64,000 bases of DNA from Roseibacillus sp. Its GTDB lineage: Bacteria; Verrucomicrobiota; Verrucomicrobiia; Verrucomicrobiales; Akkermansiaceae. A program made the translations under genes and the position numbers. This document shows, piece after piece, positions 1 through 64,000 of this stretch. The DNA lies in contig CBDEUM010000034.1 of assembly GCA_965242925.1 (NCBI GenBank), positions 64,001 to 128,000 on the forward strand, in the 5' to 3' direction. Every line of letters starts with the position of its first letter. Positions within the stretch are counted from its first letter, which is position 1. The notes beneath the pieces were generated by a model. That model saw only the letters and a list, made by a program, of their open reading frames with translations, was not told where the DNA came from and ran no database searches.

Positions 1-1074
1 GATTACATTTACGCCAACGACGGCATAACCTACCAGGCCGACCGCGGCGCGCCCAGGATTTCGTGGAGTGCCGTCATGGAGAACACGGGACTCGTGCCGG
101 TCACCGCTCTTGCCGATGGGGAACTCGCGTTTCTGGGGCTTAAAATCGCGGGAGCCTCTTCCGCGGCTACGCAGACCCTCGACCTTAATTCGCGGACCCT
201 CACCGGCCGCAACGAAGTTCGGCTTGCGGCTCATTCCTCCGTGCTTCTCGATGGCGGAACTATCGAGTCGCTGCGCTGGGTCGATGTGAGGGAGAACGCC
301 GAGCTCAAGGGTGCGGGCACTGTTGACGCCAGCCTTTATAACCGGGGGGTGATTGGAGTGACCCAAGCCTCCGCCCCCGCGCATCGAACGCTCAGAGTCC
401 AGGGCATTTACCATGAGTTCGGCGGTTCGACCCTCGACATCGCAATCGGCGGAGCCGGTACTCCGGGAGTGGATTTTGGGCAACTTCTGGTGATGGGCGA
501 GGCGACCCTGGCGGGCTCCCTGGCGGTCACCGTCGAGGCCGGCGTGGAGCTCACTCATGGGGAGACATTCACGGTTCTGACTGCCGGAGTCCTCCATGAC
601 ACCTTCGAAAATGCCGGTCGCATGGTGATCGGTAGCGACGGGACCCGCTTCCAGATCGGCTACTCGGACAAGTCGGTGACACTTACAGTCGAGGGGGCCA
701 CCTCCCGCGGCACTCCCTGCTCGTGGATCGAGTCCCACAACCTTGGTGGAGGCGATCCTGAGACGGTCGATCTCCTCGATCATGACGGCGATGGCATGCT
801 GGCCTGGGAAGAATACCTGGCCGGCACTGATCCCCGCGATCAGCATTCGCGGCTCTCGCTGGCGGTGGAGTCCACTGCAGGCGGCGCGGACGGATTCACC
901 CTCCGCTGGTCCAGCGCGGCGGGTCGGATCTACCATATCCTGAGCACCACGGATCTCCGCGCGCTCACTCCCCACGCGGGCCCAATTGCGGCCACCCCGC
1001 CCGAAAATTCGTTATCTTTTCCGGAGACCGGACATTCGCGGCAGTTCTTCCTTGTTTCGGTAGAGATGCCTTGA
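1..1074 (+). CDS. 3' part of a large secreted protein: autotransporter-passenger-like beta-strand region, Asp-rich repeat (DHDGDGMLAWEEYLAGTDP) and C-terminal beta-sandwich; 5'-truncated by window edge
   Basis: Frame 1 is open from base 1 (DYIYANDG...) to TGA at 1072-1074. Contains GSTLDIAIGG...GQLLVMGEATLAGSLAV (passenger-like) and ends LRWSSAAGRIYHILSTTDL...RQFFLVSVEMP. Confidence 0.8.
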   Translation, partial: DYIYANDGITYQADRGAPRISWSAVMENTGLVPVTALADGELAFLGLKIAGASSAATQTLDLNSRTLTGRNEVRLAAHSSVLLDGGTIESLRWVDVRENAELKGAGTVDASLYNRGVIGVTQASAPAHRTLRVQGIYHEFGGSTLDIAIGGAGTPGVDFGQLLVMGEATLAGSLAVTVEAGVELTHGETFTVLTAGVLHDTFENAGRMVIGSDGTRFQIGYSDKSVTLTVEGATSRGTPCSWIESHNLGGGDPETVDLLDHDGDGMLAWEEYLAGTDPRDQHSRLSLAVESTAGGADGFTLRWSSAAGRIYHILSTTDLRALTPHAGPIAATPPENSLSFPETGHSRQFFLVSVEMP

Positions 1075-1187
1075 CCGGAGATCCATCTCACGTATCACCT
1101 CAGCCGTTGCCTCGGGTGTCCGGCAAATGGCAAACCTGCCTCTGCAGCCGACCTCTAGAATCCCGGAAGAAAGGCGAACATTCTACC

Positions 1188-2375
1188 ATGAACCGACGCG
1201 GGTTTCTACAGTCAACCAGTCTTGCTGCGGCGGGCGCCGCGACAACGTTTCCACTAAGATTCCACGCCCAAACGATCAACTCGGGGCCCCTGAGGGGGAT
1301 CGATGAAGCGCCCACTCTGAAACCGGAGTTCCTACGTGATCCGATTATCATTGAGTCCGTGGAATTGCTCAGAATCAAGCGTGACTTCCTTGTCCGGATC
1401 CGTTCAAAGGACGGCGCTCAAAGCGTCACTGCACCCAACTCGCTGAGGCTCAAGGATTGTCACCCGATTTTTAATAACCGTGTTGGAAGGTTCTTCCTTG
1501 GAAAGGACGCCTGTAAGATTGAGCCCTTGCTCGAGGAGCTTTACCGCTTCAATAGCAATTACAAGTGGCAGGGACTTGCGTTCTGGGTCTGCCAGGCTGC
1601 ATTGGAGATGGCTGTGCTTGATCTCATCGGCAAGGTCCGCGCCGTTCCCCTGGGCGAACTCTTTGGGGAGGTTCGCCAACGCAACATCGCCATCTACCGG
1701 GCGAGTGGCAACCGACGAAATACACCGGAAGAGGAAGCCAATGTTCTTGGCCGATTCATCGCAGAGACCGGTGCCAAAGCGGTCAAGATCCGTGTCGGGG
1801 GACGCATGAAGCGTGTCGAGGACAGTATTCCCGGGCGCACCGAAAAACTGATCCCTCATATTCGCAGGGCACTGGGAGACAAGGTCACGCTCTACGCGGA
1901 TGCAAACAGTTCCTACGAAGTGACAGATGCGATCCGCGTGGGACGTCTTCTCGAGGAAAACAATTACGCCCTTTACGAAGAGCCCGTGCCCTTCGATCAC
2001 CTATGGGAAACCAAACAGGTGACCGAGGCCTTGAAGATACCCGTTTCCGGGGGTGAACAGGAATATAGTATGCGTCGATTTCGATGGGCAATCTCGAATC
2101 GTGCGATGGATGTCGTTCAGCCAGATCTTCACTACAATGGAGGCTTTGTGCGGGGGATCCGGGTGGCGAGGATGGCCGAGGCCGCGGGAATGATGTGCAC
2201 GCCTCACATGTCCGGATCAGGACTCGGCTACGTGAACGTTCTTCACTTCGCCAGCGTTGTGCCGAACATTGCCCCGTATCAGGAGTTCAAGGGAGAAAGC
2301 GACATGCCCTGCGAAAGCAAAAGTTCATCGCTCAAGCCCGCCGAGAATCGTGCACCTGCGCTCTCCTTCTGCTGA
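1188..2375 (+). CDS. Tat-exported mandelate racemase/muconate lactonizing enzyme (enolase superfamily) protein, C-terminus apparently truncated
   Basis: MNRRGFLQ twin-arginine signal at ATG 1188; KxR (AVKIRVGG), YADAN, YEEP, GGEQE and VQPDL motifs. The usual terminal PxxPGLG segment is missing. Confidence 0.85.
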   Translation: MNRRGFLQSTSLAAAGAATTFPLRFHAQTINSGPLRGIDEAPTLKPEFLRDPIIIESVELLRIKRDFLVRIRSKDGAQSVTAPNSLRLKDCHPIFNNRVGRFFLGKDACKIEPLLEELYRFNSNYKWQGLAFWVCQAALEMAVLDLIGKVRAVPLGELFGEVRQRNIAIYRASGNRRNTPEEEANVLGRFIAETGAKAVKIRVGGRMKRVEDSIPGRTEKLIPHIRRALGDKVTLYADANSSYEVTDAIRVGRLLEENNYALYEEPVPFDHLWETKQVTEALKIPVSGGEQEYSMRRFRWAISNRAMDVVQPDLHYNGGFVRGIRVARMAEAAGMMCTPHMSGSGLGYVNVLHFASVVPNIAPYQEFKGESDMPCESKSSSLKPAENRAPALSFC

Positions 2376-2632
2376 AGCCCACCGCCTGGCACATGTGGCA
2401 TCGCCCCCATCAGGACCCGATAGAATCGGTGTTTTATCCCCGAGGAAACCGGACCAGATCCCGTAACGCGGCAGAAGTGGCGGAACGCGCTGGGGCGTTC
2501 GCTCCATTTTTCCCGAAGGTCCGTGTTCGCTGGGACGAAACCTGGCTATATGTCGAGAGCAACGGCACTGATCACGGCATGAGCATCACGTTGCTGGCGA
2601 AGGTCGGCATAGCCCCGTATCAGGAGTTCAAG
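2271..2632 (+). repeat. 21-bp exact direct repeat GCCCCGTATCAGGAGTTCAAG (2271-2291 and 2612-2632)
   Basis: Read directly from the sequence; both copies encode APYQEFK. Confidence 0.85.
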
Positions 2633-2870
2633 TGGCAGATTCCGCTTAGTCCCGACATGCCGTCTCAACCCAGGATAACCTCTTCCGCGGTGAAACGGAG
2701 TCCCTATCTTTAACGCCCTTAATAACCGGGGCGAGGATGCCTTCATCGGCGCTCGATGAGTGGGGCGGGCACGCGGGCCTGAGACTATCACTATCATGCC
2801 GCTCCGGCATCGTCGGCGAAGCGGCCCCGATCGTATGATACCCTGTCCCTAAGGGACCCGATGGTATGGG
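2380..2870 (+). pseudogene. Decayed YHYH-domain protein
   Basis: Across frames: AFAPFFPKVRVRWDETWLYVESNG..HGM..WQIPL.P / AV(N)GVPIFNALNNRGEDAF / LDEWGGHAG / DYHYHAAP, broken by several frameshifts and stops. Confidence 0.75.
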
Positions 2871-3421
2871 AGTAGAGATTGATCCTGTCACTACGTGAGG
2901 GCGTCCGTCCGGAAGGCGAAGCCCGTGAGTGCTTGAGGACGCCGACCTTCGAGTTGTGGGATCCAAGCGGTTCAGTTGTCTCCGACACCTATGCGGGGTG
3001 GGTGGTTCCACCAGAAAAACAGTGGTTTCATCTGGGGTCGACGATAGTCAGTTCTTCACGCGCAACATGCCTCAGCATGGCATCGGTAATGCCCACCCCG
3101 GAAACACATTCCTGCCACTCAAATATCTGAAAGAAAATGGTGGTTCTCCTGATAATCTACTCTGTTCTGAGCAAAGGCCGGTCCGTAGAAACCGGGGGCC
3201 AGGTCATTGCCCTGTCACCCTGACCGAGGCAGGGGAAGGCGGCACCGGGAGCCCGCATCCCTGACCATTACAGAACTGGCGTTGGTTGGAATCGACGACG
3301 AGTCCGATATGAAAGAATCCCTCGCGGGGGTCATTGCGCCGTAGAAACACTCAACCCGCTCCAGTTCCGGATAACTAGTCGCAGGCTCGACCCTGAAACC
3401 TGATTTCGCTAGCACCAATGA

Positions 3422-4324
3422 TCACTTGAATACCTCTCCTTTGGTCGCGTCTCCCTCCTGATCGATGATCTGCACGCTCACCACGGTTCTCTGACTGGGC
3501 AAACGCCACTTCCAGATCAACTTCTTTTCCTGAGTCACTTCAATAAGATGATGACTTCCCTGATAGAAACTAATAATCGTATTTCCATTGGGCAGGCGAT
3601 TCAATCCGGTCATAAATCCCATCTTGATTCCTGGCACGTCTGCCCGCTCCAGTTTCCAGACAATCTTGTCATTTTTATCGACTTCCACGGCCATCGCTCC
3701 TGCACCCGTGCTGAAAAGAGTATTGCCATTATCGAGACGGGTCACCGCATGGGCTTTTGACATCTTGACTCCGGGAAGATCCCGGATGACACGGACGGTC
3801 CTGCCGGTCGGATCAATTTCGCGAATCTCATCGTCGCAGGAGATCATGCATAGATAATTCCCGCTCCTGAGCTTTCGGCACATCCGGTATCGCATATGCA
3901 GATTGTTATTCCTGGACGCCACCGACACCTCTTTCACGAGCTCTCCTTTCCTGTTGATTTCGATCAATCGGGAGGGACCATTCTGCGCAATCAGAATATT
4001 TCCATCCGCAAGCGGCTGACAGGTATGAATCTCGTCCTTTGCTTCGGTTGAATTCCACGCAAACACCTGCTTGCCAGCCTTATCGAATATTTTCACCCCT
4101 CGACTCCAGGCGAAGAGCACCTCTCCATTTGGAAGCGCCCAGACATCATTAGGGTTCCGCGCCTTAAAGACGTGCTTTCTCTTCCCCTCCTTATCTACGA
4201 CACAAACCTCTCCCTTCGAGAAATCCGCACACACCAAATTGTATTTAGGACCGTCAACGACCTCACCCACAAGACCACCCGCCAAGCCCACCAGCAACAA
4301 AAGCACAGTTTGATTGAGGTTCAT
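3422..4324 (-). CDS. Secreted beta-propeller protein (PQQ-like/arylsulfotransferase-like repeats)
   Basis: Signal peptide MNLNQTVLLLLVGLAGG; repeated L-x-N-G-N-(T/I/Y)-L ... E(I/V)D..G..VW blades. Confidence 0.8.
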   Translation of the reverse strand: MNLNQTVLLLLVGLAGGLVGEVVDGPKYNLVCADFSKGEVCVVDKEGKRKHVFKARNPNDVWALPNGEVLFAWSRGVKIFDKAGKQVFAWNSTEAKDEIHTCQPLADGNILIAQNGPSRLIEINRKGELVKEVSVASRNNNLHMRYRMCRKLRSGNYLCMISCDDEIREIDPTGRTVRVIRDLPGVKMSKAHAVTRLDNGNTLFSTGAGAMAVEVDKNDKIVWKLERADVPGIKMGFMTGLNRLPNGNTIISFYQGSHHLIEVTQEKKLIWKWRLPSQRTVVSVQIIDQEGDATKGEVFK

Positions 4325-4744
4325 GCCTCTCTTGGACGTCATCTGCGGGGTGAGGTCAAGAAACGATTGATATCACTCCAATGGTCAACCGAGGGCAGGG
4401 ATGGCTTCTTGCAGATCAAGGACGGCAGATCCCGGCGGGGCGGGCATGGCCTTGAAAATCGGACGAAGTCGAAAGAGATTGCGGGGAAATGTCGCTTGCG
4501 CTGACGGAAGGGAAGTCGGGTCTTCGTCAATACTGCGGAACACACTGGCAGACTGGTGAGAGAGGGGGCATGCTTGGAGCAATCATTTCCTCGATCTTCA
4601 CTTGGTCGATCGGTAATGTTCTCACGCTTGCCTGAACACATGTATAAGCTACAGGAAAACGGGGAGAGGTCTACTTCACGCTGAGGCCGAGGAAGAGAGG
4701 GCCGCGCGGATGAGCTCAGAGGAATCCGGATGTGTGATCGCGGT

Positions 4745-7700
4745 CTATGGTACGACCAAGAACTGTCCGCGCACGAACAGGACTGCTTCGGCAGAGACCG
4801 GGTTAGCGGTGCGAAAGGTCAGACTTTCGGTGCCGTCATTGTTATTGACGACGCTTATCGGCACCAGGGTGCCGCCACCGCCCAGCCAGGTAAGGAGGTC
4901 GGTGCTGAACTGCGGCCGGGTAATGACATCATCTGCCCCGAGTCGACGATTGATCTCGATCGTCAGATAGTTGTCGACGAGCCCGCCGATCTCGAGAGGC
5001 CGGATCCGGGCCACTGGTGCGGACTGGGGGGAGTGCTGCAGGGGGTTGCTGCCGAGCGCGTACTCCATGAAGTTGCTCAGGCCGTCGTGATCGGGGTCGG
5101 CGGCATCCTCGGTTATGCCGTTGCCGATTTTCCAGATCGAGTAGCTGAACATATCGCTGGTGCCAGGGTTACCATCGGTGCTTGCGCTTGTCCGCCAGTT
5201 GGCCGGATCATTGGGATCGGGCTGTGACACCGGGTTGATGAGGACGAGGGAGTAGCCGTCGCCGTCCGCGCTGGCCGGCCAGGGGTCGCCGTCGTTGTAG
5301 GTCAGGTCGAGGACAATCGCACCGTTCGAGTCGGTGATGATGAGCCGTTCGCCGTCGTTGTTGAGATCGCCTGAGAATTCGCCGGCGAAGGTGGCGCGGA
5401 TGCCGTAGCGCATCTCGAAGGCGGCGGGGTTGTTTGCCAGGACGAGGCGTGCGCCGGGAGCCAGGGTTCCCCCTAGCAGCGATTCCTCGAAGGCGAACCC
5501 GATTCCACTGGTGAAGGCCAGTCCGGCGAGGTCGACGTGGCGGGGACCGATGTTGAGCAGTTCAATGAACTCAAAGTCGCTGCTCTCGTTGAAGCCCGCA
5601 ACCATCTCGGCGGTGCTCGGCGGTGCAGGCCGGTAGTGAATCTCAGTGATGGCGAGGGTGGCGGCGGCGGCCGGATCGGTATCGACCACGAAGGCGGCTT
5701 CGGTCAAGGCGCTCCACTGGGAGCCATTCTTGACGCGCGATCGCACGAGGTTGGCGCCCACCGAGGTGAGGAAGAGCGGGTTGGCTGTGGTGGTCTTGAC
5801 GGCGTCAAGCTGCAGATCAAAGCTGATGTCACTGGAAGTGCCGCTGTATTGGTGAATCTCGACAGCCAGCGTGTTTTGTCCGTTGACGAGGTCGACTGGT
5901 GGGAAGTCGATCGCGAAGTATCTCGTCTCGTCATTACCGCTCACGAAATTCGAGGAAGTCGTCAGGTAGCTGATCGTGCCCCCGGGCATGTTCGAGCGGG
6001 CGACCTCGTTGCCGTTCAGGTAGACGACCGCACCGTCGTCGCGCCGCAATCCGAGCGTCAGTTTGGTATAGTCGTCGACATTTGTGGCGTTGAAGGAACG
6101 GCGGAAATAGGTGGTTGCGTATTTCGAGGATGAGTTGGGCCCAAACGAGAGGGTGGTGGCTTCGCCCCCGTCTCCGTAGCCGAGTTCCGCCGCCCCGGAC
6201 TCCCATGAGTTGTCGTTGAATTCCGGGTTGCGCCAAGCTGTTCCCTGGTCGCTGCCGTTATCGAGATATTTCCAGATCGAGCCGGTGCTGACTAGATTCT
6301 CGGTCATGGTGTTACCCTGAAACACCTCCGCGCCAGGAGCGATGGCGCCGCCCAGTTCGCGCGGGTCGTCGCCGTTGACAGTATAGTAGATGATCCCCGG
6401 ACTGCCCTCGAGCAGTAACTGCTGGGTGCTGGCAATGGAGCCGCCGTGCTGGCTGTAGCCTGGAGGATCCAGGTCCGGGTACCAGTCGACCGATCGGAGC
6501 TGGCCAATCAAGGTGGGCACCCGGCCTGTGATGAAATCACGCACACCCTGCACGGCGTTCAACCAGCTGGCGTGGCTACGGCTTGTGCTGCCCCAGCGCG
6601 CTGAGTGGGCAAAGATCGCCTGGTCGATGTAGTCGGCGCGCCGGTTGACCCGCGCAATCCCGGCGGCGTCGGTGAGGAGGCCGTCGTTGTAGCAGTACCT
6701 GGCCACGCGGTCGGCGAAGGCCATGCGGTATTCGAGGTTCTGACCGGCCAGTCGTTCATGGAGGGTATGCGGATTGAAATCGTTGAGGGATGAGCTCCGG
6801 GTGAAGGGGGAGACCATGTTGGTCTCTCCGGTCCCGAGTGAGTGCTCGCTGTCGTGCTCGAAGAACTTGTAGCCGTCGGGAGTGAGCCGGTTATAGACGC
6901 CGAAGTAGTTGTTCGGGCGTGGCTGAGTGTAGCGTGATCCAGGGCCGTCGCGATCGCCGGTGTAGTAGGTGATGATCATGTAATCGATCAGGTTTTCCAG
7001 ATCCACCAGCTTCTCGATCGCCGGGTTGAGGGTGCCATCGGAGTTCCTTCCCTGGATATTGAAATAGGCGGCGTTGCTCGAGAAACCGGACTGCCACTTT
7101 TGCCACAATCGCTGGTAGGAGGAACGGTTGCCATCGGTGACGCCACCAAAGGATTTCACTACGTCATAGTCGAGCTGGTCGCCGCCGAAATAGATCTCAC
7201 CGTAATTGGCTTCAGCGCGCTCATCGGTCTCGCACATTCCCCAGTAGATGCCGTTGAGGTAAAGGTGGTACCAGCGGCTCCGCTTGTAAGGATGTCCCAT
7301 CTCGCCCTGCAGATCCCGCGACCACGTGTCACGGATGAAGCTGTTCTGACTCGTTCCGCCCATGGCCCACGAATAGTTCTGGGGACCGCGCAGGTCGATC
7401 TTGTCGAACTCGTCGGCACCCTCATCTCCGAAGAGTTTGTAGTTGAGCCGGCCCGTGCCATATTCGCGACGGAAGAAGAGCCGGAACGAGTGCTTGGGGT
7501 TCTGCGTCCTGCGGGAGAAACCCCCGCGGATGCGAAGTCCGCAACCCGTCTGAAAGCCCTCGGGATTTCCGTCCGGATCGACCCAGCCCGGGGGGTGGAT
7601 GAGCTCAAGCGAAGCCTCGCGCTCCCAGGCGTAGCCGCTGCTGTTCGGGTTTGAGTAGATCCCGGTGCCGGCGCTGGTCAGGTTCGCCTGGTCAAGGACG

Positions 7701-9715
7701 ATCGAGAGGGTGGGGATCGAGAGCAAGGCGTCCTTGGTTTGCTCTACGCCGCCGATGGCGGGATTGGAATTGTTGACCACCCCCGAATTCATCCCGTATT
7801 GGTACACCTGCCCGTTGACCGAGCGGCCCGGCCACCCGGGCGGGGCGGACGATGTCTGCGTGATGATGTCGCTGACGAAGAGATAGGTCTGGGTGTCGAC
7901 ATTGGTGGGATCCAGGCCGGCCTTGAACGCCACGGCGCGCAAGGTTGTGGTCTTGCTGATAGGAATCGGGCTTATGTAAACCGAGCCGTTGGTGGAGGTT
8001 GGCGTCGAACCATCGGTGGTGTAGCGAATGGTGGCACCCGGCGTCGCGCTGGCGATCTCGACCTGGACAGGCGCATCGTAAAATCCGCGATCCGGATCAA
8101 ATTTGGTGTCCTCCACTTTGCCTTGGCTGGAGGGTTCCGAGTTGATGCCGTCGGGGGTTGGGTCGTCGAAATAGAACGGGTCTCCCTCCTGCAGGCCTCC
8201 ACCGAGCAACGTGGGCAGCAGCAGAAATGAATCGTCCGCGGAGGCGATGTTCATGCCATGGATGGCGAGGACGTTGTCCGGACCGCTGGCGAGCAGGTTG
8301 GTGTAGGCAGTGAGATTGAAGACCTCCGCCACGAAGGCATCGGCGCCAGTGCGCACGGCGGTGGCGCCTGCGCTCCAGGTGGGCGTGTCGGCGATTGCAT
8401 TTCCACTGGCGACCCGCGTGCCATTCAAGTAGGCGACGAACCCGTCGTTGTAGCGCATCGAAAGCGAGAGCGAGGTGAGTCCGTTGGGGTCGCTGACAGA
8501 AAATGGAATACGCAGGTAGAGGCTGGAGTTGACGTTCTTCATCTGTGGTTGGAGGTCGGTGGCAATCAGGCCGCCGCCAGCCGCGCCATCGGGTGTCGTG
8601 AAGACCGGAAGTCCGCCGTTGGCCGTGTCGCCGACCAGTTGGAAACCGGCGTTAAACGTGGTGAACGATCCCTTCGCGGCGAAGAGTTCCATTTCAGCGC
8701 CGCCGCCGCGCTCCCAGAACATCGCTTCGATGGTGTGCGCCCCGGCGCTGAGGTTGCGCGAGCCGAAGTGGTCAGCGGCACCGTGCAGGGTGGGGTCGAC
8801 CATCACATCCACTCCGTCGATGCGGATGCGCCCGCCGTCGTCGGAGTTAAGGCCGAACGTCCAGACTCCGGCAGTCGGGATGATGATGGTTCCCGTGACT
8901 TCAACCACAAAATCGTCGCCGCCACCTCCAGGGAAGACAAGATTGTTTCCAAAGTGGCCGTCACCCCCACTGTCAAGGAAGTTGCAGACGGGTTCCACTT
9001 TGATCGTCTCGCTGGCGACGTTGCTGCCGGCCAGGGCCGAGTCGGCGCTGCTGAGGCTGCTGAGGGTTCCGTTGGAGTGGACGTCGCGTACGGTCAGACC
9101 GGGGATCTGCAATCCGAAGCCGACGCCCGTGGCGCCACTGGACCATCCACGTGGAGCAAAGTCGCCCTGAGTCCAGGTCGTTCCCAGCGTCCCGTCGGAG
9201 GGCACCAGGAACTGTGAGATATCACCCTCGTCGACCAGCGGGGTGCCCTCGAATGCCAGTCCATAGGAGCGATCTGGATCCTGGTTGGGGAACTCGGGGG
9301 CGTATTGGTGCGCCACAGTGGTGCCATCTGGTTCCACAAGTGCGAGATACTCGCCTCCGGAGCTGAGCTGAAAGTTGGTGTGCAGTTCTGATCCCGGAAT
9401 TCGCCGATCTTTCCCGGAGGCGAACACGACGAGAAATCCTCCGGGCTGTAGGATCACTGGAGGAAACGGCCATTTGCTGAGATTTATAGCGTTGTCGGTC
9501 AGACACCATCCCGTCAGATCGATGGACGCCCCGTCGGGGTTGTGAACCTCGATCCAGTCCGAGAACTCGCCATCCTCATCATCAAGAGTGGTGTCGTTAT
9601 CCGCCATGAACTCTGTAATCAATGGTCCGGCTAGGACCACCGGAGCGACCGCAGATAACAGGGGCAGCAGAATCGGGGGGCTCTTTAGAAGAGAGAAGAG
9701 GCGGGTGGGCGACAT
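4745..9715 (-). CDS. Lamin-tail domain / PA14 / chitobiase-like Fn3 / CotH kinase-family large secreted protein (CotH giant 1)
   Basis: Signal peptide, then LTD (ITEFMADN..DEDGEFSDWIEVHN), PA14 (FGLNSDDGGRIRIDG..ERGGGA), IRYTTDGSTPT, CotH core (GLRIRGG, KHSFRLFFR, LYLNGIYWG, GDRDG..NNY), second LTD and terminal beta-domain. Start set at ATG 9715. Confidence 0.9.
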   Translation of the reverse strand: MSPTRLFSLLKSPPILLPLLSAVAPVVLAGPLITEFMADNDTTLDDEDGEFSDWIEVHNPDGASIDLTGWCLTDNAINLSKWPFPPVILQPGGFLVVFASGKDRRIPGSELHTNFQLSSGGEYLALVEPDGTTVAHQYAPEFPNQDPDRSYGLAFEGTPLVDEGDISQFLVPSDGTLGTTWTQGDFAPRGWSSGATGVGFGLQIPGLTVRDVHSNGTLSSLSSADSALAGSNVASETIKVEPVCNFLDSGGDGHFGNNLVFPGGGGDDFVVEVTGTIIIPTAGVWTFGLNSDDGGRIRIDGVDVMVDPTLHGAADHFGSRNLSAGAHTIEAMFWERGGGAEMELFAAKGSFTTFNAGFQLVGDTANGGLPVFTTPDGAAGGGLIATDLQPQMKNVNSSLYLRIPFSVSDPNGLTSLSLSMRYNDGFVAYLNGTRVASGNAIADTPTWSAGATAVRTGADAFVAEVFNLTAYTNLLASGPDNVLAIHGMNIASADDSFLLLPTLLGGGLQEGDPFYFDDPTPDGINSEPSSQGKVEDTKFDPDRGFYDAPVQVEIASATPGATIRYTTDGSTPTSTNGSVYISPIPISKTTTLRAVAFKAGLDPTNVDTQTYLFVSDIITQTSSAPPGWPGRSVNGQVYQYGMNSGVVNNSNPAIGGVEQTKDALLSIPTLSIVLDQANLTSAGTGIYSNPNSSGYAWEREASLELIHPPGWVDPDGNPEGFQTGCGLRIRGGFSRRTQNPKHSFRLFFRREYGTGRLNYKLFGDEGADEFDKIDLRGPQNYSWAMGGTSQNSFIRDTWSRDLQGEMGHPYKRSRWYHLYLNGIYWGMCETDERAEANYGEIYFGGDQLDYDVVKSFGGVTDGNRSSYQRLWQKWQSGFSSNAAYFNIQGRNSDGTLNPAIEKLVDLENLIDYMIITYYTGDRDGPGSRYTQPRPNNYFGVYNRLTPDGYKFFEHDSEHSLGTGETNMVSPFTRSSSLNDFNPHTLHERLAGQNLEYRMAFADRVARYCYNDGLLTDAAGIARVNRRADYIDQAIFAHSARWGSTSRSHASWLNAVQGVRDFITGRVPTLIGQLRSVDWYPDLDPPGYSQHGGSIASTQQLLLEGSPGIIYYTVNGDDPRELGGAIAPGAEVFQGNTMTENLVSTGSIWKYLDNGSDQGTAWRNPEFNDNSWESGAAELGYGDGGEATTLSFGPNSSSKYATTYFRRSFNATNVDDYTKLTLGLRRDDGAVVYLNGNEVARSNMPGGTISYLTTSSNFVSGNDETRYFAIDFPPVDLVNGQNTLAVEIHQYSGTSSDISFDLQLDAVKTTTANPLFLTSVGANLVRSRVKNGSQWSALTEAAFVVDTDPAAAATLAITEIHYRPAPPSTAEMVAGFNESSDFEFIELLNIGPRHVDLAGLAFTSGIGFAFEESLLGGTLAPGARLVLANNPAAFEMRYGIRATFAGEFSGDLNNDGERLIITDSNGAIVLDLTYNDGDPWPASADGDGYSLVLINPVSQPDPNDPANWRTSASTDGNPGTSDMFSYSIWKIGNGITEDAADPDHDGLSNFMEYALGSNPLQHSPQSAPVARIRPLEIGGLVDNYLTIEINRRLGADDVITRPQFSTDLLTWLGGGGTLVPISVVNNNDGTESLTFRTANPVSAEAVLFVRGQFLVVP

Positions 9716-10115
9716 GGGAGTGGATCGGGATAGAGTTTTGGGGAAGGGAGAACCGCACACACGGCAGTCGATCGGAATCAGTAGTGATGTTCACTGACCC
9801 AATTCCTTGAATTGTCTTAGCTTCCTAGGGGAGTGCAATGAGTTTTGATCCGTGAATGCGTTCTGGCAATATCCGACGGGCGCCCGGTTGCATTTGCCCG
9901 TAATACCGCGATGGCCTATTTTTAGGTCGACCAAGGCAAATCCCCCGCGATTCGAATCTGCTACCCACTCCCAAGGGGGTTAGAACGCTAAAGAGCATGC
10001 TTAGACCGGGGGCTGGATTCACGGAAAACCCAGTTTGCCCTGCATACGGCTGCGGCAGGGTGATCGTCTTTCGCATCTCTCGACGACCGAACTGATCTTT
10101 GTTACATGAACTCTC

Positions 10116-13100
10116 ATGACGAGACACGAGCCCCTCCTGCCCCTTACTCTGCACTCCCTTCTCAGCGGTGGGGCGGGCAAGGGCAAGCCTGCGAGCGAAT
10201 CGGCGGCAATCCGCTCACGGCGAAGGGCAGGCGTTCTCGCCGGAGTGATGGTGGCGTGTCTTGTCCATGGCAGCGTAGCGGCGAACGATTGGCCAATGTG
10301 GCGTTACGATGCGGCCCGGGGTGCATCGACACCGCATGCACTGCCCGATTCGATGGAGTTGCTGTGGTCCCGGAGGCTGCCGCCGGCGCGACCCGCATGG
10401 CCCAAGACTCAGGTCAAGCTTCAGTTCGACGTCGTGCCGCAACCGGTTGTGATGGGAAAGCGGGTGTTCGTTCCCTCCACGGTGAACGACAGCGTGTCGG
10501 CGTATGATTCTGGAACCGGGGAACTCCTTTGGCGGTTCTTTGCGGACGCACCGGTGAGGTTCGCTCCGGTCGGCTATGAGGACCGGGTCTATTTTGTCTC
10601 GGATGACGGCCATCTCTATTGTGTCAGTGCCGATGCCGGGAGGCTTCATTGGAGGGTGAACGGCGGTCCGGCGAAGCGAAGAGCAATAGGAAATCACAGA
10701 ATGGTCTCAAGTTGGCCGGCACGAGGCGGTCCGGTTGTGAATAATGGGCGGGTGTATTTTTGCGCGAGCATCTGGTCGTTCATGGGGATATTTATCCACG
10801 CTGTAGACGCCTTGAGCGGAGAGATCATCTGGACCAACAGCGGTGACGGAATGAACTATACAGTGCAGCCGCACGGTGCCCCGTCGTTTGCCTCGGTGGT
10901 TCCGCAGGGTCACCTTGCGATAGCGGGGGATCACCTGGTGGTGCCGGGAGGGCGCTCGACGCCGGCGGTGTTCGACCTTGTGACCGGCAGGATGAAGCAC
11001 TTCGTTTTCGACAAGAAGAACGGGGGGCATCACGTGATGGCCGGGCGCGACCTCTACTTCATGGCGGGTGGGGCCTACAGCATGGAAACCGGGAAGCGAG
11101 TGGCGAACGAGAGTCCCAGGATGGGGGATGCCGACACGCTGGTGTTTCAAGACGGGAAATCGATTTACGGACGGAGCGCGGGCGTGCTGGCGGGCAAGAA
11201 GAAGGGGAAGAAGGGCGGGGACCTTGTCCGGGAAACTCAATTCGCTATCAGTCCCCTGGACGGACCTTCCAAGGCATTTATCAAGGCGGGGGATCGGGTG
11301 TATGCTGCAGGTGACGGCAAGATCGCAGCCTATGATGTGAGGGGCGCGAAGGGTGAGCAGAAGCCGGCATGGATGGCGGAGATTGAGGGGACGGTGCATC
11401 ACATGCTGGCTGCCGATGGGAAGCTCCTCGTGGTCACCTCGGAGGGGGGAATCGATTGTTTTGGTGCGCGCAGGACGGGTCAGTCGGCGGGGGAAGTTCA
11501 CGGCATTGACGAGGTCGAGAGACCGGAGAGTCCGGTCGGTGGGGATCGCTTTACCAGGTTGGTTGAGGGTGCAATGAAGGATCCGGAGTTCCGGAAGGGC
11601 TATGGGCTCGCCCTGGGTTACGCTTCCGGGCGCATGATTGAAGAGGTGCTCAACCAATCGGATCTTCATTTGGTCGTTCTCGACCGTTCGCCGGAGAAAG
11701 TCGACTTGGCCCGCCGTGGTTTCGACCGCAAGGGGACCTATGGCATCCGGCTGTCGGTGCATGTCGGCGATGTTGCGACGAACCGCCTGCCGCCTTATTT
11801 CGCCTCGTTGATCATCTGTGAGGATCTCACTGCCGCCGGGTTTGAGGCGGGGGGCCGGGAATTCGTCGGCAATCTGTTCCACTCTCTCCGTCCCTATGGA
11901 GGGATGGCGATGATCTTGAGTTCGCGCGAACAGCATGAGGCGATCGCTGGTATCGTTGCGAAATCTGAGGGGTTGAAGCAGGCGCGGCTGGATTGGAAGG
12001 ACGGCGTAACCCGGTTGGTTCGTGAAGGCGCCCTGCCGGAGACCGACGATTGGACACACCAGTATGCGAATCCTGGACAGACCGTGGTTTCGAAGGACAA
12101 ACTGGTGAAAGCGCCGCTGGGCCTGTTGTGGTTCGGCGGTCCCGATCACGAAGGAGTCCTGCCTCGGCACGGTCACGGGCCGTCGCCGCAGGTGGCGGGC
12201 GGTCGCTTGTTCATCGAGGGGGCGGACATGTTGCGCGCAGTGGATGTGTATACGGGCCGGATGATCTGGCAGCGGGAGTTGCGTGGATTCGGAAGCTACT
12301 ACAACAAGACGGCTCACTTCGCGGGTGCCGGCGAGATCGGAAGCAACTATGTTTCGTTGCCCGACCGGATCTATGCGATCTATGAAGGGAGAATCCTGGA
12401 ACTCGATGCGGCCACCGGAGCGACACTGAAATCATTCGTTCTTGATGAAGTGCGAAAAGAGGGGGAGCGTGCGCCGCACTGGGGCTACATCGGCGTGCAG
12501 GGCCAGTATCTCGTCGCCACATCGTCTCCGGTGAACGTGACGGTGGCCAAGGGAGAGGGAGCAAAGAAGGCCAAGCCCGCCGCGAAGAAGCGGATCGACA
12601 TCCTGGAGATACTCAGAGAGGCCAAGTATGCCTCCGGCAGTCGACGACTGGTCGTCTATGACCGGTATACAGGCAGATTGCTCTGGAAACGCGACGCGGC
12701 GCTCAATTTTCGCCATAACAACATCGCGGTGAGCGAGGACACAATCTTCTGCATTGATTCGATCACCGAGGGTAAGTTGAAGAAGGCGGGTGGGGTCAGA
12801 GTAACTCCCGATGCCAGTCCGACCCTCCTTGCCTTGGATTTGAAGACCGGGGTGGAGCGTTGGAAGATGAGCAAGGACGTGTTCGGGACGTTCCTCAACT
12901 ACTCTGCGGAACACGATATCCTGTTGCAGGCCGGCAGCAAATACCGTGACCGGGCCGGGGACGATATCGGCAAGGGAATGATGGCCTTGCGCGGCACGAC
13001 CGGTGAGGTCGTATGGCACAACAGCAAGTTGGAGTATGGCGGACCCTGCCTGCTTTGGCGGGACCGGATCATTACCAACGGTGCTGGCGGATTTGCGTTG

Positions 13101-13907
13101 GAGCTCCTTTCTGGAAAGCGGACCGGTTGGAGCTATCAGCGGATGTACGGATGCAACACCGCGATCGGCAGCGAACACCTCCTCACGTTCCGTTCCGGCG
13201 CAGCCGGCTTTTACGACATGGCAGAGGACGGTGGGACCGGCAATATCGGCGGATTCCGTTCGAGTTGCACCTCCAACCTGATCGTGGCCAACGGGGTGCT
13301 CAGTGCACCCGACTACACTCGCACCTGCTCTTGCGCCTATCAGAACCAGACATCACTGGCATTGATCCACATGCCGGATGCTGAGTTCTGGACCTTTGGA
13401 GCCAAACCGGCCACGGGACGGATAGGGATCAACTTCGGCGCACCCGGCGACCGTCGCGACCCGGAGGGGACCCTGTGGGCTGACTTTCCGAGCGTGGGTG
13501 GGCCTTCGAATGACGTGGGTATCTCGATCGAGCCGGCGACTGCCGGCGTTTTCCGTATTCATTCCGCCAGATTGCACGGTGATGAGCTGAAGTGGGTGGC
13601 GGCTTCCGGGTTGTCGGGCGTGGAGTCGATTTCCGTGCCGGTGAAGCGGGAGGGAACTTATCGGATCCGCCTCCTGTTCGCAGAGCCGAACGAGGATGCC
13701 AGTCCTGGGGATCGAGTGATGAAGGTCAGCGTCCAGGGAGAGATGGTAATGGAGAATCTCGATGTCGTCGCAGAGGCCGGCGGACCGTTGCGTGTGCTTG
13801 CCCGGGAATTCGATGCAGAGCCCTCTGATGGCCGGATCGTGATCGGCCTGGCGGCTCGCGCTTCGCGTCCGACACTGATCAGTGGAGTCGAGCTGTTGCG
13901 GCGATAG
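10116..13907 (+). CDS. PQQ-binding-like beta-propeller protein with degenerate methyltransferase-like middle domain and C-terminal malectin-like domain
   Basis: DWPMWRYDAARG start of mature protein, WRFFADAPVRFAP, WPARGGP, WTHQYAN, APLGLLWFGGP, Cys motif GC..RSSC..CSC, terminal RLLFAEP..ISGVEL. True start may be downstream (signal peptide near 10248). Confidence 0.85.
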   Translation: MTRHEPLLPLTLHSLLSGGAGKGKPASESAAIRSRRRAGVLAGVMVACLVHGSVAANDWPMWRYDAARGASTPHALPDSMELLWSRRLPPARPAWPKTQVKLQFDVVPQPVVMGKRVFVPSTVNDSVSAYDSGTGELLWRFFADAPVRFAPVGYEDRVYFVSDDGHLYCVSADAGRLHWRVNGGPAKRRAIGNHRMVSSWPARGGPVVNNGRVYFCASIWSFMGIFIHAVDALSGEIIWTNSGDGMNYTVQPHGAPSFASVVPQGHLAIAGDHLVVPGGRSTPAVFDLVTGRMKHFVFDKKNGGHHVMAGRDLYFMAGGAYSMETGKRVANESPRMGDADTLVFQDGKSIYGRSAGVLAGKKKGKKGGDLVRETQFAISPLDGPSKAFIKAGDRVYAAGDGKIAAYDVRGAKGEQKPAWMAEIEGTVHHMLAADGKLLVVTSEGGIDCFGARRTGQSAGEVHGIDEVERPESPVGGDRFTRLVEGAMKDPEFRKGYGLALGYASGRMIEEVLNQSDLHLVVLDRSPEKVDLARRGFDRKGTYGIRLSVHVGDVATNRLPPYFASLIICEDLTAAGFEAGGREFVGNLFHSLRPYGGMAMILSSREQHEAIAGIVAKSEGLKQARLDWKDGVTRLVREGALPETDDWTHQYANPGQTVVSKDKLVKAPLGLLWFGGPDHEGVLPRHGHGPSPQVAGGRLFIEGADMLRAVDVYTGRMIWQRELRGFGSYYNKTAHFAGAGEIGSNYVSLPDRIYAIYEGRILELDAATGATLKSFVLDEVRKEGERAPHWGYIGVQGQYLVATSSPVNVTVAKGEGAKKAKPAAKKRIDILEILREAKYASGSRRLVVYDRYTGRLLWKRDAALNFRHNNIAVSEDTIFCIDSITEGKLKKAGGVRVTPDASPTLLALDLKTGVERWKMSKDVFGTFLNYSAEHDILLQAGSKYRDRAGDDIGKGMMALRGTTGEVVWHNSKLEYGGPCLLWRDRIITNGAGGFALELLSGKRTGWSYQRMYGCNTAIGSEHLLTFRSGAAGFYDMAEDGGTGNIGGFRSSCTSNLIVANGVLSAPDYTRTCSCAYQNQTSLALIHMPDAEFWTFGAKPATGRIGINFGAPGDRRDPEGTLWADFPSVGGPSNDVGISIEPATAGVFRIHSARLHGDELKWVAASGLSGVESISVPVKREGTYRIRLLFAEPNEDASPGDRVMKVSVQGEMVMENLDVVAEAGGPLRVLAREFDAEPSDGRIVIGLAARASRPTLISGVELLRR

Positions 13908-14104
13908 ACCCCGGGATGAGGGGAGACCGCATCCCTTTCGATTCGCGGCAGGGAAGGGCGGCTCTATTCACGAGTTTCCGGGTTCATGCATCACGGTGCA
14001 GGAGAAGGAGTGAGGGTTGGGGAGAATTCGCTCCGAAGGGGTAGAGCGTGGCCTTGTCGGCAGGAACCAGATCCAGTCAGATCCTGGCAATCGTCTTCCG
14101 GGGC

Positions 14105-14145
14105 ACCCGTCTCTCTCCCCCTTCATGGCCCTCCATCAAGGCCGC
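14105..14145 (+). repeat. Left copy of a 41-bp imperfect direct repeat flanking the methyltransferase gene
   Basis: ACCCGTCTCTCTCCCCCTTCATGGCCCTCCATCAAGGCCGC; 35/41 identical to 15385-15425 by manual alignment. Confidence 0.75.
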
Positions 14146-14217
14146 CGGAGAAGGGAAAATCCTAGCTATTAGGCTCCGTCCCGTGATCCTGTGCTTCTTG
14201 GAAAGAACTGCCCATCC

Positions 14218-15267
14218 ATGATTAAACACGCCGCCATCATCGAGGAACTCAGGCGCCTCACCCGCGAAACGCTGACTCACGATGGATCCAGGGGCATTCT
14301 CGCGGGGATTGTCGATGAGCTTGTTGGGATCCTCGAGAACGCTGCCGATTTCCAGATCGATCGGCAGTTGGACGTTACCGAAGGAGAGACCTCTTGCAGC
14401 GAAGGGTTGGCCATCTCGCCGACGCAGGCGGCGATGTGTGCCGGGGAATTCCAGCGCACCACCACTTTCCTGCGCGGGATGCATGACGCCCTTGTGGAGG
14501 CCGTCGAGGCGAAGGCGCCGGATCCTGTTCGCGTGCTGTATGCGGGCTCGGGGCCCTATGCGACGCTTGCCGTTCCCCTGATGGCGATTTTCCCCCCCGA
14601 GAAGGTCCGCTTCACGGTGCTCGACGTGCATGCAGTGTCGATCGCGTCTGTGAAGTCGGTGGTATCCCGACTCGGCCTCGACAGGAGCGTGGAGTCGTAT
14701 GTAGTTGCGGATGCCTGCAAGTATAACATCCCCGACGACGCGATCCCGGATATCCTCCTTTGCGAAACCATGAGCACGGCTCTGGAGCGCGAGCCACAGG
14801 TCGCCATTATGCGCCATCTTCTCAGCCAGGCACCGGACGCCGTCATTGTTCCCGAATCCGTGCGGGTGGACGCCTTTCTCGTCGATACCTCGAAGGAGCC
14901 TGGCCATATTGTGCCTGAGAGCGGGGATCCGTCGGGGAAGTGGCAACCGGATCGGATTCCGGTGGGTTCTGTTTTCGAATTGAACGCGTCAACGATCCGT
15001 TCCTGGGAGTCCCTTTCGGAGGACCGTCTGCCAGCCGCCATAATCCACTTGCCGCACCCTCCGGAGCCGAGTTACCGGCCTTTTCTCTTCACGACGATCG
15101 TTACCCACGGAGGGCACGTCTTGCTGACCCACGATTGCAATCTCACAGGTATTCGCGAGATCACGGAGATCGACAACGTGGTCGGGGCTTGCGCCGTGCA
15201 GTTTCATTACCGACTGGGCGCCGCGCCGCGCCTTGTCGCCGAAGCTGTGGACCAGTTGCTGGGCTGA
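14218..15267 (+). CDS. Class I SAM-dependent methyltransferase, PRMT/COG4076-like
   Basis: Motif I VLYAGSGPYA, post-I acidic VLDVH, VADA, and DILLCETMSTALEREPQV followed by VIVP. Start at ATG 14218. Confidence 0.75.
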   Translation: MIKHAAIIEELRRLTRETLTHDGSRGILAGIVDELVGILENAADFQIDRQLDVTEGETSCSEGLAISPTQAAMCAGEFQRTTTFLRGMHDALVEAVEAKAPDPVRVLYAGSGPYATLAVPLMAIFPPEKVRFTVLDVHAVSIASVKSVVSRLGLDRSVESYVVADACKYNIPDDAIPDILLCETMSTALEREPQVAIMRHLLSQAPDAVIVPESVRVDAFLVDTSKEPGHIVPESGDPSGKWQPDRIPVGSVFELNASTIRSWESLSEDRLPAAIIHLPHPPEPSYRPFLFTTIVTHGGHVLLTHDCNLTGIREITEIDNVVGACAVQFHYRLGAAPRLVAEAVDQLLG

Positions 15268-15384
15268 TCTGTGTGACGTTTTCCGGCGGTCTGCTCGCCA
15301 AGCCAGGGGGCTTCTCATTGCGGGATTTCGTTGCAACGAGAAAGGACTGTTTCTGCCTCTGATGGAGCCTTCTCCTCCGGGTTA

Positions 15385-15425
15385 ACCCGTCTCTTTCCCC
15401 ACTCGTGGGGCTCCATCAAGGCCGC
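15385..15425 (+). repeat. Right copy of the 41-bp direct repeat, overlapping a 10-bp inverted repeat (TGATGGAGCC 15360-15369 / GGCTCCATCA 15409-15418)
   Basis: Read directly from the sequence. Confidence 0.75.
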
Positions 15426-15460
15426 TATGACTTCTCCGGTCCCGGTGGCTACGCGGCAGC

Positions 15461-16430
15461 TTACCTGCCAGCCTCCCTGAGAAGTTGGGCACAAACGGGA
15501 CGTCCGGCTTCAATCTCGTCGTAGTCCAGTTTGATGCCTAACGGGGTGCACACCAATGCGCTAATAAGATCCACGATTCCCTTGGCGGCTTCCCAGGGCA
15601 GTTCCGCTAAATCAAGGGCCGTGGAGCCGACATTGCTCCTGATCTCAAGGTCCGCTCCCTCCGCCAGGAGAATCTTTACCGTTTCCGTTTGCCCTAAAAA
15701 GGCCGCAGACATCAGGGCCGTATTGCCGTCCTTGTTCTTCAGGTCAAGCTTCGCTCCTCCTTCGATCAGGGCCTTAGCCGCATCGGCACGCCCGAAGATG
15801 ATCGACAGCATGAGAGGGGTGTTCCTGTCCTTGTCACGCTGATTCAGATCGATCCCGTCTTCGATATATTCTTCAAGGGCCTTGAGATCTCCCCTTATAA
15901 GGGCCTCAACGACAGGGACATCCAGTTCCTTTTCCTTCCCGGGATTCCTCGGCAGCGACCGTAGTAATGGGGGCGGCCTCCTCGACCTTGAGGATGGTGA
16001 GGACTGTTTCCTCTTCCTCCTTCGTAATGGTGAATTTGTCCCCGCCAACCGGTTCGACGGTCGAAAACTCAAGCTCATCTCCCCCTCCGTCATCGCCGGT
16101 AAGAGTGATAATCAGGCCGCTGACCTCGTAGGTTCCCTGGTCGCCCGGTTTGCCCGGTGTCGTGGCCACGCCCCCAACCATGGAGCCTGCCTGATATGTT
16201 CCATCGGGATTGAACTGCACGAAAGGATTCTCGGCCTCCGGTCCGACATCCAAATCGATATAGACCCGCTTGGCCTTGATATAATCCGCGAGCGTTATCT
16301 GGTCCTGAGTCGGAGCCGGAACCTTTGCCGCTGGTTTGACTGGGCCCCTCTCAACCTCTGGGGTCGCTTCCTCCTTCCTGTCGCAGCCCAACAGGCCGAC
16401 CACGATTGTTAATATGACCAGTCGATTCAT
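15461..16430 (-). pseudogene. Lipoprotein with C-terminal ankyrin repeats, split by one frameshift near 15940-15946 (real or sequencing error)
   Basis: Lipobox MNRLVILTIVVGLLG-C in ORF 15906-16466; ankyrin repeats (RNTPLMLS, GNTALMSAAFLG, GSTALDLA) in overlapping ORF 15461-16093. Removing one base at GAA TCC C GGG AAG joins them. Confidence 0.75.
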
Positions 16431-16607
16431 GGTAAGATCTCTTATCGTATGAGGCCTCGTTTTCAAGGCGAAAACTCTCTCACAAGCACTATCCGGGACC
16501 CTGCCTGCTGCAGGGGAAGGATCACCCCCACCATCCCCTGCCCAAACCCCTGCGATAGCGCTGAGCTTGCCTCACCCGGCCAACTTGGTAGAACGACGGC
16601 CCTCCAT

Positions 16608-19334
16608 ATGTTTGCGATAATGACTAGAGCGCTCTGCTTTCTAACCTTTGTATTGGCAACGACAAAGTCTCACTCTGCCGACTGGCCGATGTGGCGTCAT
16701 GATTTTGAGCGCACAGCTGAAAGCCCGCAGGAACTCCCTGATCGTCTGGACCTGCTCTGGCACCGCGACCTGCCATCTCCGCAACCCGCCTTCAACGATA
16801 TCAGGCTCCAATTCGATCGCGGTTATGAACCGATCGTCATGGGTTCGAGACTCTTTCTCGCATCCAGTTCCGAGGATAAGGTCTCGGCGTTCGACACCAC
16901 TTCAGGAAAGCTGCTCTGGCAATTCTTCTGCAATGGACCAGTCCGCCTCGCACCGGTGGCCTGGAATAACCAGGTGTTTTTTGGCTCCGATGATGGGAAT
17001 TTCTACTGCGTGGGTGCCGAGACCGGAAAGCTGGCATGGAAATTCAAGGCTGTCCCCTCTGAGAGAAAACTCATCGGCAACAAGAGGCTCATTTCGGTCT
17101 GGCCTGTTCGCGGGGGCCCGGTTCTCAAGGATGGGCGCATCTATTTTGCAGCCGGCGTCTGGCCCTTTGAAGGAGTATTTCTCTACTGTCTTGATGCCGC
17201 AACCGGTGAACAGATCTGGGTCAACGACAGTGCCGGTCACCTTTACGGACAGCAACCGCACAATGCGGTGGCCCTCGGAGGTATCGCGCCACAGGGTTAC
17301 CTCCTGATCAATGGGGGAGATCTCGTGGTCCCCTGCAGCAATGCCTATCCTGGTCACTTCGATCTAGAAACCGGAAGACTCAGGGAATTCAAACTTCCTC
17401 TCGCCGGACGCTATCCAGGAGGATGGTACGTTTCCCTCCCGGGAAAATCGGAACAGAAGAAGACCAAGCGCAAGAGCTTGCTCGCCGATATCGGAGTGAA
17501 CGTCATCCGTCATGAAGACCGCATGCGGTCCGAGGGCAATCCTGAGATTCGCACCACCATCCGAGCGGGAGATCGAAAGTTCCGGTTCAAGGAAGGATTT
17601 CCAGGAGTCGAAGGGGAGATTTACTCCATGATTGCAGCGGACGATAAGCTGTTCATATCGACGGTAGCGGGACGAATCTATGCTTTCGGGAAATCAAGCG
17701 AGGCGGCAGCCCGGCACTGGACCCGTGCGGAACCTGAACCATCACCGGTTTCTGCTCTATCCGCTGAACTTCTCTCCACCGTCTCCCATTATGGATATGC
17801 CGTATTCCTCGGTGCTCCAGACCTGATCACCCTCCGTCAACTCGTCGCCAAATCCGATTTGCTTCTCATCGTTGTCGAATCCGAAGTAGTCCGGGCGGAG
17901 TCTCTACGCTCCCAACTCCTCGATCTTGGCATCTCCCGCTCGCGCGTTGCGGTCAGTCTTGCGGAACCGGAAACCTTCGAAATGCCGCCCTACTTCGCCA
18001 ATTTCATTTTCATCTCAGATCAAATCACAGTGGATTCACGGGAGCGTGTCTTTGAGTCCGTGCGGCCTTACGGAGGAAAGCTCATCATGCAGACTGGCTC
18101 CGGCCTGCGGACCAGGGTGCGGACAGGCCCTCTCCCGGGCAGCACAAACTATGGGGGTGATTTCACGCAAAGCCCGGACGCCCTCGTGAAAGCGCCCCTC
18201 GGAGTCCTCTGGTACGACGACACCCTGGGACACTTCAAGCGTTCACCGCAACCGAAGATCGTTGATGGGATCATGGTCTCTACCAGCAAGGATTGGCTCG
18301 ATTCCTCCACTCGAGAACGCACGATCGACTACCGCCTCCTGCCCCCTTCCTTTTCTGATGTCTATACCGGTCGCATCCTCACGGAGCTCGAAGCTCTGCC
18401 CCTGAAGCAGTTGCCATCGTTCGAGGTGGACCAGAAAACTGTGCAACCAAGTCAATACCGGCCTGCAAGCCAGAAGAACGACTGGAAGCCGAAGGCTCCC
18501 GTTGCCGGATATCGTCAAAATCCGCTGACCGGAGAAACAGAACCTCGCAGGTTCCCGAAGAGTTATGGATGTGACGGTGGTTTTGACTATGGCAACATAT
18601 ACACCATGCGCTCCGGCACGGCTTCCTTCTACGATAAGCGTATCGATAGCGGCACGATCAATATCAGTGGGCCGCGCTCGGGATGCACCAACAGTATTAT
18701 TCCCGCCAATGGTGTCCTGAACCTGCCCTATTTCTATAAGGGTTGCACCTGCAGTTATCCGCTTCCCACGGGGCTCTCCATGTATAGCCTCCCGGAATCG
18801 CATGAGCAGTGGACAACCTGGGGAGCCAGCGAATCTGATGCCTTTGCCGGGAAAATTCAGCGGGTGGGGATCAATCTTGGAGCCCCTGCCGATCGCATGA
18901 CGGAAAAGGGAACTCTTTGGCTGGATTTTCCCAGTGCCGGTGGTCCCTCACCAGACATCGAGATAGAAACCGTTCCCGCTGAGCCGAAGCATTATTACCA
19001 TCACTCGGTCTGGATGAAAGGAGGCGAGGGGTGGCCCTGGGTGGCGGCTTCCGGAGTAGAAGATCTCGTGTCTATCGCCATCAAGGGTCTGAAACCTGGG
19101 AAGTATGACGTGCACCTGACCTTTGCAAACCCCTCCGCCGAAGGGCGCTGCTTTGATATCTTCCTGCAAAAGCGGCTCGTCTCAGAAAAATTTCTCTCCA
19201 GGGGAAAAATGGTGGGCGTCACCAAGTCCATTCGTAACGTCGATTCCGATGGTCACATCCAGTTGGAATTGAAGGCTCATACGGGTTCGACCCAACTCAG
19301 CGGAATCGAGATCATATCGACGGATCTCAGGTGA
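16608..19334 (+). CDS. Second PQQ-binding-like beta-propeller protein (paralog of 10116-13907, shorter second propeller)
   Basis: Signal peptide, ADWPMWRHD, WPVRGGP, APLGVLWY, GC..RSGC..CTC motif, GINLGAPADR, malectin-like end (LSGIEI). Start 16608 or 16620. Confidence 0.85.
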   Translation: MFAIMTRALCFLTFVLATTKSHSADWPMWRHDFERTAESPQELPDRLDLLWHRDLPSPQPAFNDIRLQFDRGYEPIVMGSRLFLASSSEDKVSAFDTTSGKLLWQFFCNGPVRLAPVAWNNQVFFGSDDGNFYCVGAETGKLAWKFKAVPSERKLIGNKRLISVWPVRGGPVLKDGRIYFAAGVWPFEGVFLYCLDAATGEQIWVNDSAGHLYGQQPHNAVALGGIAPQGYLLINGGDLVVPCSNAYPGHFDLETGRLREFKLPLAGRYPGGWYVSLPGKSEQKKTKRKSLLADIGVNVIRHEDRMRSEGNPEIRTTIRAGDRKFRFKEGFPGVEGEIYSMIAADDKLFISTVAGRIYAFGKSSEAAARHWTRAEPEPSPVSALSAELLSTVSHYGYAVFLGAPDLITLRQLVAKSDLLLIVVESEVVRAESLRSQLLDLGISRSRVAVSLAEPETFEMPPYFANFIFISDQITVDSRERVFESVRPYGGKLIMQTGSGLRTRVRTGPLPGSTNYGGDFTQSPDALVKAPLGVLWYDDTLGHFKRSPQPKIVDGIMVSTSKDWLDSSTRERTIDYRLLPPSFSDVYTGRILTELEALPLKQLPSFEVDQKTVQPSQYRPASQKNDWKPKAPVAGYRQNPLTGETEPRRFPKSYGCDGGFDYGNIYTMRSGTASFYDKRIDSGTINISGPRSGCTNSIIPANGVLNLPYFYKGCTCSYPLPTGLSMYSLPESHEQWTTWGASESDAFAGKIQRVGINLGAPADRMTEKGTLWLDFPSAGGPSPDIEIETVPAEPKHYYHHSVWMKGGEGWPWVAASGVEDLVSIAIKGLKPGKYDVHLTFANPSAEGRCFDIFLQKRLVSEKFLSRGKMVGVTKSIRNVDSDGHIQLELKAHTGSTQLSGIEIISTDLR

Positions 19335-19573
19335 ACGGCATGAGGCCCTCCGGGCTTGCCGTCCGACTGGAGTCGATGGAGAGGAGGGGGTTGAGCCGTA
19401 TTTCCACGTCCTTCCCGTCACTCAAGACTGTCTGCTTTTCACTAGGAATTCACCGGATCCGATTTCCAGTGGACCAGGCTGGGATCTTTGCGCCAGGGCT
19501 TTGCTGCGCCAGGAGACATCCAGTGCCGGTAGTGGAAGTGGGCGGCCTTCCGAAACTTGTGATGGGACCGGGG

Positions 19574-22500
19574 TCACTGTGAGGCTGCGGCACGCAGAAA
19601 GGCCATCACCTCACCGTTGTTGATCCCTGCCACCAGATCGGGGTGGCGATCACGGTTGAGATCGATCAGATGGAGTGATTTGGCGTCCCCTGGGATCACC
19701 AGGCCGCTCTCAGATGGCGAGATGGCCTCGAAGAGCCCACCCCCGGTGTTGCGAAGGATCAATCCGACACCACCATCCATGTGACCGGTCTCCGGTTGGG
19801 GCGAAAAGGAATTGCCCACTGCGCACAGATCGAGGTCGCCGTCGCCCTCCAGATCGCTGAAGACCATTGCAAAAATGGGTGCGGCCTGCGCGAGCCTGGG
19901 CAGGGGCCGGAAAGCGAAGCTCCCCGTGCCGTCATTCACGAAGATGCCCGACTGCAGCGTGTTGGCTTCATGCCGGGTCGCGGCTGCAAGCCGTTGTTCC
20001 GGATACAAATCAGCGAGCGCCTTGGTGGCAAAGCTGTGAAAACTGGGGTGTTGTTTGCCCAGGGTTGGCATGGCATTGCGGGAGCAGCTGAACCCGCGCA
20101 CCGGAACCAAGCTGGCGCCTTCGAATTTGGCTTCCACAATTCTTTTCCTGCCACTGCCATCCACGTCGCCGTAGTACATTACGGCAGGATGCCCGGGTGA
20201 GGCGTGGTATTTTGAATTGAGCCCCACGTTGCCCGCCGCGAAATCATAATCACCATCACCATCAACGTCCGCCACCGCAAGGCTGCTCCACCATCCGGCG
20301 AGTTGCTGGAGTCCCGACATGGGGGAAGTGTCAGCAAGGGAGCCTTTCCTGTTCAGGTAGAGTTTGACCGGACCCCAGTCATGAGCGACGAGAAGGTCGG
20401 GCCACTGATCGCCATTGAAGTCGGCCCACCGGGCGGCGGTCACGAGGCCGGTGGCGGCCAGTCCCTTCGGGGTCACTTCCACGAATTTGGGAGTGCCTTG
20501 TCTGCAGTCGTTGCGGAGCAACTGGCTGCGTGGTGTTTCGGGATACCTGCCCGGGATGCTGCGCCCACCCACGAAGAGATCGAGATCTCCGTCGCGATCG
20601 AAGTCGGCCGCGCATACTGCCCCCCCGCTGATGCTGACCGCGGGGAGAGTGCCGACGGGTGCCTTGGAAAAGGAACCTTTCCCATCGTTGAGATAGAGGC
20701 GGTCGCGCAGGAGGGCGGAGCCCGGTTCGCATTCAACACCACCACTCACGACGAATAAATCGAGGTCGCCATCGCGGTCGGCGTCGAAGAAGAGCGGCGC
20801 AATATCCTCGCAGGCCTCGTCGGCCTCGAAGGGATCAAGCGTGTTGACCTTGAAGTGGTCTCCCCGGGCGGAGGGAGCCTCCCGGCGCAAATGGACGCCT
20901 CCGCAGGTGCCTGCTGCACGACCGAGGTAGAAGTCCTGGCGCCCGTCCCCATTGACGTCTCCCCACGCCATTCCCGGTCCCAGTTGCGAAAGTTTGCTGG
21001 GAAGCAGAGGCTGTCCCCTGAAGTCATCGAAGTGGCGCTCCTCATGGGCAATGCCGCGAAAAATCGAGGAGGACACGAACATAGGACGGGGAGAAGTGGG
21101 GAGGGCGATGCCCGTCCGCGGCTCGGTGATGATGTGCAGATTTCCAGCGGCAAGCTTGCCGAGCTTCTGCCGTGTTCCCGAGGGCCAGGTGATGACGAGG
21201 GACTCAAGCTCTGTTGCCTCGCCGAGACCGAAGTGAAGCAGCGGTTCATTGGAGGACATGAAGCCGCGGGAGAGGGTCAGGGTCTTGGTCTGCAGTGCGG
21301 GCCGGGTTCCGAGGTGTGCCACCACGGTTGCGCCCACGCCCCAGCTGTTTCCTCCCCGTCCCTTCAACCGCAATGCGAGCCGATTGCCGCCGGCCAGATC
21401 GTTGCGATAGAGGGAAGGCCTGCCGCCGAAATTGTTCACCACCAGGTCCAGATCAAGGTCGCCGTCGAGGTCTCCGAGGGCGGCCCCATAGCTGACCGAA
21501 TCCCCGGAGAGTCCCCACGCCTTCCCTACGTTCTCGAAGCGCAAATCGCCGGTATTTCGAAACGCCCAGTTTGCGGAGACAAGAGGCTTCTGCTTCGTCC
21601 AGAACGCATTGGCGGCGGATTGACCCTTGTTGGCGATGAGATCCTCCTCCTGCTTGCGCAGGTCGCTGTTGAACCAGTCCCGGCTCATCCCGGTCGAAAT
21701 GTAGACATCGTCGCGTCCGTCACAGTCGAAGTCGGCAAACTTGACGGCCCAGGTCCAGTCCGTGGCCGCCAGGCCACAGAGGTGGGCCACTTCCATAAAG
21801 CGACCCGTGCCGGTGTTGAGGTAAACGGCATTGCGCATATACTGGCGGGGGGAGGGGAAGTTGAGGAACCACGAGTCGCTCTCGCGGCCGGTCATGTTGC
21901 CCATCGACATCTTCTCCTTGTAGTGAGTGCTGCCCGCCATGTCGGAGGCCATGTAGTCCAGGTGCCCGTCATTGTTGATGTCCGCCACGTCGGATCCCAT
22001 GGAAAACCACGGGGTGTGGGGCAGCACATCGGGAGCGACGTCGCTGAAGGTGCCGTCCTTATTGTTGCGGTAAAGACGGTCTGCCCCGTAGAAGTCATTG
22101 GCGACGTAGAGATCGATCCAGCCGTCGGAATCGAAATCCCACCAGGTTGCGGAAAGCCCGTATCCGGTGGTCCAGATCCCCGCGGCCTTGCTTACATCCG
22201 TGAACCTCGGGCGCCCGGCATCGTCATTGCCGTCATTGCGAAAAAGGTAGTCGAACTGGGCGCTGGCCACCTGCTTGTATTTGCCCTCCGGCATCTTTAC
22301 CAGGCCTGCGAATTGGGCATAGCGGTCGGGAAGGATCGGTTCGCCATCCGGACCGGTAGCAACATTGAATCGTTCCTGCAGGAGGCCGGGCGGGGGTTTG
22401 ATGCGATTGGTGACGAGATAGAGATCGAGATCGCCATCACGATCGTAGTCGGCAAAGGCCGCCATCAGGCTTGCTCCTCTGAAGGTCAGGCCACTGCTCT

Positions 22501-22942
22501 GGGCCACTTCGGTGAAGGTGCCGTCACCGCGATTGAGATAGAGGCGGTTTGCCGTCCCAAACATGCAGACGAAAAGATCGAGGCGTCCATCTCCATTCAC
22601 GTCCGCCCAGGTAGTGCCCGCACTCCAGCCGCCTGCTACGGCGAGACCGGCCTGCCCGGTCGTGTTTTCGAACTGAAAGTCTCCGAGGTTGCGATAGAGC
22701 TGTCCACCATCTGCCGGATCGGTGAAGAAGAGATCGGGCTTCCCGTCGTCGTCGTAATCGCCGACGGCCACTCCGCCACCGGTGAACGATCCGCTGATCG
22801 CGTCCTCGAGGCCGGGCGGCGGATTCCAGGTGTGTTTGAAATCGATACCGGCCTGTGCCGGATCGAGTTTCGTAAAGTTGTCCCCGACGCACGAGAGGGT
22901 GCTCGCTAGAAACAGGAGGCAGTGGTGAGAAAAAGAGTGCAT
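19574..22942 (-). CDS. FG-GAP/VCBS repeat protein with central ASPIC/UnbV domain (CRTAC1-like), module A
   Basis: Many DxDxDGxxDL repeats, FSMGSDVADINNDG, RGFMSSNEPLLHFGLG..ITWPSG (UnbV), second FG-GAP propeller. Signal-like start at ATG 22942. Confidence 0.9.
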   Translation of the reverse strand: MHSFSHHCLLFLASTLSCVGDNFTKLDPAQAGIDFKHTWNPPPGLEDAISGSFTGGGVAVGDYDDDGKPDLFFTDPADGGQLYRNLGDFQFENTTGQAGLAVAGGWSAGTTWADVNGDGRLDLFVCMFGTANRLYLNRGDGTFTEVAQSSGLTFRGASLMAAFADYDRDGDLDLYLVTNRIKPPPGLLQERFNVATGPDGEPILPDRYAQFAGLVKMPEGKYKQVASAQFDYLFRNDGNDDAGRPRFTDVSKAAGIWTTGYGLSATWWDFDSDGWIDLYVANDFYGADRLYRNNKDGTFSDVAPDVLPHTPWFSMGSDVADINNDGHLDYMASDMAGSTHYKEKMSMGNMTGRESDSWFLNFPSPRQYMRNAVYLNTGTGRFMEVAHLCGLAATDWTWAVKFADFDCDGRDDVYISTGMSRDWFNSDLRKQEEDLIANKGQSAANAFWTKQKPLVSANWAFRNTGDLRFENVGKAWGLSGDSVSYGAALGDLDGDLDLDLVVNNFGGRPSLYRNDLAGGNRLALRLKGRGGNSWGVGATVVAHLGTRPALQTKTLTLSRGFMSSNEPLLHFGLGEATELESLVITWPSGTRQKLGKLAAGNLHIITEPRTGIALPTSPRPMFVSSSIFRGIAHEERHFDDFRGQPLLPSKLSQLGPGMAWGDVNGDGRQDFYLGRAAGTCGGVHLRREAPSARGDHFKVNTLDPFEADEACEDIAPLFFDADRDGDLDLFVVSGGVECEPGSALLRDRLYLNDGKGSFSKAPVGTLPAVSISGGAVCAADFDRDGDLDLFVGGRSIPGRYPETPRSQLLRNDCRQGTPKFVEVTPKGLAATGLVTAARWADFNGDQWPDLLVAHDWGPVKLYLNRKGSLADTSPMSGLQQLAGWWSSLAVADVDGDGDYDFAAGNVGLNSKYHASPGHPAVMYYGDVDGSGRKRIVEAKFEGASLVPVRGFSCSRNAMPTLGKQHPSFHSFATKALADLYPEQRLAAATRHEANTLQSGIFVNDGTGSFAFRPLPRLAQAAPIFAMVFSDLEGDGDLDLCAVGNSFSPQPETGHMDGGVGLILRNTGGGLFEAISPSESGLVIPGDAKSLHLIDLNRDRHPDLVAGINNGEVMAFLRAAASQ

Positions 22943-23006
22943 GACGAGGGCGCGAGCATGGTGATAGAGTTCCTTGCCCGCTTCGTCCATCACAACTCCC
23001 CCTGGA

Positions 23007-26000
23007 ATGCTTCACGCACTGGCAAGAACGGCTTTCGTCTTATCTGTATTCGCACTCATTCCCACTGCCGATGCAGAATTGGTGGCCTACTGGCCCCTCG
23101 ACACGGATGCGGAGGATGTCGTCGGGGGATACGATGGTTTTACAAGTGGAGGAGTGGTTTTCGGTGCGGAGGGGGCTGCGGCCCATTCGGGATCGGCAGC
23201 GGAGTTCAATGGAACGTCTTCGACCATCACGGTGCCCTATGCTGCCGCCCTGAACCCAGGCAGTTTCACGGTGGCGATGTGGGCCAATGCCGACAGCATG
23301 GCCGGCTTTGCATCCGCTATCACGAGCCGCGACGACGACAGTGATTCGGTGAATGGCTACATCATCTATAATGACAGCGCGGGTCGCTGGAATTTCTGGA
23401 CCGGAGGGGGTGGGCCCTCGGGATCCTGGCCCCAGCTTCCGGGACCCCCGGTGCAGATTGGATCCTGGACACATCTCGCGATCAGTTATGATGCGGGTTC
23501 GCAGACCATGCGCTTGCATGTCAACGGGGCGCTTGAGCGGTCGGCATCGGGCGCTGGTCTCTATAGTCCGAACGGTCCGCAAACCGAAGACCTCCACATT
23601 GGATCGGGCGCAGACAACGGAAGACAGTTCTACTTTGACGGACTCCTCGATGACGTGGGCCTGTGGGACGAGGCTCTCACCACGGCGCAGATTCAGGAGG
23701 TGATGAACAACGGGATTCCCGAGGGTGCACCGCTAGTGGTGTCCTTCGCCGCCGCCCCACCTTTCATCGATTCGGGGCAGAGCGTGACCTTGTCCTGGGA
23801 CACGGTGCGCGCCAGTTCGCTCTCCATCACGCCGGATGTCGGCATGGTTGCCAGGCCGACCGGAAATGTGATGGTGAGTCCTGCCCAAACTACCACCTAC
23901 ACGCTCACTGCCGTGGGCGAATCTTCCCCCGACGCGGTGGCTCGAATCACCGTAGGGGTGAATGTGGAAGCGCTGCCGCCAGTGATCAACGAGTTCGTCG
24001 CCGACAACGAAACAGGACTCACGGACAGAGAAGGGGACCGGGAGGATTGGATTGAGATCTACAATCCGAACCCCTTTGCGATCCAGTTGGGGGGATGGTC
24101 CCTGACCGATGATCCTGCCGAGCCCGGCAAATGGATCTTTCCTGCCCACGTTCTCGAGAGCGACGGCTATCTCGTGGTCTTTTCTTCGGAGAAGGATGGC
24201 CCGCTGGATGTTTCCTTCAGACTCGCTGGTGGGGGCGAGTACCTCGCCCTGGTTTCACCGGATGGCGACATCGTTCAGGAGTTTGCTCCCACCTATCCGT
24301 CTCAGTTCGATGACGTCGCCTTCGGGATTCCGACCGGGGGTGGCGTTGCGGTTTCACTCAGACCCACTCCGGGTGCCGCTAATGGGTCGGGGCTCTCCCA
24401 GATCCCTCCGGCCATCCTCAGCGTCAACCAGCATCCGCTCACTCCTGCCCAGAGCGAGGCACTGGTGGTCACCGCCGAGATTGAACCCCGTCTGGGGGCG
24501 ATCGCTACCGTCACGCTCACTTATCGCGTCAATTTTGATCGCGAGTTCTCCCTCCGCATGACCCAGGTGGGCGGAACCAGTTATCGTGCCACCATTCCCG
24601 CTAGAGCCTACTCCGCGGGAGACATGGTGCGCTGGTTCGTCATCGCCAGCACGACAGGCAGAGAGACCACGCGCTCGCCCGCCTTTCCCGATCCCACCGA
24701 ATCCGCGCAGTATCACGGAACAGTGGTGGCGGACCCCTCCATCACCTCCTCCCTTCCGGTGCTGCACTGGTTTGTTCAGAACACGGGTGCCAGTAATACG
24801 CGCGCCGGGACACGAGCCAGTCTCTATTTCGCGGGGCGCTTTTACGATAACATCTTCTGCCGCATACGAGGGCAGAGCACCGCCAACTGGCCCAAGCATA
24901 AATACAAGTTCGACTTCTATCGCGGAGGGCACTTTTTCTGGAAGGAGGGAGCCCCCAGGGTGGAGGAGTTCAACGTCAACTCGCACTACCGCGACGGCTA
25001 TGTGCGCGAGAATGCGATCTTCGCCTTCCTCAACGAAGCTGGTTCACCTGCGCCCGCCACGATGTTTATGTGGATCCGGCGCAACGGAGCAGACTTCGGA
25101 CTCTTCTCGTTCGTGGAGCAGATCGACGAGGAGTTTCTCGGGCGCCACGGCTTTGATGCCAGCGGTCCGATGTACAAGGCGATCAATGTCCCCGCCACTC
25201 TTTCACCCACCGTCAACACCAGTCTTTATCGCAAGGTTCTCAATCGTGATGCCCCCTACACCGATCTCCGTGATTTTACTGCCAGGATCAATATCTCCAA
25301 TCCGAATCGCTTCGCCTATGTCGCCGATGAGGTGAATCTTCCCAACTACATCAACGTGATGGCCGCAATGGCGGTTCCCTTTAATCACGATCAGCTCACC
25401 AAGAATTACTATCTCTACCGCGATCCGCATCGACAGGAGTGGTTCCGCTTCCCCTGGGACGGGGACGCAGGATTGCCATCCGGCACCACGAGTTCTCACG
25501 AGAACTGGTCCAGTCCGCTCTACGGCGACGCAGGGCACACGCAGGAACTGGTTAACGGTAATCCCAACCCGACCTGGCAGAATCACATGCACGCGGCAAT
25601 TTTGGATAATCCCATCACACGGGAAATGTACATGCGCCGCTTGCGCAACCTCGCCGATCAGTACCTTCGGGTGGACCGCAGCGGAAATGGATGGTTCGAA
25701 AACCTCATCAACGGGTGGAATGCTGAGATTTCAGCGGATGCTGCCCGTGACTTTCAGCTGTGGTCGCCCCAGGGAATCAGCTCCCTCAGCGGCACGATTT
25801 CGAATGTTCTCAACACCTCCCTGCCCAATCGTCGCAGGGCCCTTTTCCAGACCTACGGTCCACCGGGGACCGGACTCATCCCCCATCCGGAGCCCTCAAA
25901 TGCGAGGGTTGAGTTTGGAGCCATCGATTTCAATCCCGCCAGCGGTGATCAGGATCACGAGTATATCGAGATCATCAACACCAACGATTACGCAGTCGAT

Positions 26001-27038
26001 CTCAGTGGTTGGCGAATCGAGGGGGGCATCACCTTCACCTTCCCGCCGGGTGCCGTGATCCCGGCCGCCGGTGTCGATCCCGAGCGCGGCAAGGTGTTCC
26101 TGAGCCCCGACGTGATGTCCTTCCGGATGCGGCCCTCCGGTCCCACCGGCGGCGAATCGCGGATCATACTCGGCAACTACGCTGGCCATCTCTCGAACTT
26201 CGGGGAAACCCTTACTCTCCTCGACGACACCGCGCGCCAGGTTGCCCGGACTGTGCTGACTCCTCTCCCCAGCGATGTGCAGCTCTACCTCGCGGTATCG
26301 GAGGTCATGTACCACCCTGCGGTGGAGGGAGCCGAGTTCATCGAATTGATCAACATCAGCGACGTGGTCACGCTAGACCTCACCCATGTGAGGTTCAGCG
26401 CCGGGGTGGAGTTCGATTTCACCGGGAGTGCCGTTACTTCCCTTGCTCCCGGCGCCCGGGTGCTGGTCGTGCGTGACCTGGTCGACTTTTCCGCCGCTTA
26501 CGGTGCCGGGTTGCCGGTCGCCGGCGTCTTTGCCAATGGTAGTGCGCTCTCCAACGGTGGTGAGCGCATCAAGGTCGACGACGCTTCGGGAAGTAGTGCG
26601 ATCAACTTCAGCTATCTTGACGTGGAGCCATGGCCGTCTGCCGCCGATGGCGGGGGGTATAGCATCGTCTTGAAGCGGGTAGAGACCGGGACCGATCCGA
26701 GGGAAGCCAGGAATTGGAGGTCGAGTGCCCTTTCCGCCGGATCACCGGGTCTCAGCGATGTCATCCCCTTTGGAGGAGGCGATGCCCTGAGTTACGCCCT
26801 GGCCAGCGAACCAATTGTCCAACGCACTGCCGAACAGGTCACCTTCAGCTACCAGCACCGTCTCGGTGCTGAGGAGGCTGAGCTCACGGCGGAATGGTCG
26901 GGCGACCTGATGGTCTGGAATTCCGAGGCACTGGTCTTGCTCAGCCGGACGCCGGACGGGTTGGGATTGGAGAGGCTAACCTGGCAATTACCGGCTGGAT
27001 CCAGGGGATTCGTGCGCTTGCGGGTGGTGGTGCCCTAG
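23007..27038 (+). CDS. LamG / lamin-tail / CotH kinase-family large secreted protein (CotH giant 2, module A)
   Basis: Signal peptide; LamG (LVAYWPLD..WTHLAISYD..FDGLLDDVGLW); three LTDs; CotH (RIRGQST, KHKYKFDF, NHDQLTKNYYLY, FPWDGD). Confidence 0.9.
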   Translation: MLHALARTAFVLSVFALIPTADAELVAYWPLDTDAEDVVGGYDGFTSGGVVFGAEGAAAHSGSAAEFNGTSSTITVPYAAALNPGSFTVAMWANADSMAGFASAITSRDDDSDSVNGYIIYNDSAGRWNFWTGGGGPSGSWPQLPGPPVQIGSWTHLAISYDAGSQTMRLHVNGALERSASGAGLYSPNGPQTEDLHIGSGADNGRQFYFDGLLDDVGLWDEALTTAQIQEVMNNGIPEGAPLVVSFAAAPPFIDSGQSVTLSWDTVRASSLSITPDVGMVARPTGNVMVSPAQTTTYTLTAVGESSPDAVARITVGVNVEALPPVINEFVADNETGLTDREGDREDWIEIYNPNPFAIQLGGWSLTDDPAEPGKWIFPAHVLESDGYLVVFSSEKDGPLDVSFRLAGGGEYLALVSPDGDIVQEFAPTYPSQFDDVAFGIPTGGGVAVSLRPTPGAANGSGLSQIPPAILSVNQHPLTPAQSEALVVTAEIEPRLGAIATVTLTYRVNFDREFSLRMTQVGGTSYRATIPARAYSAGDMVRWFVIASTTGRETTRSPAFPDPTESAQYHGTVVADPSITSSLPVLHWFVQNTGASNTRAGTRASLYFAGRFYDNIFCRIRGQSTANWPKHKYKFDFYRGGHFFWKEGAPRVEEFNVNSHYRDGYVRENAIFAFLNEAGSPAPATMFMWIRRNGADFGLFSFVEQIDEEFLGRHGFDASGPMYKAINVPATLSPTVNTSLYRKVLNRDAPYTDLRDFTARINISNPNRFAYVADEVNLPNYINVMAAMAVPFNHDQLTKNYYLYRDPHRQEWFRFPWDGDAGLPSGTTSSHENWSSPLYGDAGHTQELVNGNPNPTWQNHMHAAILDNPITREMYMRRLRNLADQYLRVDRSGNGWFENLINGWNAEISADAARDFQLWSPQGISSLSGTISNVLNTSLPNRRRALFQTYGPPGTGLIPHPEPSNARVEFGAIDFNPASGDQDHEYIEIINTNDYAVDLSGWRIEGGITFTFPPGAVIPAAGVDPERGKVFLSPDVMSFRMRPSGPTGGESRIILGNYAGHLSNFGETLTLLDDTARQVARTVLTPLPSDVQLYLAVSEVMYHPAVEGAEFIELINISDVVTLDLTHVRFSAGVEFDFTGSAVTSLAPGARVLVVRDLVDFSAAYGAGLPVAGVFANGSALSNGGERIKVDDASGSSAINFSYLDVEPWPSAADGGGYSIVLKRVETGTDPREARNWRSSALSAGSPGLSDVIPFGGGDALSYALASEPIVQRTAEQVTFSYQHRLGAEEAELTAEWSGDLMVWNSEALVLLSRTPDGLGLERLTWQLPAGSRGFVRLRVVVP

Positions 27039-27130
27039 TTGGTGGGGTCCTGGTTGGTCGCGTCCCGGCGATAGCGGGAATGATGCTTTTGGGGTTGCCA
27101 GCGCCGGATTTCTTCTGGAATCTCTTCGCG

Positions 27131-27925
27131 ATGAAACGACTAGAGCTTGCGTGCATTCTTTTCGCGACCACTCTCGCCGCCTCGCTTCCTGCTGGTGCCG
27201 GGGTGATTGCCTGGTGGCCTCTGGATAATGATGCCAATGATGCCTCCGGAAACGGTCACAACGGATCGGTGGTAGGTGGCACGGTCAACTTCGGCCAAGC
27301 GGGTGCCAATGCTGCTACCGGGTTCTCCGCAAGTTTTCCTGACCAAGGCCACATCGATGTGCCTTACGCTGCTGTGCTCAATCCGGGCACCCAGGCCCCC
27401 GGTGGCTCGGGCAGCTTTACGATCGCGCTCTGGGCCAACTCGAGCAGCAATGGAGGGTTCAACTCACCCTTCACTGCCCGCGAAGACAACGGGGCGTCGG
27501 TAAATGGTCCGATTATTTACAACAATAACGGGGGTAACTGGAGTTACTGGGCTGGCAACAACGGACCTTCCGGGCAATGGAATGCGCTCAATGGTCCCGC
27601 CGTGCCTCTCAACACCTGGCAACACGTGGCGGTTACTTATGATTCGTCTACGCAGACTCGTAACATGTTTGTCGACGGTGTTGAGGTGCTCACTGCCAAC
27701 CTCGGCGTCTCCCCCAACGCCTTGCGTAACATCCATATCGGATCCGGTCAGGACGATGGACGTAACTTCTACTGGAATGGTCAGATCGACGACGTGATCA
27801 TGTATGACGAAGCCTTGAGCGCCGCTCAGATTCAGAATGTCATGACCAACAGCGTCCCTGAGCCCAGCGGCACGGGCCTCATGATCCTGGCGGCCTTCGG
27901 GTTCGTCCTGCGCCGTCGCCGATAG
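27131..27925 (+). CDS. PEP-CTERM protein with LamG-like jelly-roll domain (module A)
   Basis: Signal peptide from ATG 27131; LamG; C-terminal VPEPSGTGLMILAAFGFVLRRRR. Confidence 0.92.
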   Translation: MKRLELACILFATTLAASLPAGAGVIAWWPLDNDANDASGNGHNGSVVGGTVNFGQAGANAATGFSASFPDQGHIDVPYAAVLNPGTQAPGGSGSFTIALWANSSSNGGFNSPFTAREDNGASVNGPIIYNNNGGNWSYWAGNNGPSGQWNALNGPAVPLNTWQHVAVTYDSSTQTRNMFVDGVEVLTANLGVSPNALRNIHIGSGQDDGRNFYWNGQIDDVIMYDEALSAAQIQNVMTNSVPEPSGTGLMILAAFGFVLRRRR

Positions 27926-28547
27926 AGTCCAGGCGTCCACTGAATATTTAGAAGACCGGCAAACCCACTCCTTGGGTTTGCCGGCTTTTTTTAACCCCCC
28001 CCCTGGACAATTTTTCCTCTCATCCAAAACCGCTCCCATAAACCATGAACCTGCGTTCTTTCTTCCTCTTCACCTTTTGTGCAATCGCCATCCAAGTGGC
28101 CTCCGTGCACGCTGATCTCCTGGCGCACTGGCCACTCGACAACGACGCCGCTGATGCCACTGGAAACGGGCACGATGGGGTCGTGACTGGAGGGACTGTT
28201 AATTTCGGACAACCCGGAGCCAATGCTGCCACCGGCAATGCCGCGGCCTTCCCTGACAATGGTCACATTGACGTCCTTTTCGATACGGCGCTCAATCCGG
28301 GCACCCAGGCCCCCGACGGCTCGGGCAGCTTCACGATCGCGCTCTGGGCCAACTCGAGCAGCAATGGGGGATTCAACTCACCCTTCACTTCCCGCGAAGA
28401 CAACGGGGTGTCGGTAAATGGTCCGATTATTTATAACAATAACGGCGGTAACTGGAGTTACTGGGCTGGCAACAACGGAGCCCCCGGGCAATGGAATGCG
28501 CTCAATGGTCCCGCCGTGCCCCTCAATACCTGGCAGCACGTGGCGGT
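27376..28547 (+). repeat. Near-identical LamG-coding DNA shared by the PEP-CTERM gene (core 27376-27633) and the large gene (28290-28547)
   Basis: Collinear at offset 914, with long identical runs. Confidence 0.9.
27956..27992 (+). terminator. Rho-independent terminator
   Basis: 12-bp perfect stem CCGGCAAACCCA / TGGGTTTGCCGG, 5-nt loop, followed by T7. Confidence 0.85.
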
Positions 28548-30867
28548 CACCTATGATTCAGCCACTCTTACCCGCAAAATGTTCATTGATGGAGCCGAAG
28601 TGCTCACCGCCAACATCGGCGTCTCCGCCAATGCCTTGCGTGACATTCACATTGGTTCGGGCCAGGACAACGGGCTCAACTTCTACTGGAACGGACTCAT
28701 CGACGACGTGGGCTTCTGGGATGAGGCCCTTGGACAGGTCGAGATTGCGTCGGTGATGAACAACGGAATCGGGGGCGGCGTGGCCGATCCCAATCTCAGC
28801 ACCCGTGGCTCCTATAACCTGACCTTCGATGGTGTGGACAGGTCCTTCAATATTCCCATAGCCAATATTGGGGAAACGCAGGACCTGAACATAGTCGGGA
28901 CTCCTGTCATCGGAGGGGATGATGCGGCTAACTTCAGCGTGGTCACCGTTCCTGGTCCTATCGGACCCGGAGCTACGGCAGACCTTGTGTGCTCCTTTGA
29001 TCCCCTCGGTGGCGCAGGATTATTCGAGGCCACCTTCGACATCGCGAGTGACGATCCTCTGGAGCCAAGCAAGGTGATCACGGTGCTCATGACCTTCCGC
29101 GATCCTTTCGTATCCGGACCTGCGGTGATCGACTTTGGGGTCTTGGCTTCGGGAGCCGGAGCTGAGGTTGTGCAGGTCACGATCGAAAACCCCGGGATCA
29201 GCCAACTCGATATCACCGGCATCACCCTGAGCGGGTCGGATGCGGGTAACTTTTCACTCGGAACCTTCTCCGGCATTGACGGTGGCGGGGCGATCGACGT
29301 CGATCTCACCTTCAACTCCAATGGCCAGGAAGGCTCCTTCGTAGCGGATCTCACGATCGAGTCCAATGATCCCCTGGCTCCCAGTTTAATCGTTCCCATC
29401 GAGGTGCGGGTTGAGTTCAGTAATCCTCTCATCGCTCACTGGCCTCTGGATACTGATGCCTCTGATGCAACCGGAAATGGCTTCGATGGTGCGGTGGTTG
29501 GAGGCACGGTTAATTTCGGGCAACCCGGCGCCAATGCTGCCACCGGGACCGCCGCCTCCTTCCCGGACAACGGTCATATCGATGTGCTCTATGATGCGGC
29601 GCTCAACCCCGGAGAAAAGGCACCAGCCGGAGCAGAAAGTTTCACCATCGCACTCTGGGCCAACTCTACCAGCAACTCCGGATTCAATTCTCCCTTCACC
29701 TCCCGCGAGGACAGCGATTCGGTGAATGGCCCCATCATCTACAACAATCCGAGCGGCAACTGGAGTTACTGGGCTGGCAACAACGGACCTTCCGGGCAAT
29801 GGAATGCCATTAATGACGGCCCGGTGCCCCTCAATACCTGGGTCCATGTGGCGGTCACCTACGACTCAGCTGACACCAGGCGGAAGATGTTTGTCGACGG
29901 GGTGGAGGTGATCAACCAGGTCCTTGGGGTCTCCGCCAATTCCCAGCGCAACATTCATATCGGTTCGGGCCAGGATGACGGGCTCAACTTTTTCTGGAAC
30001 GGTCTCATCGACGATGTCGGACTGTTCCGGGTGGCCCTCACCGAGGAGCAGGTCCTGGCCGTGATGAACAAAGGGGTGGCGAGCTTCAACAAGTCATCGA
30101 AATTCCCCTTCAGCGTCTCGAACGCCTCCAACGACTCGCTGGTCTTTCGCTGGGACAGCCAGGCCGGAAAACTCTATAACCTGCTGAGCGTGACCAATCC
30201 CTCGGCTCCCATTCCTCCCGGAGCGGATCCGGCTGCTCCCTCCGAGTGGCCCGTCTTTAATAATCACACGGCCATCGCGGCCAGCCCGCCCGAGAACATC
30301 CTGACCATTCCGCGTCCGGCCGACCCCGCTCGTTATTTCGTCATCCAAGAATACAACGCGCCGCCCGTGGTGGCCTTCTCCGATGACCTCGAATCGGGCG
30401 CGGGGGATTGGACCACTCTGGTTAACGACGCGATTGGTGACACTGATTGGCAACTTGGCACGCCGGGCGGCAGCACGGGACCGCTCACAGGAGCCGGGGG
30501 CTCGAACAATGCCTGGTGCACGAACCTGGCGGATTACGGTGCCGACTCCGACATTTCACTCCGTTCTCCGGCCATCGATCTCAGCGCTCTGGCCAGTGCC
30601 ACCCTGGCATTTAAAGCCTACCGCGATGCGGACGGTTTCGGCGACTTCGCCAGGATTCGGTTCTTGCGGGCCAGCGATCAGGTCCAGCTCGGCGGGGACA
30701 CACAGATTGACATGGCTCCGATTGATGCGGACTGGATCTCCCTCACTATTCCGGTTGTGCCGGAGGCGATCGGCGAAACGGTTCTCATTGAATGGATCTT
30801 CACGAGCGACAGCAGCCTGGACGCCTTTAGCGGGCTCTCCATTGACGACATTGAGGTGACCGACTGA
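28045..30867 (+). CDS. Large secreted protein: LamG, two Ig-like (choice-of-anchor D/ASH-like) domains, LamG, shared C-terminal region (module A)
   Basis: Signal peptide; two LamG copies; two I.N.G...L.I....F.P..G.F.A...I.S.DP Ig-like units; C-terminal region homologous to those of 36302 and 43150. Confidence 0.88.
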   Translation: MNLRSFFLFTFCAIAIQVASVHADLLAHWPLDNDAADATGNGHDGVVTGGTVNFGQPGANAATGNAAAFPDNGHIDVLFDTALNPGTQAPDGSGSFTIALWANSSSNGGFNSPFTSREDNGVSVNGPIIYNNNGGNWSYWAGNNGAPGQWNALNGPAVPLNTWQHVAVTYDSATLTRKMFIDGAEVLTANIGVSANALRDIHIGSGQDNGLNFYWNGLIDDVGFWDEALGQVEIASVMNNGIGGGVADPNLSTRGSYNLTFDGVDRSFNIPIANIGETQDLNIVGTPVIGGDDAANFSVVTVPGPIGPGATADLVCSFDPLGGAGLFEATFDIASDDPLEPSKVITVLMTFRDPFVSGPAVIDFGVLASGAGAEVVQVTIENPGISQLDITGITLSGSDAGNFSLGTFSGIDGGGAIDVDLTFNSNGQEGSFVADLTIESNDPLAPSLIVPIEVRVEFSNPLIAHWPLDTDASDATGNGFDGAVVGGTVNFGQPGANAATGTAASFPDNGHIDVLYDAALNPGEKAPAGAESFTIALWANSTSNSGFNSPFTSREDSDSVNGPIIYNNPSGNWSYWAGNNGPSGQWNAINDGPVPLNTWVHVAVTYDSADTRRKMFVDGVEVINQVLGVSANSQRNIHIGSGQDDGLNFFWNGLIDDVGLFRVALTEEQVLAVMNKGVASFNKSSKFPFSVSNASNDSLVFRWDSQAGKLYNLLSVTNPSAPIPPGADPAAPSEWPVFNNHTAIAASPPENILTIPRPADPARYFVIQEYNAPPVVAFSDDLESGAGDWTTLVNDAIGDTDWQLGTPGGSTGPLTGAGGSNNAWCTNLADYGADSDISLRSPAIDLSALASATLAFKAYRDADGFGDFARIRFLRASDQVQLGGDTQIDMAPIDADWISLTIPVVPEAIGETVLIEWIFTSDSSLDAFSGLSIDDIEVTD

Positions 30868-30994
30868 AATTTCCTTCGTTGATAGCTTCGATGGGCGCGC
30901 TCTGAGCGGTTCATCGGGGCGGACCGCCCGCCAACGGCATGAAGGCCAGATGGGGCGCTGACGATGGCGGGAGAAGGGCTGAGCTGATTTGCTC

Positions 30995-33900
30995 CTAGCG
31001 CTCCTGCACCCGGAGCCGGAAGAAGAGGCGGGGCTCTCCAAAGGGAGGGCTGTGGATACCCCACTGCCGGGGTTCCCCGCCGAGGTAGTCGAAACCGTCT
31101 TCGTTCCAGTGGACAAGATCGGTGCTCCACTGGGGAATGATTTCCACACCATCGGCGCCCGGCATGAGGGACGCGGAGAGAGTCTTGGTGAGGACGTCAA
31201 GAATCACGGGGCCTGCCAGAGAGTAGGTCAGGAGATCACCGCCGTGGTAGGAAACGGTGTCCGTGCCACCCGGAGTTCCTCCGGGTGCGGTGCTGGCACG
31301 CCAGTTCTGCGGCAAGCCGTGATCGGGCGCTGATCCTGGCGCGATGAGAACAAGGCTCGGTCCTCCTCCATCTGTCCGGTCGGGCCAGGGAAGGTCGTTG
31401 TCGTAGGAGAAGGCCAGAATCTCGTCACCCTGGGAATCCGAGATTGCGACGAATTCGCCTCCATTGTTGAGCGCCCCTTCGAAGGTCCCTGCAATGGCTA
31501 CCCCGGGATGAGCTGCTGCGAAGGCAACGGGATCGTGTACGAGGACGGCCCGCTCTCCGGGGGCAAGGGTGTAACCGAGTGGAAAGGTGAAGGTGATCCC
31601 GTCGCTGAAGTGAACTCCGGTGAGGTCGAGGGTATCGACGGCGGAAATGTTCATGACCTCGATGAATTCGTCGGCGGTGTCAGTGATCGCCGGATTGTAC
31701 ATCAGTTCGCTCACTGCCAGGGTCGTGGCGCTGGGCGCCACCCCGACGATGAAGGTGGCCTCGTTAAGCGCCGACCACTCGGAACCGTCGAAGGCACGTG
31801 CCCGGATCTGGGTGGTCGCATTCAAGGGGAAGGAATCCTCCCCACTCAGGGTGGTGGCCTCGATTTCCGGAACAATGAGGAAGTCGGAACTTCCTGAGCT
31901 GACGTTGAGTCCGTGAATGGCGAGAAGGTTGCCGGCGGGTGAGAGCAGGTTCCTGTGCGCCGTGATGTCGATCTCTTCGAACTGAACCGCGAGGGAATCT
32001 GAGTGCGATCCGCCGGCTCCGGAGTCCCAGGCCGGAGCAGCAGTGGGCGGATTGCGGGAGGCGATCTGGACGCCGTTGAGATAGGCAATGAAGCCGTCGT
32101 CGTACTTCATGCGCAAGGTGAGGGTCAGGAGATCACCCGGATTGGCGCCCCCAAAGGGGATGCGCAGGTAGGCGGTCGGGTGCCTGGTGAACATCTCCGT
32201 GTGCAGATCGAGAGAGATCTCGTCCTGGTAGCCGCTGCTGTCCTCATATCCCACCCCGGTGGTTCCCGCGAGCCAGGTGGAATCATTGAAGGAGGGGGTG
32301 CGCCAGGTGGCGTCCACCGAACCATCGGCGGGCACGAGGGCGCGGACCGGAGCACCGGCGGCCAGCAGGGTCACCGCATTGGTTCCACTGGAGGCGCTGG
32401 AAGCGGCAGGATTGATGGCGCCTCCGGTCAGACGGGGATCGGAGCCGTCTGTCGTGTAGTGGACCGTAGAATCGGCTGCAAAGCGCACATTGAAGCCGGG
32501 CAGGACCACTCCTCCATGCTGGTTGAACTCGGGGGCATCGAGATCGGGATAGAGGTTGTGGCTGCGCATCTGGCTGAAGACCACGGCCTGCCGGCGAGGA
32601 AAGTAGGTGTTCGTCATCCTGGCGTTCTGCGCATCCCAGTGATCCTGCACGGTGCGGAGACCGGACCCCTTGGCGTCGCCCCAGCGGGCCGACTCGGCAA
32701 AAAGCGCGGGACGGGCGATTGCAGCCAGCTTGTTCCAGCGGGCGAGGTTGCTGACCACCGTCATGGCTCCGCCGTGGTGATAGTGTTTGTAGACGCGATC
32801 GGCAAAGCGCATGCGGTATTCGACATTGGCTCGGAGCGGGATTTCGATCTCGCCCGGCGATTCGGTCCACCAGTTGTGGCCCGGGGAGGTCTGCACCTTG
32901 TTGCCGCCGTTGGGATTTCCCCCCGCAAAGGGAATGTCGTTGTCCCAGGTGAAGAACTTAAAGCCATCGGTGCGTCCCCGAATCCGGTCACGGATGACGT
33001 AATAGTTGCCAGGCCAGTCGACCTGAGCGTGGTAGTGGCCGTTGATCACGTAGTCGATGAAGTTGTCGATGTCGATGAGGACGGGATAAGCCCGGTTGGG
33101 AGAGCCGTCCGGATTGTTGCCCTGAATACGCTGATAGTCCGCCGTGGTGCTGAGTCCTGCATTGGCCTCGCTGCGCAGTTGGTTCCACATCGTGATGGTC
33201 CCTGCGGTGGAACGATCCGGACAGCAGAACTTCACGACGTCGTATTGGCTCCTGTCTCCCCCGAGGTATGTTTCCGCGAACGAGTCGTCGGGCCGCTCGG
33301 TGGGATTGTAGAACCCCCAATAGATTCCGTTGAGGTAGACATGGGCGAAGATTCCCCGCACCGCCGGTTGACCCATGTCGAATTGCGCGCGCTTGCACCA
33401 CTCGTCACCTATGTAGAAGGCTGACCCGAAGCCCTGGTATTCCGTGAGCCAGGCATCACGGATGTTGCCCCGGAGGGCGATGGTGTTGAACTCGCCCGGC
33501 CCTTCGTCACCGAGAATGGGATACTGCATCCGGGCATCGCCATATTCCTTCTTGAAGAGAAGCCTCATGTTGAGTTTGGGCGTGGCATTGAGATTCCGGG
33601 ACGTGTAGCCCATGATACGCAGTCCAGCATTGGTCTGGTAGCGCCCCAGACCATCCTCCCCGATGATCTCCACTGAAACCGGCCGCTCCCACTGGGATCC
33701 GCGACCGGAGGGGTTGAGATAGATGCCGGATCCGGAATCAAAGAGATTGTCGCGATCGGTCACGATCGAAATGGTGGGAATAGACTCCAGGGAAGCGACA
33801 ATGGCGGCCCGGGCTTCGCGGGGGGTGAAGGAACGGTTACCTGCGGCCCGGGCATAATCGGTGGAATTCTGATCCATGGCGTAGTCCGCGGTGACACCCC

Positions 33901-35738
33901 AATTGGTGGGATAGCCGGCCGGATGACCCTGGGTGGCGACCGCATCGAGGAAGAGGTAGCTGTGGGTGTCGACATTGGTGGGATGGAAACCGGCCTTGAA
34001 GGCGGCCGCCCGCAAGACAGTGGTGGTGCGGATACTGACCGGCCCGGTGTAGACGCTCCCGTGCCTCTCGGTGGGAGTCGATCCGTCGGTGGTATAGCGG
34101 ATCGTTGCGCCCGAGGTGCTGGAAGTGATCACCACCGAAAACGGCGTGCGGTGAAATCCGCGGTCCACGCTGAAACTGGTGTCGGCCACAAAGCCGACGA
34201 CGCCGGTGGGGTCATTGGGAGCGCCCGGGGTGGGGGTGGTGAAGTATCGAGCCGAGGACACATCGTGACTGACTCCGGAAAGGCGCGGGGAGGCAACAAA
34301 ATCGGCGTCGCCCGCGAGCACGTTGAGACCCTGCACCGCCAGGACATTGCCAGTCGGCATGAGGGTGCCCGGAGGCAGGGCGACCTGGAACAGCTCGGCG
34401 CCGTTTCCTTCCGCAGTGGCGGCAGAATTCCAGGCGGGCACCCCCGGGGCATTGCGGTTGGCAATGGGCACGCCGTTGATCCAGGCGGCAAACCCGTCGT
34501 CGTAGCCCATTCCAAGTTGCAGGGTGTCGACCGCGGACGGATCAGCCACCTCAAAGGGAACGCGAACCACGATGCTGGAATTGTTGTTGAGCATGGAGGC
34601 TTCGACATCGGTCTCGATGTCATTGGCCGCATGGGGGCTGTATTTGAAGGTGCCCGCCGCGTATCGATTGGACGGACCACCGTCCTCGCTGGAGGGAAAA
34701 CTTCCGGCATCGCCAAAGCGCGAATTCCCCACGAACTGGATGAGGCTGCCACCCGTATCGATATCGAGTCCGTCAAGCGCGGAAACCCCCTGGTTTCCGT
34801 TCCTTTCACCCGAGCCGTAGCCGTAGGCCACCATGGTGTAGTCTCCCCGGCGCGAGGATGAGAGGCGCAACCAGTGGCTTGAAGCGGGTTCCTCCTTCCA
34901 GTGTTCCGGGATTGGCCCCGGTGAAGCTCTCGGTCGCGAGCACCGATCCTGCGTCGTCTCCACTGCGACTCCAGAGCTGGGCCGTGATGTTGCGGTTCAG
35001 TCCGTCGGAACCGTCATCAAAGACGCCCAAATCGGTAACCCGGACATCCTGGAGAGCCACGAAGTCCATTCCAAGCGACCCGCTGTAGGATTGGTTGCCC
35101 GGCACTCCCGCTTCCACCAGGTAAGCGGTATGGAATCCTGGCCCACCCCCGAGAACCGGTCCCGGCGAAGTGTTGTAGCCCACTGCCGCCCGGCCGGTGG
35201 TCCACGTGCCATCGTCGAAGCCAGGCTGAATCCAGTCGGGCGAAAGAGTGGCGGCGGGCACCCGGTAACGCGCGTTGGAGCCCGGCACCACCAGCGATTC
35301 CTGCTCAGTCAACAGCCCGTATCCCACATCTTCGCGTTGGGAGGGAACGATAGCATATTCGAAAGCCACCGAGTCATCAGGGCGCAGCAAGGTCAACGGC
35401 TCACCGGAAGCATCGAGTTTGAACGTGGTGTGCAGATGTCCTGCGCCATCGACATGATTCTCGATGGCCTGGCCGGAGGCGAAGACCACGAGATAGCCCC
35501 CGCCGGGAAGGAAAGTTCCCGCCGGAAAGCGCCAGGTTTCCATGTTGTCACGCAAGCCCCACCCAGCCAGAGCGACCTCGGCGGCGTCCGGATTGTGAAT
35601 TTCGATCCAGTCGGGATAGTTGCCGTCTCCGTCCGCGAGGATGCCGCTGTTGGACGCCATGAACTCCGAGATGACGGGTTCAGCCAGGAGGGAGGGGAGG
35701 GCGGCCCATGCAAGTGCTATGGCAATACGGGTGGTCAT
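30995..35738 (-). CDS. Lamin-tail / DUF4082-like / chitobiase-like Fn3 / CotH kinase-family giant (CotH giant 3, module B), one frameshift at 34845-34848
   Basis: ORF 34806-35738 (signal, LTD) and ORF 30995-34963 (CotH: GLRIMG, VYLNGIYWG, VDWPGNYY, FTWDND) join as LAPG-DYTMVAYGY if one G is removed from a G run. Confidence 0.85.
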
Positions 35739-35809
35739 TGGGGATCTGCGAAGCTAGGCAGGGAAACTGGTGATGCAAGCCAGCTCTCTGATCGGCCCTC
35801 ACCGACGCA

Positions 35810-36130
35810 GGTTGCTCCGGGCCTTCGCGAACGATAAATTCTCTTTCGGCGGTGATGGGCCCCCCGATTTCTCTGGTCCTTCCGGAGGCCCAGTTCACGT
35901 GCACCGAGTCTGCCGACTCCGCACCACCGAGACCGATGAGGAGCATTGCGTTGTTCTGTGTGGCATAGCTGTCCCCGCGGTTGCGCTGGAGGAGATTCTT
36001 TTCCCAGCGCACACACGTAGAGACCCTCCAGGCCGTCACCGTCAACATCGGCAACGGAGAGAGCGGTGTGGATGTTGACCGAATCCGGATAGACCCGCGA
36101 GCGGAGAGGAGGGCTCCCCGCCGCCGCCAG
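35810..36130 (-). pseudogene. Internally deleted FG-GAP/ASPIC-UnbV remnant, paralog of 40392-43034 (module B)
   Basis: DSVNIHTALSVADVDGDG..LYVC / RWEKNLLQRNRGD is fused directly to SYATQNNAMLLIGLG..VNWASGRT. These match the first FG-GAP repeat and the last UnbV strands of the module C gene. Confidence 0.8.
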
Positions 36131-36301
36131 AAGAGTAATCGATCGCCCTCGTGTCTTAATTCCGGTCATATCCAGCTGATCATTCAGGTTTTAAAGCAAC
36201 TCGATACTCGACACCTTCAGCAAGGTGGTATTGGAGTGTTGAATTGTTATCGACGCCTCGAAAGCTCGCCCTGTAAGCTGCGACAAATCCAAACGACCTA
36301 C

Positions 36302-38581
36302 ATGAAAACCCAATCTTTCCTGGTGACGGGATTCCTCGTCGCCTGCCTCTTCTGCTTCGCAGGCACCCTCCAGTCGCATGCCGCCATTGCCTATGGCATC
36401 CCCGCTGGCACGGCCGGAACGCAGGCCTACAACGGAGCCCTTGGCAACGATTTCGACGTCAGCAGCCCCGACGGAATCGTGGTGACCCGCCTGGGGGTCT
36501 TTGATGATGGGTCGAACGGTCTCAACTCCACGATCACGGTGGGAATTTTCGACCGGACCACCGCCACCCTGGTGGGTTCCTCTATTACCTTCAGCGGCGA
36601 CGATGGCTCCCTGGAGGACGCAACCCGCTTCGCTGACCTGACTTCACCGATCTCGCTCCCCGCTGGATTCCAAGGGTCGATCGTGGCCCAGGGCTACAAT
36701 GGCAGTGAACAAAACGGGAATGCCGGGACCGGGTCCACGGTGGGAACAACCGACGATGGTGACGGGGCCATCACTTTCGTGGGCGGGTCGCGCTTTGGTC
36801 CAGGCGGGGTGTTCGCTTACCCCACCAGCGTCGATGGCGGGCCTGCCAACCGCTACCATGCCGGCAACTTTGACTTCACTGTTACCAATGTGGACAGTGA
36901 CAACGATGGCCTGCCCGACCACTGGGAGACTCGATTTGGTCTGGACCCCGCCGACCCCAGCGATGCGGACGACGATGGGGATGGTGACGGCTTGGACAAC
37001 CTCGAAGAATACGAAAACGGAACGGATCCGACCGAGCGCGACAGTGACGGCGACAACCTGAGCGATGGTGAGGAAATCAGCGAAGACAACGGTTTTGTTA
37101 CTGATCCCAACAACGCGGATACAGATGGCGACGGTCTGAATGACGACGTGGAGACCAATACCGGCACGTTCGTCAGTGACACCGACACCGGGACTGATCC
37201 CAACGATTCTGACACGGACAATGACGGTGATCTCGATGGCGACGAGGTTGCCGCTGGCTCCGATCCCCACGATTCCAACGACGGTATTCCTGCGCCCTAC
37301 AAGGGGTTGCTGGCGGTGGACTATCTCACCGGGGGGATCGGCACGCAGAGCTTCGGGGAGGGCCTGGGGCACGATTTCGTGGTTAATGAACCGATTTCGG
37401 TGAACGCCCTCGGCGTGTTTGACAGCGGCGCAGACGGACTGGGACTGGAGTTGTCCGCGGAACTCTGGCAGCGCGATGACGCGGGAACCCCCGAGACCTT
37501 CAACGACGACACGGGCATCCAGCTCGCTTCCCTCCTCTTTACCCCCGGTGATCCGGGGTTCCTCCACAATTCGAACCGCTTCAAGGCCCTGCCCAATCCG
37601 ATCACCCTGGAACCGGGCGCTTACACCGTGGTGGGACGAGGATACGGCAATGCCGAGCAGAACGGCAATGAGGGTACCGGCGGACCCCTGATCGATCACA
37701 AGGACATCGATGAAGGCGACGGACTCATCAGCTTCGTGGGGAATTCACGCTTCGGCGGGGGCGGGGTGGGGGTGCAAGACTTCCCCAGCAGCGTGGACGG
37801 CGGCCCCCCGGTGCGCTACAGCGCCGGCACCTTCGCCTACAAGCTGGCCAAGACCGATCATTTCTTCCTGCGCATCACGGCCACCGGCGACGATCTCGTC
37901 TTGGAGTGGGACAGCAAGTTCGGCAAGGTTTACGACATCCTGAGCAACACGGACCTTTCCGCCACTCCGGTCGAGAACTGGCCAGTGCTACGGGGAGACA
38001 TCCCGGCCACCGCTCCCCTCAACACCGAAACCATTCTCCGTCCTCCCGACGACGAGCGCTACTTCGTGGTGGTGGAAAAGGATGGCCCTCCTCTTTTCGA
38101 AGATGATTTGGAGACCGACAAGGGGTGGACCGCGATCGTGAATGATGCCAACGGTAATACCAACTGGGAGCGTGGCACACCCAGCGGCAGCACTGGTCCT
38201 CTCACCGGTGCCGATGGCTCCGCCAATGCCTGGTCCACCAACCAGGGCGACTATGGGCTGGATTCCGACATCTCCCTGCGCTCGCCGGTAATCGATTTGA
38301 CCGGCGTTCCGACCGCCGACCTGTCCTTCGACGTCTTCAGGGATGCCGATGGCTTTGGCGATACCGCCTCGGTGCGTTTCCTGGACGCAACCGGCCTCAT
38401 CCAACTGGGGTTCAGGCAGGCCATCGACATGACGGTTTTCGACGTTGACTGGTCCAACCTGGTCATCCCGGTAGCACCGGAAGCCGTCGGGCAGAACATC
38501 ATCATCGAAATCAATTTCATCAGCGACAACAGCGCGGACTCCTTCAGCGGGCTCTCCATCGATAACATACGCCTGAACTAG
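36302..38581 (+). CDS. Large secreted protein: DUF4082-like domain, Asp-rich TSP3-like Ca-binding repeats, second DUF4082-like domain, shared C-terminal region (module B)
   Basis: Signal peptide from ATG 36302; LGNDFDV..VTRLGVFDDG domain; DSDNDGLPD..GTDP repeats; C-terminal FEDDLE..SGLSIDN domain. Confidence 0.88.
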   Translation: MKTQSFLVTGFLVACLFCFAGTLQSHAAIAYGIPAGTAGTQAYNGALGNDFDVSSPDGIVVTRLGVFDDGSNGLNSTITVGIFDRTTATLVGSSITFSGDDGSLEDATRFADLTSPISLPAGFQGSIVAQGYNGSEQNGNAGTGSTVGTTDDGDGAITFVGGSRFGPGGVFAYPTSVDGGPANRYHAGNFDFTVTNVDSDNDGLPDHWETRFGLDPADPSDADDDGDGDGLDNLEEYENGTDPTERDSDGDNLSDGEEISEDNGFVTDPNNADTDGDGLNDDVETNTGTFVSDTDTGTDPNDSDTDNDGDLDGDEVAAGSDPHDSNDGIPAPYKGLLAVDYLTGGIGTQSFGEGLGHDFVVNEPISVNALGVFDSGADGLGLELSAELWQRDDAGTPETFNDDTGIQLASLLFTPGDPGFLHNSNRFKALPNPITLEPGAYTVVGRGYGNAEQNGNEGTGGPLIDHKDIDEGDGLISFVGNSRFGGGGVGVQDFPSSVDGGPPVRYSAGTFAYKLAKTDHFFLRITATGDDLVLEWDSKFGKVYDILSNTDLSATPVENWPVLRGDIPATAPLNTETILRPPDDERYFVVVEKDGPPLFEDDLETDKGWTAIVNDANGNTNWERGTPSGSTGPLTGADGSANAWSTNQGDYGLDSDISLRSPVIDLTGVPTADLSFDVFRDADGFGDTASVRFLDATGLIQLGFRQAIDMTVFDVDWSNLVIPVAPEAVGQNIIIEINFISDNSADSFSGLSIDNIRLN

Positions 38582-39508
38582 AACCAGGTATGGCCGGACA
38601 ACGGCAGGGATTGGGTTCCTGTGATGGCATGACGATGGGAAACAATCACCGTTTGGCACCCACCGAGATGTCGCCCGCCGGAAAGGGCGCGGGTCTACGC
38701 CCTTCCTTTCCTCGACCTTGTATTTTCCCAGATATTCAAGGCTCAATTATCATCCGGCCCCTGGCACAGGCGGGAGGCCAATTTATCGAGCTGGAATTTC
38801 AGTTAACGGCAGTCCATTCCATTGCTCCTCGCTGGCACGCCAATCGACCTCTTCAAGGGCACGGCAAGTGCGGGAAAAACCCAAATTAGGGGTTGAACCA
38901 GCGCGACCTAACCCCTTTAATGGTGTCCAAGACCCATTAACTCATTGATGAAGACGCTCCTATCAGTCACCGCGGGGACTGCGCTCTTACTTACCAGCGC
39001 CCTCCAATCGCATGCCGCCATTGCCTACGGCATTGACGCCGGCACGGCTGGTACGCAAGCCTATAACGGAGCGCTCGGCAACGATTTTGACGTCGTCAGC
39101 ACGACCGGAATCTCGGTGACCCGCCTGGGCGTCTTTGATGACTCATCCGATGGTCTCAACTCCACGATTACGGTGGGAATTTTTGACCGGACCGACGGCT
39201 CTCTGGTTGGTTCCTCGATTGCATTCAGTGGTAACGATGGCTCGCTGGAAGGCGGGACCCGCTTCGCTACCCTGCTCTCACCCATCACTCTTCCAGCCGG
39301 ATTCCAAGGATCGGTCGTGGCCCAGGGCTATAATGCCGCTGAGCGAAACGGGAACGGCGGGACCGGATCCACGCCTGGAACGACCGACGACGGTGGCGGC
39401 GCCATCAGTTTTGTGGGTGGTTCGCGCTTTGGGCCAGGCGGGGTGTTTGCTTACCCCACCAGCGTCGATGGCGGGCCTGCTAACCGCTACCATGCCGGCA
39501 ACTTCGAC
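36367..39508 (+). repeat. Highly similar DNA shared by the large gene (36367-36874) and the PEP-CTERM gene (39001-39508)
   Basis: Same offset (2634) at both ends of about 508 bp; includes the end of the signal peptide (LQSHAAIAYGI). Confidence 0.88.
38857..38871 (+). promoter_or_regulatory. Possible sigma-54 (-24/-12) promoter upstream of the PEP-CTERM pair
   Basis: GGGCACGGCAAGTGC gives GG-N10-GC with GGCAC and TGC; imperfect match to TGGCAC-N5-TTGC. Confidence 0.35.
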
Positions 39509-39589
39509 TACGACGTCATTCCCGAGCCCTCCTCCCTGGCCCTTCTTCTTGGTGCCTTCGGATTCGTCGGCTTGCGTCGGCGTCGCTAA
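38948..39589 (+). CDS. PEP-CTERM protein with DUF4082-like domain (module B)
   Basis: Signal peptide; C-terminal IPEPSSLALLLGAFGFVGLRRRR. Confidence 0.92.
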   Translation: MKTLLSVTAGTALLLTSALQSHAAIAYGIDAGTAGTQAYNGALGNDFDVVSTTGISVTRLGVFDDSSDGLNSTITVGIFDRTDGSLVGSSIAFSGNDGSLEGGTRFATLLSPITLPAGFQGSVVAQGYNAAERNGNGGTGSTPGTTDDGGGAISFVGGSRFGPGGVFAYPTSVDGGPANRYHAGNFDYDVIPEPSSLALLLGAFGFVGLRRRR

Positions 39590-39625
39590 CAATCGTTTTT
39601 ACCAACCCACGAAACAACTCATCAA

Positions 39626-40255
39626 ATGAAACTCAACCTGGCCTTCTTCAGCTGCGCAGCGATTCTGCTCAGCGCATCATCCCAACTGAGTGCTGCCATC
39701 GCGCTCACCGTCCCCGCTGGAGCGACGTTCAATCAACACCACAATGGATTGCTGGGAATGGATTTCGATGTCACCGGGCCGGACGGGATCATCGTCTCAC
39801 GTCTGGGTGCCTTCGACTCGGGGCAGGATGGAATTCTCGGGACGATCAATGTGGGAATCGTGGACCGCACCACAGGGCTCGTGGTGGGAGAAACCCTTTC
39901 GTTCTCCGGGGACGCCGGCGACGTTGTGGACGGGAGCCGCTTTCTTAACCTCGCGACTCCTATCACGCTGGCCAATGGTTTTCAGGGCTCCATCACGGCG
40001 CAGGGCTACGGTCAGGAAGGCAACGGCAACGGGCAGGTCTCAACGATCGATGACGGCGGCGGTTTGATCAATTTTGTGGGAGGAGCTCGCTGGGGCGGAG
40101 ATGACCCCATCAGCCTGGCGCCGAATGCCGATGGCGGTCCGGCGAATCGCTACTTTGCCGGTACTTTTGATTATCGGGCAGTTCCGGAGCCGGGCTCCCT
40201 GGCCTTACTTCTTGGCGCGGTAGGGCTCTTGGGCCTTCGTCGTCGCCGGGCATAA
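39626..40255 (+). CDS. PEP-CTERM protein with DUF4082-like domain (module C)
   Basis: Signal peptide MKLNL..SSQLSA; C-terminal VPEPGSLALLLGAVGLLGLRRRRA. Confidence 0.92.
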   Translation: MKLNLAFFSCAAILLSASSQLSAAIALTVPAGATFNQHHNGLLGMDFDVTGPDGIIVSRLGAFDSGQDGILGTINVGIVDRTTGLVVGETLSFSGDAGDVVDGSRFLNLATPITLANGFQGSITAQGYGQEGNGNGQVSTIDDGGGLINFVGGARWGGDDPISLAPNADGGPANRYFAGTFDYRAVPEPGSLALLLGAVGLLGLRRRRA

Positions 40256-40391
40256 GGTCCGCTCCCCATCCGGGAGAGATCCCGCGCCCCATCCGAGGGA
40301 CGGTACGATGTGCCCTTGCGGAGGCGGTAGCCGGGATACTCGTTTGCGAGAGTCCGAAAACTCCTCCTGATCGGACCACTTACTTGGCGTA

Positions 40392-43034
40392 GTGAAACGG
40401 CGGGCGTCATTGAATGGGCAGGTGATCGCAGGGCAGCCGCCCCGGTTGCCACGTCCCGGGAGGCCTTCTCTGTTCCGGCAGGGGAAGCGTTCGTCCCCCG
40501 GACAATCTTCTCGTCTGCCGTCGAGAGATCCCGGAAGGGCGTGCGTTGTGGCCTTGTCCGCCGCGCTGCTCATGCTGGCGGGGTGCGGAGAAAAGGAGTC
40601 CGACCCATCCACCAAAGATTCCGAACAAGCTGATGCCGATCTCGCCGCTTCCCTGGTGGCCTCCGAAGAACTGATCCTCGCCCTGACCCCCCGCCTGAGG
40701 AAATTCGAGCCCAGCTTGTTCTCCTCCTCCAGCCTCTATTACGCACTGGAGAAGTCAGTTCACTCCGATACGCGCTACGCGAACTGGGGCGTAAGAAATA
40801 GAGAGTGGGCCACGCCCGCTTCGGCGCCGGCAGCCAACCCGCCGGCCCTCGACGACCTCGTGACTCCGCCGGAGGGAACGTTCCCGACCCTCTCCCGGCC
40901 TCGGTTGGCCATTGTGTCCGCACGTTTCCATGCCGCTCGGACTCAATTCCGAACGGAAATACAGTGTAGCGCCTCGGCCCCGGGAGTTTGGATTCGCTCC
41001 CGCCATACCGTTGCCTGGATCAAGAGCGGCCGTTCGCCTTCCGCGTGGCAGATCTCGGCCTGGCACCAGACCAGGCTCACCGTGTCACAAAGCCCCACCC
41101 CCCTCTTTGAGGAGGTCCTCGACAAGGCCGTTCCCGATCCGCAATCCTTGGCCGCGGCCCGCACCTCGCTGCACCAGAAAATCCTGGTGGATGGCTACTT
41201 TGGCGGAACCCGTCCCCCTCTTCCAAAAGGCTACAGCGACACCCGCTTCTTCGCGGACTCGACCAACATTCACCCCGCCCTCTCGGTGGTCGACGTCGAT
41301 GGCGACGGCCACGATGATCTCTACGTCTGCGTCCGCTGGGGCAGAAACCTGCTCCTCCGCAATAGGGGCGATGGCACGTTTGAGGAGTGCGCTGCCCGCT
41401 ACGGGCTCGACATCGACGGACGAAACACAGTGGCCCTTTTTGCCGATTTCGATAACGATGGCGATCCCGATCTGTTGCTCGGCCGCAGCCTGGAACGAAG
41501 CCTCTTTCTGGTGAATGTGGGGGGACGCTTTGAGCCTCATCCCGAGCCGGTTTCGAACGGTTCTCTGCCCTGGTTGGTCACCTCTGCCTCTGCCGCCGAT
41601 TTCAACAATGATGGTCTGTTGGATCTCTATATTTGCACTTACAGTCCGCTTGACATCAGTTCCCGGACCTCCGGGTTGCCGGACCGGAGCAGCCTGGAGT
41701 GGGCCCGGCGCTTCCTTCCCGCTGAGCAAGCCGCCGAAGTCGTCCGCCGGCGGGCTGGCGCCCACAGCTATCTCTCTCAGGTGGGCCCTCCCAACGTTCT
41801 CCTCCTGGGACGAGGAACGCACTTTGAGATCGCACCGGATGCCGCAACGCTCCTCGGCTACCGCAACAGCTTCCATGCGGCCTGGAGTGATTTCGATCAG
41901 GATGGCGACCAGGATCTCTACGTCGCCAACGACTTCGCTCCCGATCACTTCTTTCGAAACGAAGGGGCCGAGGGATTCAGCGAGGTTGCCAGAGAGATCG
42001 GGCTTGACGGCCTGGGCTTTGCGATGGGGGCGGCCTGGGGTGACTATGACGGCGATGGGTGGGACGATGTCTATGTCTCCAACATGTACTCGAAGGCGGG
42101 CCGCCGCATCACCGGCCGAATCCCCGGACTCGACCGCCGATTCTCCGCCATCTCGGGCGGCAACTTCCTCTACCGCAATCGCGGAGATGGAACCCTGGAG
42201 CGGGTTTCGGGAGCCGACGACAAACCCGTCCCCGTCCACGACGCCGGCTGGTCGTGGGGTGGACAATTCTGCGATTTCGATAACGACGGACACCTCGACC
42301 TTTATGTTTCCAGCGGCTTCTACACGCCTCCACCGGGGGAGGATATCGGAGTCGATTTGTGAAGTTGCCTTTGGCGCTCGGTCGTGCGCTCCGACAGTTC
42401 CCTGCCTCCGGATTTTCGCGCCGAAAAGACTTGGACGACCGATCCCAATACCGGGGCCCACGCGCCTGCCCTCAATCGAACGGATTTCTACAATGGTCCG
42501 GATTACCACCGGCATTCCTACAGCGGTTACGAGCACAACAAATTTTATCTGAATGTCGGCGGGAAGACCTTTTCAGACCTCTCTGGAGTCTCCGGGGTCG
42601 ACAACATCGCGGACGGTCGAAGCTGGTGTGCTCTCGACTACGACCAGGACGGCTGGACCGATATCGCGCTGGTCAACTCGAATCACCCCCTGCTGAATCT
42701 CTACCGAAATCGGATGGGCGAGCGGTCCAAGAACAATCATCTCAAAATTCGCCTGCTCGGCGGGGCGCGAGCTGGCGAGCGGTCCATGGCATGGAGCAAT
42801 CGTGACGCGGTGGGCGCCGTGGTAGAAATCACGACCGGCTCTCGCACGCTGCGGCGCGTTCGCCAACTGGGAGAAGGCTATGCCGCCCAGAACAGCGCCA
42901 CCCTGACGATCGGGATTGGTGAGGCGCTCGCTGCGGAATCACTTCGGGTCACCTGGCCTTCGGGGAAGACCACCAAGATCATGACCCCGATCCCGGCAGG
43001 AGTGGTTCTCACCCTCAAGGAACGTCCGGACTAA
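40392..43034 (+). CDS. FG-GAP + ASPIC/UnbV (CRTAC1-like) lipoprotein with an in-frame TGA at 42360-42362 (candidate selenoprotein), module C
   Basis: Lipobox LMLAG-C; FG-GAP repeats; ORF 40392-42362 and ORF 42384-43034 are in the same frame, separated only by TGA (GVDL*SCLWRSVV). The downstream part completes the propeller and the UnbV domain. Start uncertain. Confidence 0.8.
42363..42399 (+). promoter_or_regulatory. Candidate bacterial SECIS hairpin
   Basis: GGCGC-U-C-[GGUC]-G-U-GCGCU at 42373-42390; apical loop begins 18 nt after UGA; weak lower stem 42363-67/42395-99. Confidence 0.5.
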
Positions 43035-43149
43035 GAACGGATCAGGTTTGGTTTACCACCCCTGATATTCTTCGATTCAACGCTACGTTATCGTTCGTAT
43101 TTGCTCGTTTCAACTGGACCCATTTTTCGAAGATAGACAGGATTGGTCA

Positions 43150-46100
43150 ATGAAACTCAATCTGCCGTTGATCAGCTGCGCAGCGATTTTGCTCAGCGCA
43201 TCATCCCAACTGAGTGCTACCATCGCACTCACCGTCCCTGCTGGAGCGACGTTCAATCAACACCACAATGGATTGCTTGGAATGGATTTCGATGTCAACG
43301 GGCCGGACGGGATTATCGTCACACGTCTGGGCGCCTTCGACTCGGGACAGGATGGCATTCTCGGGACGATCATTGTAGGAATCGTGGACCGCGCCACCGG
43401 AAACGTGGTGGGAGAAACCCTTTCGTTCTCCGGGGACGCCGGCGACGTTGTGGACGGGAGCCGCTTTCTCGCCCTCACCACGCCCCTGGTATTACCCAAT
43501 GGTTTTCAGGGTTCCATCACCGCGCAGGGCTACGGTCAGGAAGGCAACGGCAACGGGCAGGTCTCAACGATCGATGACGGCGACGGCTTGATCACGTTCG
43601 TGGGAGGAGCCCGCTGGGGCGGAGATGACCCCCTGACCCTGGCGACGAATGCTGATGGCGGCCCGGCCAATCGCTACTTTGCCGGCACCTTTGAATTCCT
43701 GAGCGAGGATCTGAGCGAGGACACCGATGGGGATGGGTTGCCCAATGCCTGGGAAGAGACCTTCGGCTTGAATCCCAGTGATCCTGACGATGCCGATGAT
43801 GACGGCGACGGCGATGGTCTGAACAACACGGAGGAGTTTGAGAACAACACCGATCCCACCGAGCGGGACACAGATGGTGATGACCTGACCGATGGTGAAG
43901 AGGTCAACACTGCCATGACCGATCCAACCAAGAGGGATAGCGACGGCGATGGCCTGTGGGACAGCGTTGAAACCAATACTCGCTCCTTTACGAGTTGGAC
44001 CGGTGATTTGGAAGATCCAGACGTTCCCCAAACAGGGGACACCGGATCCGATCCCAATGATACCAATACCGACGATGACGGGTTTTCAGACGGCGCGGAA
44101 GTCGCCGCGGGCTTTGACCCGAATGATCCGAACAGCGGTCCGCCGTCATCCCAACTGAGTGCTGCCATCGCACTCACCGTCCCCGCTGGAGCGACGTTCA
44201 ATCAACACCACAATGGATTGCTGGGAATGGATTTCGATGTCACCGGGCCGGACGGGATCATCGTCACACGTCTGGGCGCCTTCGACTCGGGGCAGGATGG
44301 AATTCTCGGGACGATCAATGTAGGAATCGTGGACCGCGCCACCGGAAACGTGGTGGGAGAAACCCTTTCGTTCTCCGGGGACGCCGGCGACGTTGTGGAC
44401 GGCAGCCGCTTTCTCGCCCTCACCACGCCCCTCATATTACCCAATGGTTTTCAGGGTTCCATCACGGCGCAGGGCTACGGTCAGGAAGGCAACGGCAACG
44501 GGCAGGTCTCAACGATCGATGACGGCAATGGCTTGATCACGTTCGTGGGAGGAGCTCGCTGGGGCGGAGATGACCCCCTGACCCTGGCGCCGAATGCTGA
44601 TGGCGGCCCGGCGAATCGCTATTTTGCCGGCACCTTTGAATTCCTGAGCGAGGACACCGATGGGGATGGGTTGCCTGATGCCTGGGAAGAGACCTTCGGC
44701 TTGAATCCCAGTGATCCTGACGATGCCGATGATGACGGCGACGGCGATGGTCTGAACAACACGGAGGAGTTTGAGAACAACACCGATCCCACCGAGCGGG
44801 ACACGGATGGTGATGACCTGACCGATGGTGAAGAGGTCAACACTGCCATGACCGATCCAACCAGGAGGGATAGCGACGGCGATGGCCTGTGGGACAGCGT
44901 TGAAACCAATACTCGCTCCTTCACGAGTTGGACCGGTGATTTGGAAGATCCAGATGTTCCCCAAACAGGGGATACCGGATCCGATCCCAATGATACCAAT
45001 ACCGACGATGACGGGTTTTCAGACGGCGAGGAGGTCGCGGCAGGCTTTGACCCGAATGATCCGGACAGCGGTCCGTCGCTCTCCTTCCAAGGCATGCTGG
45101 CGATCGACTACCTGGAGCCAGGAGTCGGAACGCAGGAATTTGCGGAAGGACTGGGACACGACTTCCTCGTGATCGGCGAGGCGATCGAAGTCACCGCGCT
45201 TGGCGTATTCGACAGTGGGGCGGATGGTCTCAACCGGGAGCTCACCTCCGAGCTCTGGGTGCGGGACGACAACAACTTGGGGACGTCGTTGCTGGCATCC
45301 CTCTCCTTCGTCCCGGGGGCACCCGGGCTGCTGCACCATTCGAACCGGATCAAATCTCTCCCCATCCCACTCGTCCTCGAGCCGGGCGCCTACACAATTG
45401 TCGGTCGGGGCTATGGGGCGGGTGAGCCGAACGGGAATACCGGTGGTCCTGGATCAGACCTCAAGCCCATCAATGATGGAGGCGGACGGATCGAGTTCGT
45501 GGGCGGTGCCCGTTGGGGGGGCGGTGGGATTGGTGGCGCCGTTGGATTCCCACAAAATGTTGATGGCGGACCGCCGGTGCGCTATGCGGCGGGGACCTTT
45601 GCCTTCCGGACTGAGCCGCCGCCTAAATTGTTCTGGCGAATTTCCTCGAGCGGGGACGATCTCATCTTCGAGTGGGAGAGCAGATTAGGGAAGGTCTACG
45701 ACATCTTAAGCAACGACGATCTCTCCGATCACCCGGCAGCAGGCTGGCCCCTCTTCCGCGGAGACATTGCCGGGACCCCTCCCTTGAATGTCGAGACCTC
45801 CCTTCGCCCCCCCGACGAAAAACGCTACTTCGTGCTGGTCGAGAGGGACGGTCCGCCTCTTTTCGAAGATGATTTTGAGACTGACAAAGGGTGGACCGCG
45901 ATCGTGAACGATGCCAACGGCAATACCAACTGGGAGCGCGGCACCCCCGGCGGCAGCACTGGACCGCTCACCGGCGCCGATGGCTCCGCCAATGCCTGGT
46001 CCACCAACCAGGGAGACTACGGACCGGATTCCGACATCGCCCTGCGCTCGCCGCTTATTGATTTGACCGGTATTCCGACCGCCGAATTGTCCCTCGACGC

Positions 46101-46353
46101 CTTCAGGGACGCCGATGGCTTCGCCGACACCGCCTCGGTGCGCTTTCTGGACGCAACCGGCCTCACCCAGTTGGGGTTCGAGCACCCCATCGACATGACT
46201 GTCTTCGACGGTGACTGGACCAACCTGGTCATCCCGGTGGCACCAGAAGCCCTCGGGGAGAGCATCATCATCGAAATCAATTTTATCAGCGACAACAGCG
46301 AGGACACCTTCAGCGGGCTCTCCATTGACAACGTCAGCGTGAGTGCCGAGTAG
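43150..46353 (+). CDS. Large secreted protein: (DUF4082-like + TSP3-like repeats) x2, third DUF4082-like domain, shared C-terminal region (module C)
   Basis: Signal peptide almost identical to that of 39626; internal tandem duplication; C-terminus highly similar to that of 36302. Confidence 0.9.
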   Translation: MKLNLPLISCAAILLSASSQLSATIALTVPAGATFNQHHNGLLGMDFDVNGPDGIIVTRLGAFDSGQDGILGTIIVGIVDRATGNVVGETLSFSGDAGDVVDGSRFLALTTPLVLPNGFQGSITAQGYGQEGNGNGQVSTIDDGDGLITFVGGARWGGDDPLTLATNADGGPANRYFAGTFEFLSEDLSEDTDGDGLPNAWEETFGLNPSDPDDADDDGDGDGLNNTEEFENNTDPTERDTDGDDLTDGEEVNTAMTDPTKRDSDGDGLWDSVETNTRSFTSWTGDLEDPDVPQTGDTGSDPNDTNTDDDGFSDGAEVAAGFDPNDPNSGPPSSQLSAAIALTVPAGATFNQHHNGLLGMDFDVTGPDGIIVTRLGAFDSGQDGILGTINVGIVDRATGNVVGETLSFSGDAGDVVDGSRFLALTTPLILPNGFQGSITAQGYGQEGNGNGQVSTIDDGNGLITFVGGARWGGDDPLTLAPNADGGPANRYFAGTFEFLSEDTDGDGLPDAWEETFGLNPSDPDDADDDGDGDGLNNTEEFENNTDPTERDTDGDDLTDGEEVNTAMTDPTRRDSDGDGLWDSVETNTRSFTSWTGDLEDPDVPQTGDTGSDPNDTNTDDDGFSDGEEVAAGFDPNDPDSGPSLSFQGMLAIDYLEPGVGTQEFAEGLGHDFLVIGEAIEVTALGVFDSGADGLNRELTSELWVRDDNNLGTSLLASLSFVPGAPGLLHHSNRIKSLPIPLVLEPGAYTIVGRGYGAGEPNGNTGGPGSDLKPINDGGGRIEFVGGARWGGGGIGGAVGFPQNVDGGPPVRYAAGTFAFRTEPPPKLFWRISSSGDDLIFEWESRLGKVYDILSNDDLSDHPAAGWPLFRGDIAGTPPLNVETSLRPPDEKRYFVLVERDGPPLFEDDFETDKGWTAIVNDANGNTNWERGTPGGSTGPLTGADGSANAWSTNQGDYGPDSDIALRSPLIDLTGIPTAELSLDAFRDADGFADTASVRFLDATGLTQLGFEHPIDMTVFDGDWTNLVIPVAPEALGESIIIEINFISDNSEDTFSGLSIDNVSVSAE
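43201..45078 (+). repeat. Intragenic tandem duplication: 43201-44145 (945 bp) and 44146-45078 (933 bp)
   Basis: Both copies begin TCATCCCAACTGAGTGCT. They differ by scattered substitutions and a 12-bp LSED duplication in copy 1. Confidence 0.92.
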
Positions 46354-46478
46354 ATCTCGACTGACCAAATAATCAACAAACCTTGCCAGGCGGTGAAGTC
46401 CACAGGCATTCACAAGTTTGCCGTGCGGTGTCTGTTGGAATTTTCGGGAAAGCAGTCTATGCTTCCCCGGTCCCCCTG

Positions 46479-49400
46479 ATGCACCCTCCCTTCCGTCTGC
46501 TCTTCTGTCGAGTCCCCCAATTGGTGGCGACCCGAATGGTGGCTTGCCTGCTATTCGGAACAGCACCGCTTTTGGCCAATCCCTTCATCTCCGAGTTTAT
46601 GGCGGACAATGGCTCCACCCTGGCCGATGAGGACGGCGAGTTTCCGGACTGGATCGAGATTACCAACAGCGGAACGGAGCCGGTCGATCTCGCCGGCTGG
46701 CACCTCACCGACGACGAGACCAAGCCCACCAAGTGGACGTTCCCCGGTCCCGCCTCACTGGCAGGAGGGCAGTCGCTGGTCGTCTTCGCGTCGGGCAAGA
46801 ACCGCCACCGACCTGGCAGACCCCTCCACACCAACTTCGCTCTCAATCAAAGCGGAGAGTTCCTGGCCCTGGTGGCCCCGGATGGCGCCACGCTGGCAAG
46901 CCGCTTCTCGCCCTACCCCCCCCAGGAACTCGACCTCTCCTACGGAGTGGGACTGGGTCCCGCGGCTGTGACCACTCTCCTGATTGAGGACGACTCCCAG
47001 GCCCTCCTGCTGGTTCCCTCCGGCCCGGTTGACGACTCCTGGCGGGGCGGAGAACCCTTCAATGAAAACTCCTGGACCCCCGTGCAACTGGGCGTGGGCT
47101 TCAACACCGGGGGTGGCGCGGTGATCGGTGGGGGAGGGGGGGAAACCACCATCGCCTACGGCGTGGCGGATGGGACCTCCGGCACGCAGGTATTCGGGGG
47201 AGGACTGGGGATGGACTTCGCCGTCCTCGAGTCAATCTCGGTGAAAAAGCTCGGTGTCTTCGATGACGATTCGGACGGACTGAACCGCACCATTACGGCC
47301 GAGCTTTGGTCGCGGGACGGCAACGGTAGCGGCATCGTGCTGGCCAGCGAAACCTTCACTTCCGGCAACCCCGGAACCCTCGAAGCGGGTCATCGCTTCA
47401 AGTCCCTTTCCTCCCCGCTCACGCTGGAACCGGGCCCCTACACCATCGTGGCCCACGGCTACGGAGGTGATGAACGCAATGGCAACTCGGGCGGCAACGG
47501 GGACTTTGCCACCTCGAACGACGGAGGGGGCCTGATCCAGTTCGTGGGCTCCAGCCGCTTCGGCTCTGCGGGCGGGGCCTGGCCGGATAGCGAGGACGGG
47601 GGCGGACCGGCCCGCTACGGGGCAGGCACCTTCACCTTTGCGGCCGTCGGCGACAGCCTGATTCGGACCGATCTGGAATCCGGGATGCATGGCCAGAACG
47701 CCTCCGCTCTGTTGCGGATCCCCTTTTCCTACGCCGGACCGGAACTTGCTACCACTCTCACTCTTGAGATCGCCTACGACGATGGATTCACCGCCTGGCT
47801 CAACGGCCAGCTACTCACTTCGCGCAATGCCTCCACCGATCCCGCTTGGAACAATGTCGCCAGCGCTGCAGGGAATGCGGTGGAGACCATCGTGCTGCCC
47901 TCGACCGCCTTGACGATTGGCGACAACGTTCTCGCCGTCCAGGGAATGAACCTGCATGGAGACGATCCGGACTTCATGGTTGCTCCCCAACTCTCCGCCG
48001 CTTTCTCCCGCTTCGAACGTCTCTACTTCTCCAATCCAACCCCCGGCCAACCCAACGGCCAGGGCGAGCAAGGCACCGGGATCGTGATCAACGAAATCCA
48101 CTACGACCCCTCTTCAGACACCGCACCGGCCGAGTTCCTCGAACTCTACAACGCGGGAGCGCGCACGGTGAATCTCACCGGATGGCGCCTGACCGGGGCG
48201 GTGGACTACACCTTCCCGGCCAACACCGGACTGGCCCCTGACCGCTACCTCGTGGTGGCTCTGAATGCGCCCTTCTTCGAGGCGGAGTTCAGCGGGGTTC
48301 CGGTTCACGCGCCCTTCCTGGGCCGGCTCAGCAACAACGGGGAAACCGTGGAGCTGCGCAACAACCTCGATGAAGCCATCGACAGGGTGAATTACGCCGT
48401 GGGCGCACCCTGGCCCGTGGCGGGCAACGATCCCTATCCCTCGATCCAACTGCTCCATCCCGGGCAGGACAATGATTTGGCGGGCAGTTGGCGAGCCGCT
48501 CCACCTACGCCGGGAGCACTCAACGCCGTCTTCTCAGTCGATACTCCACCACAGGTGCGCCAGGTCAATCACCTGCCTCTCGCCCCCGCCAGCGGGGAAG
48601 AAGTGGTGGTCAGCTGTAAGGTCACTGATCCCGATGGGGTGGCCTCGGTCACGCTGGAATACCAGACCGTGCTGCCGGGGCGCTACCTTCGCCTCAGCGA
48701 CGCTACCTTTGAGACAAGCTGGGATAGGCTGCCGATGTCACTCCTTCCCACTGGCCAGAGCACCTATCAGGCGACCCTGCCCGCCGACCTCCAGCGCCAC
48801 CGTCAACTTATTCGCTACCGCATCGTGGCTGAAGATTCCTTCGGGGCAACCGTGAGGCTTCCGCTGCCCAGCGACCCCTCCGTCAACTTTGCCTACTTCG
48901 TCTACAATGGCGTCCCGGGTTGGCGGGGAGCCATCATTCCGGGCGAAACTCCCGTTCTCGATTTCAGTGCGGAGGCAATGAACCACCTTCCGACCTACCA
49001 TCTCATCGCGAATGCTGAGGACGTGAGCGCGTCCCAGTACAACCGCTCCTTCAACGACAAGGTCTACCGCTTCGAAGGGGCCCTGGTCTACGACGGTGTA
49101 GTTTATGACCACATGCGCTACCGTGTTCGCGGTCATGGCTCGACCTACAACACCGGAAAGAACAAGTGGAAGCTGCGTTTCAATCGCGGACACCTCTTCC
49201 AGGGACGCGACGACTACGGGCGCCCCTACCGGGAAAAGGTGCGAACCCTGAACTGGAGCGCTCTCTCCAGCCCCTGGAACCCCGCCAATCGCGGAGCAGC
49301 TGGATTGGATGAAGCGCTGGCCTTCCGGCTCTGGCGCATGGCCGGCATCCCTGCTGCCAACACCAACTATTTCCATCTTCGTATCATCGACGGCGCGCGG

Positions 49401-51518
49401 GAGACGAACCGGGGAAATCAGTTCGAAGGCGACAACTGGGGTCTCTATCTCGCCCTTGAGCAAACGGACCGCCGTTTTCTCGACGAGCGCGGGTTACCCG
49501 ATGGGAATACCTTCAATATGCACTTTGGCTCGAGCAACATCGTCAATCAGGCTTACCGCCAGCCGTCCAACCGCAGCGACCTCTTCACATTCAACGGAGC
49601 CAGCTCCCGGGGATACAATCGAGCTAATCCGGTGCAACCGGTGGCCTGGTGGAATCGCACGGTGGACCTGGAAAGCTACTTTTCCTATCGGGCGATTCTG
49701 GAAGCGGTCAATCACTCCGACCTGCGCGACAAGGAAAACTCCATCCTTTACCACGACCCCACCAAACGGCGGTGGACCATGATCCCGTGGGACGTTGACC
49801 TGCTCTACGAAGAGTTCGATCGCTGGGGGCCAAACGCGGTGCAAAGCCCCGCCACCCTCGAGCAATTCCGCAAGGCGCTCACTCATCCCGAGATCAACAT
49901 CCGCTTTCAAAACCGCGCCCGGGAGTTGCAGGACCTTCTCCTCAATAGCGACCAGGGATGGACTCTCGTCGACGAATTGGCCAGCGTTCTGGGCAGCTCC
50001 GACGGCAATCTCGGCATGGCGGAATTGGACGCTGCCCGTTGGAATGGAGATCCGCAGACAAGACGGGTCGAGGGATCGAGTCCCAATCCGAAAGCCTACT
50101 TCTTCATGAACCCCTACACCTCGACGCGCTTCCCCGCCAAGAGGCGCACCCTCATTTCCGGAGACTTCCCGGGCATGGTGGACTGGGTGAAAAAGTTCAT
50201 TGTGCCACGGGGCTTTGGCGGGGGGCGACTCCGCGACATGACGCGGGATTCCCGCATTCCGGAGACACCAGTCATCTCCTACACCGGATCGAACGGCTTC
50301 CCGGCGGTTGGGTTGCGACTCAGGAGCAACGCCTTTGCACCTGGAAACGGGGGCGCGTCATTCGCGGCCATGGAATGGCGCATCGGTGAGGTCCGTCATC
50401 CGGACGTGCCTGGTTTCGAGGAAGGAGAACCGTGGCGCTATGAGATCGAGGCCACCTGGAGCTCGGGCGAATTAAATGTCTTTCAAGACGAGATCGCGGT
50501 GCCCGCTGTCGCGGTGCAAGTCGGTCGCCTCTATCGAGGCCGGGTGAGACACCGGGGTGACGACGGGCGCTGGAGTCATTGGTCCGCCCCCCTGGAATTC
50601 ACGACCGCGAATCCCGATCTCCAACCCTACCTGACGGGTCTCGTAATCAGCGAGGTGATGTATAATCCCGCCGATGATAATCAGGAACTCGAGTTCATTG
50701 AAGTGCGAAACGTGGGGCCGTCCACCCTTGATCTCTCAGACGTGCGCTTCAGCAACGGGATTGAGTTCTCCTTTGCGGCCTCGAGCATCACAAGTCTGGC
50801 GGCTGGCAGCAGGGCCCTGGTAGTGCGCAACGAGGCCGTCTTCGAAGCGCATTACGGTGCCAATCTGCCCGTGGCAGGCGAATATCGCCTCTCCGCCTCC
50901 AACAATCTGAGTAATGCCGGGGAACGCGTGACGCTCTCCCTGGGCGCAGACAGCATTATCCGGGATTTCAGCTATCGCGACAACCGACCCTGGCCAAGCG
51001 GTGCCGACGGCACGGGCTACTCGCTGGTCCTGAGGGCACCCGAATCCCTCCCCGATCACAGCCTCGCCGTCAACTGGCGCAGCAGCGCCCTGCCCGACGG
51101 TAATCCTGGCAGCTCCGATGCCCTTCCTGAGTTCACCGGCGATCCCCACCGGGACGACGATCAAGATGGCCTGATGGCTCTCCTGGAACACGCCCTGGGT
51201 GGCGATCCCGCCACCGCCGAGTCCGAATTGGTTCCTGCCGCTTCCGTCATGAACCTCGAAGTGGAGGGCACCTTTGACAATTACCTCACCATCAGTGCCC
51301 GGCGGATGTTGGGGGCCGACGACGTGACCCTCATCGCGCAGATCAGCGGGAACCTCGTCGACTGGTCGAGCGCTCCGGAGCGCGTGGTCCTGGTGAGCGA
51401 GGTCCCGAATGCAGATGGCACTTCGATCATGACCTGGCGCAGCGCCCGTCCTATGGCGGAGGCTCCCCAGGAGTTTCTGCGAATTGAAGCTTCCATTCAG
51501 CGGATCCCACTCAGGTAG
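46479..51518 (+). CDS. Lamin-tail / DUF4082-like / CotH kinase-family giant (CotH giant 4, module C)
   Basis: LTD (ISEFMADN..DWIEI), DUF4082-like insert, further LTDs, CotH (RVRGHGS, KNKWKLRF, NHSDL..N, IPWDVD). Start 46479 or 46536. Confidence 0.9.
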   Translation: MHPPFRLLFCRVPQLVATRMVACLLFGTAPLLANPFISEFMADNGSTLADEDGEFPDWIEITNSGTEPVDLAGWHLTDDETKPTKWTFPGPASLAGGQSLVVFASGKNRHRPGRPLHTNFALNQSGEFLALVAPDGATLASRFSPYPPQELDLSYGVGLGPAAVTTLLIEDDSQALLLVPSGPVDDSWRGGEPFNENSWTPVQLGVGFNTGGGAVIGGGGGETTIAYGVADGTSGTQVFGGGLGMDFAVLESISVKKLGVFDDDSDGLNRTITAELWSRDGNGSGIVLASETFTSGNPGTLEAGHRFKSLSSPLTLEPGPYTIVAHGYGGDERNGNSGGNGDFATSNDGGGLIQFVGSSRFGSAGGAWPDSEDGGGPARYGAGTFTFAAVGDSLIRTDLESGMHGQNASALLRIPFSYAGPELATTLTLEIAYDDGFTAWLNGQLLTSRNASTDPAWNNVASAAGNAVETIVLPSTALTIGDNVLAVQGMNLHGDDPDFMVAPQLSAAFSRFERLYFSNPTPGQPNGQGEQGTGIVINEIHYDPSSDTAPAEFLELYNAGARTVNLTGWRLTGAVDYTFPANTGLAPDRYLVVALNAPFFEAEFSGVPVHAPFLGRLSNNGETVELRNNLDEAIDRVNYAVGAPWPVAGNDPYPSIQLLHPGQDNDLAGSWRAAPPTPGALNAVFSVDTPPQVRQVNHLPLAPASGEEVVVSCKVTDPDGVASVTLEYQTVLPGRYLRLSDATFETSWDRLPMSLLPTGQSTYQATLPADLQRHRQLIRYRIVAEDSFGATVRLPLPSDPSVNFAYFVYNGVPGWRGAIIPGETPVLDFSAEAMNHLPTYHLIANAEDVSASQYNRSFNDKVYRFEGALVYDGVVYDHMRYRVRGHGSTYNTGKNKWKLRFNRGHLFQGRDDYGRPYREKVRTLNWSALSSPWNPANRGAAGLDEALAFRLWRMAGIPAANTNYFHLRIIDGARETNRGNQFEGDNWGLYLALEQTDRRFLDERGLPDGNTFNMHFGSSNIVNQAYRQPSNRSDLFTFNGASSRGYNRANPVQPVAWWNRTVDLESYFSYRAILEAVNHSDLRDKENSILYHDPTKRRWTMIPWDVDLLYEEFDRWGPNAVQSPATLEQFRKALTHPEINIRFQNRARELQDLLLNSDQGWTLVDELASVLGSSDGNLGMAELDAARWNGDPQTRRVEGSSPNPKAYFFMNPYTSTRFPAKRRTLISGDFPGMVDWVKKFIVPRGFGGGRLRDMTRDSRIPETPVISYTGSNGFPAVGLRLRSNAFAPGNGGASFAAMEWRIGEVRHPDVPGFEEGEPWRYEIEATWSSGELNVFQDEIAVPAVAVQVGRLYRGRVRHRGDDGRWSHWSAPLEFTTANPDLQPYLTGLVISEVMYNPADDNQELEFIEVRNVGPSTLDLSDVRFSNGIEFSFAASSITSLAAGSRALVVRNEAVFEAHYGANLPVAGEYRLSASNNLSNAGERVTLSLGADSIIRDFSYRDNRPWPSGADGTGYSLVLRAPESLPDHSLAVNWRSSALPDGNPGSSDALPEFTGDPHRDDDQDGLMALLEHALGGDPATAESELVPAASVMNLEVEGTFDNYLTISARRMLGADDVTLIAQISGNLVDWSSAPERVVLVSEVPNADGTSIMTWRSARPMAEAPQEFLRIEASIQRIPLR

Positions 51519-51521
51519 AGA

Positions 51522-53003
51522 TTATTGGGAGCGTTTTTTGCGGTTTTTTCTTACCGCAGGGAACTTGGGTGCACCGCCAAGGTACTTGGGCCGGTCGAAA
51601 GCCTCTGCGCCTTTGCCAAGCACCCTTGGGTCGTGAGTCGCTTTGAGGGCGCTCTCCAGGGTGTCCTTAAGTTGGTTCAGGACTTCTGAGCTTTCAGGGC
51701 TATCCGCAATATTGTGCAGTTGATCCGGATCTTTCCTGAGGTCGTAGAGTTCAAGGGCCGGCCGTTTGGAAAAGGAGAGATCGTATTTCATCCGGTATTC
51801 TTCGTTCTTGTCCCTATTATCGACCATATGAGTCTTGGTCGGCCCGTTATCGCAGTCCGCAAGCCATGCGCCCGGGATGGTGGCAATTTTGTGATTCGGA
51901 GTCCCCGCGGGCCAGCGGTCGGGCCGAAAATTCCGGATGAAGAGGTGATCGTAAGTGCGGATGGCACGCATGGGAGTGCCTCCGGTGTCGGGAGCCTCCT
52001 GAGCAAGAACGTGCCGTTCCTTGCCCATGATCACATGATCGCGAATCCCCGGTTGGATCCTCCCGCTTCCAGGGTCCCTGAAAATCGGCATCAAACTGCG
52101 TCCAGTCATGGCTTCGAGGGGGTCCAGGCCGGCTGCCTCAAGAAAGGTCGGAGCGAGATCGGTAGTGCTTACGAAGTCGTCGACCACGCGACCCCTTTTG
52201 ATCACCTTGGGCCATTGGATTGCCAATGGCACACGCGCGCCAGAATCGTAGAGGTTCGATTTGCAGCGGGGGAAGGGCATGCCGTGATCTCCGGTGACTA
52301 CAACAATGGTATTTTCAAGAACCTTCAGCGCCTTGAGCCTGGCGAGAAACTGTCCGAGTTCGCGATCGAAGCGCTGCACCTCAAAGTAATAGTCGGCGAC
52401 GTCTCCGCGAATCTCCGGGCTGTCCGGGTAGTGCTTGAAGAGTTGGATTTCGCTGAGATTCATTCCACTCTCCCTGCCCGAGTGCAATTTGTAACCCCGG
52501 TGGGGATCACTGGCGCCGAACCAGAAGCAGAAGGGGTTTCCTTCATCCTTCTCCCTCCATTCATCTAAAAAGGCCTCGGGATTCTTGAAGCGCTTTCCGG
52601 AGGGGTAGCGTTTCCAGTTGGAGGCATTGCCCGGACCCCAGGACTTGCGCCAGCTACCCGTGAAGTAGCCCTTGTCCTCGAGAAGGTGGGGATAAGTCTG
52701 ATGCCTGGTGTCGAGAACACTCCAGAGGTTGCCTCCGCCTCCCAGTCGCCAATGGTATTGGCCGGTCAGGATGGCATTGCGGGAGGGAGTGCAGGAGGGA
52801 GAGGAAATATAGGCGTGGTGAAAGAGGATTCCATTTCTGGCAATGGCATCGAAGGTGGGCGTCTGGCAGACCTTATCATTTCCATAGATGCTGGCGTGGG
52901 GCCAGCCCCAGTCGTCGGCGATCGCGAAGACGATGTTGGGACGGTCGGCTGCGGCCAGAGCGGAGAAAACGACAAAATAGAGAATCGCAATACGGCCAGC
53001 CAT
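51522..53003 (-). CDS. Sulfatase (formylglycine-dependent; heparan N-sulfatase-like)
   Basis: RPNIVFAIADD, CTPSR motif, DPHR, GDHG, LYDSGARVPL. Confidence 0.93.
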   Translation of the reverse strand: MAGRIAILYFVVFSALAAADRPNIVFAIADDWGWPHASIYGNDKVCQTPTFDAIARNGILFHHAYISSPSCTPSRNAILTGQYHWRLGGGGNLWSVLDTRHQTYPHLLEDKGYFTGSWRKSWGPGNASNWKRYPSGKRFKNPEAFLDEWREKDEGNPFCFWFGASDPHRGYKLHSGRESGMNLSEIQLFKHYPDSPEIRGDVADYYFEVQRFDRELGQFLARLKALKVLENTIVVVTGDHGMPFPRCKSNLYDSGARVPLAIQWPKVIKRGRVVDDFVSTTDLAPTFLEAAGLDPLEAMTGRSLMPIFRDPGSGRIQPGIRDHVIMGKERHVLAQEAPDTGGTPMRAIRTYDHLFIRNFRPDRWPAGTPNHKIATIPGAWLADCDNGPTKTHMVDNRDKNEEYRMKYDLSFSKRPALELYDLRKDPDQLHNIADSPESSEVLNQLKDTLESALKATHDPRVLGKGAEAFDRPKYLGGAPKFPAVRKNRKKRSQ

Positions 53004-53098
53004 GGGGCGACTCTAGGCGAGATCCGGGGAAGAAAAATCAGATTCTGCTACCCTGATCGCCAAGGAAAAGATGCCCCTGCGCTGGCGATCAGAACCCT

Positions 53099-54016
53099 CT
53101 ACCTGTTAACCAGAGCGGCTAACCATTCCTTGCACAACAAACCGAGATGATTGAGTGAGCCCGAGTGAGGAATGAGGGACAAGTCCCTCCAATCCCATGG
53201 TCCCAGGCTGGAATCAGCTGGCAGGGGCTCGAGGCGCAGTTCTGCACTTGAAGCCAAGCGCATGGCTCGACGCATGTGCCATGTGGAAGTGATCAGTCCG
53301 ATCTTCTTCCACCCTCGCAATTCAGCAACCTCGGCGATTGAAGCCATTTCTTCCTTGGTATTGCGTCCCCGAAGTAAAACGATATCCCGTTCAGGAACAC
53401 CGACTTCAGTGAATATCGTGAGGGTTTGGCGTCTTGGGTCGTGGATTTCCTCTTTCCATTCGTCCGTCCGGATACCGGAGCATCCGAGCAGTGGGGTTCG
53501 CCCGGTGTGGTAGAGACGGGAGGCCAACATGACGCGATCGCCACCGTCGTTTAAGACGGGGGTTTTGTTGTGATCCAGCGATGTTCCGCCACCCAGAACA
53601 ATGACGATGTCAAATGGGCCTTCTTCAAGAGGCTTGATCGACGCGTACGGTTTTTGCCACCAGCGCATTAAGGAGGCAGTCAGTTCTCCATTGCCACTGA
53701 TCATGAAAAGGAGCAGGCATGCCGACAGGCTTCTGGTCCAGAAACGGTCATGCTTGTGCCATGCGTAGCCCGTGAGCGTAAGCAGGCTGATCCAAATTAG
53801 CCCAAAAGGATTGGCAATACTGGTGACCGCGCGTTGCATGGATAGAAGACCCGGCCACAGCAGGATGCCCGCGAGAAGGAACGCCCCTCCCAGAACTGCG
53901 ACGGTGATCCACCGACGGGATCGGCAATGGTGGCGCTGCAACCACAGAGCAAAGGCGATGAAAGCGGCAATTAAGAAACAATTGAAACCCAGCACGGGGA
54001 AAATCCTTAATAGCAT
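53099..54016 (-). CDS. YdcF/DUF218 (ElyC/SanA-like) membrane protein
   Basis: N-terminal TM helices, IVIVLGGG, RNTKEE, LITSTWHMRRA, KEWLA. Confidence 0.88.
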   Translation of the reverse strand: MLLRIFPVLGFNCFLIAAFIAFALWLQRHHCRSRRWITVAVLGGAFLLAGILLWPGLLSMQRAVTSIANPFGLIWISLLTLTGYAWHKHDRFWTRSLSACLLLFMISGNGELTASLMRWWQKPYASIKPLEEGPFDIVIVLGGGTSLDHNKTPVLNDGGDRVMLASRLYHTGRTPLLGCSGIRTDEWKEEIHDPRRQTLTIFTEVGVPERDIVLLRGRNTKEEMASIAEVAELRGWKKIGLITSTWHMRRAMRLASSAELRLEPLPADSSLGPWDWRDLSLIPHSGSLNHLGLLCKEWLAALVNR

Positions 54017-54070
54017 AAACCATTAATGCGAACTCAAACTGGAACAGTACACCAGATCGGCGCCACAGGA

Positions 54071-55033
54071 TTACTGGGCGGCGGGGATGATCTTCATCTT
54101 CTCTAGCCAAGCGAGTGACCCTCGTTGCCACGCATCCCACATTGGACCTTTGTAGCCGTTCAAACCATGACCGCCGGAGGGTAGTTCCAGGTATTCGGAA
54201 GGGACCTTGGAGATCTGCAGGGCAGCGTGAAAAAGACGGCTGTTTTCCGGAGCCACGAGCCGGTCATCCCTGGCATGCGCAAGGAAGCAGGGACATGTCC
54301 TGGAGGTGACCTGTGTCTCGTTGGAGTAGAGAGCAACCAATTCTGCACTCGGAGAAGCTCCCAGGAGATTGCGACGGGAACCCCCGTGCGTCTGTGCGCC
54401 CATGGTTATCACCGGGTAGACAAGGATCGCAAAATCGGGACGACAGCTTTGGCGGTCGATGGAAGAAGTGGCTGCCGGATCGCCGTCATCAAAGTGAGTA
54501 GCAACGGTGGATGCGAGATGGCCACCGGCAGAGAATCCTATGACCCCGAGCCGTTTGGGGTCACAGTGCCACTCCCTTACACCGCGGTCGCGCACGATAC
54601 GGAGGGCCCGTTGGGCGTCAAGAAGAGGGACGGATGAGCGCCCCCTCGGTAGTCGGTATTGCAGCACGATCCCGGTGATGCCGTGGGTGTTGAGCCACTT
54701 CGCGATCCCATGCCCTTCCGGGCCGATGACCACTCCGCCATAGCCCCCTCCGGGGCAGATGAGAGCAGCGACGCCATTGGGATGAACGGGTTGGTGAATG
54801 GTAATGGTGGCATTGGCCTGATCAAAGGTGCCATCCCCATCAGGAGCCTTCCGGGCCGGCCAGAGAGCCATGCTCAAAGGCTTTGAATTGTGTTGAATCA
54901 ATTGGCCTGTAAAGGCGGAGCCAGCGCCCGACTCCTCGGGGGTTCCAGCCTTGGAGATGCCTGGAAGTTCGTCCGCAGGAGAAATGCCGGCAAGCAGAAG
55001 AGCGAGGAACAGAGTGGGGATGAAGTGCTGCAT
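54071..55033 (-). CDS. Secreted alpha/beta hydrolase (esterase)
   Basis: CPGGGY, GFSAGGHLA nucleophile elbow, DD and GGHG. Start at ATG 55033. Confidence 0.9.
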   Translation of the reverse strand: MQHFIPTLFLALLLAGISPADELPGISKAGTPEESGAGSAFTGQLIQHNSKPLSMALWPARKAPDGDGTFDQANATITIHQPVHPNGVAALICPGGGYGGVVIGPEGHGIAKWLNTHGITGIVLQYRLPRGRSSVPLLDAQRALRIVRDRGVREWHCDPKRLGVIGFSAGGHLASTVATHFDDGDPAATSSIDRQSCRPDFAILVYPVITMGAQTHGGSRRNLLGASPSAELVALYSNETQVTSRTCPCFLAHARDDRLVAPENSRLFHAALQISKVPSEYLELPSGGHGLNGYKGPMWDAWQRGSLAWLEKMKIIPAAQ

Positions 55034-55101
55034 GGGATAGGAAGGAGTAATCTCAGAGAGGGCCGGGTGCAATCTCCTTGAGCCGATCATTGAACAGGAA
55101 A

Positions 55102-56406
55102 TTATTTGGCCTGTAGAACGCGTATCAGGAATATCTGCCGGGTTTCATTCCCAGCAAGGCCCGGCACCAGGATTGCGTCATTGCTGCGGTTCCAGCGGGG
55201 CGCAGGATCAATACGGATATCACCGCCGAAGGCACCCTTGTCCAACCCCTTGCTCCGGCCAAAGGCCCCGTCAGTTCTGCGGAAAACCGTGTAGTGGTTT
55301 TTGCTCCCCTTCTTGTAGCCATTGACAAACATTTCGCCATCAGGAGAGAGCGCGATATCGCCTTCCGGGTTTGGGAATAATACGGGTGAGCCCATTCTCC
55401 CCACGACCTTCTTCCGATCCACGTCATAGCGAACCTGATCCTTGCCCTTTCTGCCTATCAGGATATTGCCCAGATCCCATTCGGGATGACCGCCAATATG
55501 TGTTTGGTGCAAAGTTAAGCCGGAACCGTCGGTGTGGATGGAGCAGGGGATATTGATCTTGTTACCTTTCTTTCCGCTCCAGCCCCCGCGCACAAAGAAG
55601 TAGAGCCGTGTGCCCGTTCGGTTGAGCAGCGTGTGGTTGATGAACAGGCCGCTGTGATTCAATTTGGGATTTTGCTCCAGGAGCAGTTCATGGAGATCCT
55701 TATAGGAGACTAGCAGTTTTTTTTCACCGGTCTTGATATCCACCTTGAAGATCCCGTCATTGGCCGGCGCGATTTCCCCCTTTGACCAATCCAGGGCATC
55801 CGGGTAACCGGTCACCAGCCTGAGGCGAGCCAACCGCCCATAGTTGAGCCCCATGAAGAAGGCCCCATCAGCACTGACACCTCCATTGCCTATGGGGGTG
55901 TCCTCGTAGCGATATTCACGGAGGCGTTTTTTGTTCTTCAGGTCATACAGCACGGTAAAGACCCTGCCGGTTTCAGGGTCGCGGTCATTGAAGAAGAACT
56001 GCGATTCGGCCTCCTTGGGGTGCCAGTAAAACATGGTGCCCTGCTGGGGGTTCCAGCCGTGGGTTTTATCGAGCTCAATGACCCGGTTCTCCTGCCTTGT
56101 ATCAAGGACGCAAACCGTGGCCGCCTCACCGGGCTGGGGCATACGGTCGATCCGGTCAATCTGGAGGCAGAGAATATAGCGGCCGCCGGCGTTCCACGGG
56201 ATGGTCTGGCACTGGCCGATGTAACCGAAAAAATGGTGACGGGTGCCTGCAGTTAACTGCTCGACTTGCAGAGCCAGGGCGGGAGGCTGGTCCTCGACCC
56301 GGGCACCTTGCTCCTTGAAGAAGGAGATGAATTTCTGTTCGCCTGCTAACAAAGGCTTGCAGACAATGAGGAACAGGACAGTCCAAAACCAGGGAAAAAC
56401 CTTCAT
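55102..56406 (-). CDS. Secreted TolB-like/oligogalacturonate-lyase-like beta-propeller protein
   Basis: Signal peptide MKVFPWF..; HHFFGY, WNPQQG, RIDPAPRWN..RQIF. Confidence 0.75.
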   Translation of the reverse strand: MKVFPWFWTVLFLIVCKPLLAGEQKFISFFKEQGARVEDQPPALALQVEQLTAGTRHHFFGYIGQCQTIPWNAGGRYILCLQIDRIDRMPQPGEAATVCVLDTRQENRVIELDKTHGWNPQQGTMFYWHPKEAESQFFFNDRDPETGRVFTVLYDLKNKKRLREYRYEDTPIGNGGVSADGAFFMGLNYGRLARLRLVTGYPDALDWSKGEIAPANDGIFKVDIKTGEKKLLVSYKDLHELLLEQNPKLNHSGLFINHTLLNRTGTRLYFFVRGGWSGKKGNKINIPCSIHTDGSGLTLHQTHIGGHPEWDLGNILIGRKGKDQVRYDVDRKKVVGRMGSPVLFPNPEGDIALSPDGEMFVNGYKKGSKNHYTVFRRTDGAFGRSKGLDKGAFGGDIRIDPAPRWNRSNDAILVPGLAGNETRQIFLIRVLQAK

Positions 56407-56419
56407 GGCTTTGCTTCCT

Positions 56420-57703
56420 TCAGCTTTCCAGTCCACGAATGGCGGAGTTGGTGCTGCTGCCGAATTTTTCGATCTCCACTCCCATGCGCTGGGCCAGCGG
56501 GACGAAGAGGTTGGCGAAGGGGGTGTTGTTGTCCTTGTCATGGGCAACATGGCGGCCGTGTTTGTAGCCGCCGCCGGCAAGCAGGATGGGCAGGTTGCGC
56601 CAGCTGTGTGAAGAGGCGTTCCCGAGGTTGGAACCGAATAGGATGGCGGTGTGGTCCAGTAAATGCCCACCGGCCTCCCTGACGTCCTTGAGCTTGGTGA
56701 GGAATTCACTAAACACCTCGAATTCCGCAGCCTCAATTCTGGTCAATTCGGCAATCTTGGTTTCCTCTTTCCCGTGGTGGGAGAGCATGTGCCAGTCGGT
56801 GCGCACGCCGGGGATATTGTTAGGGACCGCATTCATGCTGCCGAGAGAGAAGGTGATTACACGGGTGGAATCAGTTTGGAACGCCAGCAGGATAAGGTCA
56901 TATAATAGGCGTTGCTTTGCGAGGATGTCGGTACGATCGGCGATCTCCCGGGGTTCTTTCTGGTCGACCGCGGGCTTGGGGTGCCTAGCCCACTGTTTAT
57001 TCTGGCGCAGGCGCACCTCAAGTTCGCGCACGGAGGTAAAGTATTCGGCGAGTTTCTCGCGGTCGCGCGCGCCAAGTGTGACATTAAGCGCCTTGGCATC
57101 ACCCCGCACCGTGTCGAGAATGCTGCGGCCGCGCTCAAGATTTTTCATCTCTTCAGCAACTTCTTTTTCAGTGCCATTTACAAACATCTGACGGAAGAGC
57201 TTTGCGGGATGACTTTGGGAGGGGATTCGTACGCCGTTGGCGGTCCAGGAAAGCGATTTGCTGTTAGTCCCAATGGAGAGTGAGGGAAACCGCGTAGCTG
57301 CTCCGATATGCCGAGCCATTAACTGATCGATTGAGATGGTGTTTTTAAACCCGGCCAATCCCGGGCGCGGCGCACTGGTAAGCCATGTGAGTTCGCTGTC
57401 GTGGCCGCTGGCACCGTTGGAACTCGGATGGGACAGACCTGAGAACACCGTAAAATCCTTCCGATGCTCCTCGAGTTTCTGCAAGTAGAGAGGAGCTTGG
57501 TAACCCGCTCCGGTTTCGGTTGGAATGAAGTTAGGTGCGTGAAAACCAAGCCCGGCATTCATCGCTACAAATCGCTTGGGCGCAGTAGGCCCCGCAGCAA
57601 AGGCGGGAGTCATTGCGCTTAGAAACGGTAGAGCCACGGTGGCACCGGAGCCCTTGAGGAAGGCGCGGCGTTTCAGTGAGTTTTTGGTGGCGATGTAGCT
57701 CAT
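56420..57703 (-). CDS. DUF1552 domain protein (Tat signal)
   Basis: KRRAFLKG..ALPFL..M, SIDQ, DSTRV, HMLSHHG, GSNLG..H..NLPILLAGG. Confidence 0.9.
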   Translation of the reverse strand: MSYIATKNSLKRRAFLKGSGATVALPFLSAMTPAFAAGPTAPKRFVAMNAGLGFHAPNFIPTETGAGYQAPLYLQKLEEHRKDFTVFSGLSHPSSNGASGHDSELTWLTSAPRPGLAGFKNTISIDQLMARHIGAATRFPSLSIGTNSKSLSWTANGVRIPSQSHPAKLFRQMFVNGTEKEVAEEMKNLERGRSILDTVRGDAKALNVTLGARDREKLAEYFTSVRELEVRLRQNKQWARHPKPAVDQKEPREIADRTDILAKQRLLYDLILLAFQTDSTRVITFSLGSMNAVPNNIPGVRTDWHMLSHHGKEETKIAELTRIEAAEFEVFSEFLTKLKDVREAGGHLLDHTAILFGSNLGNASSHSWRNLPILLAGGGYKHGRHVAHDKDNNTPFANLFVPLAQRMGVEIEKFGSSTNSAIRGLES

Positions 57704-57704
57704 G

Positions 57705-60155
57705 TTACTTGTTCAGGAAAATATTGGATTGAATAATACGGTGAAAGAGGTCGCGAAGGCGATGTTTGTTTCGGGCGGTATCGGTGACGATGCGATCGAG
57801 CTCGGCGCGATCTGAGAATCCCAGTTCGCGGCCAGTGGCAAAGGTGAGCAGCTTGCCGGCAAAGGCACGGGCGAGTCGGTCATCGTGCTTGGCGAGGTAA
57901 TCGCGGTAGGCGCGGAAATCACGATAGCTGCTGCCATCGAGAAACTTGCCGGAGCTATCCACTGCAGGCCCGAGGCGGTACACTACCTTCCGGCCGCGGA
58001 CGACGGCGTTTACCTTATCGCTGTCCTTACTGCGGTTGCGGAAGTGATCGCGGTGCAGGCCGATTACGTCGAAACTCTCCAGTGCGAACCCAAGGGGATC
58101 AATGTGGTCATGGCAGGAGGCGCAGCTGGCGACATTACGGTGTTTATCTAATAGCTCTCGCAGGGTGGCAGCACCACGGATGTCGGGCTCCACCCCGGGT
58201 ATATTCGGCGGCGGTGGGGTGGGGGTGATGCCGAGGATACGCTCCATGACATAGACCCCACGTACTACGGGTGAGGTGGCCGAGCCGTTGGCCGAGACTT
58301 TCATCACGCTGCCCTGACCGAGGAAGCCGCCGCGCCAACTATTCGCAGGTAATGCCACCTTTCGAAATTGTGAACCGACTACTCCATCGATGCCATAGTG
58401 TTCAGCCAAGCGATCATTGATCATGGCAAAATCGGTCTTCACGATGGCAGACGCGGGATGATTGCCGGCGATTAACTCGTGCAAAAATGCCTCCGTTTCG
58501 CGTGGCATTGAAAAGCGCAAGTAAGGCTCGTATTCCGGATACAGCGTGCGGTCGGGTATGGTGAAATCCATGTCGCGTAGATTCAGCCAGGCCTCGGTGA
58601 AATCGGTGATGAATCGCTCGAAGCGTTTGTCTTTGAGCAACCGCTCGGTTTGCGCGCGGAGATTGGCGCGCAGTTTTCCGGCACGGGCAAGGCTCAGCAA
58701 CCCAGCATCCGGTGCAGTGCGTGTGAGAAAATAGGAGAGCCGACTGGCGAGTGCGTAGTCATCCAGTGCTCCGGCCGGTTCACGTAAGTAAAGGAAATGC
58801 GGTGAACTCAACACTGCGACGGCTGCCGTGCGCAGTGCGGGCTCAAACGTCTCGCTTCTGGCGCGTTCGGCTTGAAAGAGCTTCACGTAGGGGGCTACCT
58901 CCTGTGGACCCACCGGGCGGCGAAAGGCGGCATTCACCAAGCGGCTGAGCGCTTGTTCGGCATCGGCCTTTTCATTGGCTGATTTGATTTCGAACTGCGG
59001 TTTGTACTTCGACTTATTCCGTTCATTCGGGTTGCGAGGCGGAATCTCCACGCGATTGATGCCCTCCAAGATCAGTTTGTGGCCCGCGGATGGGAATTCA
59101 CCCACCAAGGGCCCCTCAACTTCCACCGAGTGAATCGCTAATCCCGGGCCCTTGTACTCTTTTGCGTGAATTTTCTTCGGGCGTCTCCTGCCTAGGTCCG
59201 AGTCCGAAATGCCGTAGGGCTCGACTTGGATCATGTATCCGTCTCCCATGAAGGCCGTCAGTTCTACGACATGCGTCTTGCCGGGAGCGCCGGGTGGAAA
59301 GGAAAAGTATCCGAAGATAGGATTTTCGACTCCTCTCTTGAAGGTTTTCGCGCCCACGGAAAATGTGATCGGGGTCTCAGACTGGTAGGCGAAGCCGCGC
59401 ACCCTGACCCGGTAGAATCCCTCACCACGCGTGTTCGCCGTTCGAATCATGCCTGTTGGGTACCCATACGGCGAAAATCGCACCACCGAGCCGTCCTGTA
59501 GCTTCAGCCGGTTGTCGCCCAAGTAGCGGTCCAGTTTTTCGTCGTCCGTGTACCGCCCTACGCGTTTCTGCGGTTTGGGAGCATCGGTGAACTTGGCGAT
59601 CGCCGTGTCCAGGACAGCTCCGGCGGCTTTGAGGTACATCTGCATGTGCTGCATCGAAACGCCCAGCGCGTGCCCGATGTTATCAAACTCATGTGATCGT
59701 CCGTCCTCCGGAAGCATATCTTTCAGTTCCAGGGACGTGCCGAACATGTCATTCATCGTGTTCTCATATTCACGCCGATTGAGCCGCCGAAGTATTGTTC
59801 CCTTCTCATGTGCATGCTGGGTGAGCAGGGCCTGGCCAAGGTTTTTGCGGATCAGGGAGATTTCTGCAGGAGTTGGCCGGTGCTTTACCTTGGCCGGTGG
59901 CATCTCGCCCTTGTCCACCCGGTCAAAGATCTGCTCCCATTTGGCAAAAGTTGCATCTTCACCCAGTTCGTGTCCCAGTTTTTCCAGATCCAGACCGCCC
60001 TTGGCGGCACCCTCCCCATGACACTCATAACAGTGCGTGGTTAGCACCGGTTGCAGCTTTAAGGCGAAAGAGTCATCGGTCTTCCCGGCGGATGCCGGTT
60101 GCCCTGCGCACCACAAGCCCACCACTGCCGTGATCATGAGAATGAGGCGCTGCAT
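57705..60155 (-). CDS. DUF1592/DUF1588/DUF1587/DUF1595/DUF1585 planctomycete-type cytochrome c protein
   Basis: CYECH and CASCH heme motifs, RRLNRREYENT, ASRLSYFL, TSPVVRG, DPLGFALE. Start at ATG 60155. Confidence 0.9.
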   Translation of the reverse strand: MQRLILMITAVVGLWCAGQPASAGKTDDSFALKLQPVLTTHCYECHGEGAAKGGLDLEKLGHELGEDATFAKWEQIFDRVDKGEMPPAKVKHRPTPAEISLIRKNLGQALLTQHAHEKGTILRRLNRREYENTMNDMFGTSLELKDMLPEDGRSHEFDNIGHALGVSMQHMQMYLKAAGAVLDTAIAKFTDAPKPQKRVGRYTDDEKLDRYLGDNRLKLQDGSVVRFSPYGYPTGMIRTANTRGEGFYRVRVRGFAYQSETPITFSVGAKTFKRGVENPIFGYFSFPPGAPGKTHVVELTAFMGDGYMIQVEPYGISDSDLGRRRPKKIHAKEYKGPGLAIHSVEVEGPLVGEFPSAGHKLILEGINRVEIPPRNPNERNKSKYKPQFEIKSANEKADAEQALSRLVNAAFRRPVGPQEVAPYVKLFQAERARSETFEPALRTAAVAVLSSPHFLYLREPAGALDDYALASRLSYFLTRTAPDAGLLSLARAGKLRANLRAQTERLLKDKRFERFITDFTEAWLNLRDMDFTIPDRTLYPEYEPYLRFSMPRETEAFLHELIAGNHPASAIVKTDFAMINDRLAEHYGIDGVVGSQFRKVALPANSWRGGFLGQGSVMKVSANGSATSPVVRGVYVMERILGITPTPPPPNIPGVEPDIRGAATLRELLDKHRNVASCASCHDHIDPLGFALESFDVIGLHRDHFRNRSKDSDKVNAVVRGRKVVYRLGPAVDSSGKFLDGSSYRDFRAYRDYLAKHDDRLARAFAGKLLTFATGRELGFSDRAELDRIVTDTARNKHRLRDLFHRIIQSNIFLNK

Positions 60156-60332
60156 ATTGTAAAGATAGTGACGTCCCCATCGGTGTGCAAATCGGAACTT
60201 CCTTTCGGTGAGCGAGTCAATCACTTCAAAAGCATTATGATAATGAGGATTTCTCATTGCCTGCCTTGTCGGGGATCATCGCTGCTGTTTGACAATCCCG
60301 CGGTTCGGCGATGAGATGGCTTGGTTGCCTAG

Positions 60333-61936
60333 ATGAAGCTGCACACATTCCTGTTTTTTTGCCTGACAGTGAGCCTTGAGGCGGCGAGCAGGCCGAACAT
60401 TGTCTTCATCCTCGCCGATGACCTCGGTATTGGGGATGTGAAATGCTACGGCGGTGAACGGAGCTTGATCGAGACGCCCAATATCGATCGGTTGGCGCGC
60501 GAGGGATTGCGTTTTACAGATGCGCATGTGCAGGCCTCGGTGTGCGTGCCTACCCGTGTCGCCATCATGACCGGGCGGTATCCCTGGCGCTTTGGCCCTC
60601 CGCAACGTGGCGGGCCGTGGGGTTTTCTGGGGCCGCGTTTTGACACGGATACCTTTACCCTGGGCAAATTGTTTCGCGCGGCGGAGTATCGTACGGGCTA
60701 CGTGGGGAAATGGCATCTCGGCACCAGGATGGTGACCAAGGATGGCAAGGAGCAGGGGCCTTCGAACGTAAATTACAGCAAGCCCATCACAGTGGGACCC
60801 TTGCAACATGGCTTTGATAAGAGCTTCATTCTTCCGGGCTCACTGGATATGTATCCCTATGCCTATGTGCGCAATAATGTCTGGCAGGGGGATGTGAGCG
60901 CGCAAAAGGGGTGGAGTGCCTTTAATCGCGTGGGGCCGGCGGAAAAGGATTTTGAGGATCACGAGGTGATCGAGACCTTGTATGGGGAGGCGGAAAACTT
61001 TATTGGCAACCAATCGGTCAACCAGCCGTTTTTTTTGTTCCTCGCACTCACGGCTCCCCATACGCCGACCAGTCCTGGCAAGGCTTGGCTCGGCAAGAGC
61101 AACCTTGGGGTCTATGGCGATTTCGTGATGGAGGTGGACAGTGCCGTGACACGCGTTCGTGCGGCCCTGGCAAGACCGCAACTGACGGACAACACGCTGA
61201 TCTTGTTTGCCTCGGATCATGGTGCTGCCCCGTATGCTGGAAATATCCTCAAGGCTACGCCGAATCAGCTGCGCCTGCTGGAAAAGAAAGGGCATTACAG
61301 CAGCGGAGCGTATCGTGGCTATAAGTTCAGCGTTTATGAGGGCGGGTTGCGTGTGCCACTGATTGCCCATTGGCCAGGAGTGAGATCGGCGCCGGCGGCA
61401 CGAATGACTCCCTTGTGGGGCTGTGTGATCTGATGGCGACCTTTGCCGACCTGGCCGGGATTGACCTTGATTTAGAGCAGGCACCGGACTCGGTCAGCTT
61501 CGCAAGGCTCTTAACTGATTCGGGGGCAAAAGGTGCGCGACAGAACCTGATCATGCAGTCGATTGGCCCATTCGTGGTGCGTGACGGGGACTGGAAACTC
61601 TGCCTGTGTCCAGGCAGTGGTTCGCACCTTGAGCATGGCAATACTCCGAGGAGGGATGATGCTTGGCGTAAAAGTCTCAAGAAATTCGGCAAAGTGCCAA
61701 CATGGAAGGATCTTTCCAGGGCACCATTTGTGCAACTCTTCAATCTGGCTGATGATCCCCATGAGGACCGTAACCTTGCTGCTCAGGAGTCAAAGCGTGT
61801 GGATCAAATGGTTGCCTTGCTGCGTCAGCAGGTCTCCTCAGGGCGCAGCACGCCAGGACCGGGTATCAACCCCGAACGTTCGCGCATAAACATCAACCAG
61901 CGTTTGCCGGATTTTGTGCGTAAGCTGTTGAAGTAG
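60333..61936 (+). pseudogene. Arylsulfatase split by one frameshift near 61380 (real or sequencing error)
   Basis: RPNIVFILADDLG, CVPTR, GKWHLG, YEGGLRVP..WPG in ORF 60333-61433; the continuation DLMATFA..PDSVSF..QLFNLADDPHE is in ORF 61370-61936. Confidence 0.82.
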
Positions 61937-61967
61937 ATTATCCCAGGTGCGAGGATGTGATTACTGC

Positions 61968-64000
61968 ATGATGAAGCGGCAGATATTACTCCATGGGATC
62001 CTTGCACTGGTTGGCTGGCATCCGCTGGCCGCGAAGCCAGCTGATGACAAGGTTTTTGCCGGGCTGATTCAACCGGTGTTTCAGCAAAGCTGTGTCAAGT
62101 GCCATGGCCGGGACGGGAAGGTGAAGGGCAAGGTGAACCTGCTCAAGATTGCAGGGGTCGCGGACCTGGTCTCCGACCTTGAGCGTCTCGAGACGATTAT
62201 TGACGCGCTTGATGAGCATGAGATGCCACCGGAGAAGGAACCGGAACTCAAGCCCGGGGTGCGCGATCAACTGGTACTGGAACTGCGCAAGCTCCTTCAC
62301 GCCGGGGCGAAGGCGGGGAAGGGCTACGCGCCCACGCCCATCCGCAGGATGAACCGTTTCCAGTATAACAATGCGGTCATGGACCTGCTGAAGCTGAAGG
62401 TCGTGGTCTTTCCCCTCCCGGAGAAGATGATGCGCGACCGCTCCGGTTATTTCCGTCCGGAAACCGGCAAGATGCCCGATCAGCTGGTGGTCAGCAGCCG
62501 CCAGCTTGGCAAATCCGCCCTCATTGAGCCCCGCCTGGCGGGAGTGGGACCCTTTCCGCAGGACCTGCGCGCTGAGCACGGCTTTGATAACCGCGCCGAT
62601 CACCTGACACTCTCGCCCATGCTGATGGAGGCCTTCTTCAAGCTCAGCCGGCGCATTGTACAGAGTCCGAACTTCGACAAGCGGACGGTGGGGATCTGGC
62701 AGGAGTTTTTTGTTCCTCCCGGAAGGAACGCGGAGCTGGAGAACGAGGTGCGGAAGCGACTGCGGGTTTTCCTGGGCCGGGCCTTCCGTCAGCCGGTGGA
62801 GAAGGACCTGCTGGAGAGCTACGTCGGGCACGTGATGGGACAACTCAAGTCGGGCAAGGCATTTCCCGAGGCAATGAAGGAAGCGGTCTCGGCGGTGCTG
62901 GCCTCACCACAGTTCCTCTATCTCTACGATAAGCCTTCCGCAGGTGGTGAAGTCGAGTTGCTGGACGGTTACGGGCTGGCCTCCCGCCTGTCGTTCTTCC
63001 TGTGGGGAAGTATTCCGGATGACAAGCTCCTGGAACTGGCGGCCAGTGGCAAACTGGTGGAGCCGGAGGTGCTGGCGGGGCAGGTCAAGCGGATGCTGCT
63101 CGACCGGAAGCTCAAGCGCTTCTGCGACAGCTTCCCGGCCCAGTGGCTACAGCTGGAACGCATCATTTCATCGTTGCCGGATGAAACGATCTACCGGGAT
63201 TTCTATTACTCGCCTCCCAATTACCGGACCAGCATGGACATGATGATGGAGCCGCTCCTGTTGTTTGAGACGGTGTTGATCGAGAACCGCTCCATCCTTG
63301 AGTTCATCGACGCGGACTACACCTACCGGACGCCCCGCCTGCGCAAGTGGCACGGGGAACCGACCAAGGAGAGGCTTGGCGGGCCGGTGACCCTGAACTT
63401 CAAGCGTCAACCGGTGTCCGATAAGCGGCACGGGGGCGTGATCACCAACGCGGCGGTGATGACGATGACCTCCGGTCCGGACGAGACCCAGCCCATCACG
63501 CGCGGGGCCTGGATCGCGGGGGTGATCTTCAATGACCCGCCCGATCCTCCGCCCGCGGACGTGCCCCCCCTGGGCCGGAAGGAGGAGGGAGGGGAGGACC
63601 TGACCATGCGTGAGCGCTTTGCAGCCCATCGCGAGCGTGCTGATTGTGCGGGCTGCCATGCGCAGCTTGATCCCCTTGGGTTTGCCTTTGAGAATTTCGA
63701 TCCCGTCGGGCGCTGGCGGGAGAAATATGAAAACGGCCGGGAGGTCGATGCCTCAGGGACCCTTTTCCGCAAGCACAGGTTCGGCAACGTGGTGGAGTTC
63801 AAGCAGGCGATCCTGGAAGAGAAGGACAGGTTCACCCGGGCTTTTGCCGAGCACCTGCTTTCCTTTGCCCTCGGGCGTGAGATTACCCCCGCGGACTCGC
63901 CCGCTCTCGACGACATGGTTACGCAGACGATTTCGGCTAATTACAGTATCAGGACCCTGATCGAGGGGGTGACGCAGAGTGCCCCGTTCGTGAGCCGGGC
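61968..64000 (+). CDS. Second DUF1592-family cytochrome c protein, runs off the window end (absent from the ORF track)
   Basis: My translation: MMKRQILLHG..SCVKCHG..RRMNRFQYNN..ASRLSFFLW..TRGAW..CAGCH..DPLGFAFENFD; the 3' end is in frame with the start. Confidence 0.88.
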   Translation, partial: MMKRQILLHGILALVGWHPLAAKPADDKVFAGLIQPVFQQSCVKCHGRDGKVKGKVNLLKIAGVADLVSDLERLETIIDALDEHEMPPEKEPELKPGVRDQLVLELRKLLHAGAKAGKGYAPTPIRRMNRFQYNNAVMDLLKLKVVVFPLPEKMMRDRSGYFRPETGKMPDQLVVSSRQLGKSALIEPRLAGVGPFPQDLRAEHGFDNRADHLTLSPMLMEAFFKLSRRIVQSPNFDKRTVGIWQEFFVPPGRNAELENEVRKRLRVFLGRAFRQPVEKDLLESYVGHVMGQLKSGKAFPEAMKEAVSAVLASPQFLYLYDKPSAGGEVELLDGYGLASRLSFFLWGSIPDDKLLELAASGKLVEPEVLAGQVKRMLLDRKLKRFCDSFPAQWLQLERIISSLPDETIYRDFYYSPPNYRTSMDMMMEPLLLFETVLIENRSILEFIDADYTYRTPRLRKWHGEPTKERLGGPVTLNFKRQPVSDKRHGGVITNAAVMTMTSGPDETQPITRGAWIAGVIFNDPPDPPPADVPPLGRKEEGGEDLTMRERFAAHRERADCAGCHAQLDPLGFAFENFDPVGRWREKYENGREVDASGTLFRKHRFGNVVEFKQAILEEKDRFTRAFAEHLLSFALGREITPADSPALDDMVTQTISANYSIRTLIEGVTQSAPFVSR

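Follow-up and report, generated by a model that had tools for sequence, protein, structure and literature searches.

The choice-of-anchor domains take their name from the idea that a domain is followed by one of several C-terminal anchors, and PEP-CTERM cargo has been linked to matrix and floc formation rather than to uptake. Environmental bacteria are rich in both secreted CotH-family proteins and PEP-CTERM cargo, which have hardly been studied beyond Bacillus spores and a few floc formers. In the CotH protein of Bacillus subtilis, mutation of D228 or D251, the catalytic and the metal-binding Asp, inactivates the protein, as described in PMC7821199. Cellulosomal CotH proteins are described from Clostridium thermocellum, namely CseP (Cthe_0044) and Cthe_0239, the latter with the domain order LTD, LTD, Fn3, CotH (PMC6083626).

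Here we describe a locus from a 4.58 Mb marine Akkermansiaceae MAG, near Roseibacillus, in which these families occur side by side. The window, a stretch of 64,000 nucleotides, had been given a preliminary description as holding three copies of a four-gene module, each composed of an FG-GAP/UnbV protein, a CotH giant, a PEP-CTERM protein (PEP) and a large partner protein (Large) with one payload domain in common. All twelve slots, three modules of four genes, were found where that description had placed them, and signal peptides or lipoboxes read from the sequence give every module protein an export signal.

Architecture of the modules

The FG-GAP/UnbV gene of module A lies on the reverse strand (19574..22993) and encodes a CRTAC1-like propeller protein of 1139 residues with a lipoprotein-like N-terminus and no payload (Pfam FG-GAP_3 3.3e-91, 300.3 bits in nine stretches; UnbV_ASPIC 2.1e-18, 66.4 bits). 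The other three genes are on the forward strand. The CotH_A giant (23007..27038) is made up of a signal peptide, a LamG payload (23208-23696), three LTDs, the CotH domain (24861-25775) and a C-terminal LTD region, with Pfam matches to CotH (2e-33, 116.7 bits), LTD (1.2e-31) and Laminin_G_3 (4.9e-27); it aligns to the CotH of 5JD9 with an E value of 2.4e-10 and retains the D..N..WD.D motif. PEP_A (27131..27925) consists of a signal peptide, a LamG payload (27197-27856; Laminin_G_3 2.8e-24) and a PEP-CTERM tail (27851-27922; TIGR02595 21.4 bits, cut-off 16). In Large_A (28045..30867) a signal peptide is followed by a first LamG copy, d1 (28111-28770), a choice-of-anchor D Ig domain (choice_anch_D, 51.1 bits), a second LamG copy, d2 (29428-30078), and a C-terminal Ig plus MAM-like end (30091-30858); Laminin_G_3 matches in two stretches at 7.6e-44. 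The payload of PEP_A is 78.6% identical to one Large_A copy (residues 23-242) and 71.6% to the other. The CotH_A payload shares 47% identity with PEP_A, and is nearer to Large_A d2 (46.7%) than to d1 (40.8%).

In module B the CotH_B giant is on the reverse strand (30995..35738) and is one gene that appears as two ORFs in this assembly (30995-34963 and 34806-35738). Its CotH domain is at 32675-33379 (Pfam 2.9e-15, 57.0 bits; LTD and CHB_HEX_C_1 also match) and its payload, at 34637-35126, spans the break at 34845. The cause of the split is a single additional C within a C-run at this position, which is where the junction falls when CotH_C is aligned, uninterrupted, across both frames. The extra C is absent from contigs of X1, X2 and X6, three DNA runs from as many studies. 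The frameshift is a homopolymer difference of this assembly, missing from three other assemblies. The FG-GAP gene of this module had been called a remnant, and we confirmed a C-terminal UnbV piece at 35857..36000 on the reverse strand (UnbV_ASPIC 6.5e-8, profile positions 14-61, in an open frame of 161 residues), with an FG-GAP-like repeat further upstream, to ~36200, and a further homopolymer difference at 36116. Large_B (36302..38581, forward) has a signal peptide, payload d1 (36383-36883), TSP3 Ca-binding repeats, payload d2 (37307-37846) and the Ig plus MAM-like end (37850-38575), and scores 37.2 bits against choice_anch_J (NF038128; cut-off 30). PEP_B (38948..39589, forward) has a signal peptide, a payload (39017-39517) and a PEP-CTERM tail (PEP-CTERM 3.3e-5; TIGR02595 26.4 bits, cut-off 16). 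Its payload is matched by Large_B d1 at 78.4% identity, and Large_B d2 matches the payload of CotH_C at 51%. Metatranscriptome contigs cover 37513-38366 and 39575-40237, in one run whose library may hold DNA, so that transcription is not implied.

All four genes of module C lie on the forward strand. PEP_C (39626..40255) carries a signal peptide, a payload (39695-40180) and a PEP-CTERM tail (PEP-CTERM 6.3e-6; TIGR02595 27.0 bits, cut-off 16). Together with its signal peptide it corresponds to residues 1-183 of Large_C, with 90% nucleotide identity from the exact start codon, and its payload matches d1 of Large_C at 88.5% identity and d2 at 91.6%. Two runs contain a contig in which Large_C d1 is joined to the 3' part of PEP_C at homologous positions; this contig may be a product of recombination or an assembly join. 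The FG-GAP/UnbV lipoprotein gene (40392..43034) has an in-frame TGA at 42360-42362, with FG-GAP_3 upstream of it (2.8e-39, 134.0 bits) and UnbV_ASPIC downstream (1.1e-14, 54.5 bits) in one frame, and is colinear with the module A protein on both sides. The X1 contig over 40268-43269 shows a single difference, at 41029 and not at the TGA; stretches that run X6 leaves uncovered carry no meaning. The FG-GAP member is dispensable, because one gene is a remnant and another has an in-frame stop. Large_C (43150..46353) has a signal peptide and three payload copies, d1 (43219-43704), d2 (44164-44649) and d3 (45100-45612), with TSP3 repeats after d1 and after d2, and the Ig plus MAM-like end at 45643-46344 (TSP3_bac 5.3e-17; choice_anch_J, NF038128, 33.7 bits, cut-off 30). 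The CotH_C giant (46479..51518) comprises a signal peptide, an LTD, a payload (47148-47645), further LTDs, the CotH domain (49122-49994) and a C-terminal LTD region (Pfam LTD 2.4e-49; CotH 3e-22, 80.0 bits), and its motif is retained. Its payload is 50% identical to that of PEP_B and 51-52% to the last payload of Large_B and Large_C.

The three-copy description stands for membership, but not for how the modules arose. In Roseibacillus ANT-131 the gene order is CotH_B, FG-GAP, Large_B, PEP_B, and the next gene is CotH_C. Because CotH_C directly follows PEP_B there, modules B and C are a single two-CotH module into which a PEP/FG-GAP/Large trio has been inserted. Differences in gene order between species were observed. 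A fourth cassette, formed by a CotH giant at 4745-9760 and two PQQ propeller giants, was considered and rejected, as these proteins have no payload in common. The window also contains sulfatases and a malectin-bearing propeller. Within the three modules a Pfam scan detected no glycoside hydrolase, lyase or transporter, and among 14 proteins there was no Pfam match to dockerin or cohesin at E <= 0.01.

The payload domains

The CotH, PEP-CTERM and large proteins of each module do carry the same domain, as had been claimed. Within modules, PEP and Large copies are 78-91% identical and the CotH copies 41-52%; between modules payload identity is 40-53% (53% for PEP_B against PEP_C). The FG-GAP proteins carry no payload, and BLAST matched them to none of the PEP, Large and CotH proteins. 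The assignment of LamG to module A was correct: Laminin_G_3 (PF13385) scores 95.4, 86.4 and 149.9 bits in the CotH, PEP and large proteins (cut-off 27.6). Elsewhere among the large partners of the genome this LamG finds at most 28% identity. Behind the label "DUF4082-like" for modules B and C stand a match to PF13313 below threshold, in the N-terminal CotH_B piece (E 0.0095, 16.3 bits, cut-off 28.4), and one distant homologue (29% identity) that carries PF13313. PEP_B, PEP_C, Large_B and Large_C gave no Pfam match to this family.

The model of PEP_C (pLDDT 90.7) is a beta-sandwich. Its best fold matches are PHR domains (Z 9.4-10.9), with the lectin-like domain of Cwp84 at Z 9.1, and a Foldseek search of the PDB returned no match at E <= 0.001. 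Binding-type folds are predicted among the payloads: LamG in module A, the PHR/lectin-like sandwich in PEP_C and discoidin in a further cassette of this genome, C9. A complex prediction of the PEP_C payload with Large_C d2, using alignments, scored 0.00 in two runs made without controls and carries no weight either way.

In a tree of the module B and C payloads, which carries a long-branch warning, two groups separate with 100/100 support. One holds the PEP and N-terminal Large copies and the other the CotH copies and the last Large copy. PEP_B clusters with its ANT-131 ortholog (93% identity, dN/dS 0.13) and not with Large_B. Orthologs and paralogs alike have dN/dS values of 0.09-0.28, as expected of purifying selection. 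This selection, and the grouping of PEP_B with its ortholog, argue that the PEP and large forms are kept as separate genes. The dS values are 0.22-0.84 for paralogs against 0.26-0.64 for orthologs; the paralogs are thus fairly young, and local duplication alone accounts for part of their similarity.

The large-protein end, the sorting signal and the CotH active site

All three large proteins had been said to end in the same region, and their last ~250 residues are indeed 52-76% identical (Large_A against Large_B, 52.5% over 257 residues). Large_A gave no match to choice_anch_J (NF038128) at E <= 0.01, and a paralog matches PF20773. The end domain, modelled from the last 250 residues of Large_C (pLDDT 87.2), matches the MAM domains of 8yt7 (Z 15.2, 151 residues aligned, rmsd 2.7), meprin alpha (Z 14.1) and RPTP mu (Z 14.1). 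CBMs match nearly as well, the two together occupying Z 12-15, so the MAM assignment is one of fold class only. The domain is preceded by a conserved beta domain of ~80 residues and forms the protein terminus in 16/16 aligned paralogs, with no sorting signal after it.

PEP_A, PEP_B and PEP_C all pass TIGR02595, and the tail of each, in an alignment of 22 such tails, consists of the VPEP motif, then a hydrophobic helix and a cluster of Arg residues. The genome encodes one exosortase (PF09721, 135.1 bits, G000:C14:350112-350888). CotH_A, CotH_B and CotH_C all exceed the gathering score of PF08757 (23.8 bits). The motif D..N..WD.D/E was scored by reading out alignment columns, which we matched to D228 and D251 through our own four-residue offset from the 5JD9 numbering. 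These columns are kept in all four CotH domains of the window and in 32/43 across the genome. By this alignment the residues that would correspond to the catalytic Asp pair are present in every CotH domain of the window, and the kinase activity of these domains is putative.

Clustering across the genome

The genome contains ~45 CotH, 44 large-partner, 27 PEP-CTERM and 26 UnbV ORFs, and 28 mixed clusters of these four families. A large partner lies within 5 kb of 16/27 PEP-CTERM ORFs against a random mean of 3.3, and a CotH gene within 5 kb of 14/27 against 3.8, values reached in none of 500 shuffles. UnbV and PEP genes co-locate in 13/26 cases, with 1.5-2.0 expected. For all pairs of families co-location exceeded 500-1000 random placements; the one exception, in the first test, was UnbV with the large partner. 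Both the module membership and the module-specific domain that had been noted in the window are real and statistically non-random.

The 27 PEP-CTERM ORFs are spread over 24 payload types. Within 10 kb, 20 of them have a large partner, and in 13 of these pairs the payload is common to both (51-93% identity), while seven PEP proteins share nothing with their large neighbour. Half of 22 PEP proteins have a paralogous payload in the genome and half (11/22) have none; for 9/11 of those that do, the best copy is no more than 15 kb away. The pair of PEP and large protein forms the robust core. CotH had been presented as a carrier of the payload in each module, which is true of this window but not of the genome, where it carries the PEP payload in 4/16 PEP-CotH neighbourhoods, three of the four in this window; addressing of the enzyme would therefore be the exception and not the rule. 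In cassette C9 the order is CotH, FG-GAP/UnbV, PEP, large partner, CotH, and the payload, F5/8 type C, is common to four proteins. Its PEP payload is 59-61% identical to both CotH copies against 48-56% to the large protein.

Conservation in other genomes

Co-occurrence had been expected in other genomes, and it is kept in other species of the genus, but we found no wider conservation in the PVC group. In Roseibacillus/Akkermansiaceae MAGs another member is present at 29/55 loci around a large protein: 16 have a CotH, 14 a PEP, 13 an UnbV and three all four. The best large-protein match is in the same locus for 10/14 PEP ORFs. The end domain occurs in 12/12 genomes of the genus, in 0/8 from other families of the order, and in only 2/300 of a draw across the phylum. 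One PEP/large pair was found in another family of the phylum (71% identity over 227 residues). In two genomes outside the genus, G024 and G028, nine loci around end-domain proteins contained one PEP pair and no CotH or UnbV by HMMs built from our own genome; a GH43 adjoins the pair in G024. A genome of a related family (G015), with 30 CotH and 23 PEP-CTERM matches, showed no CotH-PEP linkage, the two lying within 10 kb only twice against ~2.7 roughly estimated by chance, and no UnbV. The sole record labelled outside the phylum, Poribacteria NP41, has 90.6-92.9% nucleotide identity to this genome, which suggests a binning label. Apart from the one pair elsewhere, the cassette is restricted to a single genus.

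Proposed function and alternative explanations

Our proposal is that three versions of a lineage-specific surface cassette are present in the window and that the payload acts in them as a shared address, a function read from domain content that in our judgement has about an even chance of being right. The PEP member, with its signal peptide, single beta-sandwich payload and PEP-CTERM tail, would be processed by the exosortase and retained on the cell envelope. The large member, predicted to be secreted, has one to three payload copies, with Ca-binding TSP3 repeats or an Ig domain as linkers, and terminates in the Ig plus MAM-like jelly-roll. A more distant copy is carried, in this window, by a giant kinase-like LTD-CotH enzyme that is predicted to be secreted, and the payload-free FG-GAP/UnbV lipoprotein rounds off the set. 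As an address, the payload would direct three partners to one target: the anchored form, the secreted and multivalent cross-linker, and the enzyme. This target is most likely a glycan, either in the matrix that the cell makes itself or on algal particles. In this way a cassette may produce one kind of adhesive surface layer, a component of which the CotH enzyme would phosphorylate. The ligand, the surface location, the contact between the proteins, and the kinase activity and its substrate are what we infer. Against the proposal, a secreted kinase would have no obvious source of ATP outside the cytoplasm. Also counting against it are the presence of the payload on CotH in only 4/16 neighbourhoods, the seven PEP proteins that share nothing with their large neighbour, the 11/22 that have no paralogous payload, the narrow range of the cassette, the lack of linkage in the related family, the part of the similarity that local duplication explains, and the dispensable FG-GAP member.

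The payload may instead associate with itself, so that the large protein acts as an adaptor that bridges PEP, through its N-terminal copies, and CotH, through its last copy, in a manner similar to cohesin and dockerin. The two groups of the B/C payload tree are what such docking would predict, as are the greater likeness of CotH_A to Large_A d2 than to d1 and the private payload of nearly every pair (24 types for 27 PEP ORFs). MAM domains make homophilic contacts in some animal receptors, and the end domain has a MAM fold. The long-branch warning weakens the tree, however, and CotH_C is equally close to PEP_B (50%) and to the last Large copies (51-52%). The PEP payload of cassette C9 has its nearest relatives in the CotH copies and not in the large protein, which shows that the division into two subtypes does not hold generally, and we regard like-with-like docking as unlikely.

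We give similarly little credence to an absence of any functional coupling, whereby abundant, fast-expanding exported families pile up in islands and shared domains arise by local partial duplication or recombination. The size of the four families, the low paralog dS, the variable gene order between species, the correspondence of PEP_C to the start of Large_C from its start codon, and the joined contig in two runs all fit such a history. On the other hand, both copies are under purifying selection in two species, orthologs group by gene type, and at least 13 unrelated payloads show the pairing, which is also present in a second family of the phylum. Families with no common sequence also co-locate, as UnbV and PEP do, and duplication cannot account for this. 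It is also conceivable, if improbable, that the modules are foraging gear, sets for capturing algal polysaccharides in which the CotH giants are binding or structural proteins and not kinases. Lectin- and CBM-like folds in the payloads and end domain would suit this role, as would the CHB_HEX_C_1, Fn3_assoc or PA14 domains on CotH giants, the sulfatases and malectin-bearing propeller in the window, the GH43 beside the pair in G024, and the seawater and marine metagenomes from which the matching contigs come. The three modules themselves nevertheless lack a glycoside hydrolase, lyase or transporter, PEP-CTERM cargo is tied to matrix and floc formation and not to uptake, and the retained putative active-site residues of CotH argue for catalysis.

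A more far-reaching reading is possible, if doubtful. The private beta-sandwich domains, about two dozen, could be matching tags by which extracellular assembly and phosphorylation are address-coded in a combinatorial manner. Each tag would bring together an exosortase-anchored receptor, a Ca-binding scaffold and sometimes a secreted CotH kinase, with both anchor-type and kinase-type tags on the scaffold. If true, paralogous domains would here provide a bacterial counterpart to the cohesin-dockerin principle and to the way in which secreted kinases control the animal extracellular matrix. Most PEP-CTERM cargo in this genome has a secreted paralog as its matched partner, in many cases with CotH giants close by. 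This offers a testable handle on the role of exosortase cargo, the targets of secreted CotH proteins and surface building in particle-associated marine Verrucomicrobiota, and the 24 payload types form a panel of uncharacterised putative binding domains.

Comparison with known systems

As the preliminary description had supposed, no named system with this composition was found in the literature on CotH, PEP-CTERM and choice-of-anchor proteins, judged mostly from listings and abstracts. The proposed surface cassette resembles PEP-CTERM/exosortase systems (TIGR02595, PF09721) in its VPEP tails, signal peptides and single exosortase. It differs in that, in the literature searched, described cargo was not found paired with a non-anchored paralog of the same domain, nor with CotH. 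The analogue for a foraging role would be the surface glycan-binding proteins of polysaccharide utilisation loci. With choice-of-anchor J (NF038128) and the InhA-like MAM family (PF20773) the large proteins have in common the scores of Large_B and Large_C over the cut-off, the PF20773 match of a paralog and the MAM fold, whereas here the domain follows the conserved ~80-residue beta domain and ends the protein with no anchor after it. Cassette C9 contains the same four families and a payload common to four proteins, but that payload is F5/8 type C and not LamG or PHR-like, and its PEP copy is nearer to the CotH copies.

The CotH-CotB/CotG system of B. subtilis shares with this locus a CotH domain with the aligned Asp pair and a proposed role in a proteinaceous outer layer. 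Bacillus CotH acts within the mother cell, whereas the proteins here are exported giants of 1300-1700 residues that combine LTD with lectin-like domains, and their host is a non-sporulating diderm without Ser-rich basic substrates of the CotB/CotG type. The C. thermocellum CotH proteins, as described in PMC6083626, are similar in that a secreted LTD-CotH protein enters a multiprotein assembly outside the cell by means of a module dedicated to targeting. In that account targeting is by dockerin and cohesin, whereas here a variable lectin-like domain, common to neighbouring proteins, is the candidate for the address.

Gene content and shared domains of the three modules

The ORF list together with the Pfam and NCBIfam scans confirmed every gene that the preliminary description had named, each at its proposed start. 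Module A contains an FG-GAP/UnbV gene (19574-22993, minus strand), the LTD-CotH giant CotH_A (23007-27038), the small PEP-CTERM protein PEP_A (27131-27925) and the large secreted partner Large_A (28045-30867). In module B we find CotH_B (30995-35738, minus strand), which is read as two ORFs, a UnbV remnant that is all that is left of the FG-GAP gene (35857-36000, minus strand), Large_B (36302-38581) and PEP_B (38948-39589). Module C comprises PEP_C (39626-40255), an FG-GAP/UnbV gene (40392-43034) split by an in-frame TGA at 42360-42362, Large_C (43150-46353) and CotH_C (46479-51518). Direct reading of the sequences identified a Sec signal peptide or lipobox on all of these proteins, and a whole-genome scan with our own HMMs recovered exactly these twelve members in one run on contig C34.

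It had been proposed that the PEP, Large and CotH proteins of a module have one payload domain in common, and all-against-all BLAST bore this out. PEP_A is 78.6% and 71.6% identical to the first and second payload copies (d1 and d2) of Large_A, PEP_B is 78.4% identical to d1 of Large_B, and PEP_C is 88.5% and 91.6% identical to d1 and d2 of Large_C, with the CotH copies at 41-52% identity to those of PEP and Large. Between modules PEP_B and PEP_C share 53% identity, and the module A payload, a LamG domain, reaches at most 28% to any other large partner in the genome. The FG-GAP proteins had nothing in common with the PEP, Large and CotH proteins in this search. The payload of modules B and C was modelled as a beta-sandwich (pLDDT 90.7) with its best fold matches to PHR domains (Z 10.9, 142 aligned) and a Z of 9.1 to the Cwp84 lectin-like domain; the sharing of this payload stands, while its earlier assignment as DUF4082-like is weak. 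The three large proteins do end in the same region, as described earlier, their last ~250 residues being 52-76% identical. This region passes the choice-of-anchor J model and is predicted to form a small beta domain and a jelly-roll (pLDDT 87.2), the latter matching MAM domains at Z 14-15, with CBMs scoring nearly as high.

The ORF junction in CotH_B lies at 34845, and CotH_C aligns uninterrupted over both ORFs. Contigs from three DNA sequencing runs of three studies (X1, X2 and X6) have one C fewer at this position, which falls inside a C-run, and the frameshift is therefore a homopolymer-length difference of this assembly. At a second C-run, at 36116, the window is one C longer than the contigs of X1 and X2. 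Both extra bases resemble errors of homopolymer length in the assembly, and the population probably carries an intact CotH_B. For the region of the in-frame TGA, the X1 contig (40268-43269) is listed with a single differing letter, and the one X1 difference shown in this range is at 41029; X1 is possibly the source sample. A 393-base contig in X1 and X2 joins d1 of Large_C (43240-43495) to the 3' part of PEP_C (39972-40108) at homologous positions. It is either an allele formed by recombination or conversion, or a join made in assembly within a 90% repeat.

The window also encodes a fourth CotH giant of 1671 aa (4745-9760, minus strand), with LTD, PA14, CHB_HEX_C_1 and CotH domains and 36% identity to CotH_B over 1266 aa. 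Neither a PEP nor a large partner accompanies it, and it has no payload in common with its neighbours. Two giant PQQ/BamB-like propeller proteins (10116-13907 and 16449-19334, both plus strand) are mutual paralogs, with 32% identity over 722 aa, rising to 36% over the C-terminal 280 aa; a malectin domain lies at the end of the first. Two sulfatases and two planctomycete-type PSD/PSCyt sets (DUF1592/1588/1585, one paired with DUF1552) occupy 51522-53003 (minus), 60333-61433 (plus), 56420-60257 (minus) and 61947-63998 (plus), and are typical PVC marine gene content.

Evolutionary history of the modules

The region had been described as three copies of a four-gene module, a view that gene orders in related genomes modify. 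Roseibacillus ANT-131 has CotH_B (minus strand), an FG-GAP piece (minus strand), Large_B and PEP_B followed directly by CotH_C, at 87-89% nucleotide identity to the window, and in UBA7890 Large_C and CotH_C are arranged as in the window. Modules B and C were therefore once a single module flanked by two CotH genes, similar in layout to a discoidin-payload cassette on contig C9 of the same genome, whose composition and payload we examined, and the lineage leading to this genome and UBA7890 gained the PEP/FG-GAP/Large trio by insertion. The ANT-131 contig, which spans loci L014 and L048, lacks the PEP_C/FG-GAP_C/Large_C trio and carries its relative of module A after the B/C module; in the window module A comes before it.

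In a tree of payloads PEP_B pairs with its ANT-131 ortholog (support 86/99), and the CotH copies join the final payload copy of the large proteins (100/100, flagged for long branches). The dN/dS ratio was 0.09-0.28 across every comparison, with paralog dS of 0.84 (A), 0.54 (B) and 0.22-0.29 (C) and ortholog dS of 0.26-0.64. Taken together, the tree and these values lead us to conclude that both forms, PEP and Large, are maintained genes rather than duplicates in decay, though their duplication is not ancient. Paralog dS within the genome tends slightly below the cross-genome dS, leaving room for occasional gene conversion.

Distribution of the cassette

In the genome (4.58 Mb, ~90% complete) Pfam and NCBIfam matched 44 CotH, 25 choice-of-anchor J, 22 PEP-CTERM and 29 UnbV, and our own HMMs identified 45 CotH, 44 large-partner, 27 PEP and 26 UnbV ORFs. 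Random-placement tests revealed pronounced co-location. Within 5 kb, a large partner was found for 16 of the 27 PEP ORFs (random mean 3.3), a PEP for 13 of the 26 UnbV ORFs (2.0) and a CotH for 16 of the 44 large partners (6.2), and none of 500 shuffles reached the observed value in any of the three cases. There are 28 mixed clusters, five with all four families, while 14 CotH, 13 large-partner, 6 UnbV and 5 PEP ORFs stand alone. The PEP ORFs form 24 payload clusters. A large partner lies within 10 kb for 20 of the 27, with the payload common to both in 13; a CotH lies within 10 kb for 16, and only four share its payload, three in the window and one on C9. An unbiased tblastn search found a paralogous payload for 11 of 22 PEP cores, with the best copy within 15 kb for nine.

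When one genome per species was scanned for the pattern, 55 loci emerged, all from Roseibacillus, Akkermansiaceae or Verrucomicrobiales MAGs except for those of another MAG and of two contigs that carry the label Poribacteria NP41. Given that these two are 92.9% and 90.6% identical in nucleotide sequence to C13 and C29, two contigs of this genome, their phylum label is doubtful and would reflect a binning problem. Another member was present in 29 of these 55 loci, many being truncated. Thirteen of their 14 PEP ORFs match a large protein: for ten the locus itself contains the best match, another has its local copy ranked second by score though higher in identity, and two match elsewhere; the remaining ORF matches nothing.

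The end domain of the large proteins occurs in 12/12 genomes of the genus versus 0/8 from other families in the order. Only two of 300 genomes drawn from the phylum contained it (E <= 1e-25), and CotH and UnbV were absent from all nine of their end-domain loci; in these genomes the gene set showed no wider PVC conservation. One of the nine loci outside the genus, L089, has a PEP-CTERM protein after a large protein, at 71% identity over 227 aa. The row there (552-5661) consists of a MAM-ended protein, the PEP-CTERM protein and a further protein of 762 aa that carries the domain at 35%, and a GH43 gene lies 5 kb beyond.

The genus has an expanded CotH complement: 11 of 12 genomes contain 22-50 candidates. 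A 6.5 Mb genome from another family of the order has 30 CotH and 23 PEP-CTERM hits, no UnbV or choice-of-anchor J hit, and a CotH within 10 kb for only 2 of the 23 PEP hits, about chance level by estimate. CotH expansion can thus occur without the cassette.

Interpretation and relation to known systems

The firm result is a lineage-specific cassette, repeated many times, at whose core stands a predicted anchored/secreted pair carrying a private domain of binding type. The pair often has CotH giants and FG-GAP/UnbV lipoproteins nearby, and in the window the CotH giants also carry the domain. The CotH domains retain the columns that we aligned to the catalytic Asp pair, and an exosortase gene is present in the genome; on these grounds we favour, at roughly even odds, a putative shared-address model for a surface adhesion or matrix layer. 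The domains might instead serve like-with-like docking, the system might have a role in foraging, or the arrangement might be a by-product of local duplication, all of which we consider improbable and to an equal degree.

A literature search found no description of such a cassette. The nearest analogues are exosortase cargo, the Bacillus CotH coat module (PMC7821199) and the dockerin-bearing LTD-CotH proteins of the C. thermocellum cellulosome (PMC6083626).

Follow-up and report, generated by a model that had tools for sequence, protein, structure and literature searches.

The decoding of UGA as selenocysteine (Sec) through SelB and a SECIS element is textbook knowledge. In E. coli fdhF, the apical loop of the hairpin reads GGUC, as the first-pass annotation of this DNA had stated, and occupies positions 22-25 counted from the U of the UGA. 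A GGUC apical loop plays a role in SelB binding. Neither the reviews nor the database paper covered here describe this protein family as a selenoprotein. The main texts of two reviews (PMC9312934 and PMC13188914) do not mention it; in BSepDB 2026 (PMC13326102), FG-GAP, ASPIC, UnbV, and CRTAC1 are absent from the main text and one supplement. Our literature search found no paper linking selenoproteins with FG-GAP, ASPIC, UnbV, or CRTAC1, except Kim et al. 2016.

Four such genes are listed as selenoprotein candidates in the supplement of that study (Kim et al. 2016, PLoS One, PMC4807772, S9 Table). These genes share the domain set, carry an in-frame UGA, and are annotated as two genes each; the closest database match has a non-Cys residue, reported as G, and bSECISearch was positive for 3 of the 4. 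They stand as table rows without analysis, and ASPIC and FG-GAP are absent from the main text. Our comparison of these genes with the one studied here is made by table description, with identity of the column assumed. The first-pass annotation had proposed a candidate new selenoprotein family; in light of these four rows, the family is not wholly new.

The window analyzed is a 64,000-nucleotide stretch of a Roseibacillus sp. contig. On its forward strand, positions 40392..43034 hold a gene for a CRTAC1-like FG-GAP propeller and UnbV_ASPIC lipoprotein, 881 codons long when a TGA is read through. The gene is listed as two open reading frames (ORFs) that share a frame, 40392..42362 (656 aa) and 42384..43034 (216 aa). 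A single in-frame TGA at 42360..42362, in the context GVDL-U-SCLWRSVV, breaks an otherwise intact frame, just as had been noted at the outset, and corresponds to residue 657 counted from GTG 40392. The true start is uncertain, with candidates at GTG 40392, TTG 40410, GTG 40422, TTG 40446, and GTG 40548. Our main reading, to which we assign a probability of roughly 85%, is that a single gene runs from 40392, or from a later start, to 43034, that it encodes an exported CRTAC1/ASPIC-UnbV FG-GAP propeller lipoprotein, and that UGA 657 would be decoded as a redox-active Sec.

The domain content of the gene spans the TGA. A putative lipobox, L-A-G-C, lies at 40575..40586 after the hydrophobic VVALSAALLM; by this by-eye reading against the pattern [LVI][ASTVI][GAS]C ending a signal peptide, the Cys codon at 40584-40586 would encode the residue that is lipidated and with which the mature protein begins. 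Motifs resembling a lipobox occur in paralogs as LLSAC, MMGC, APGC, and LVGC. FG-GAP and FG-GAP_3 repeats, the blades of a beta-propeller, cover 41292..42314 (about residues 301-641, from Pfam and AF2 strands), and both Pfam families score above their cut-offs (FG-GAP_3 with 144 bits and E 2.1e-42 in 5 stretches; FG-GAP with 87.4 bits and E 4.8e-25). UnbV_ASPIC, at 42807..43001 (residues 806-870; E 3.6e-14, 52.8 bits, cut-off 23.4), lies wholly 3' of the UGA, so the part after the TGA is required for the complete domain set, which bears out an early claim. Pfam places no thioredoxin domain in this copy, and NCBIfam matched no family, its one hit (XAC2610) being sub-threshold. Database relatives carry the name "CRTAC1 family protein." The AF2 model of the read-through protein reaches a pTM of 0.82, and its top fold match in Foldseek is murine CRTAC1 (9etn_A). 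In this model, U657 is the first residue of helix 657-666; the start of a helix is the usual place of a nucleophilic Cys or Sec, and we infer from this predicted position that Sec657 would be redox-active.

A lone stop within a long ORF resembles a broken gene, and this genome does contain paralogs that are truncated or degraded (C37:732-2858, C12:49642-52248, C17, and C30:151498-154332). A rival reading accordingly makes the gene a pseudogene and the TGA either a nonsense mutation of recent origin or an artefact of sequencing or assembly. Comparison with homologs bears directly on this reading. A six-frame search of 61 related genomes gave matches in 31, with exactly one TGA per row among the matches listed. 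Of 51 tblastn HSPs, 43 carry the TGA at exactly this column; the other 8 comprise 1 that does not span the column, 2 with gaps, and 5 with other codons, all of them weak (E 2.8e-8 or worse). Other phyla add 33 HSPs with TGA at the column (78 named loci). In total, 72 distinct TGA sites are available with 51 nt of 3' sequence, 13 of them in this Roseibacillus genome. Whether homologs keep the TGA is thereby answered: the identical column recurs down to 30% identity and across phyla, contrary to what a recent lesion would leave. The region 3' of the UGA is under purifying selection, as judged from substitution ratios: with three orthologs, dN/dS after the TGA is 0.15, and with a fourth it is 0.38, compared with 0.04-0.18 before the TGA. 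The Ser codon directly after the TGA stays Ser through AGT, AGC, and TCG. As for sequencing error, a 431-nt contig from an independent marine metagenome of another study retains the TGA. The comparative data have already refuted the pseudogene or error reading, whose remaining probability we consider negligible. The pieces available from RNA library X15 show 95-97% similarity and fall short of covering the whole gene; one piece at the site continues into another paralog.

The TGA is followed by a SECIS-like hairpin inside the ORF at 42374..42389, in which 42374-42379 pairs with 42384-42389 around a GGUC apical loop at 42380-42383, that is, at positions 21-24 from the U of the UGA. The first-pass annotation had a hairpin with this loop starting 18 nt after the UGA. 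Hairpin and loop hold; the 18 nt mark the start of the loop, and the stem begins 11-12 nt past the UGA. This copy has a U.U mismatch at 42378/42385 (pair 19-26). On its own, the hairpin in the window is no better than chance: over 42360-42400, the minimum free energy is -9.2 kcal/mol (z = +0.74), and the 200 shuffles include 153 that fold equally well or better. Its significance comes only from the comparison of homologs. An Rfam scan of 42300-42480 with E up to 10 returned no SECIS family and a sole chance match, leuA-Halobacteria.

Across homologs, a stem-loop directly 3' of the UGA carries a conserved G/GU at a fixed distance. At the 72 TGA sites, G22 is present in 72, T23 in 70, G21 in 65, and C24 in 64; G21 and C24 are synonymous positions, yet largely frozen. 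C24 occurs in 1 of 14 Asn-type homologs, and Glu-type homologs use an ATG codon there in 7 of 7 cases. The stem is covered by two groups of sequences. In group 1, 92.4% of cells are paired, 5 of 6 pairs have changed on both sides, and 0 of 500 shuffles score as high, values to be read beside a control in which partners slid by 2 columns leave about 70% of cells paired. In group 2, 89.3% are paired, with six pair types at pair 18-28. The coding of W-R-T-x-V-R accounts for part of the stem, and a comparable stem with loop CAUG or GAUG is found in 4 of 7 Glu-type genes. Taken at the level of sequence, this comparison shows codon, frame, and hairpin to be inherited features of a large multi-phylum family, not damage.

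Another explanation is a conserved split gene. Under it, the UGA is a true stop, and a 656-residue protein is followed by a C-terminal piece re-initiated 8 codons on, at GUG 42384, the two then assembling. Positions 25-27 after the TGA read GTG almost invariably (66, 67, and 68 of 72 for the three letters). Public gene calls start at or near it, with many representatives beginning at query residue 106-107; 71 of 149 representatives fall below 480 aa in length, and the records include N-terminal fragments that end at the TGA. Against this, the GUG lies within the 3' arm of the hairpin, and its conservation follows from that membership. Both parts share a frame in every case seen, which re-initiation does not need. 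The codons between UGA and GUG are conserved as amino acids, the Ser through AGY or TCG, and the invariant W and R are common to Glu-type proteins, where they are certainly translated. Further, the feature tracks the Sec machinery, and its loop sequence and spacing match fdhF. We consider a conserved split gene to be highly improbable.

The genome encodes much of what Sec insertion calls for. It has a tRNA-Sec, a SelB on the same contig as the tRNA-Sec (287.5 bits, above cut-off), and a SelD (366.6 bits, above cut-off) with its own in-frame TGA, that is, a Sec-containing SelD. SelA has no match in this assembly (PF03841, TIGR00474), which is 89.87% complete; 18 of 19 congeneric genomes have it. 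The early suggestion to look for the machinery thus yields three components here and the fourth in congeners. Among 41 genomes searched for both features, 23 carry the family and 21 of those have SelA; the two exceptions are assemblies 89.87% and 70% complete. The family occurs in only 2 of 16 SelA-negative genomes. The missing SelA lends something to another explanation, in which a near-cognate or suppressor tRNA reads the UGA as a standard residue (Trp, Cys, Arg, or Gly), the hairpin only promotes read-through, and selenium plays no part. The variety of residues at the column in non-Sec homologs (E, N, S, D, A, Q, T, and one C) also favors it. In opposition are the tRNA-Sec, SelB, and SelD of this genome and the SelA of its congeners, together with a GGUC loop at the fdhF distance, which is a SelB-binding type of element. 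In addition, each gene has a single UGA, always at one column, which argues against a change of code. Read-through with a standard residue therefore appears very unlikely. Sec insertion through a SECIS just downstream, as first proposed, gains support from the conserved TGA, the hairpin evidence across homologs, and tRNA-Sec, SelB, and SelD, and it withstood each of the refuting conditions set out at the outset.

The non-Sec homologs differ from the expectation of a Cys counterpart. Among the closest 120 full-length proteins, the column holds E in 116, D in 2, S in 1, and V in 1. A Cys form exists and is rare: a single cluster (P0146/P0286, DYDL[C]NEYWR), 1 of the 15 full-length representatives at 50% identity in which a residue occupies the column. 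A word-based search around the site retrieved no Cys form, only N-terminal fragments ending at the TGA. The question of whether homologs have Cys at this column is thus answered in part, with Glu or Asn predominating, which is unusual for a Sec position. The idea that Glu-type genes are confined to genomes without Sec machinery was rejected, with SelA present in 5 of 5 such genomes.

Most paralogs carry a fused C-terminal AhpC-TSA/Redoxin domain (TlpA/AhpC-like thioredoxin) with a WCxxC motif. In the long Sec forms, the CxxC of this domain is intact in 43 of 45 and reads CxxS in the other 2. Among Glu forms, 3 of 6 have an intact motif; none of the 12 Asn forms does, and 8 of those 12 keep the second Cys alone. 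The Cys-type cluster retains CxxC; further Glu, Asp, Ala, and Gln representatives have none. The motif is also kept in 3 of 4 long Ser-type representatives, where strict redox coupling predicts otherwise, and the independent events behind the link between Sec and CxxC are few, namely a single Glu clade and a single Asn clade. What is new here is the association itself: Sec accompanies an intact CxxC of the fused thioredoxin-like domain, and Glu and Asn forms have mostly lost it.

The window gene is a short form, without the thioredoxin-like domain, and has a Cys (TGC) at +2 from the UGA, at 42366..42368, giving U-S-C; this Cys is a candidate resolving thiol. The UxC motif noted at first is therefore present in this gene. 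As a family-wide feature, it did not hold: 15 of the 23 short forms and none of the 45 long ones have Cys at +2, and the +2 residue among Sec forms may be C, N, D, S, F, V, M, I, A, E, Q, or L. All 15 of 15 forms with Cys at +2 are without the thioredoxin-like domain, from about 4 independent origins, and a test of independent pairs between Cys at +2 and the short form is not significant (4 pairs, sign test p 0.5). Eight short Sec forms have neither the Cys at +2 nor the thioredoxin domain. No separate thioredoxin gene lies beside short forms in the available flanks of five loci (L017, L069, L022, L023, and L025); in two others (L071 and L111), a short U-S-C gene adjoins a long-form paralog.

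We propose the following mechanism. SelB and tRNA-Sec would decode the UGA, guided by the fdhF-like SECIS hairpin in the ORF. In most paralogs, Sec may then work with the CxxC of the fused C-terminal TlpA/AhpC-like thioredoxin domain. In the short form, from which that domain would have been lost, the Cys at +2 in U-S-C probably takes over the resolving role, via a selenylsulfide. A broader and more tentative proposal, which we hold to be possible although somewhat doubtful, is that Sec might be the ancestral catalytic residue of an unrecognised class of extracytoplasmic redox enzymes, built on a CRTAC1/integrin-like propeller and recycled by the TlpA-like domain or the U-x-C Cys; lineages losing Sec would have taken Glu or Asn in preference to Cys and let CxxC decay. 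If so, the Glu and Asn lineages changed function upon giving up Sec, at least 13 copies in one genome would rank the family with the most highly duplicated bacterial selenoproteins, and the question arises which chemistry the animal CRTAC1 fold descends from.

These features matter for annotation. The family is widespread, is predicted to be exported, and has expanded by duplication to at least 13 copies in this genome. Gene callers report its genes as pairs of ORFs in many phyla from sea and soil, including Verrucomicrobiota, Planctomycetota, Acidobacteriota, Gemmatimonadota, Myxococcota, and others. Such splitting would place thousands of false halves in protein catalogues and leave selenoproteome counts too low; this genome alone would gain about 13 selenoproteins. 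The joint retention of Sec and the thioredoxin CxxC provides a testable redox hypothesis for the family, including animal CRTAC1.

Three known systems place this locus in context. Like E. coli fdhF, the gene has an in-frame UGA and then a hairpin within the coding region with a GGUC apical loop. The loop lies one base further from the UGA in fdhF (22-25 versus 21-24), the stem here is short (6-7 bp), and Cys-type forms are not common among homologs here. The proteins are unrelated: fdhF encodes a cytoplasmic molybdoenzyme, as opposed to the exported FG-GAP propeller lipoprotein predicted here. Mammalian CRTAC1 (cartilage acidic protein 1, crystal structure 9etn) has the same fold (Foldseek E 2.9e-25, TM 0.70 on target) and a weak sequence match over the FG-GAP and UnbV parts (E 4.1e-11). 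Identity is 16%. It has no counterpart of the putative lipobox; to our knowledge, CRTAC1 has no Sec. With thioredoxin-fold selenoproteins and TlpA-like periplasmic thiol-disulfide oxidoreductases, the likeness resides in the C-terminal AhpC-TSA/Redoxin WCxxC of the paralogs, kept alongside Sec. In contrast to thioredoxin-fold selenoproteins, the proposed Sec sits in the propeller region, outside the thioredoxin fold and any CxxU or UxxC motif.

Several lines of sequence evidence, namely a conserved column, the loop of a downstream hairpin, dN/dS beyond the stop and the presence of decoding machinery, support selenocysteine (Sec) insertion at the UGA proposed by the first-pass annotation. The window's TGA is almost certainly a genuine Sec codon, and the gene that carries it belongs to a widespread, duplicated and exported CRTAC1-like family. 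The codon lies at 42360-42362 and separates two ORFs that share a frame on the forward strand, one upstream (40392..42362, 656 aa) and one downstream (42384..43034, 216 aa). Reading through it yields 881 codons, with residue 657 in the context ...GEDIGVDL-U-SCLWRSVVRSD..., so the description of a single TGA in an otherwise intact frame of about 880 codons holds. The start codon is ambiguous within 40392 to 40548, and an N-terminal hydrophobic stretch ends in L-A-G-C, with the Cys codon at 40584-40586. On the read-through protein, Pfam identifies FG-GAP_3 (E 2.1e-42), FG-GAP (E 4.8e-25) and UnbV_ASPIC (E 3.6e-14); the last covers residues 806-870, entirely 3' of the TGA, and the downstream part is, as claimed, needed for the domain set. 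NCBIfam has no model for the read-through protein.

The TGA is conserved well beyond this gene. A six-frame search of 61 related genomes with the read-through protein as query finds matches in 31, and each row among the matches listed contains exactly one TGA. Across the first 30 loci and the whole genome, the codon aligned to residue 657 is TGA in 43 of 51 HSPs; of the remainder, 1 does not span the column, 2 have gaps, and 5 carry other codons, all in weak matches (E 2.8e-8 or worse). A second survey, of 78 named loci from public genomes, gives TGA in 33 HSPs, AAC/AAT (Asn) in 14 and GAA/GAG (Glu) in 7, together with Leu codons in 5 distant matches, 3 single other codons and 23 gaps. By MAG label, the TGA loci belong to Verrucomicrobiota (Akkermansiaceae, Roseibacillus, Rubritalea), Planctomycetota (Mariniblastus, Pirellulaceae), Acidobacteriota, Gemmatimonadetes, Myxococcota, Gammaproteobacteria, Deltaproteobacteria and Cytophagia. 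After removal of duplicates, 72 distinct TGA sites with 51 nt of downstream sequence retain the codon at this column, 13 of them in this genome. Nor is it confined to one assembly: a 431-nt contig from a marine metagenome of another study (matching 42330-42760) keeps the TGA amid five other differences. The run with a complete match to the stretch may itself be the source. The TGA is inherited. Truncated or degraded copies occur in this genome on contigs C37, C12 (at 49642), C17 and C30 (at 151498). The C37 copy (732-2858) is a near-copy of a paralog on C28 (2531-6451) that retains the TGA plus the next 10 codons before going out of frame, leaving 53 residues post-Sec against 651; either the duplicate has degraded or the assembly is at fault.

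The part 3' of the TGA is evidently translated. Against four orthologs (L012, L014, L013 and L015), Nei-Gojobori dN/dS over the 223 downstream codons is 0.149, 0.151, 0.152 and 0.377, respectively, compared with 0.044 to 0.175 over the 360 upstream codons. The Ser directly after the TGA is conserved through AGT, AGC and TCG codons.

The Sec machinery is largely present in this genome. ARAGORN reports a tRNA-Sec among 46 tRNAs (C30:304340-304433), SelB lies about 16 kb past the window's end (C34:143868-145079; 287.5 bits, cut-off 242.25), and SelD is found on contig C14 (573853-574776; 366.6 bits). Because the latter contains one in-frame TGA, it is probably itself a Sec-containing selenophosphate synthetase. 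The component expected but not recovered is SelA, which neither PF03841 nor TIGR00474 finds in this 89.87%-complete assembly; 18 of 19 other genomes of the genus have it. Among 41 genomes searched for both, the family occurs in 23 and SelA in 21 of those, the exceptions being this genome and another of 70% completeness; these two are the only family carriers among the 16 SelA-negative genomes.

The expectation that homologs carry TGA or Cys at this column stood for TGA, which is common; Cys is rare, and non-Sec homologs mostly have Glu or Asn. Of the 120 closest full-length database proteins, annotated as "CRTAC1 family protein" if they bear a name, 116 carry E, 2 D, 1 S and 1 V. A search of 50%-identity representatives returns 22,372 matches; among the best 150, the true column is occupied in 15 full-length proteins, by E in 6, by S in 4 and by C, T, A, Q or D in one apiece, and one more has a gap there. 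The Cys form, P0146 with its cluster mate P0286, comes from metagenome assemblies and reads DYDL[C]NEYWR; hence a classical Sec/Cys pair does exist, albeit rarely. Many other representatives among the matches listed are C-terminal halves starting 8-9 codons past the TGA, 71 of 149 fall below 480 aa, and N-terminal halves ending at the TGA also occur: the family is cut in two by gene callers. At the top of the same search stand giant FG-GAP repeat proteins (P0136, P0137, P0139 and others; 3000-4800 aa, 28-43 matched stretches), which match via repeats and not the Sec region.

In a FastTree phylogeny of 89 rows, with the site and the two positions after it masked and a midpoint root for drawing only, Glu forms make up a single clade (7 rows, support 100), nested among the Sec forms beneath several supported branches. 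Asn forms likewise make up a single clade (12 rows, support 100), whose sister is a Sec clade of 21 rows. Two type changes are enough, and Sec is the simplest state to assume for the ancestor; for the Glu clade this fails only if the tree is rooted within it, and for the Asn clade it depends on the root. Loss of Sec machinery as the origin of Glu-type genes is ruled out, with SelA in 5 of 5 genomes that hold them.

In most paralogs in this genome, UnbV_ASPIC is followed by an AhpC-TSA/Redoxin domain with WCxxC and, beyond it, TPR repeats; this extension is missing from the window's gene and from C13:146029-148494. An alignment of 63 long forms shows an intact CxxC in 43 of 45 with Sec, 3 of 6 with Glu and none of 12 with Asn. 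The other two Sec forms have CxxS: in both (L034 and C22:98095-101703 of this genome) CPVS keeps the first Cys and loses the second. Eight Asn forms have the second Cys only, 1 has neither and 3 have a deletion. Among representatives, CxxC is kept in the Cys-type cluster and in 3 of 4 long Ser types, and is absent from long Glu, Asp, Ala and Gln types.

The Cys two residues after the UGA, noted in the first-pass annotation, is present in the window's gene and at 15 sites in all; it is restricted to short forms with 201-236 residues post-Sec (15 of 23, a form at a contig end left out, vs 0 of 45 long forms). It arose at least 4 times on the tree, and the sister of the window's clade (L011-L015) is a long form with WCAPC; its association with the short form, at 4 independent pairs, is not significant (p 0.5). 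In an AF2 model (pLDDT 76.6, pTM 0.82), residue 657 starts a helix (657-666) in a moderate-confidence region. Nucleophilic Cys or Sec residues usually sit at the N-terminus of a helix. As the best-supported reading, we infer a redox relay in which Sec would work, by a proposed contact, with the thioredoxin-domain CxxC in long forms or else with the +2 Cys. Eight short Sec forms have neither partner. Short U-S-C forms often adjoin long thioredoxin-bearing ones, as at L071 (sites 2270 and 4867) and L111 (3471 and 5202), with paired matches likewise in G008:C50, G002:C27, G003:C66, G009:C183 and G049:C57; such neighbors may act together. No long form of this kind adjoins the window's gene.

Among structures, murine CRTAC1 matches best (9etn_A; E 2.9e-25, TM 0.70 on target) and is the only one to match by sequence as well (E 4.1e-11); other propellers follow, including aldos-2-ulose dehydratase, PL11 lyases, fungal lectins and integrins. 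Neighboring genes encode secreted or surface proteins, a sulfatase among them, and give no functional clue. Directly upstream are two tandem small proteins with C-terminal PEP-CTERM motifs (38945-39589 and 39626-40255, +). Downstream, a secreted 1067-aa protein (43150-46353, +; Pfam TSP3_bac) has a long internal duplication, in which a block from ...ATIALTVPAGATFNQHHNGLLGMDFDV... followed by bacterial TSP3 repeats is present twice, nearly identical; it also has a sub-threshold Pfam match to a binary-toxin Ca-binding domain. Two giants with a CotH kinase domain and Lamin Tail Domains (1322 aa, 30995-34963, -; 1711 aa, 46383-51518, +) and a 310-aa LTD protein (34806-35738) are also encoded in the window.

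The proposed hairpin with a GGUC loop is present 3' of the UGA (stem 42374-42379 with 42384-42389, loop 42380-42383, +). Taken alone the window's copy is unremarkable (MFE -9.2 kcal/mol, z +0.74), has no Rfam match and, numbering from the T of TGA, bears a U.U mismatch at pair 19-26. Across the 72 sites, G22 is invariant and T23 occurs in 70, with G21 in 65 and C24 in 64 at synonymous third positions. C24 is found in 1 of 14 Asn-type genes, which likewise encode Val at this codon, and Glu-type genes have ATG there in 7 of 7. The suggested covariation analysis shows compensatory changes: in a near group (47 sequences; 6-bp stem, 4-nt loop) 92.4% of cells pair, both sides have changed in 5 of 6 pairs and 0 of 500 shuffles reach any measure, with about 70% still paired when partners are slid by 2 columns. 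A distant group (24 sequences; 7-bp stem around GGUCG) is 89.3% paired, and its pair 18-28, joining the synonymous third base of an Arg codon with the first base of a Ser/Ala/Thr/Pro codon, shows six pair types. The stem is partly a by-product of coding W-R-T-x-V-R. Since a comparable stem, capped by CAUG or GAUG, also forms in 4 of 7 Glu-type genes, the loop is what sets TGA genes apart.

Kim et al. 2016 (PMC4807772) lists four such genes as candidates in its S9 Table and does not name the family in its main text; full-text searches of other literature gave no further mention. The main texts of the BSepDB paper (PMC13326102), whose family table lay outside our view, and of two reviews (PMC9312934, PMC13188914) do not mention it. 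The mechanism of decoding is a known one, and the record of this family as a selenoprotein is very thin. E. coli fdhF does have the GGUC loop with which the hairpin was first compared, at positions 22-25 after the TGA, whereas in the window's gene it occupies positions 21-24.
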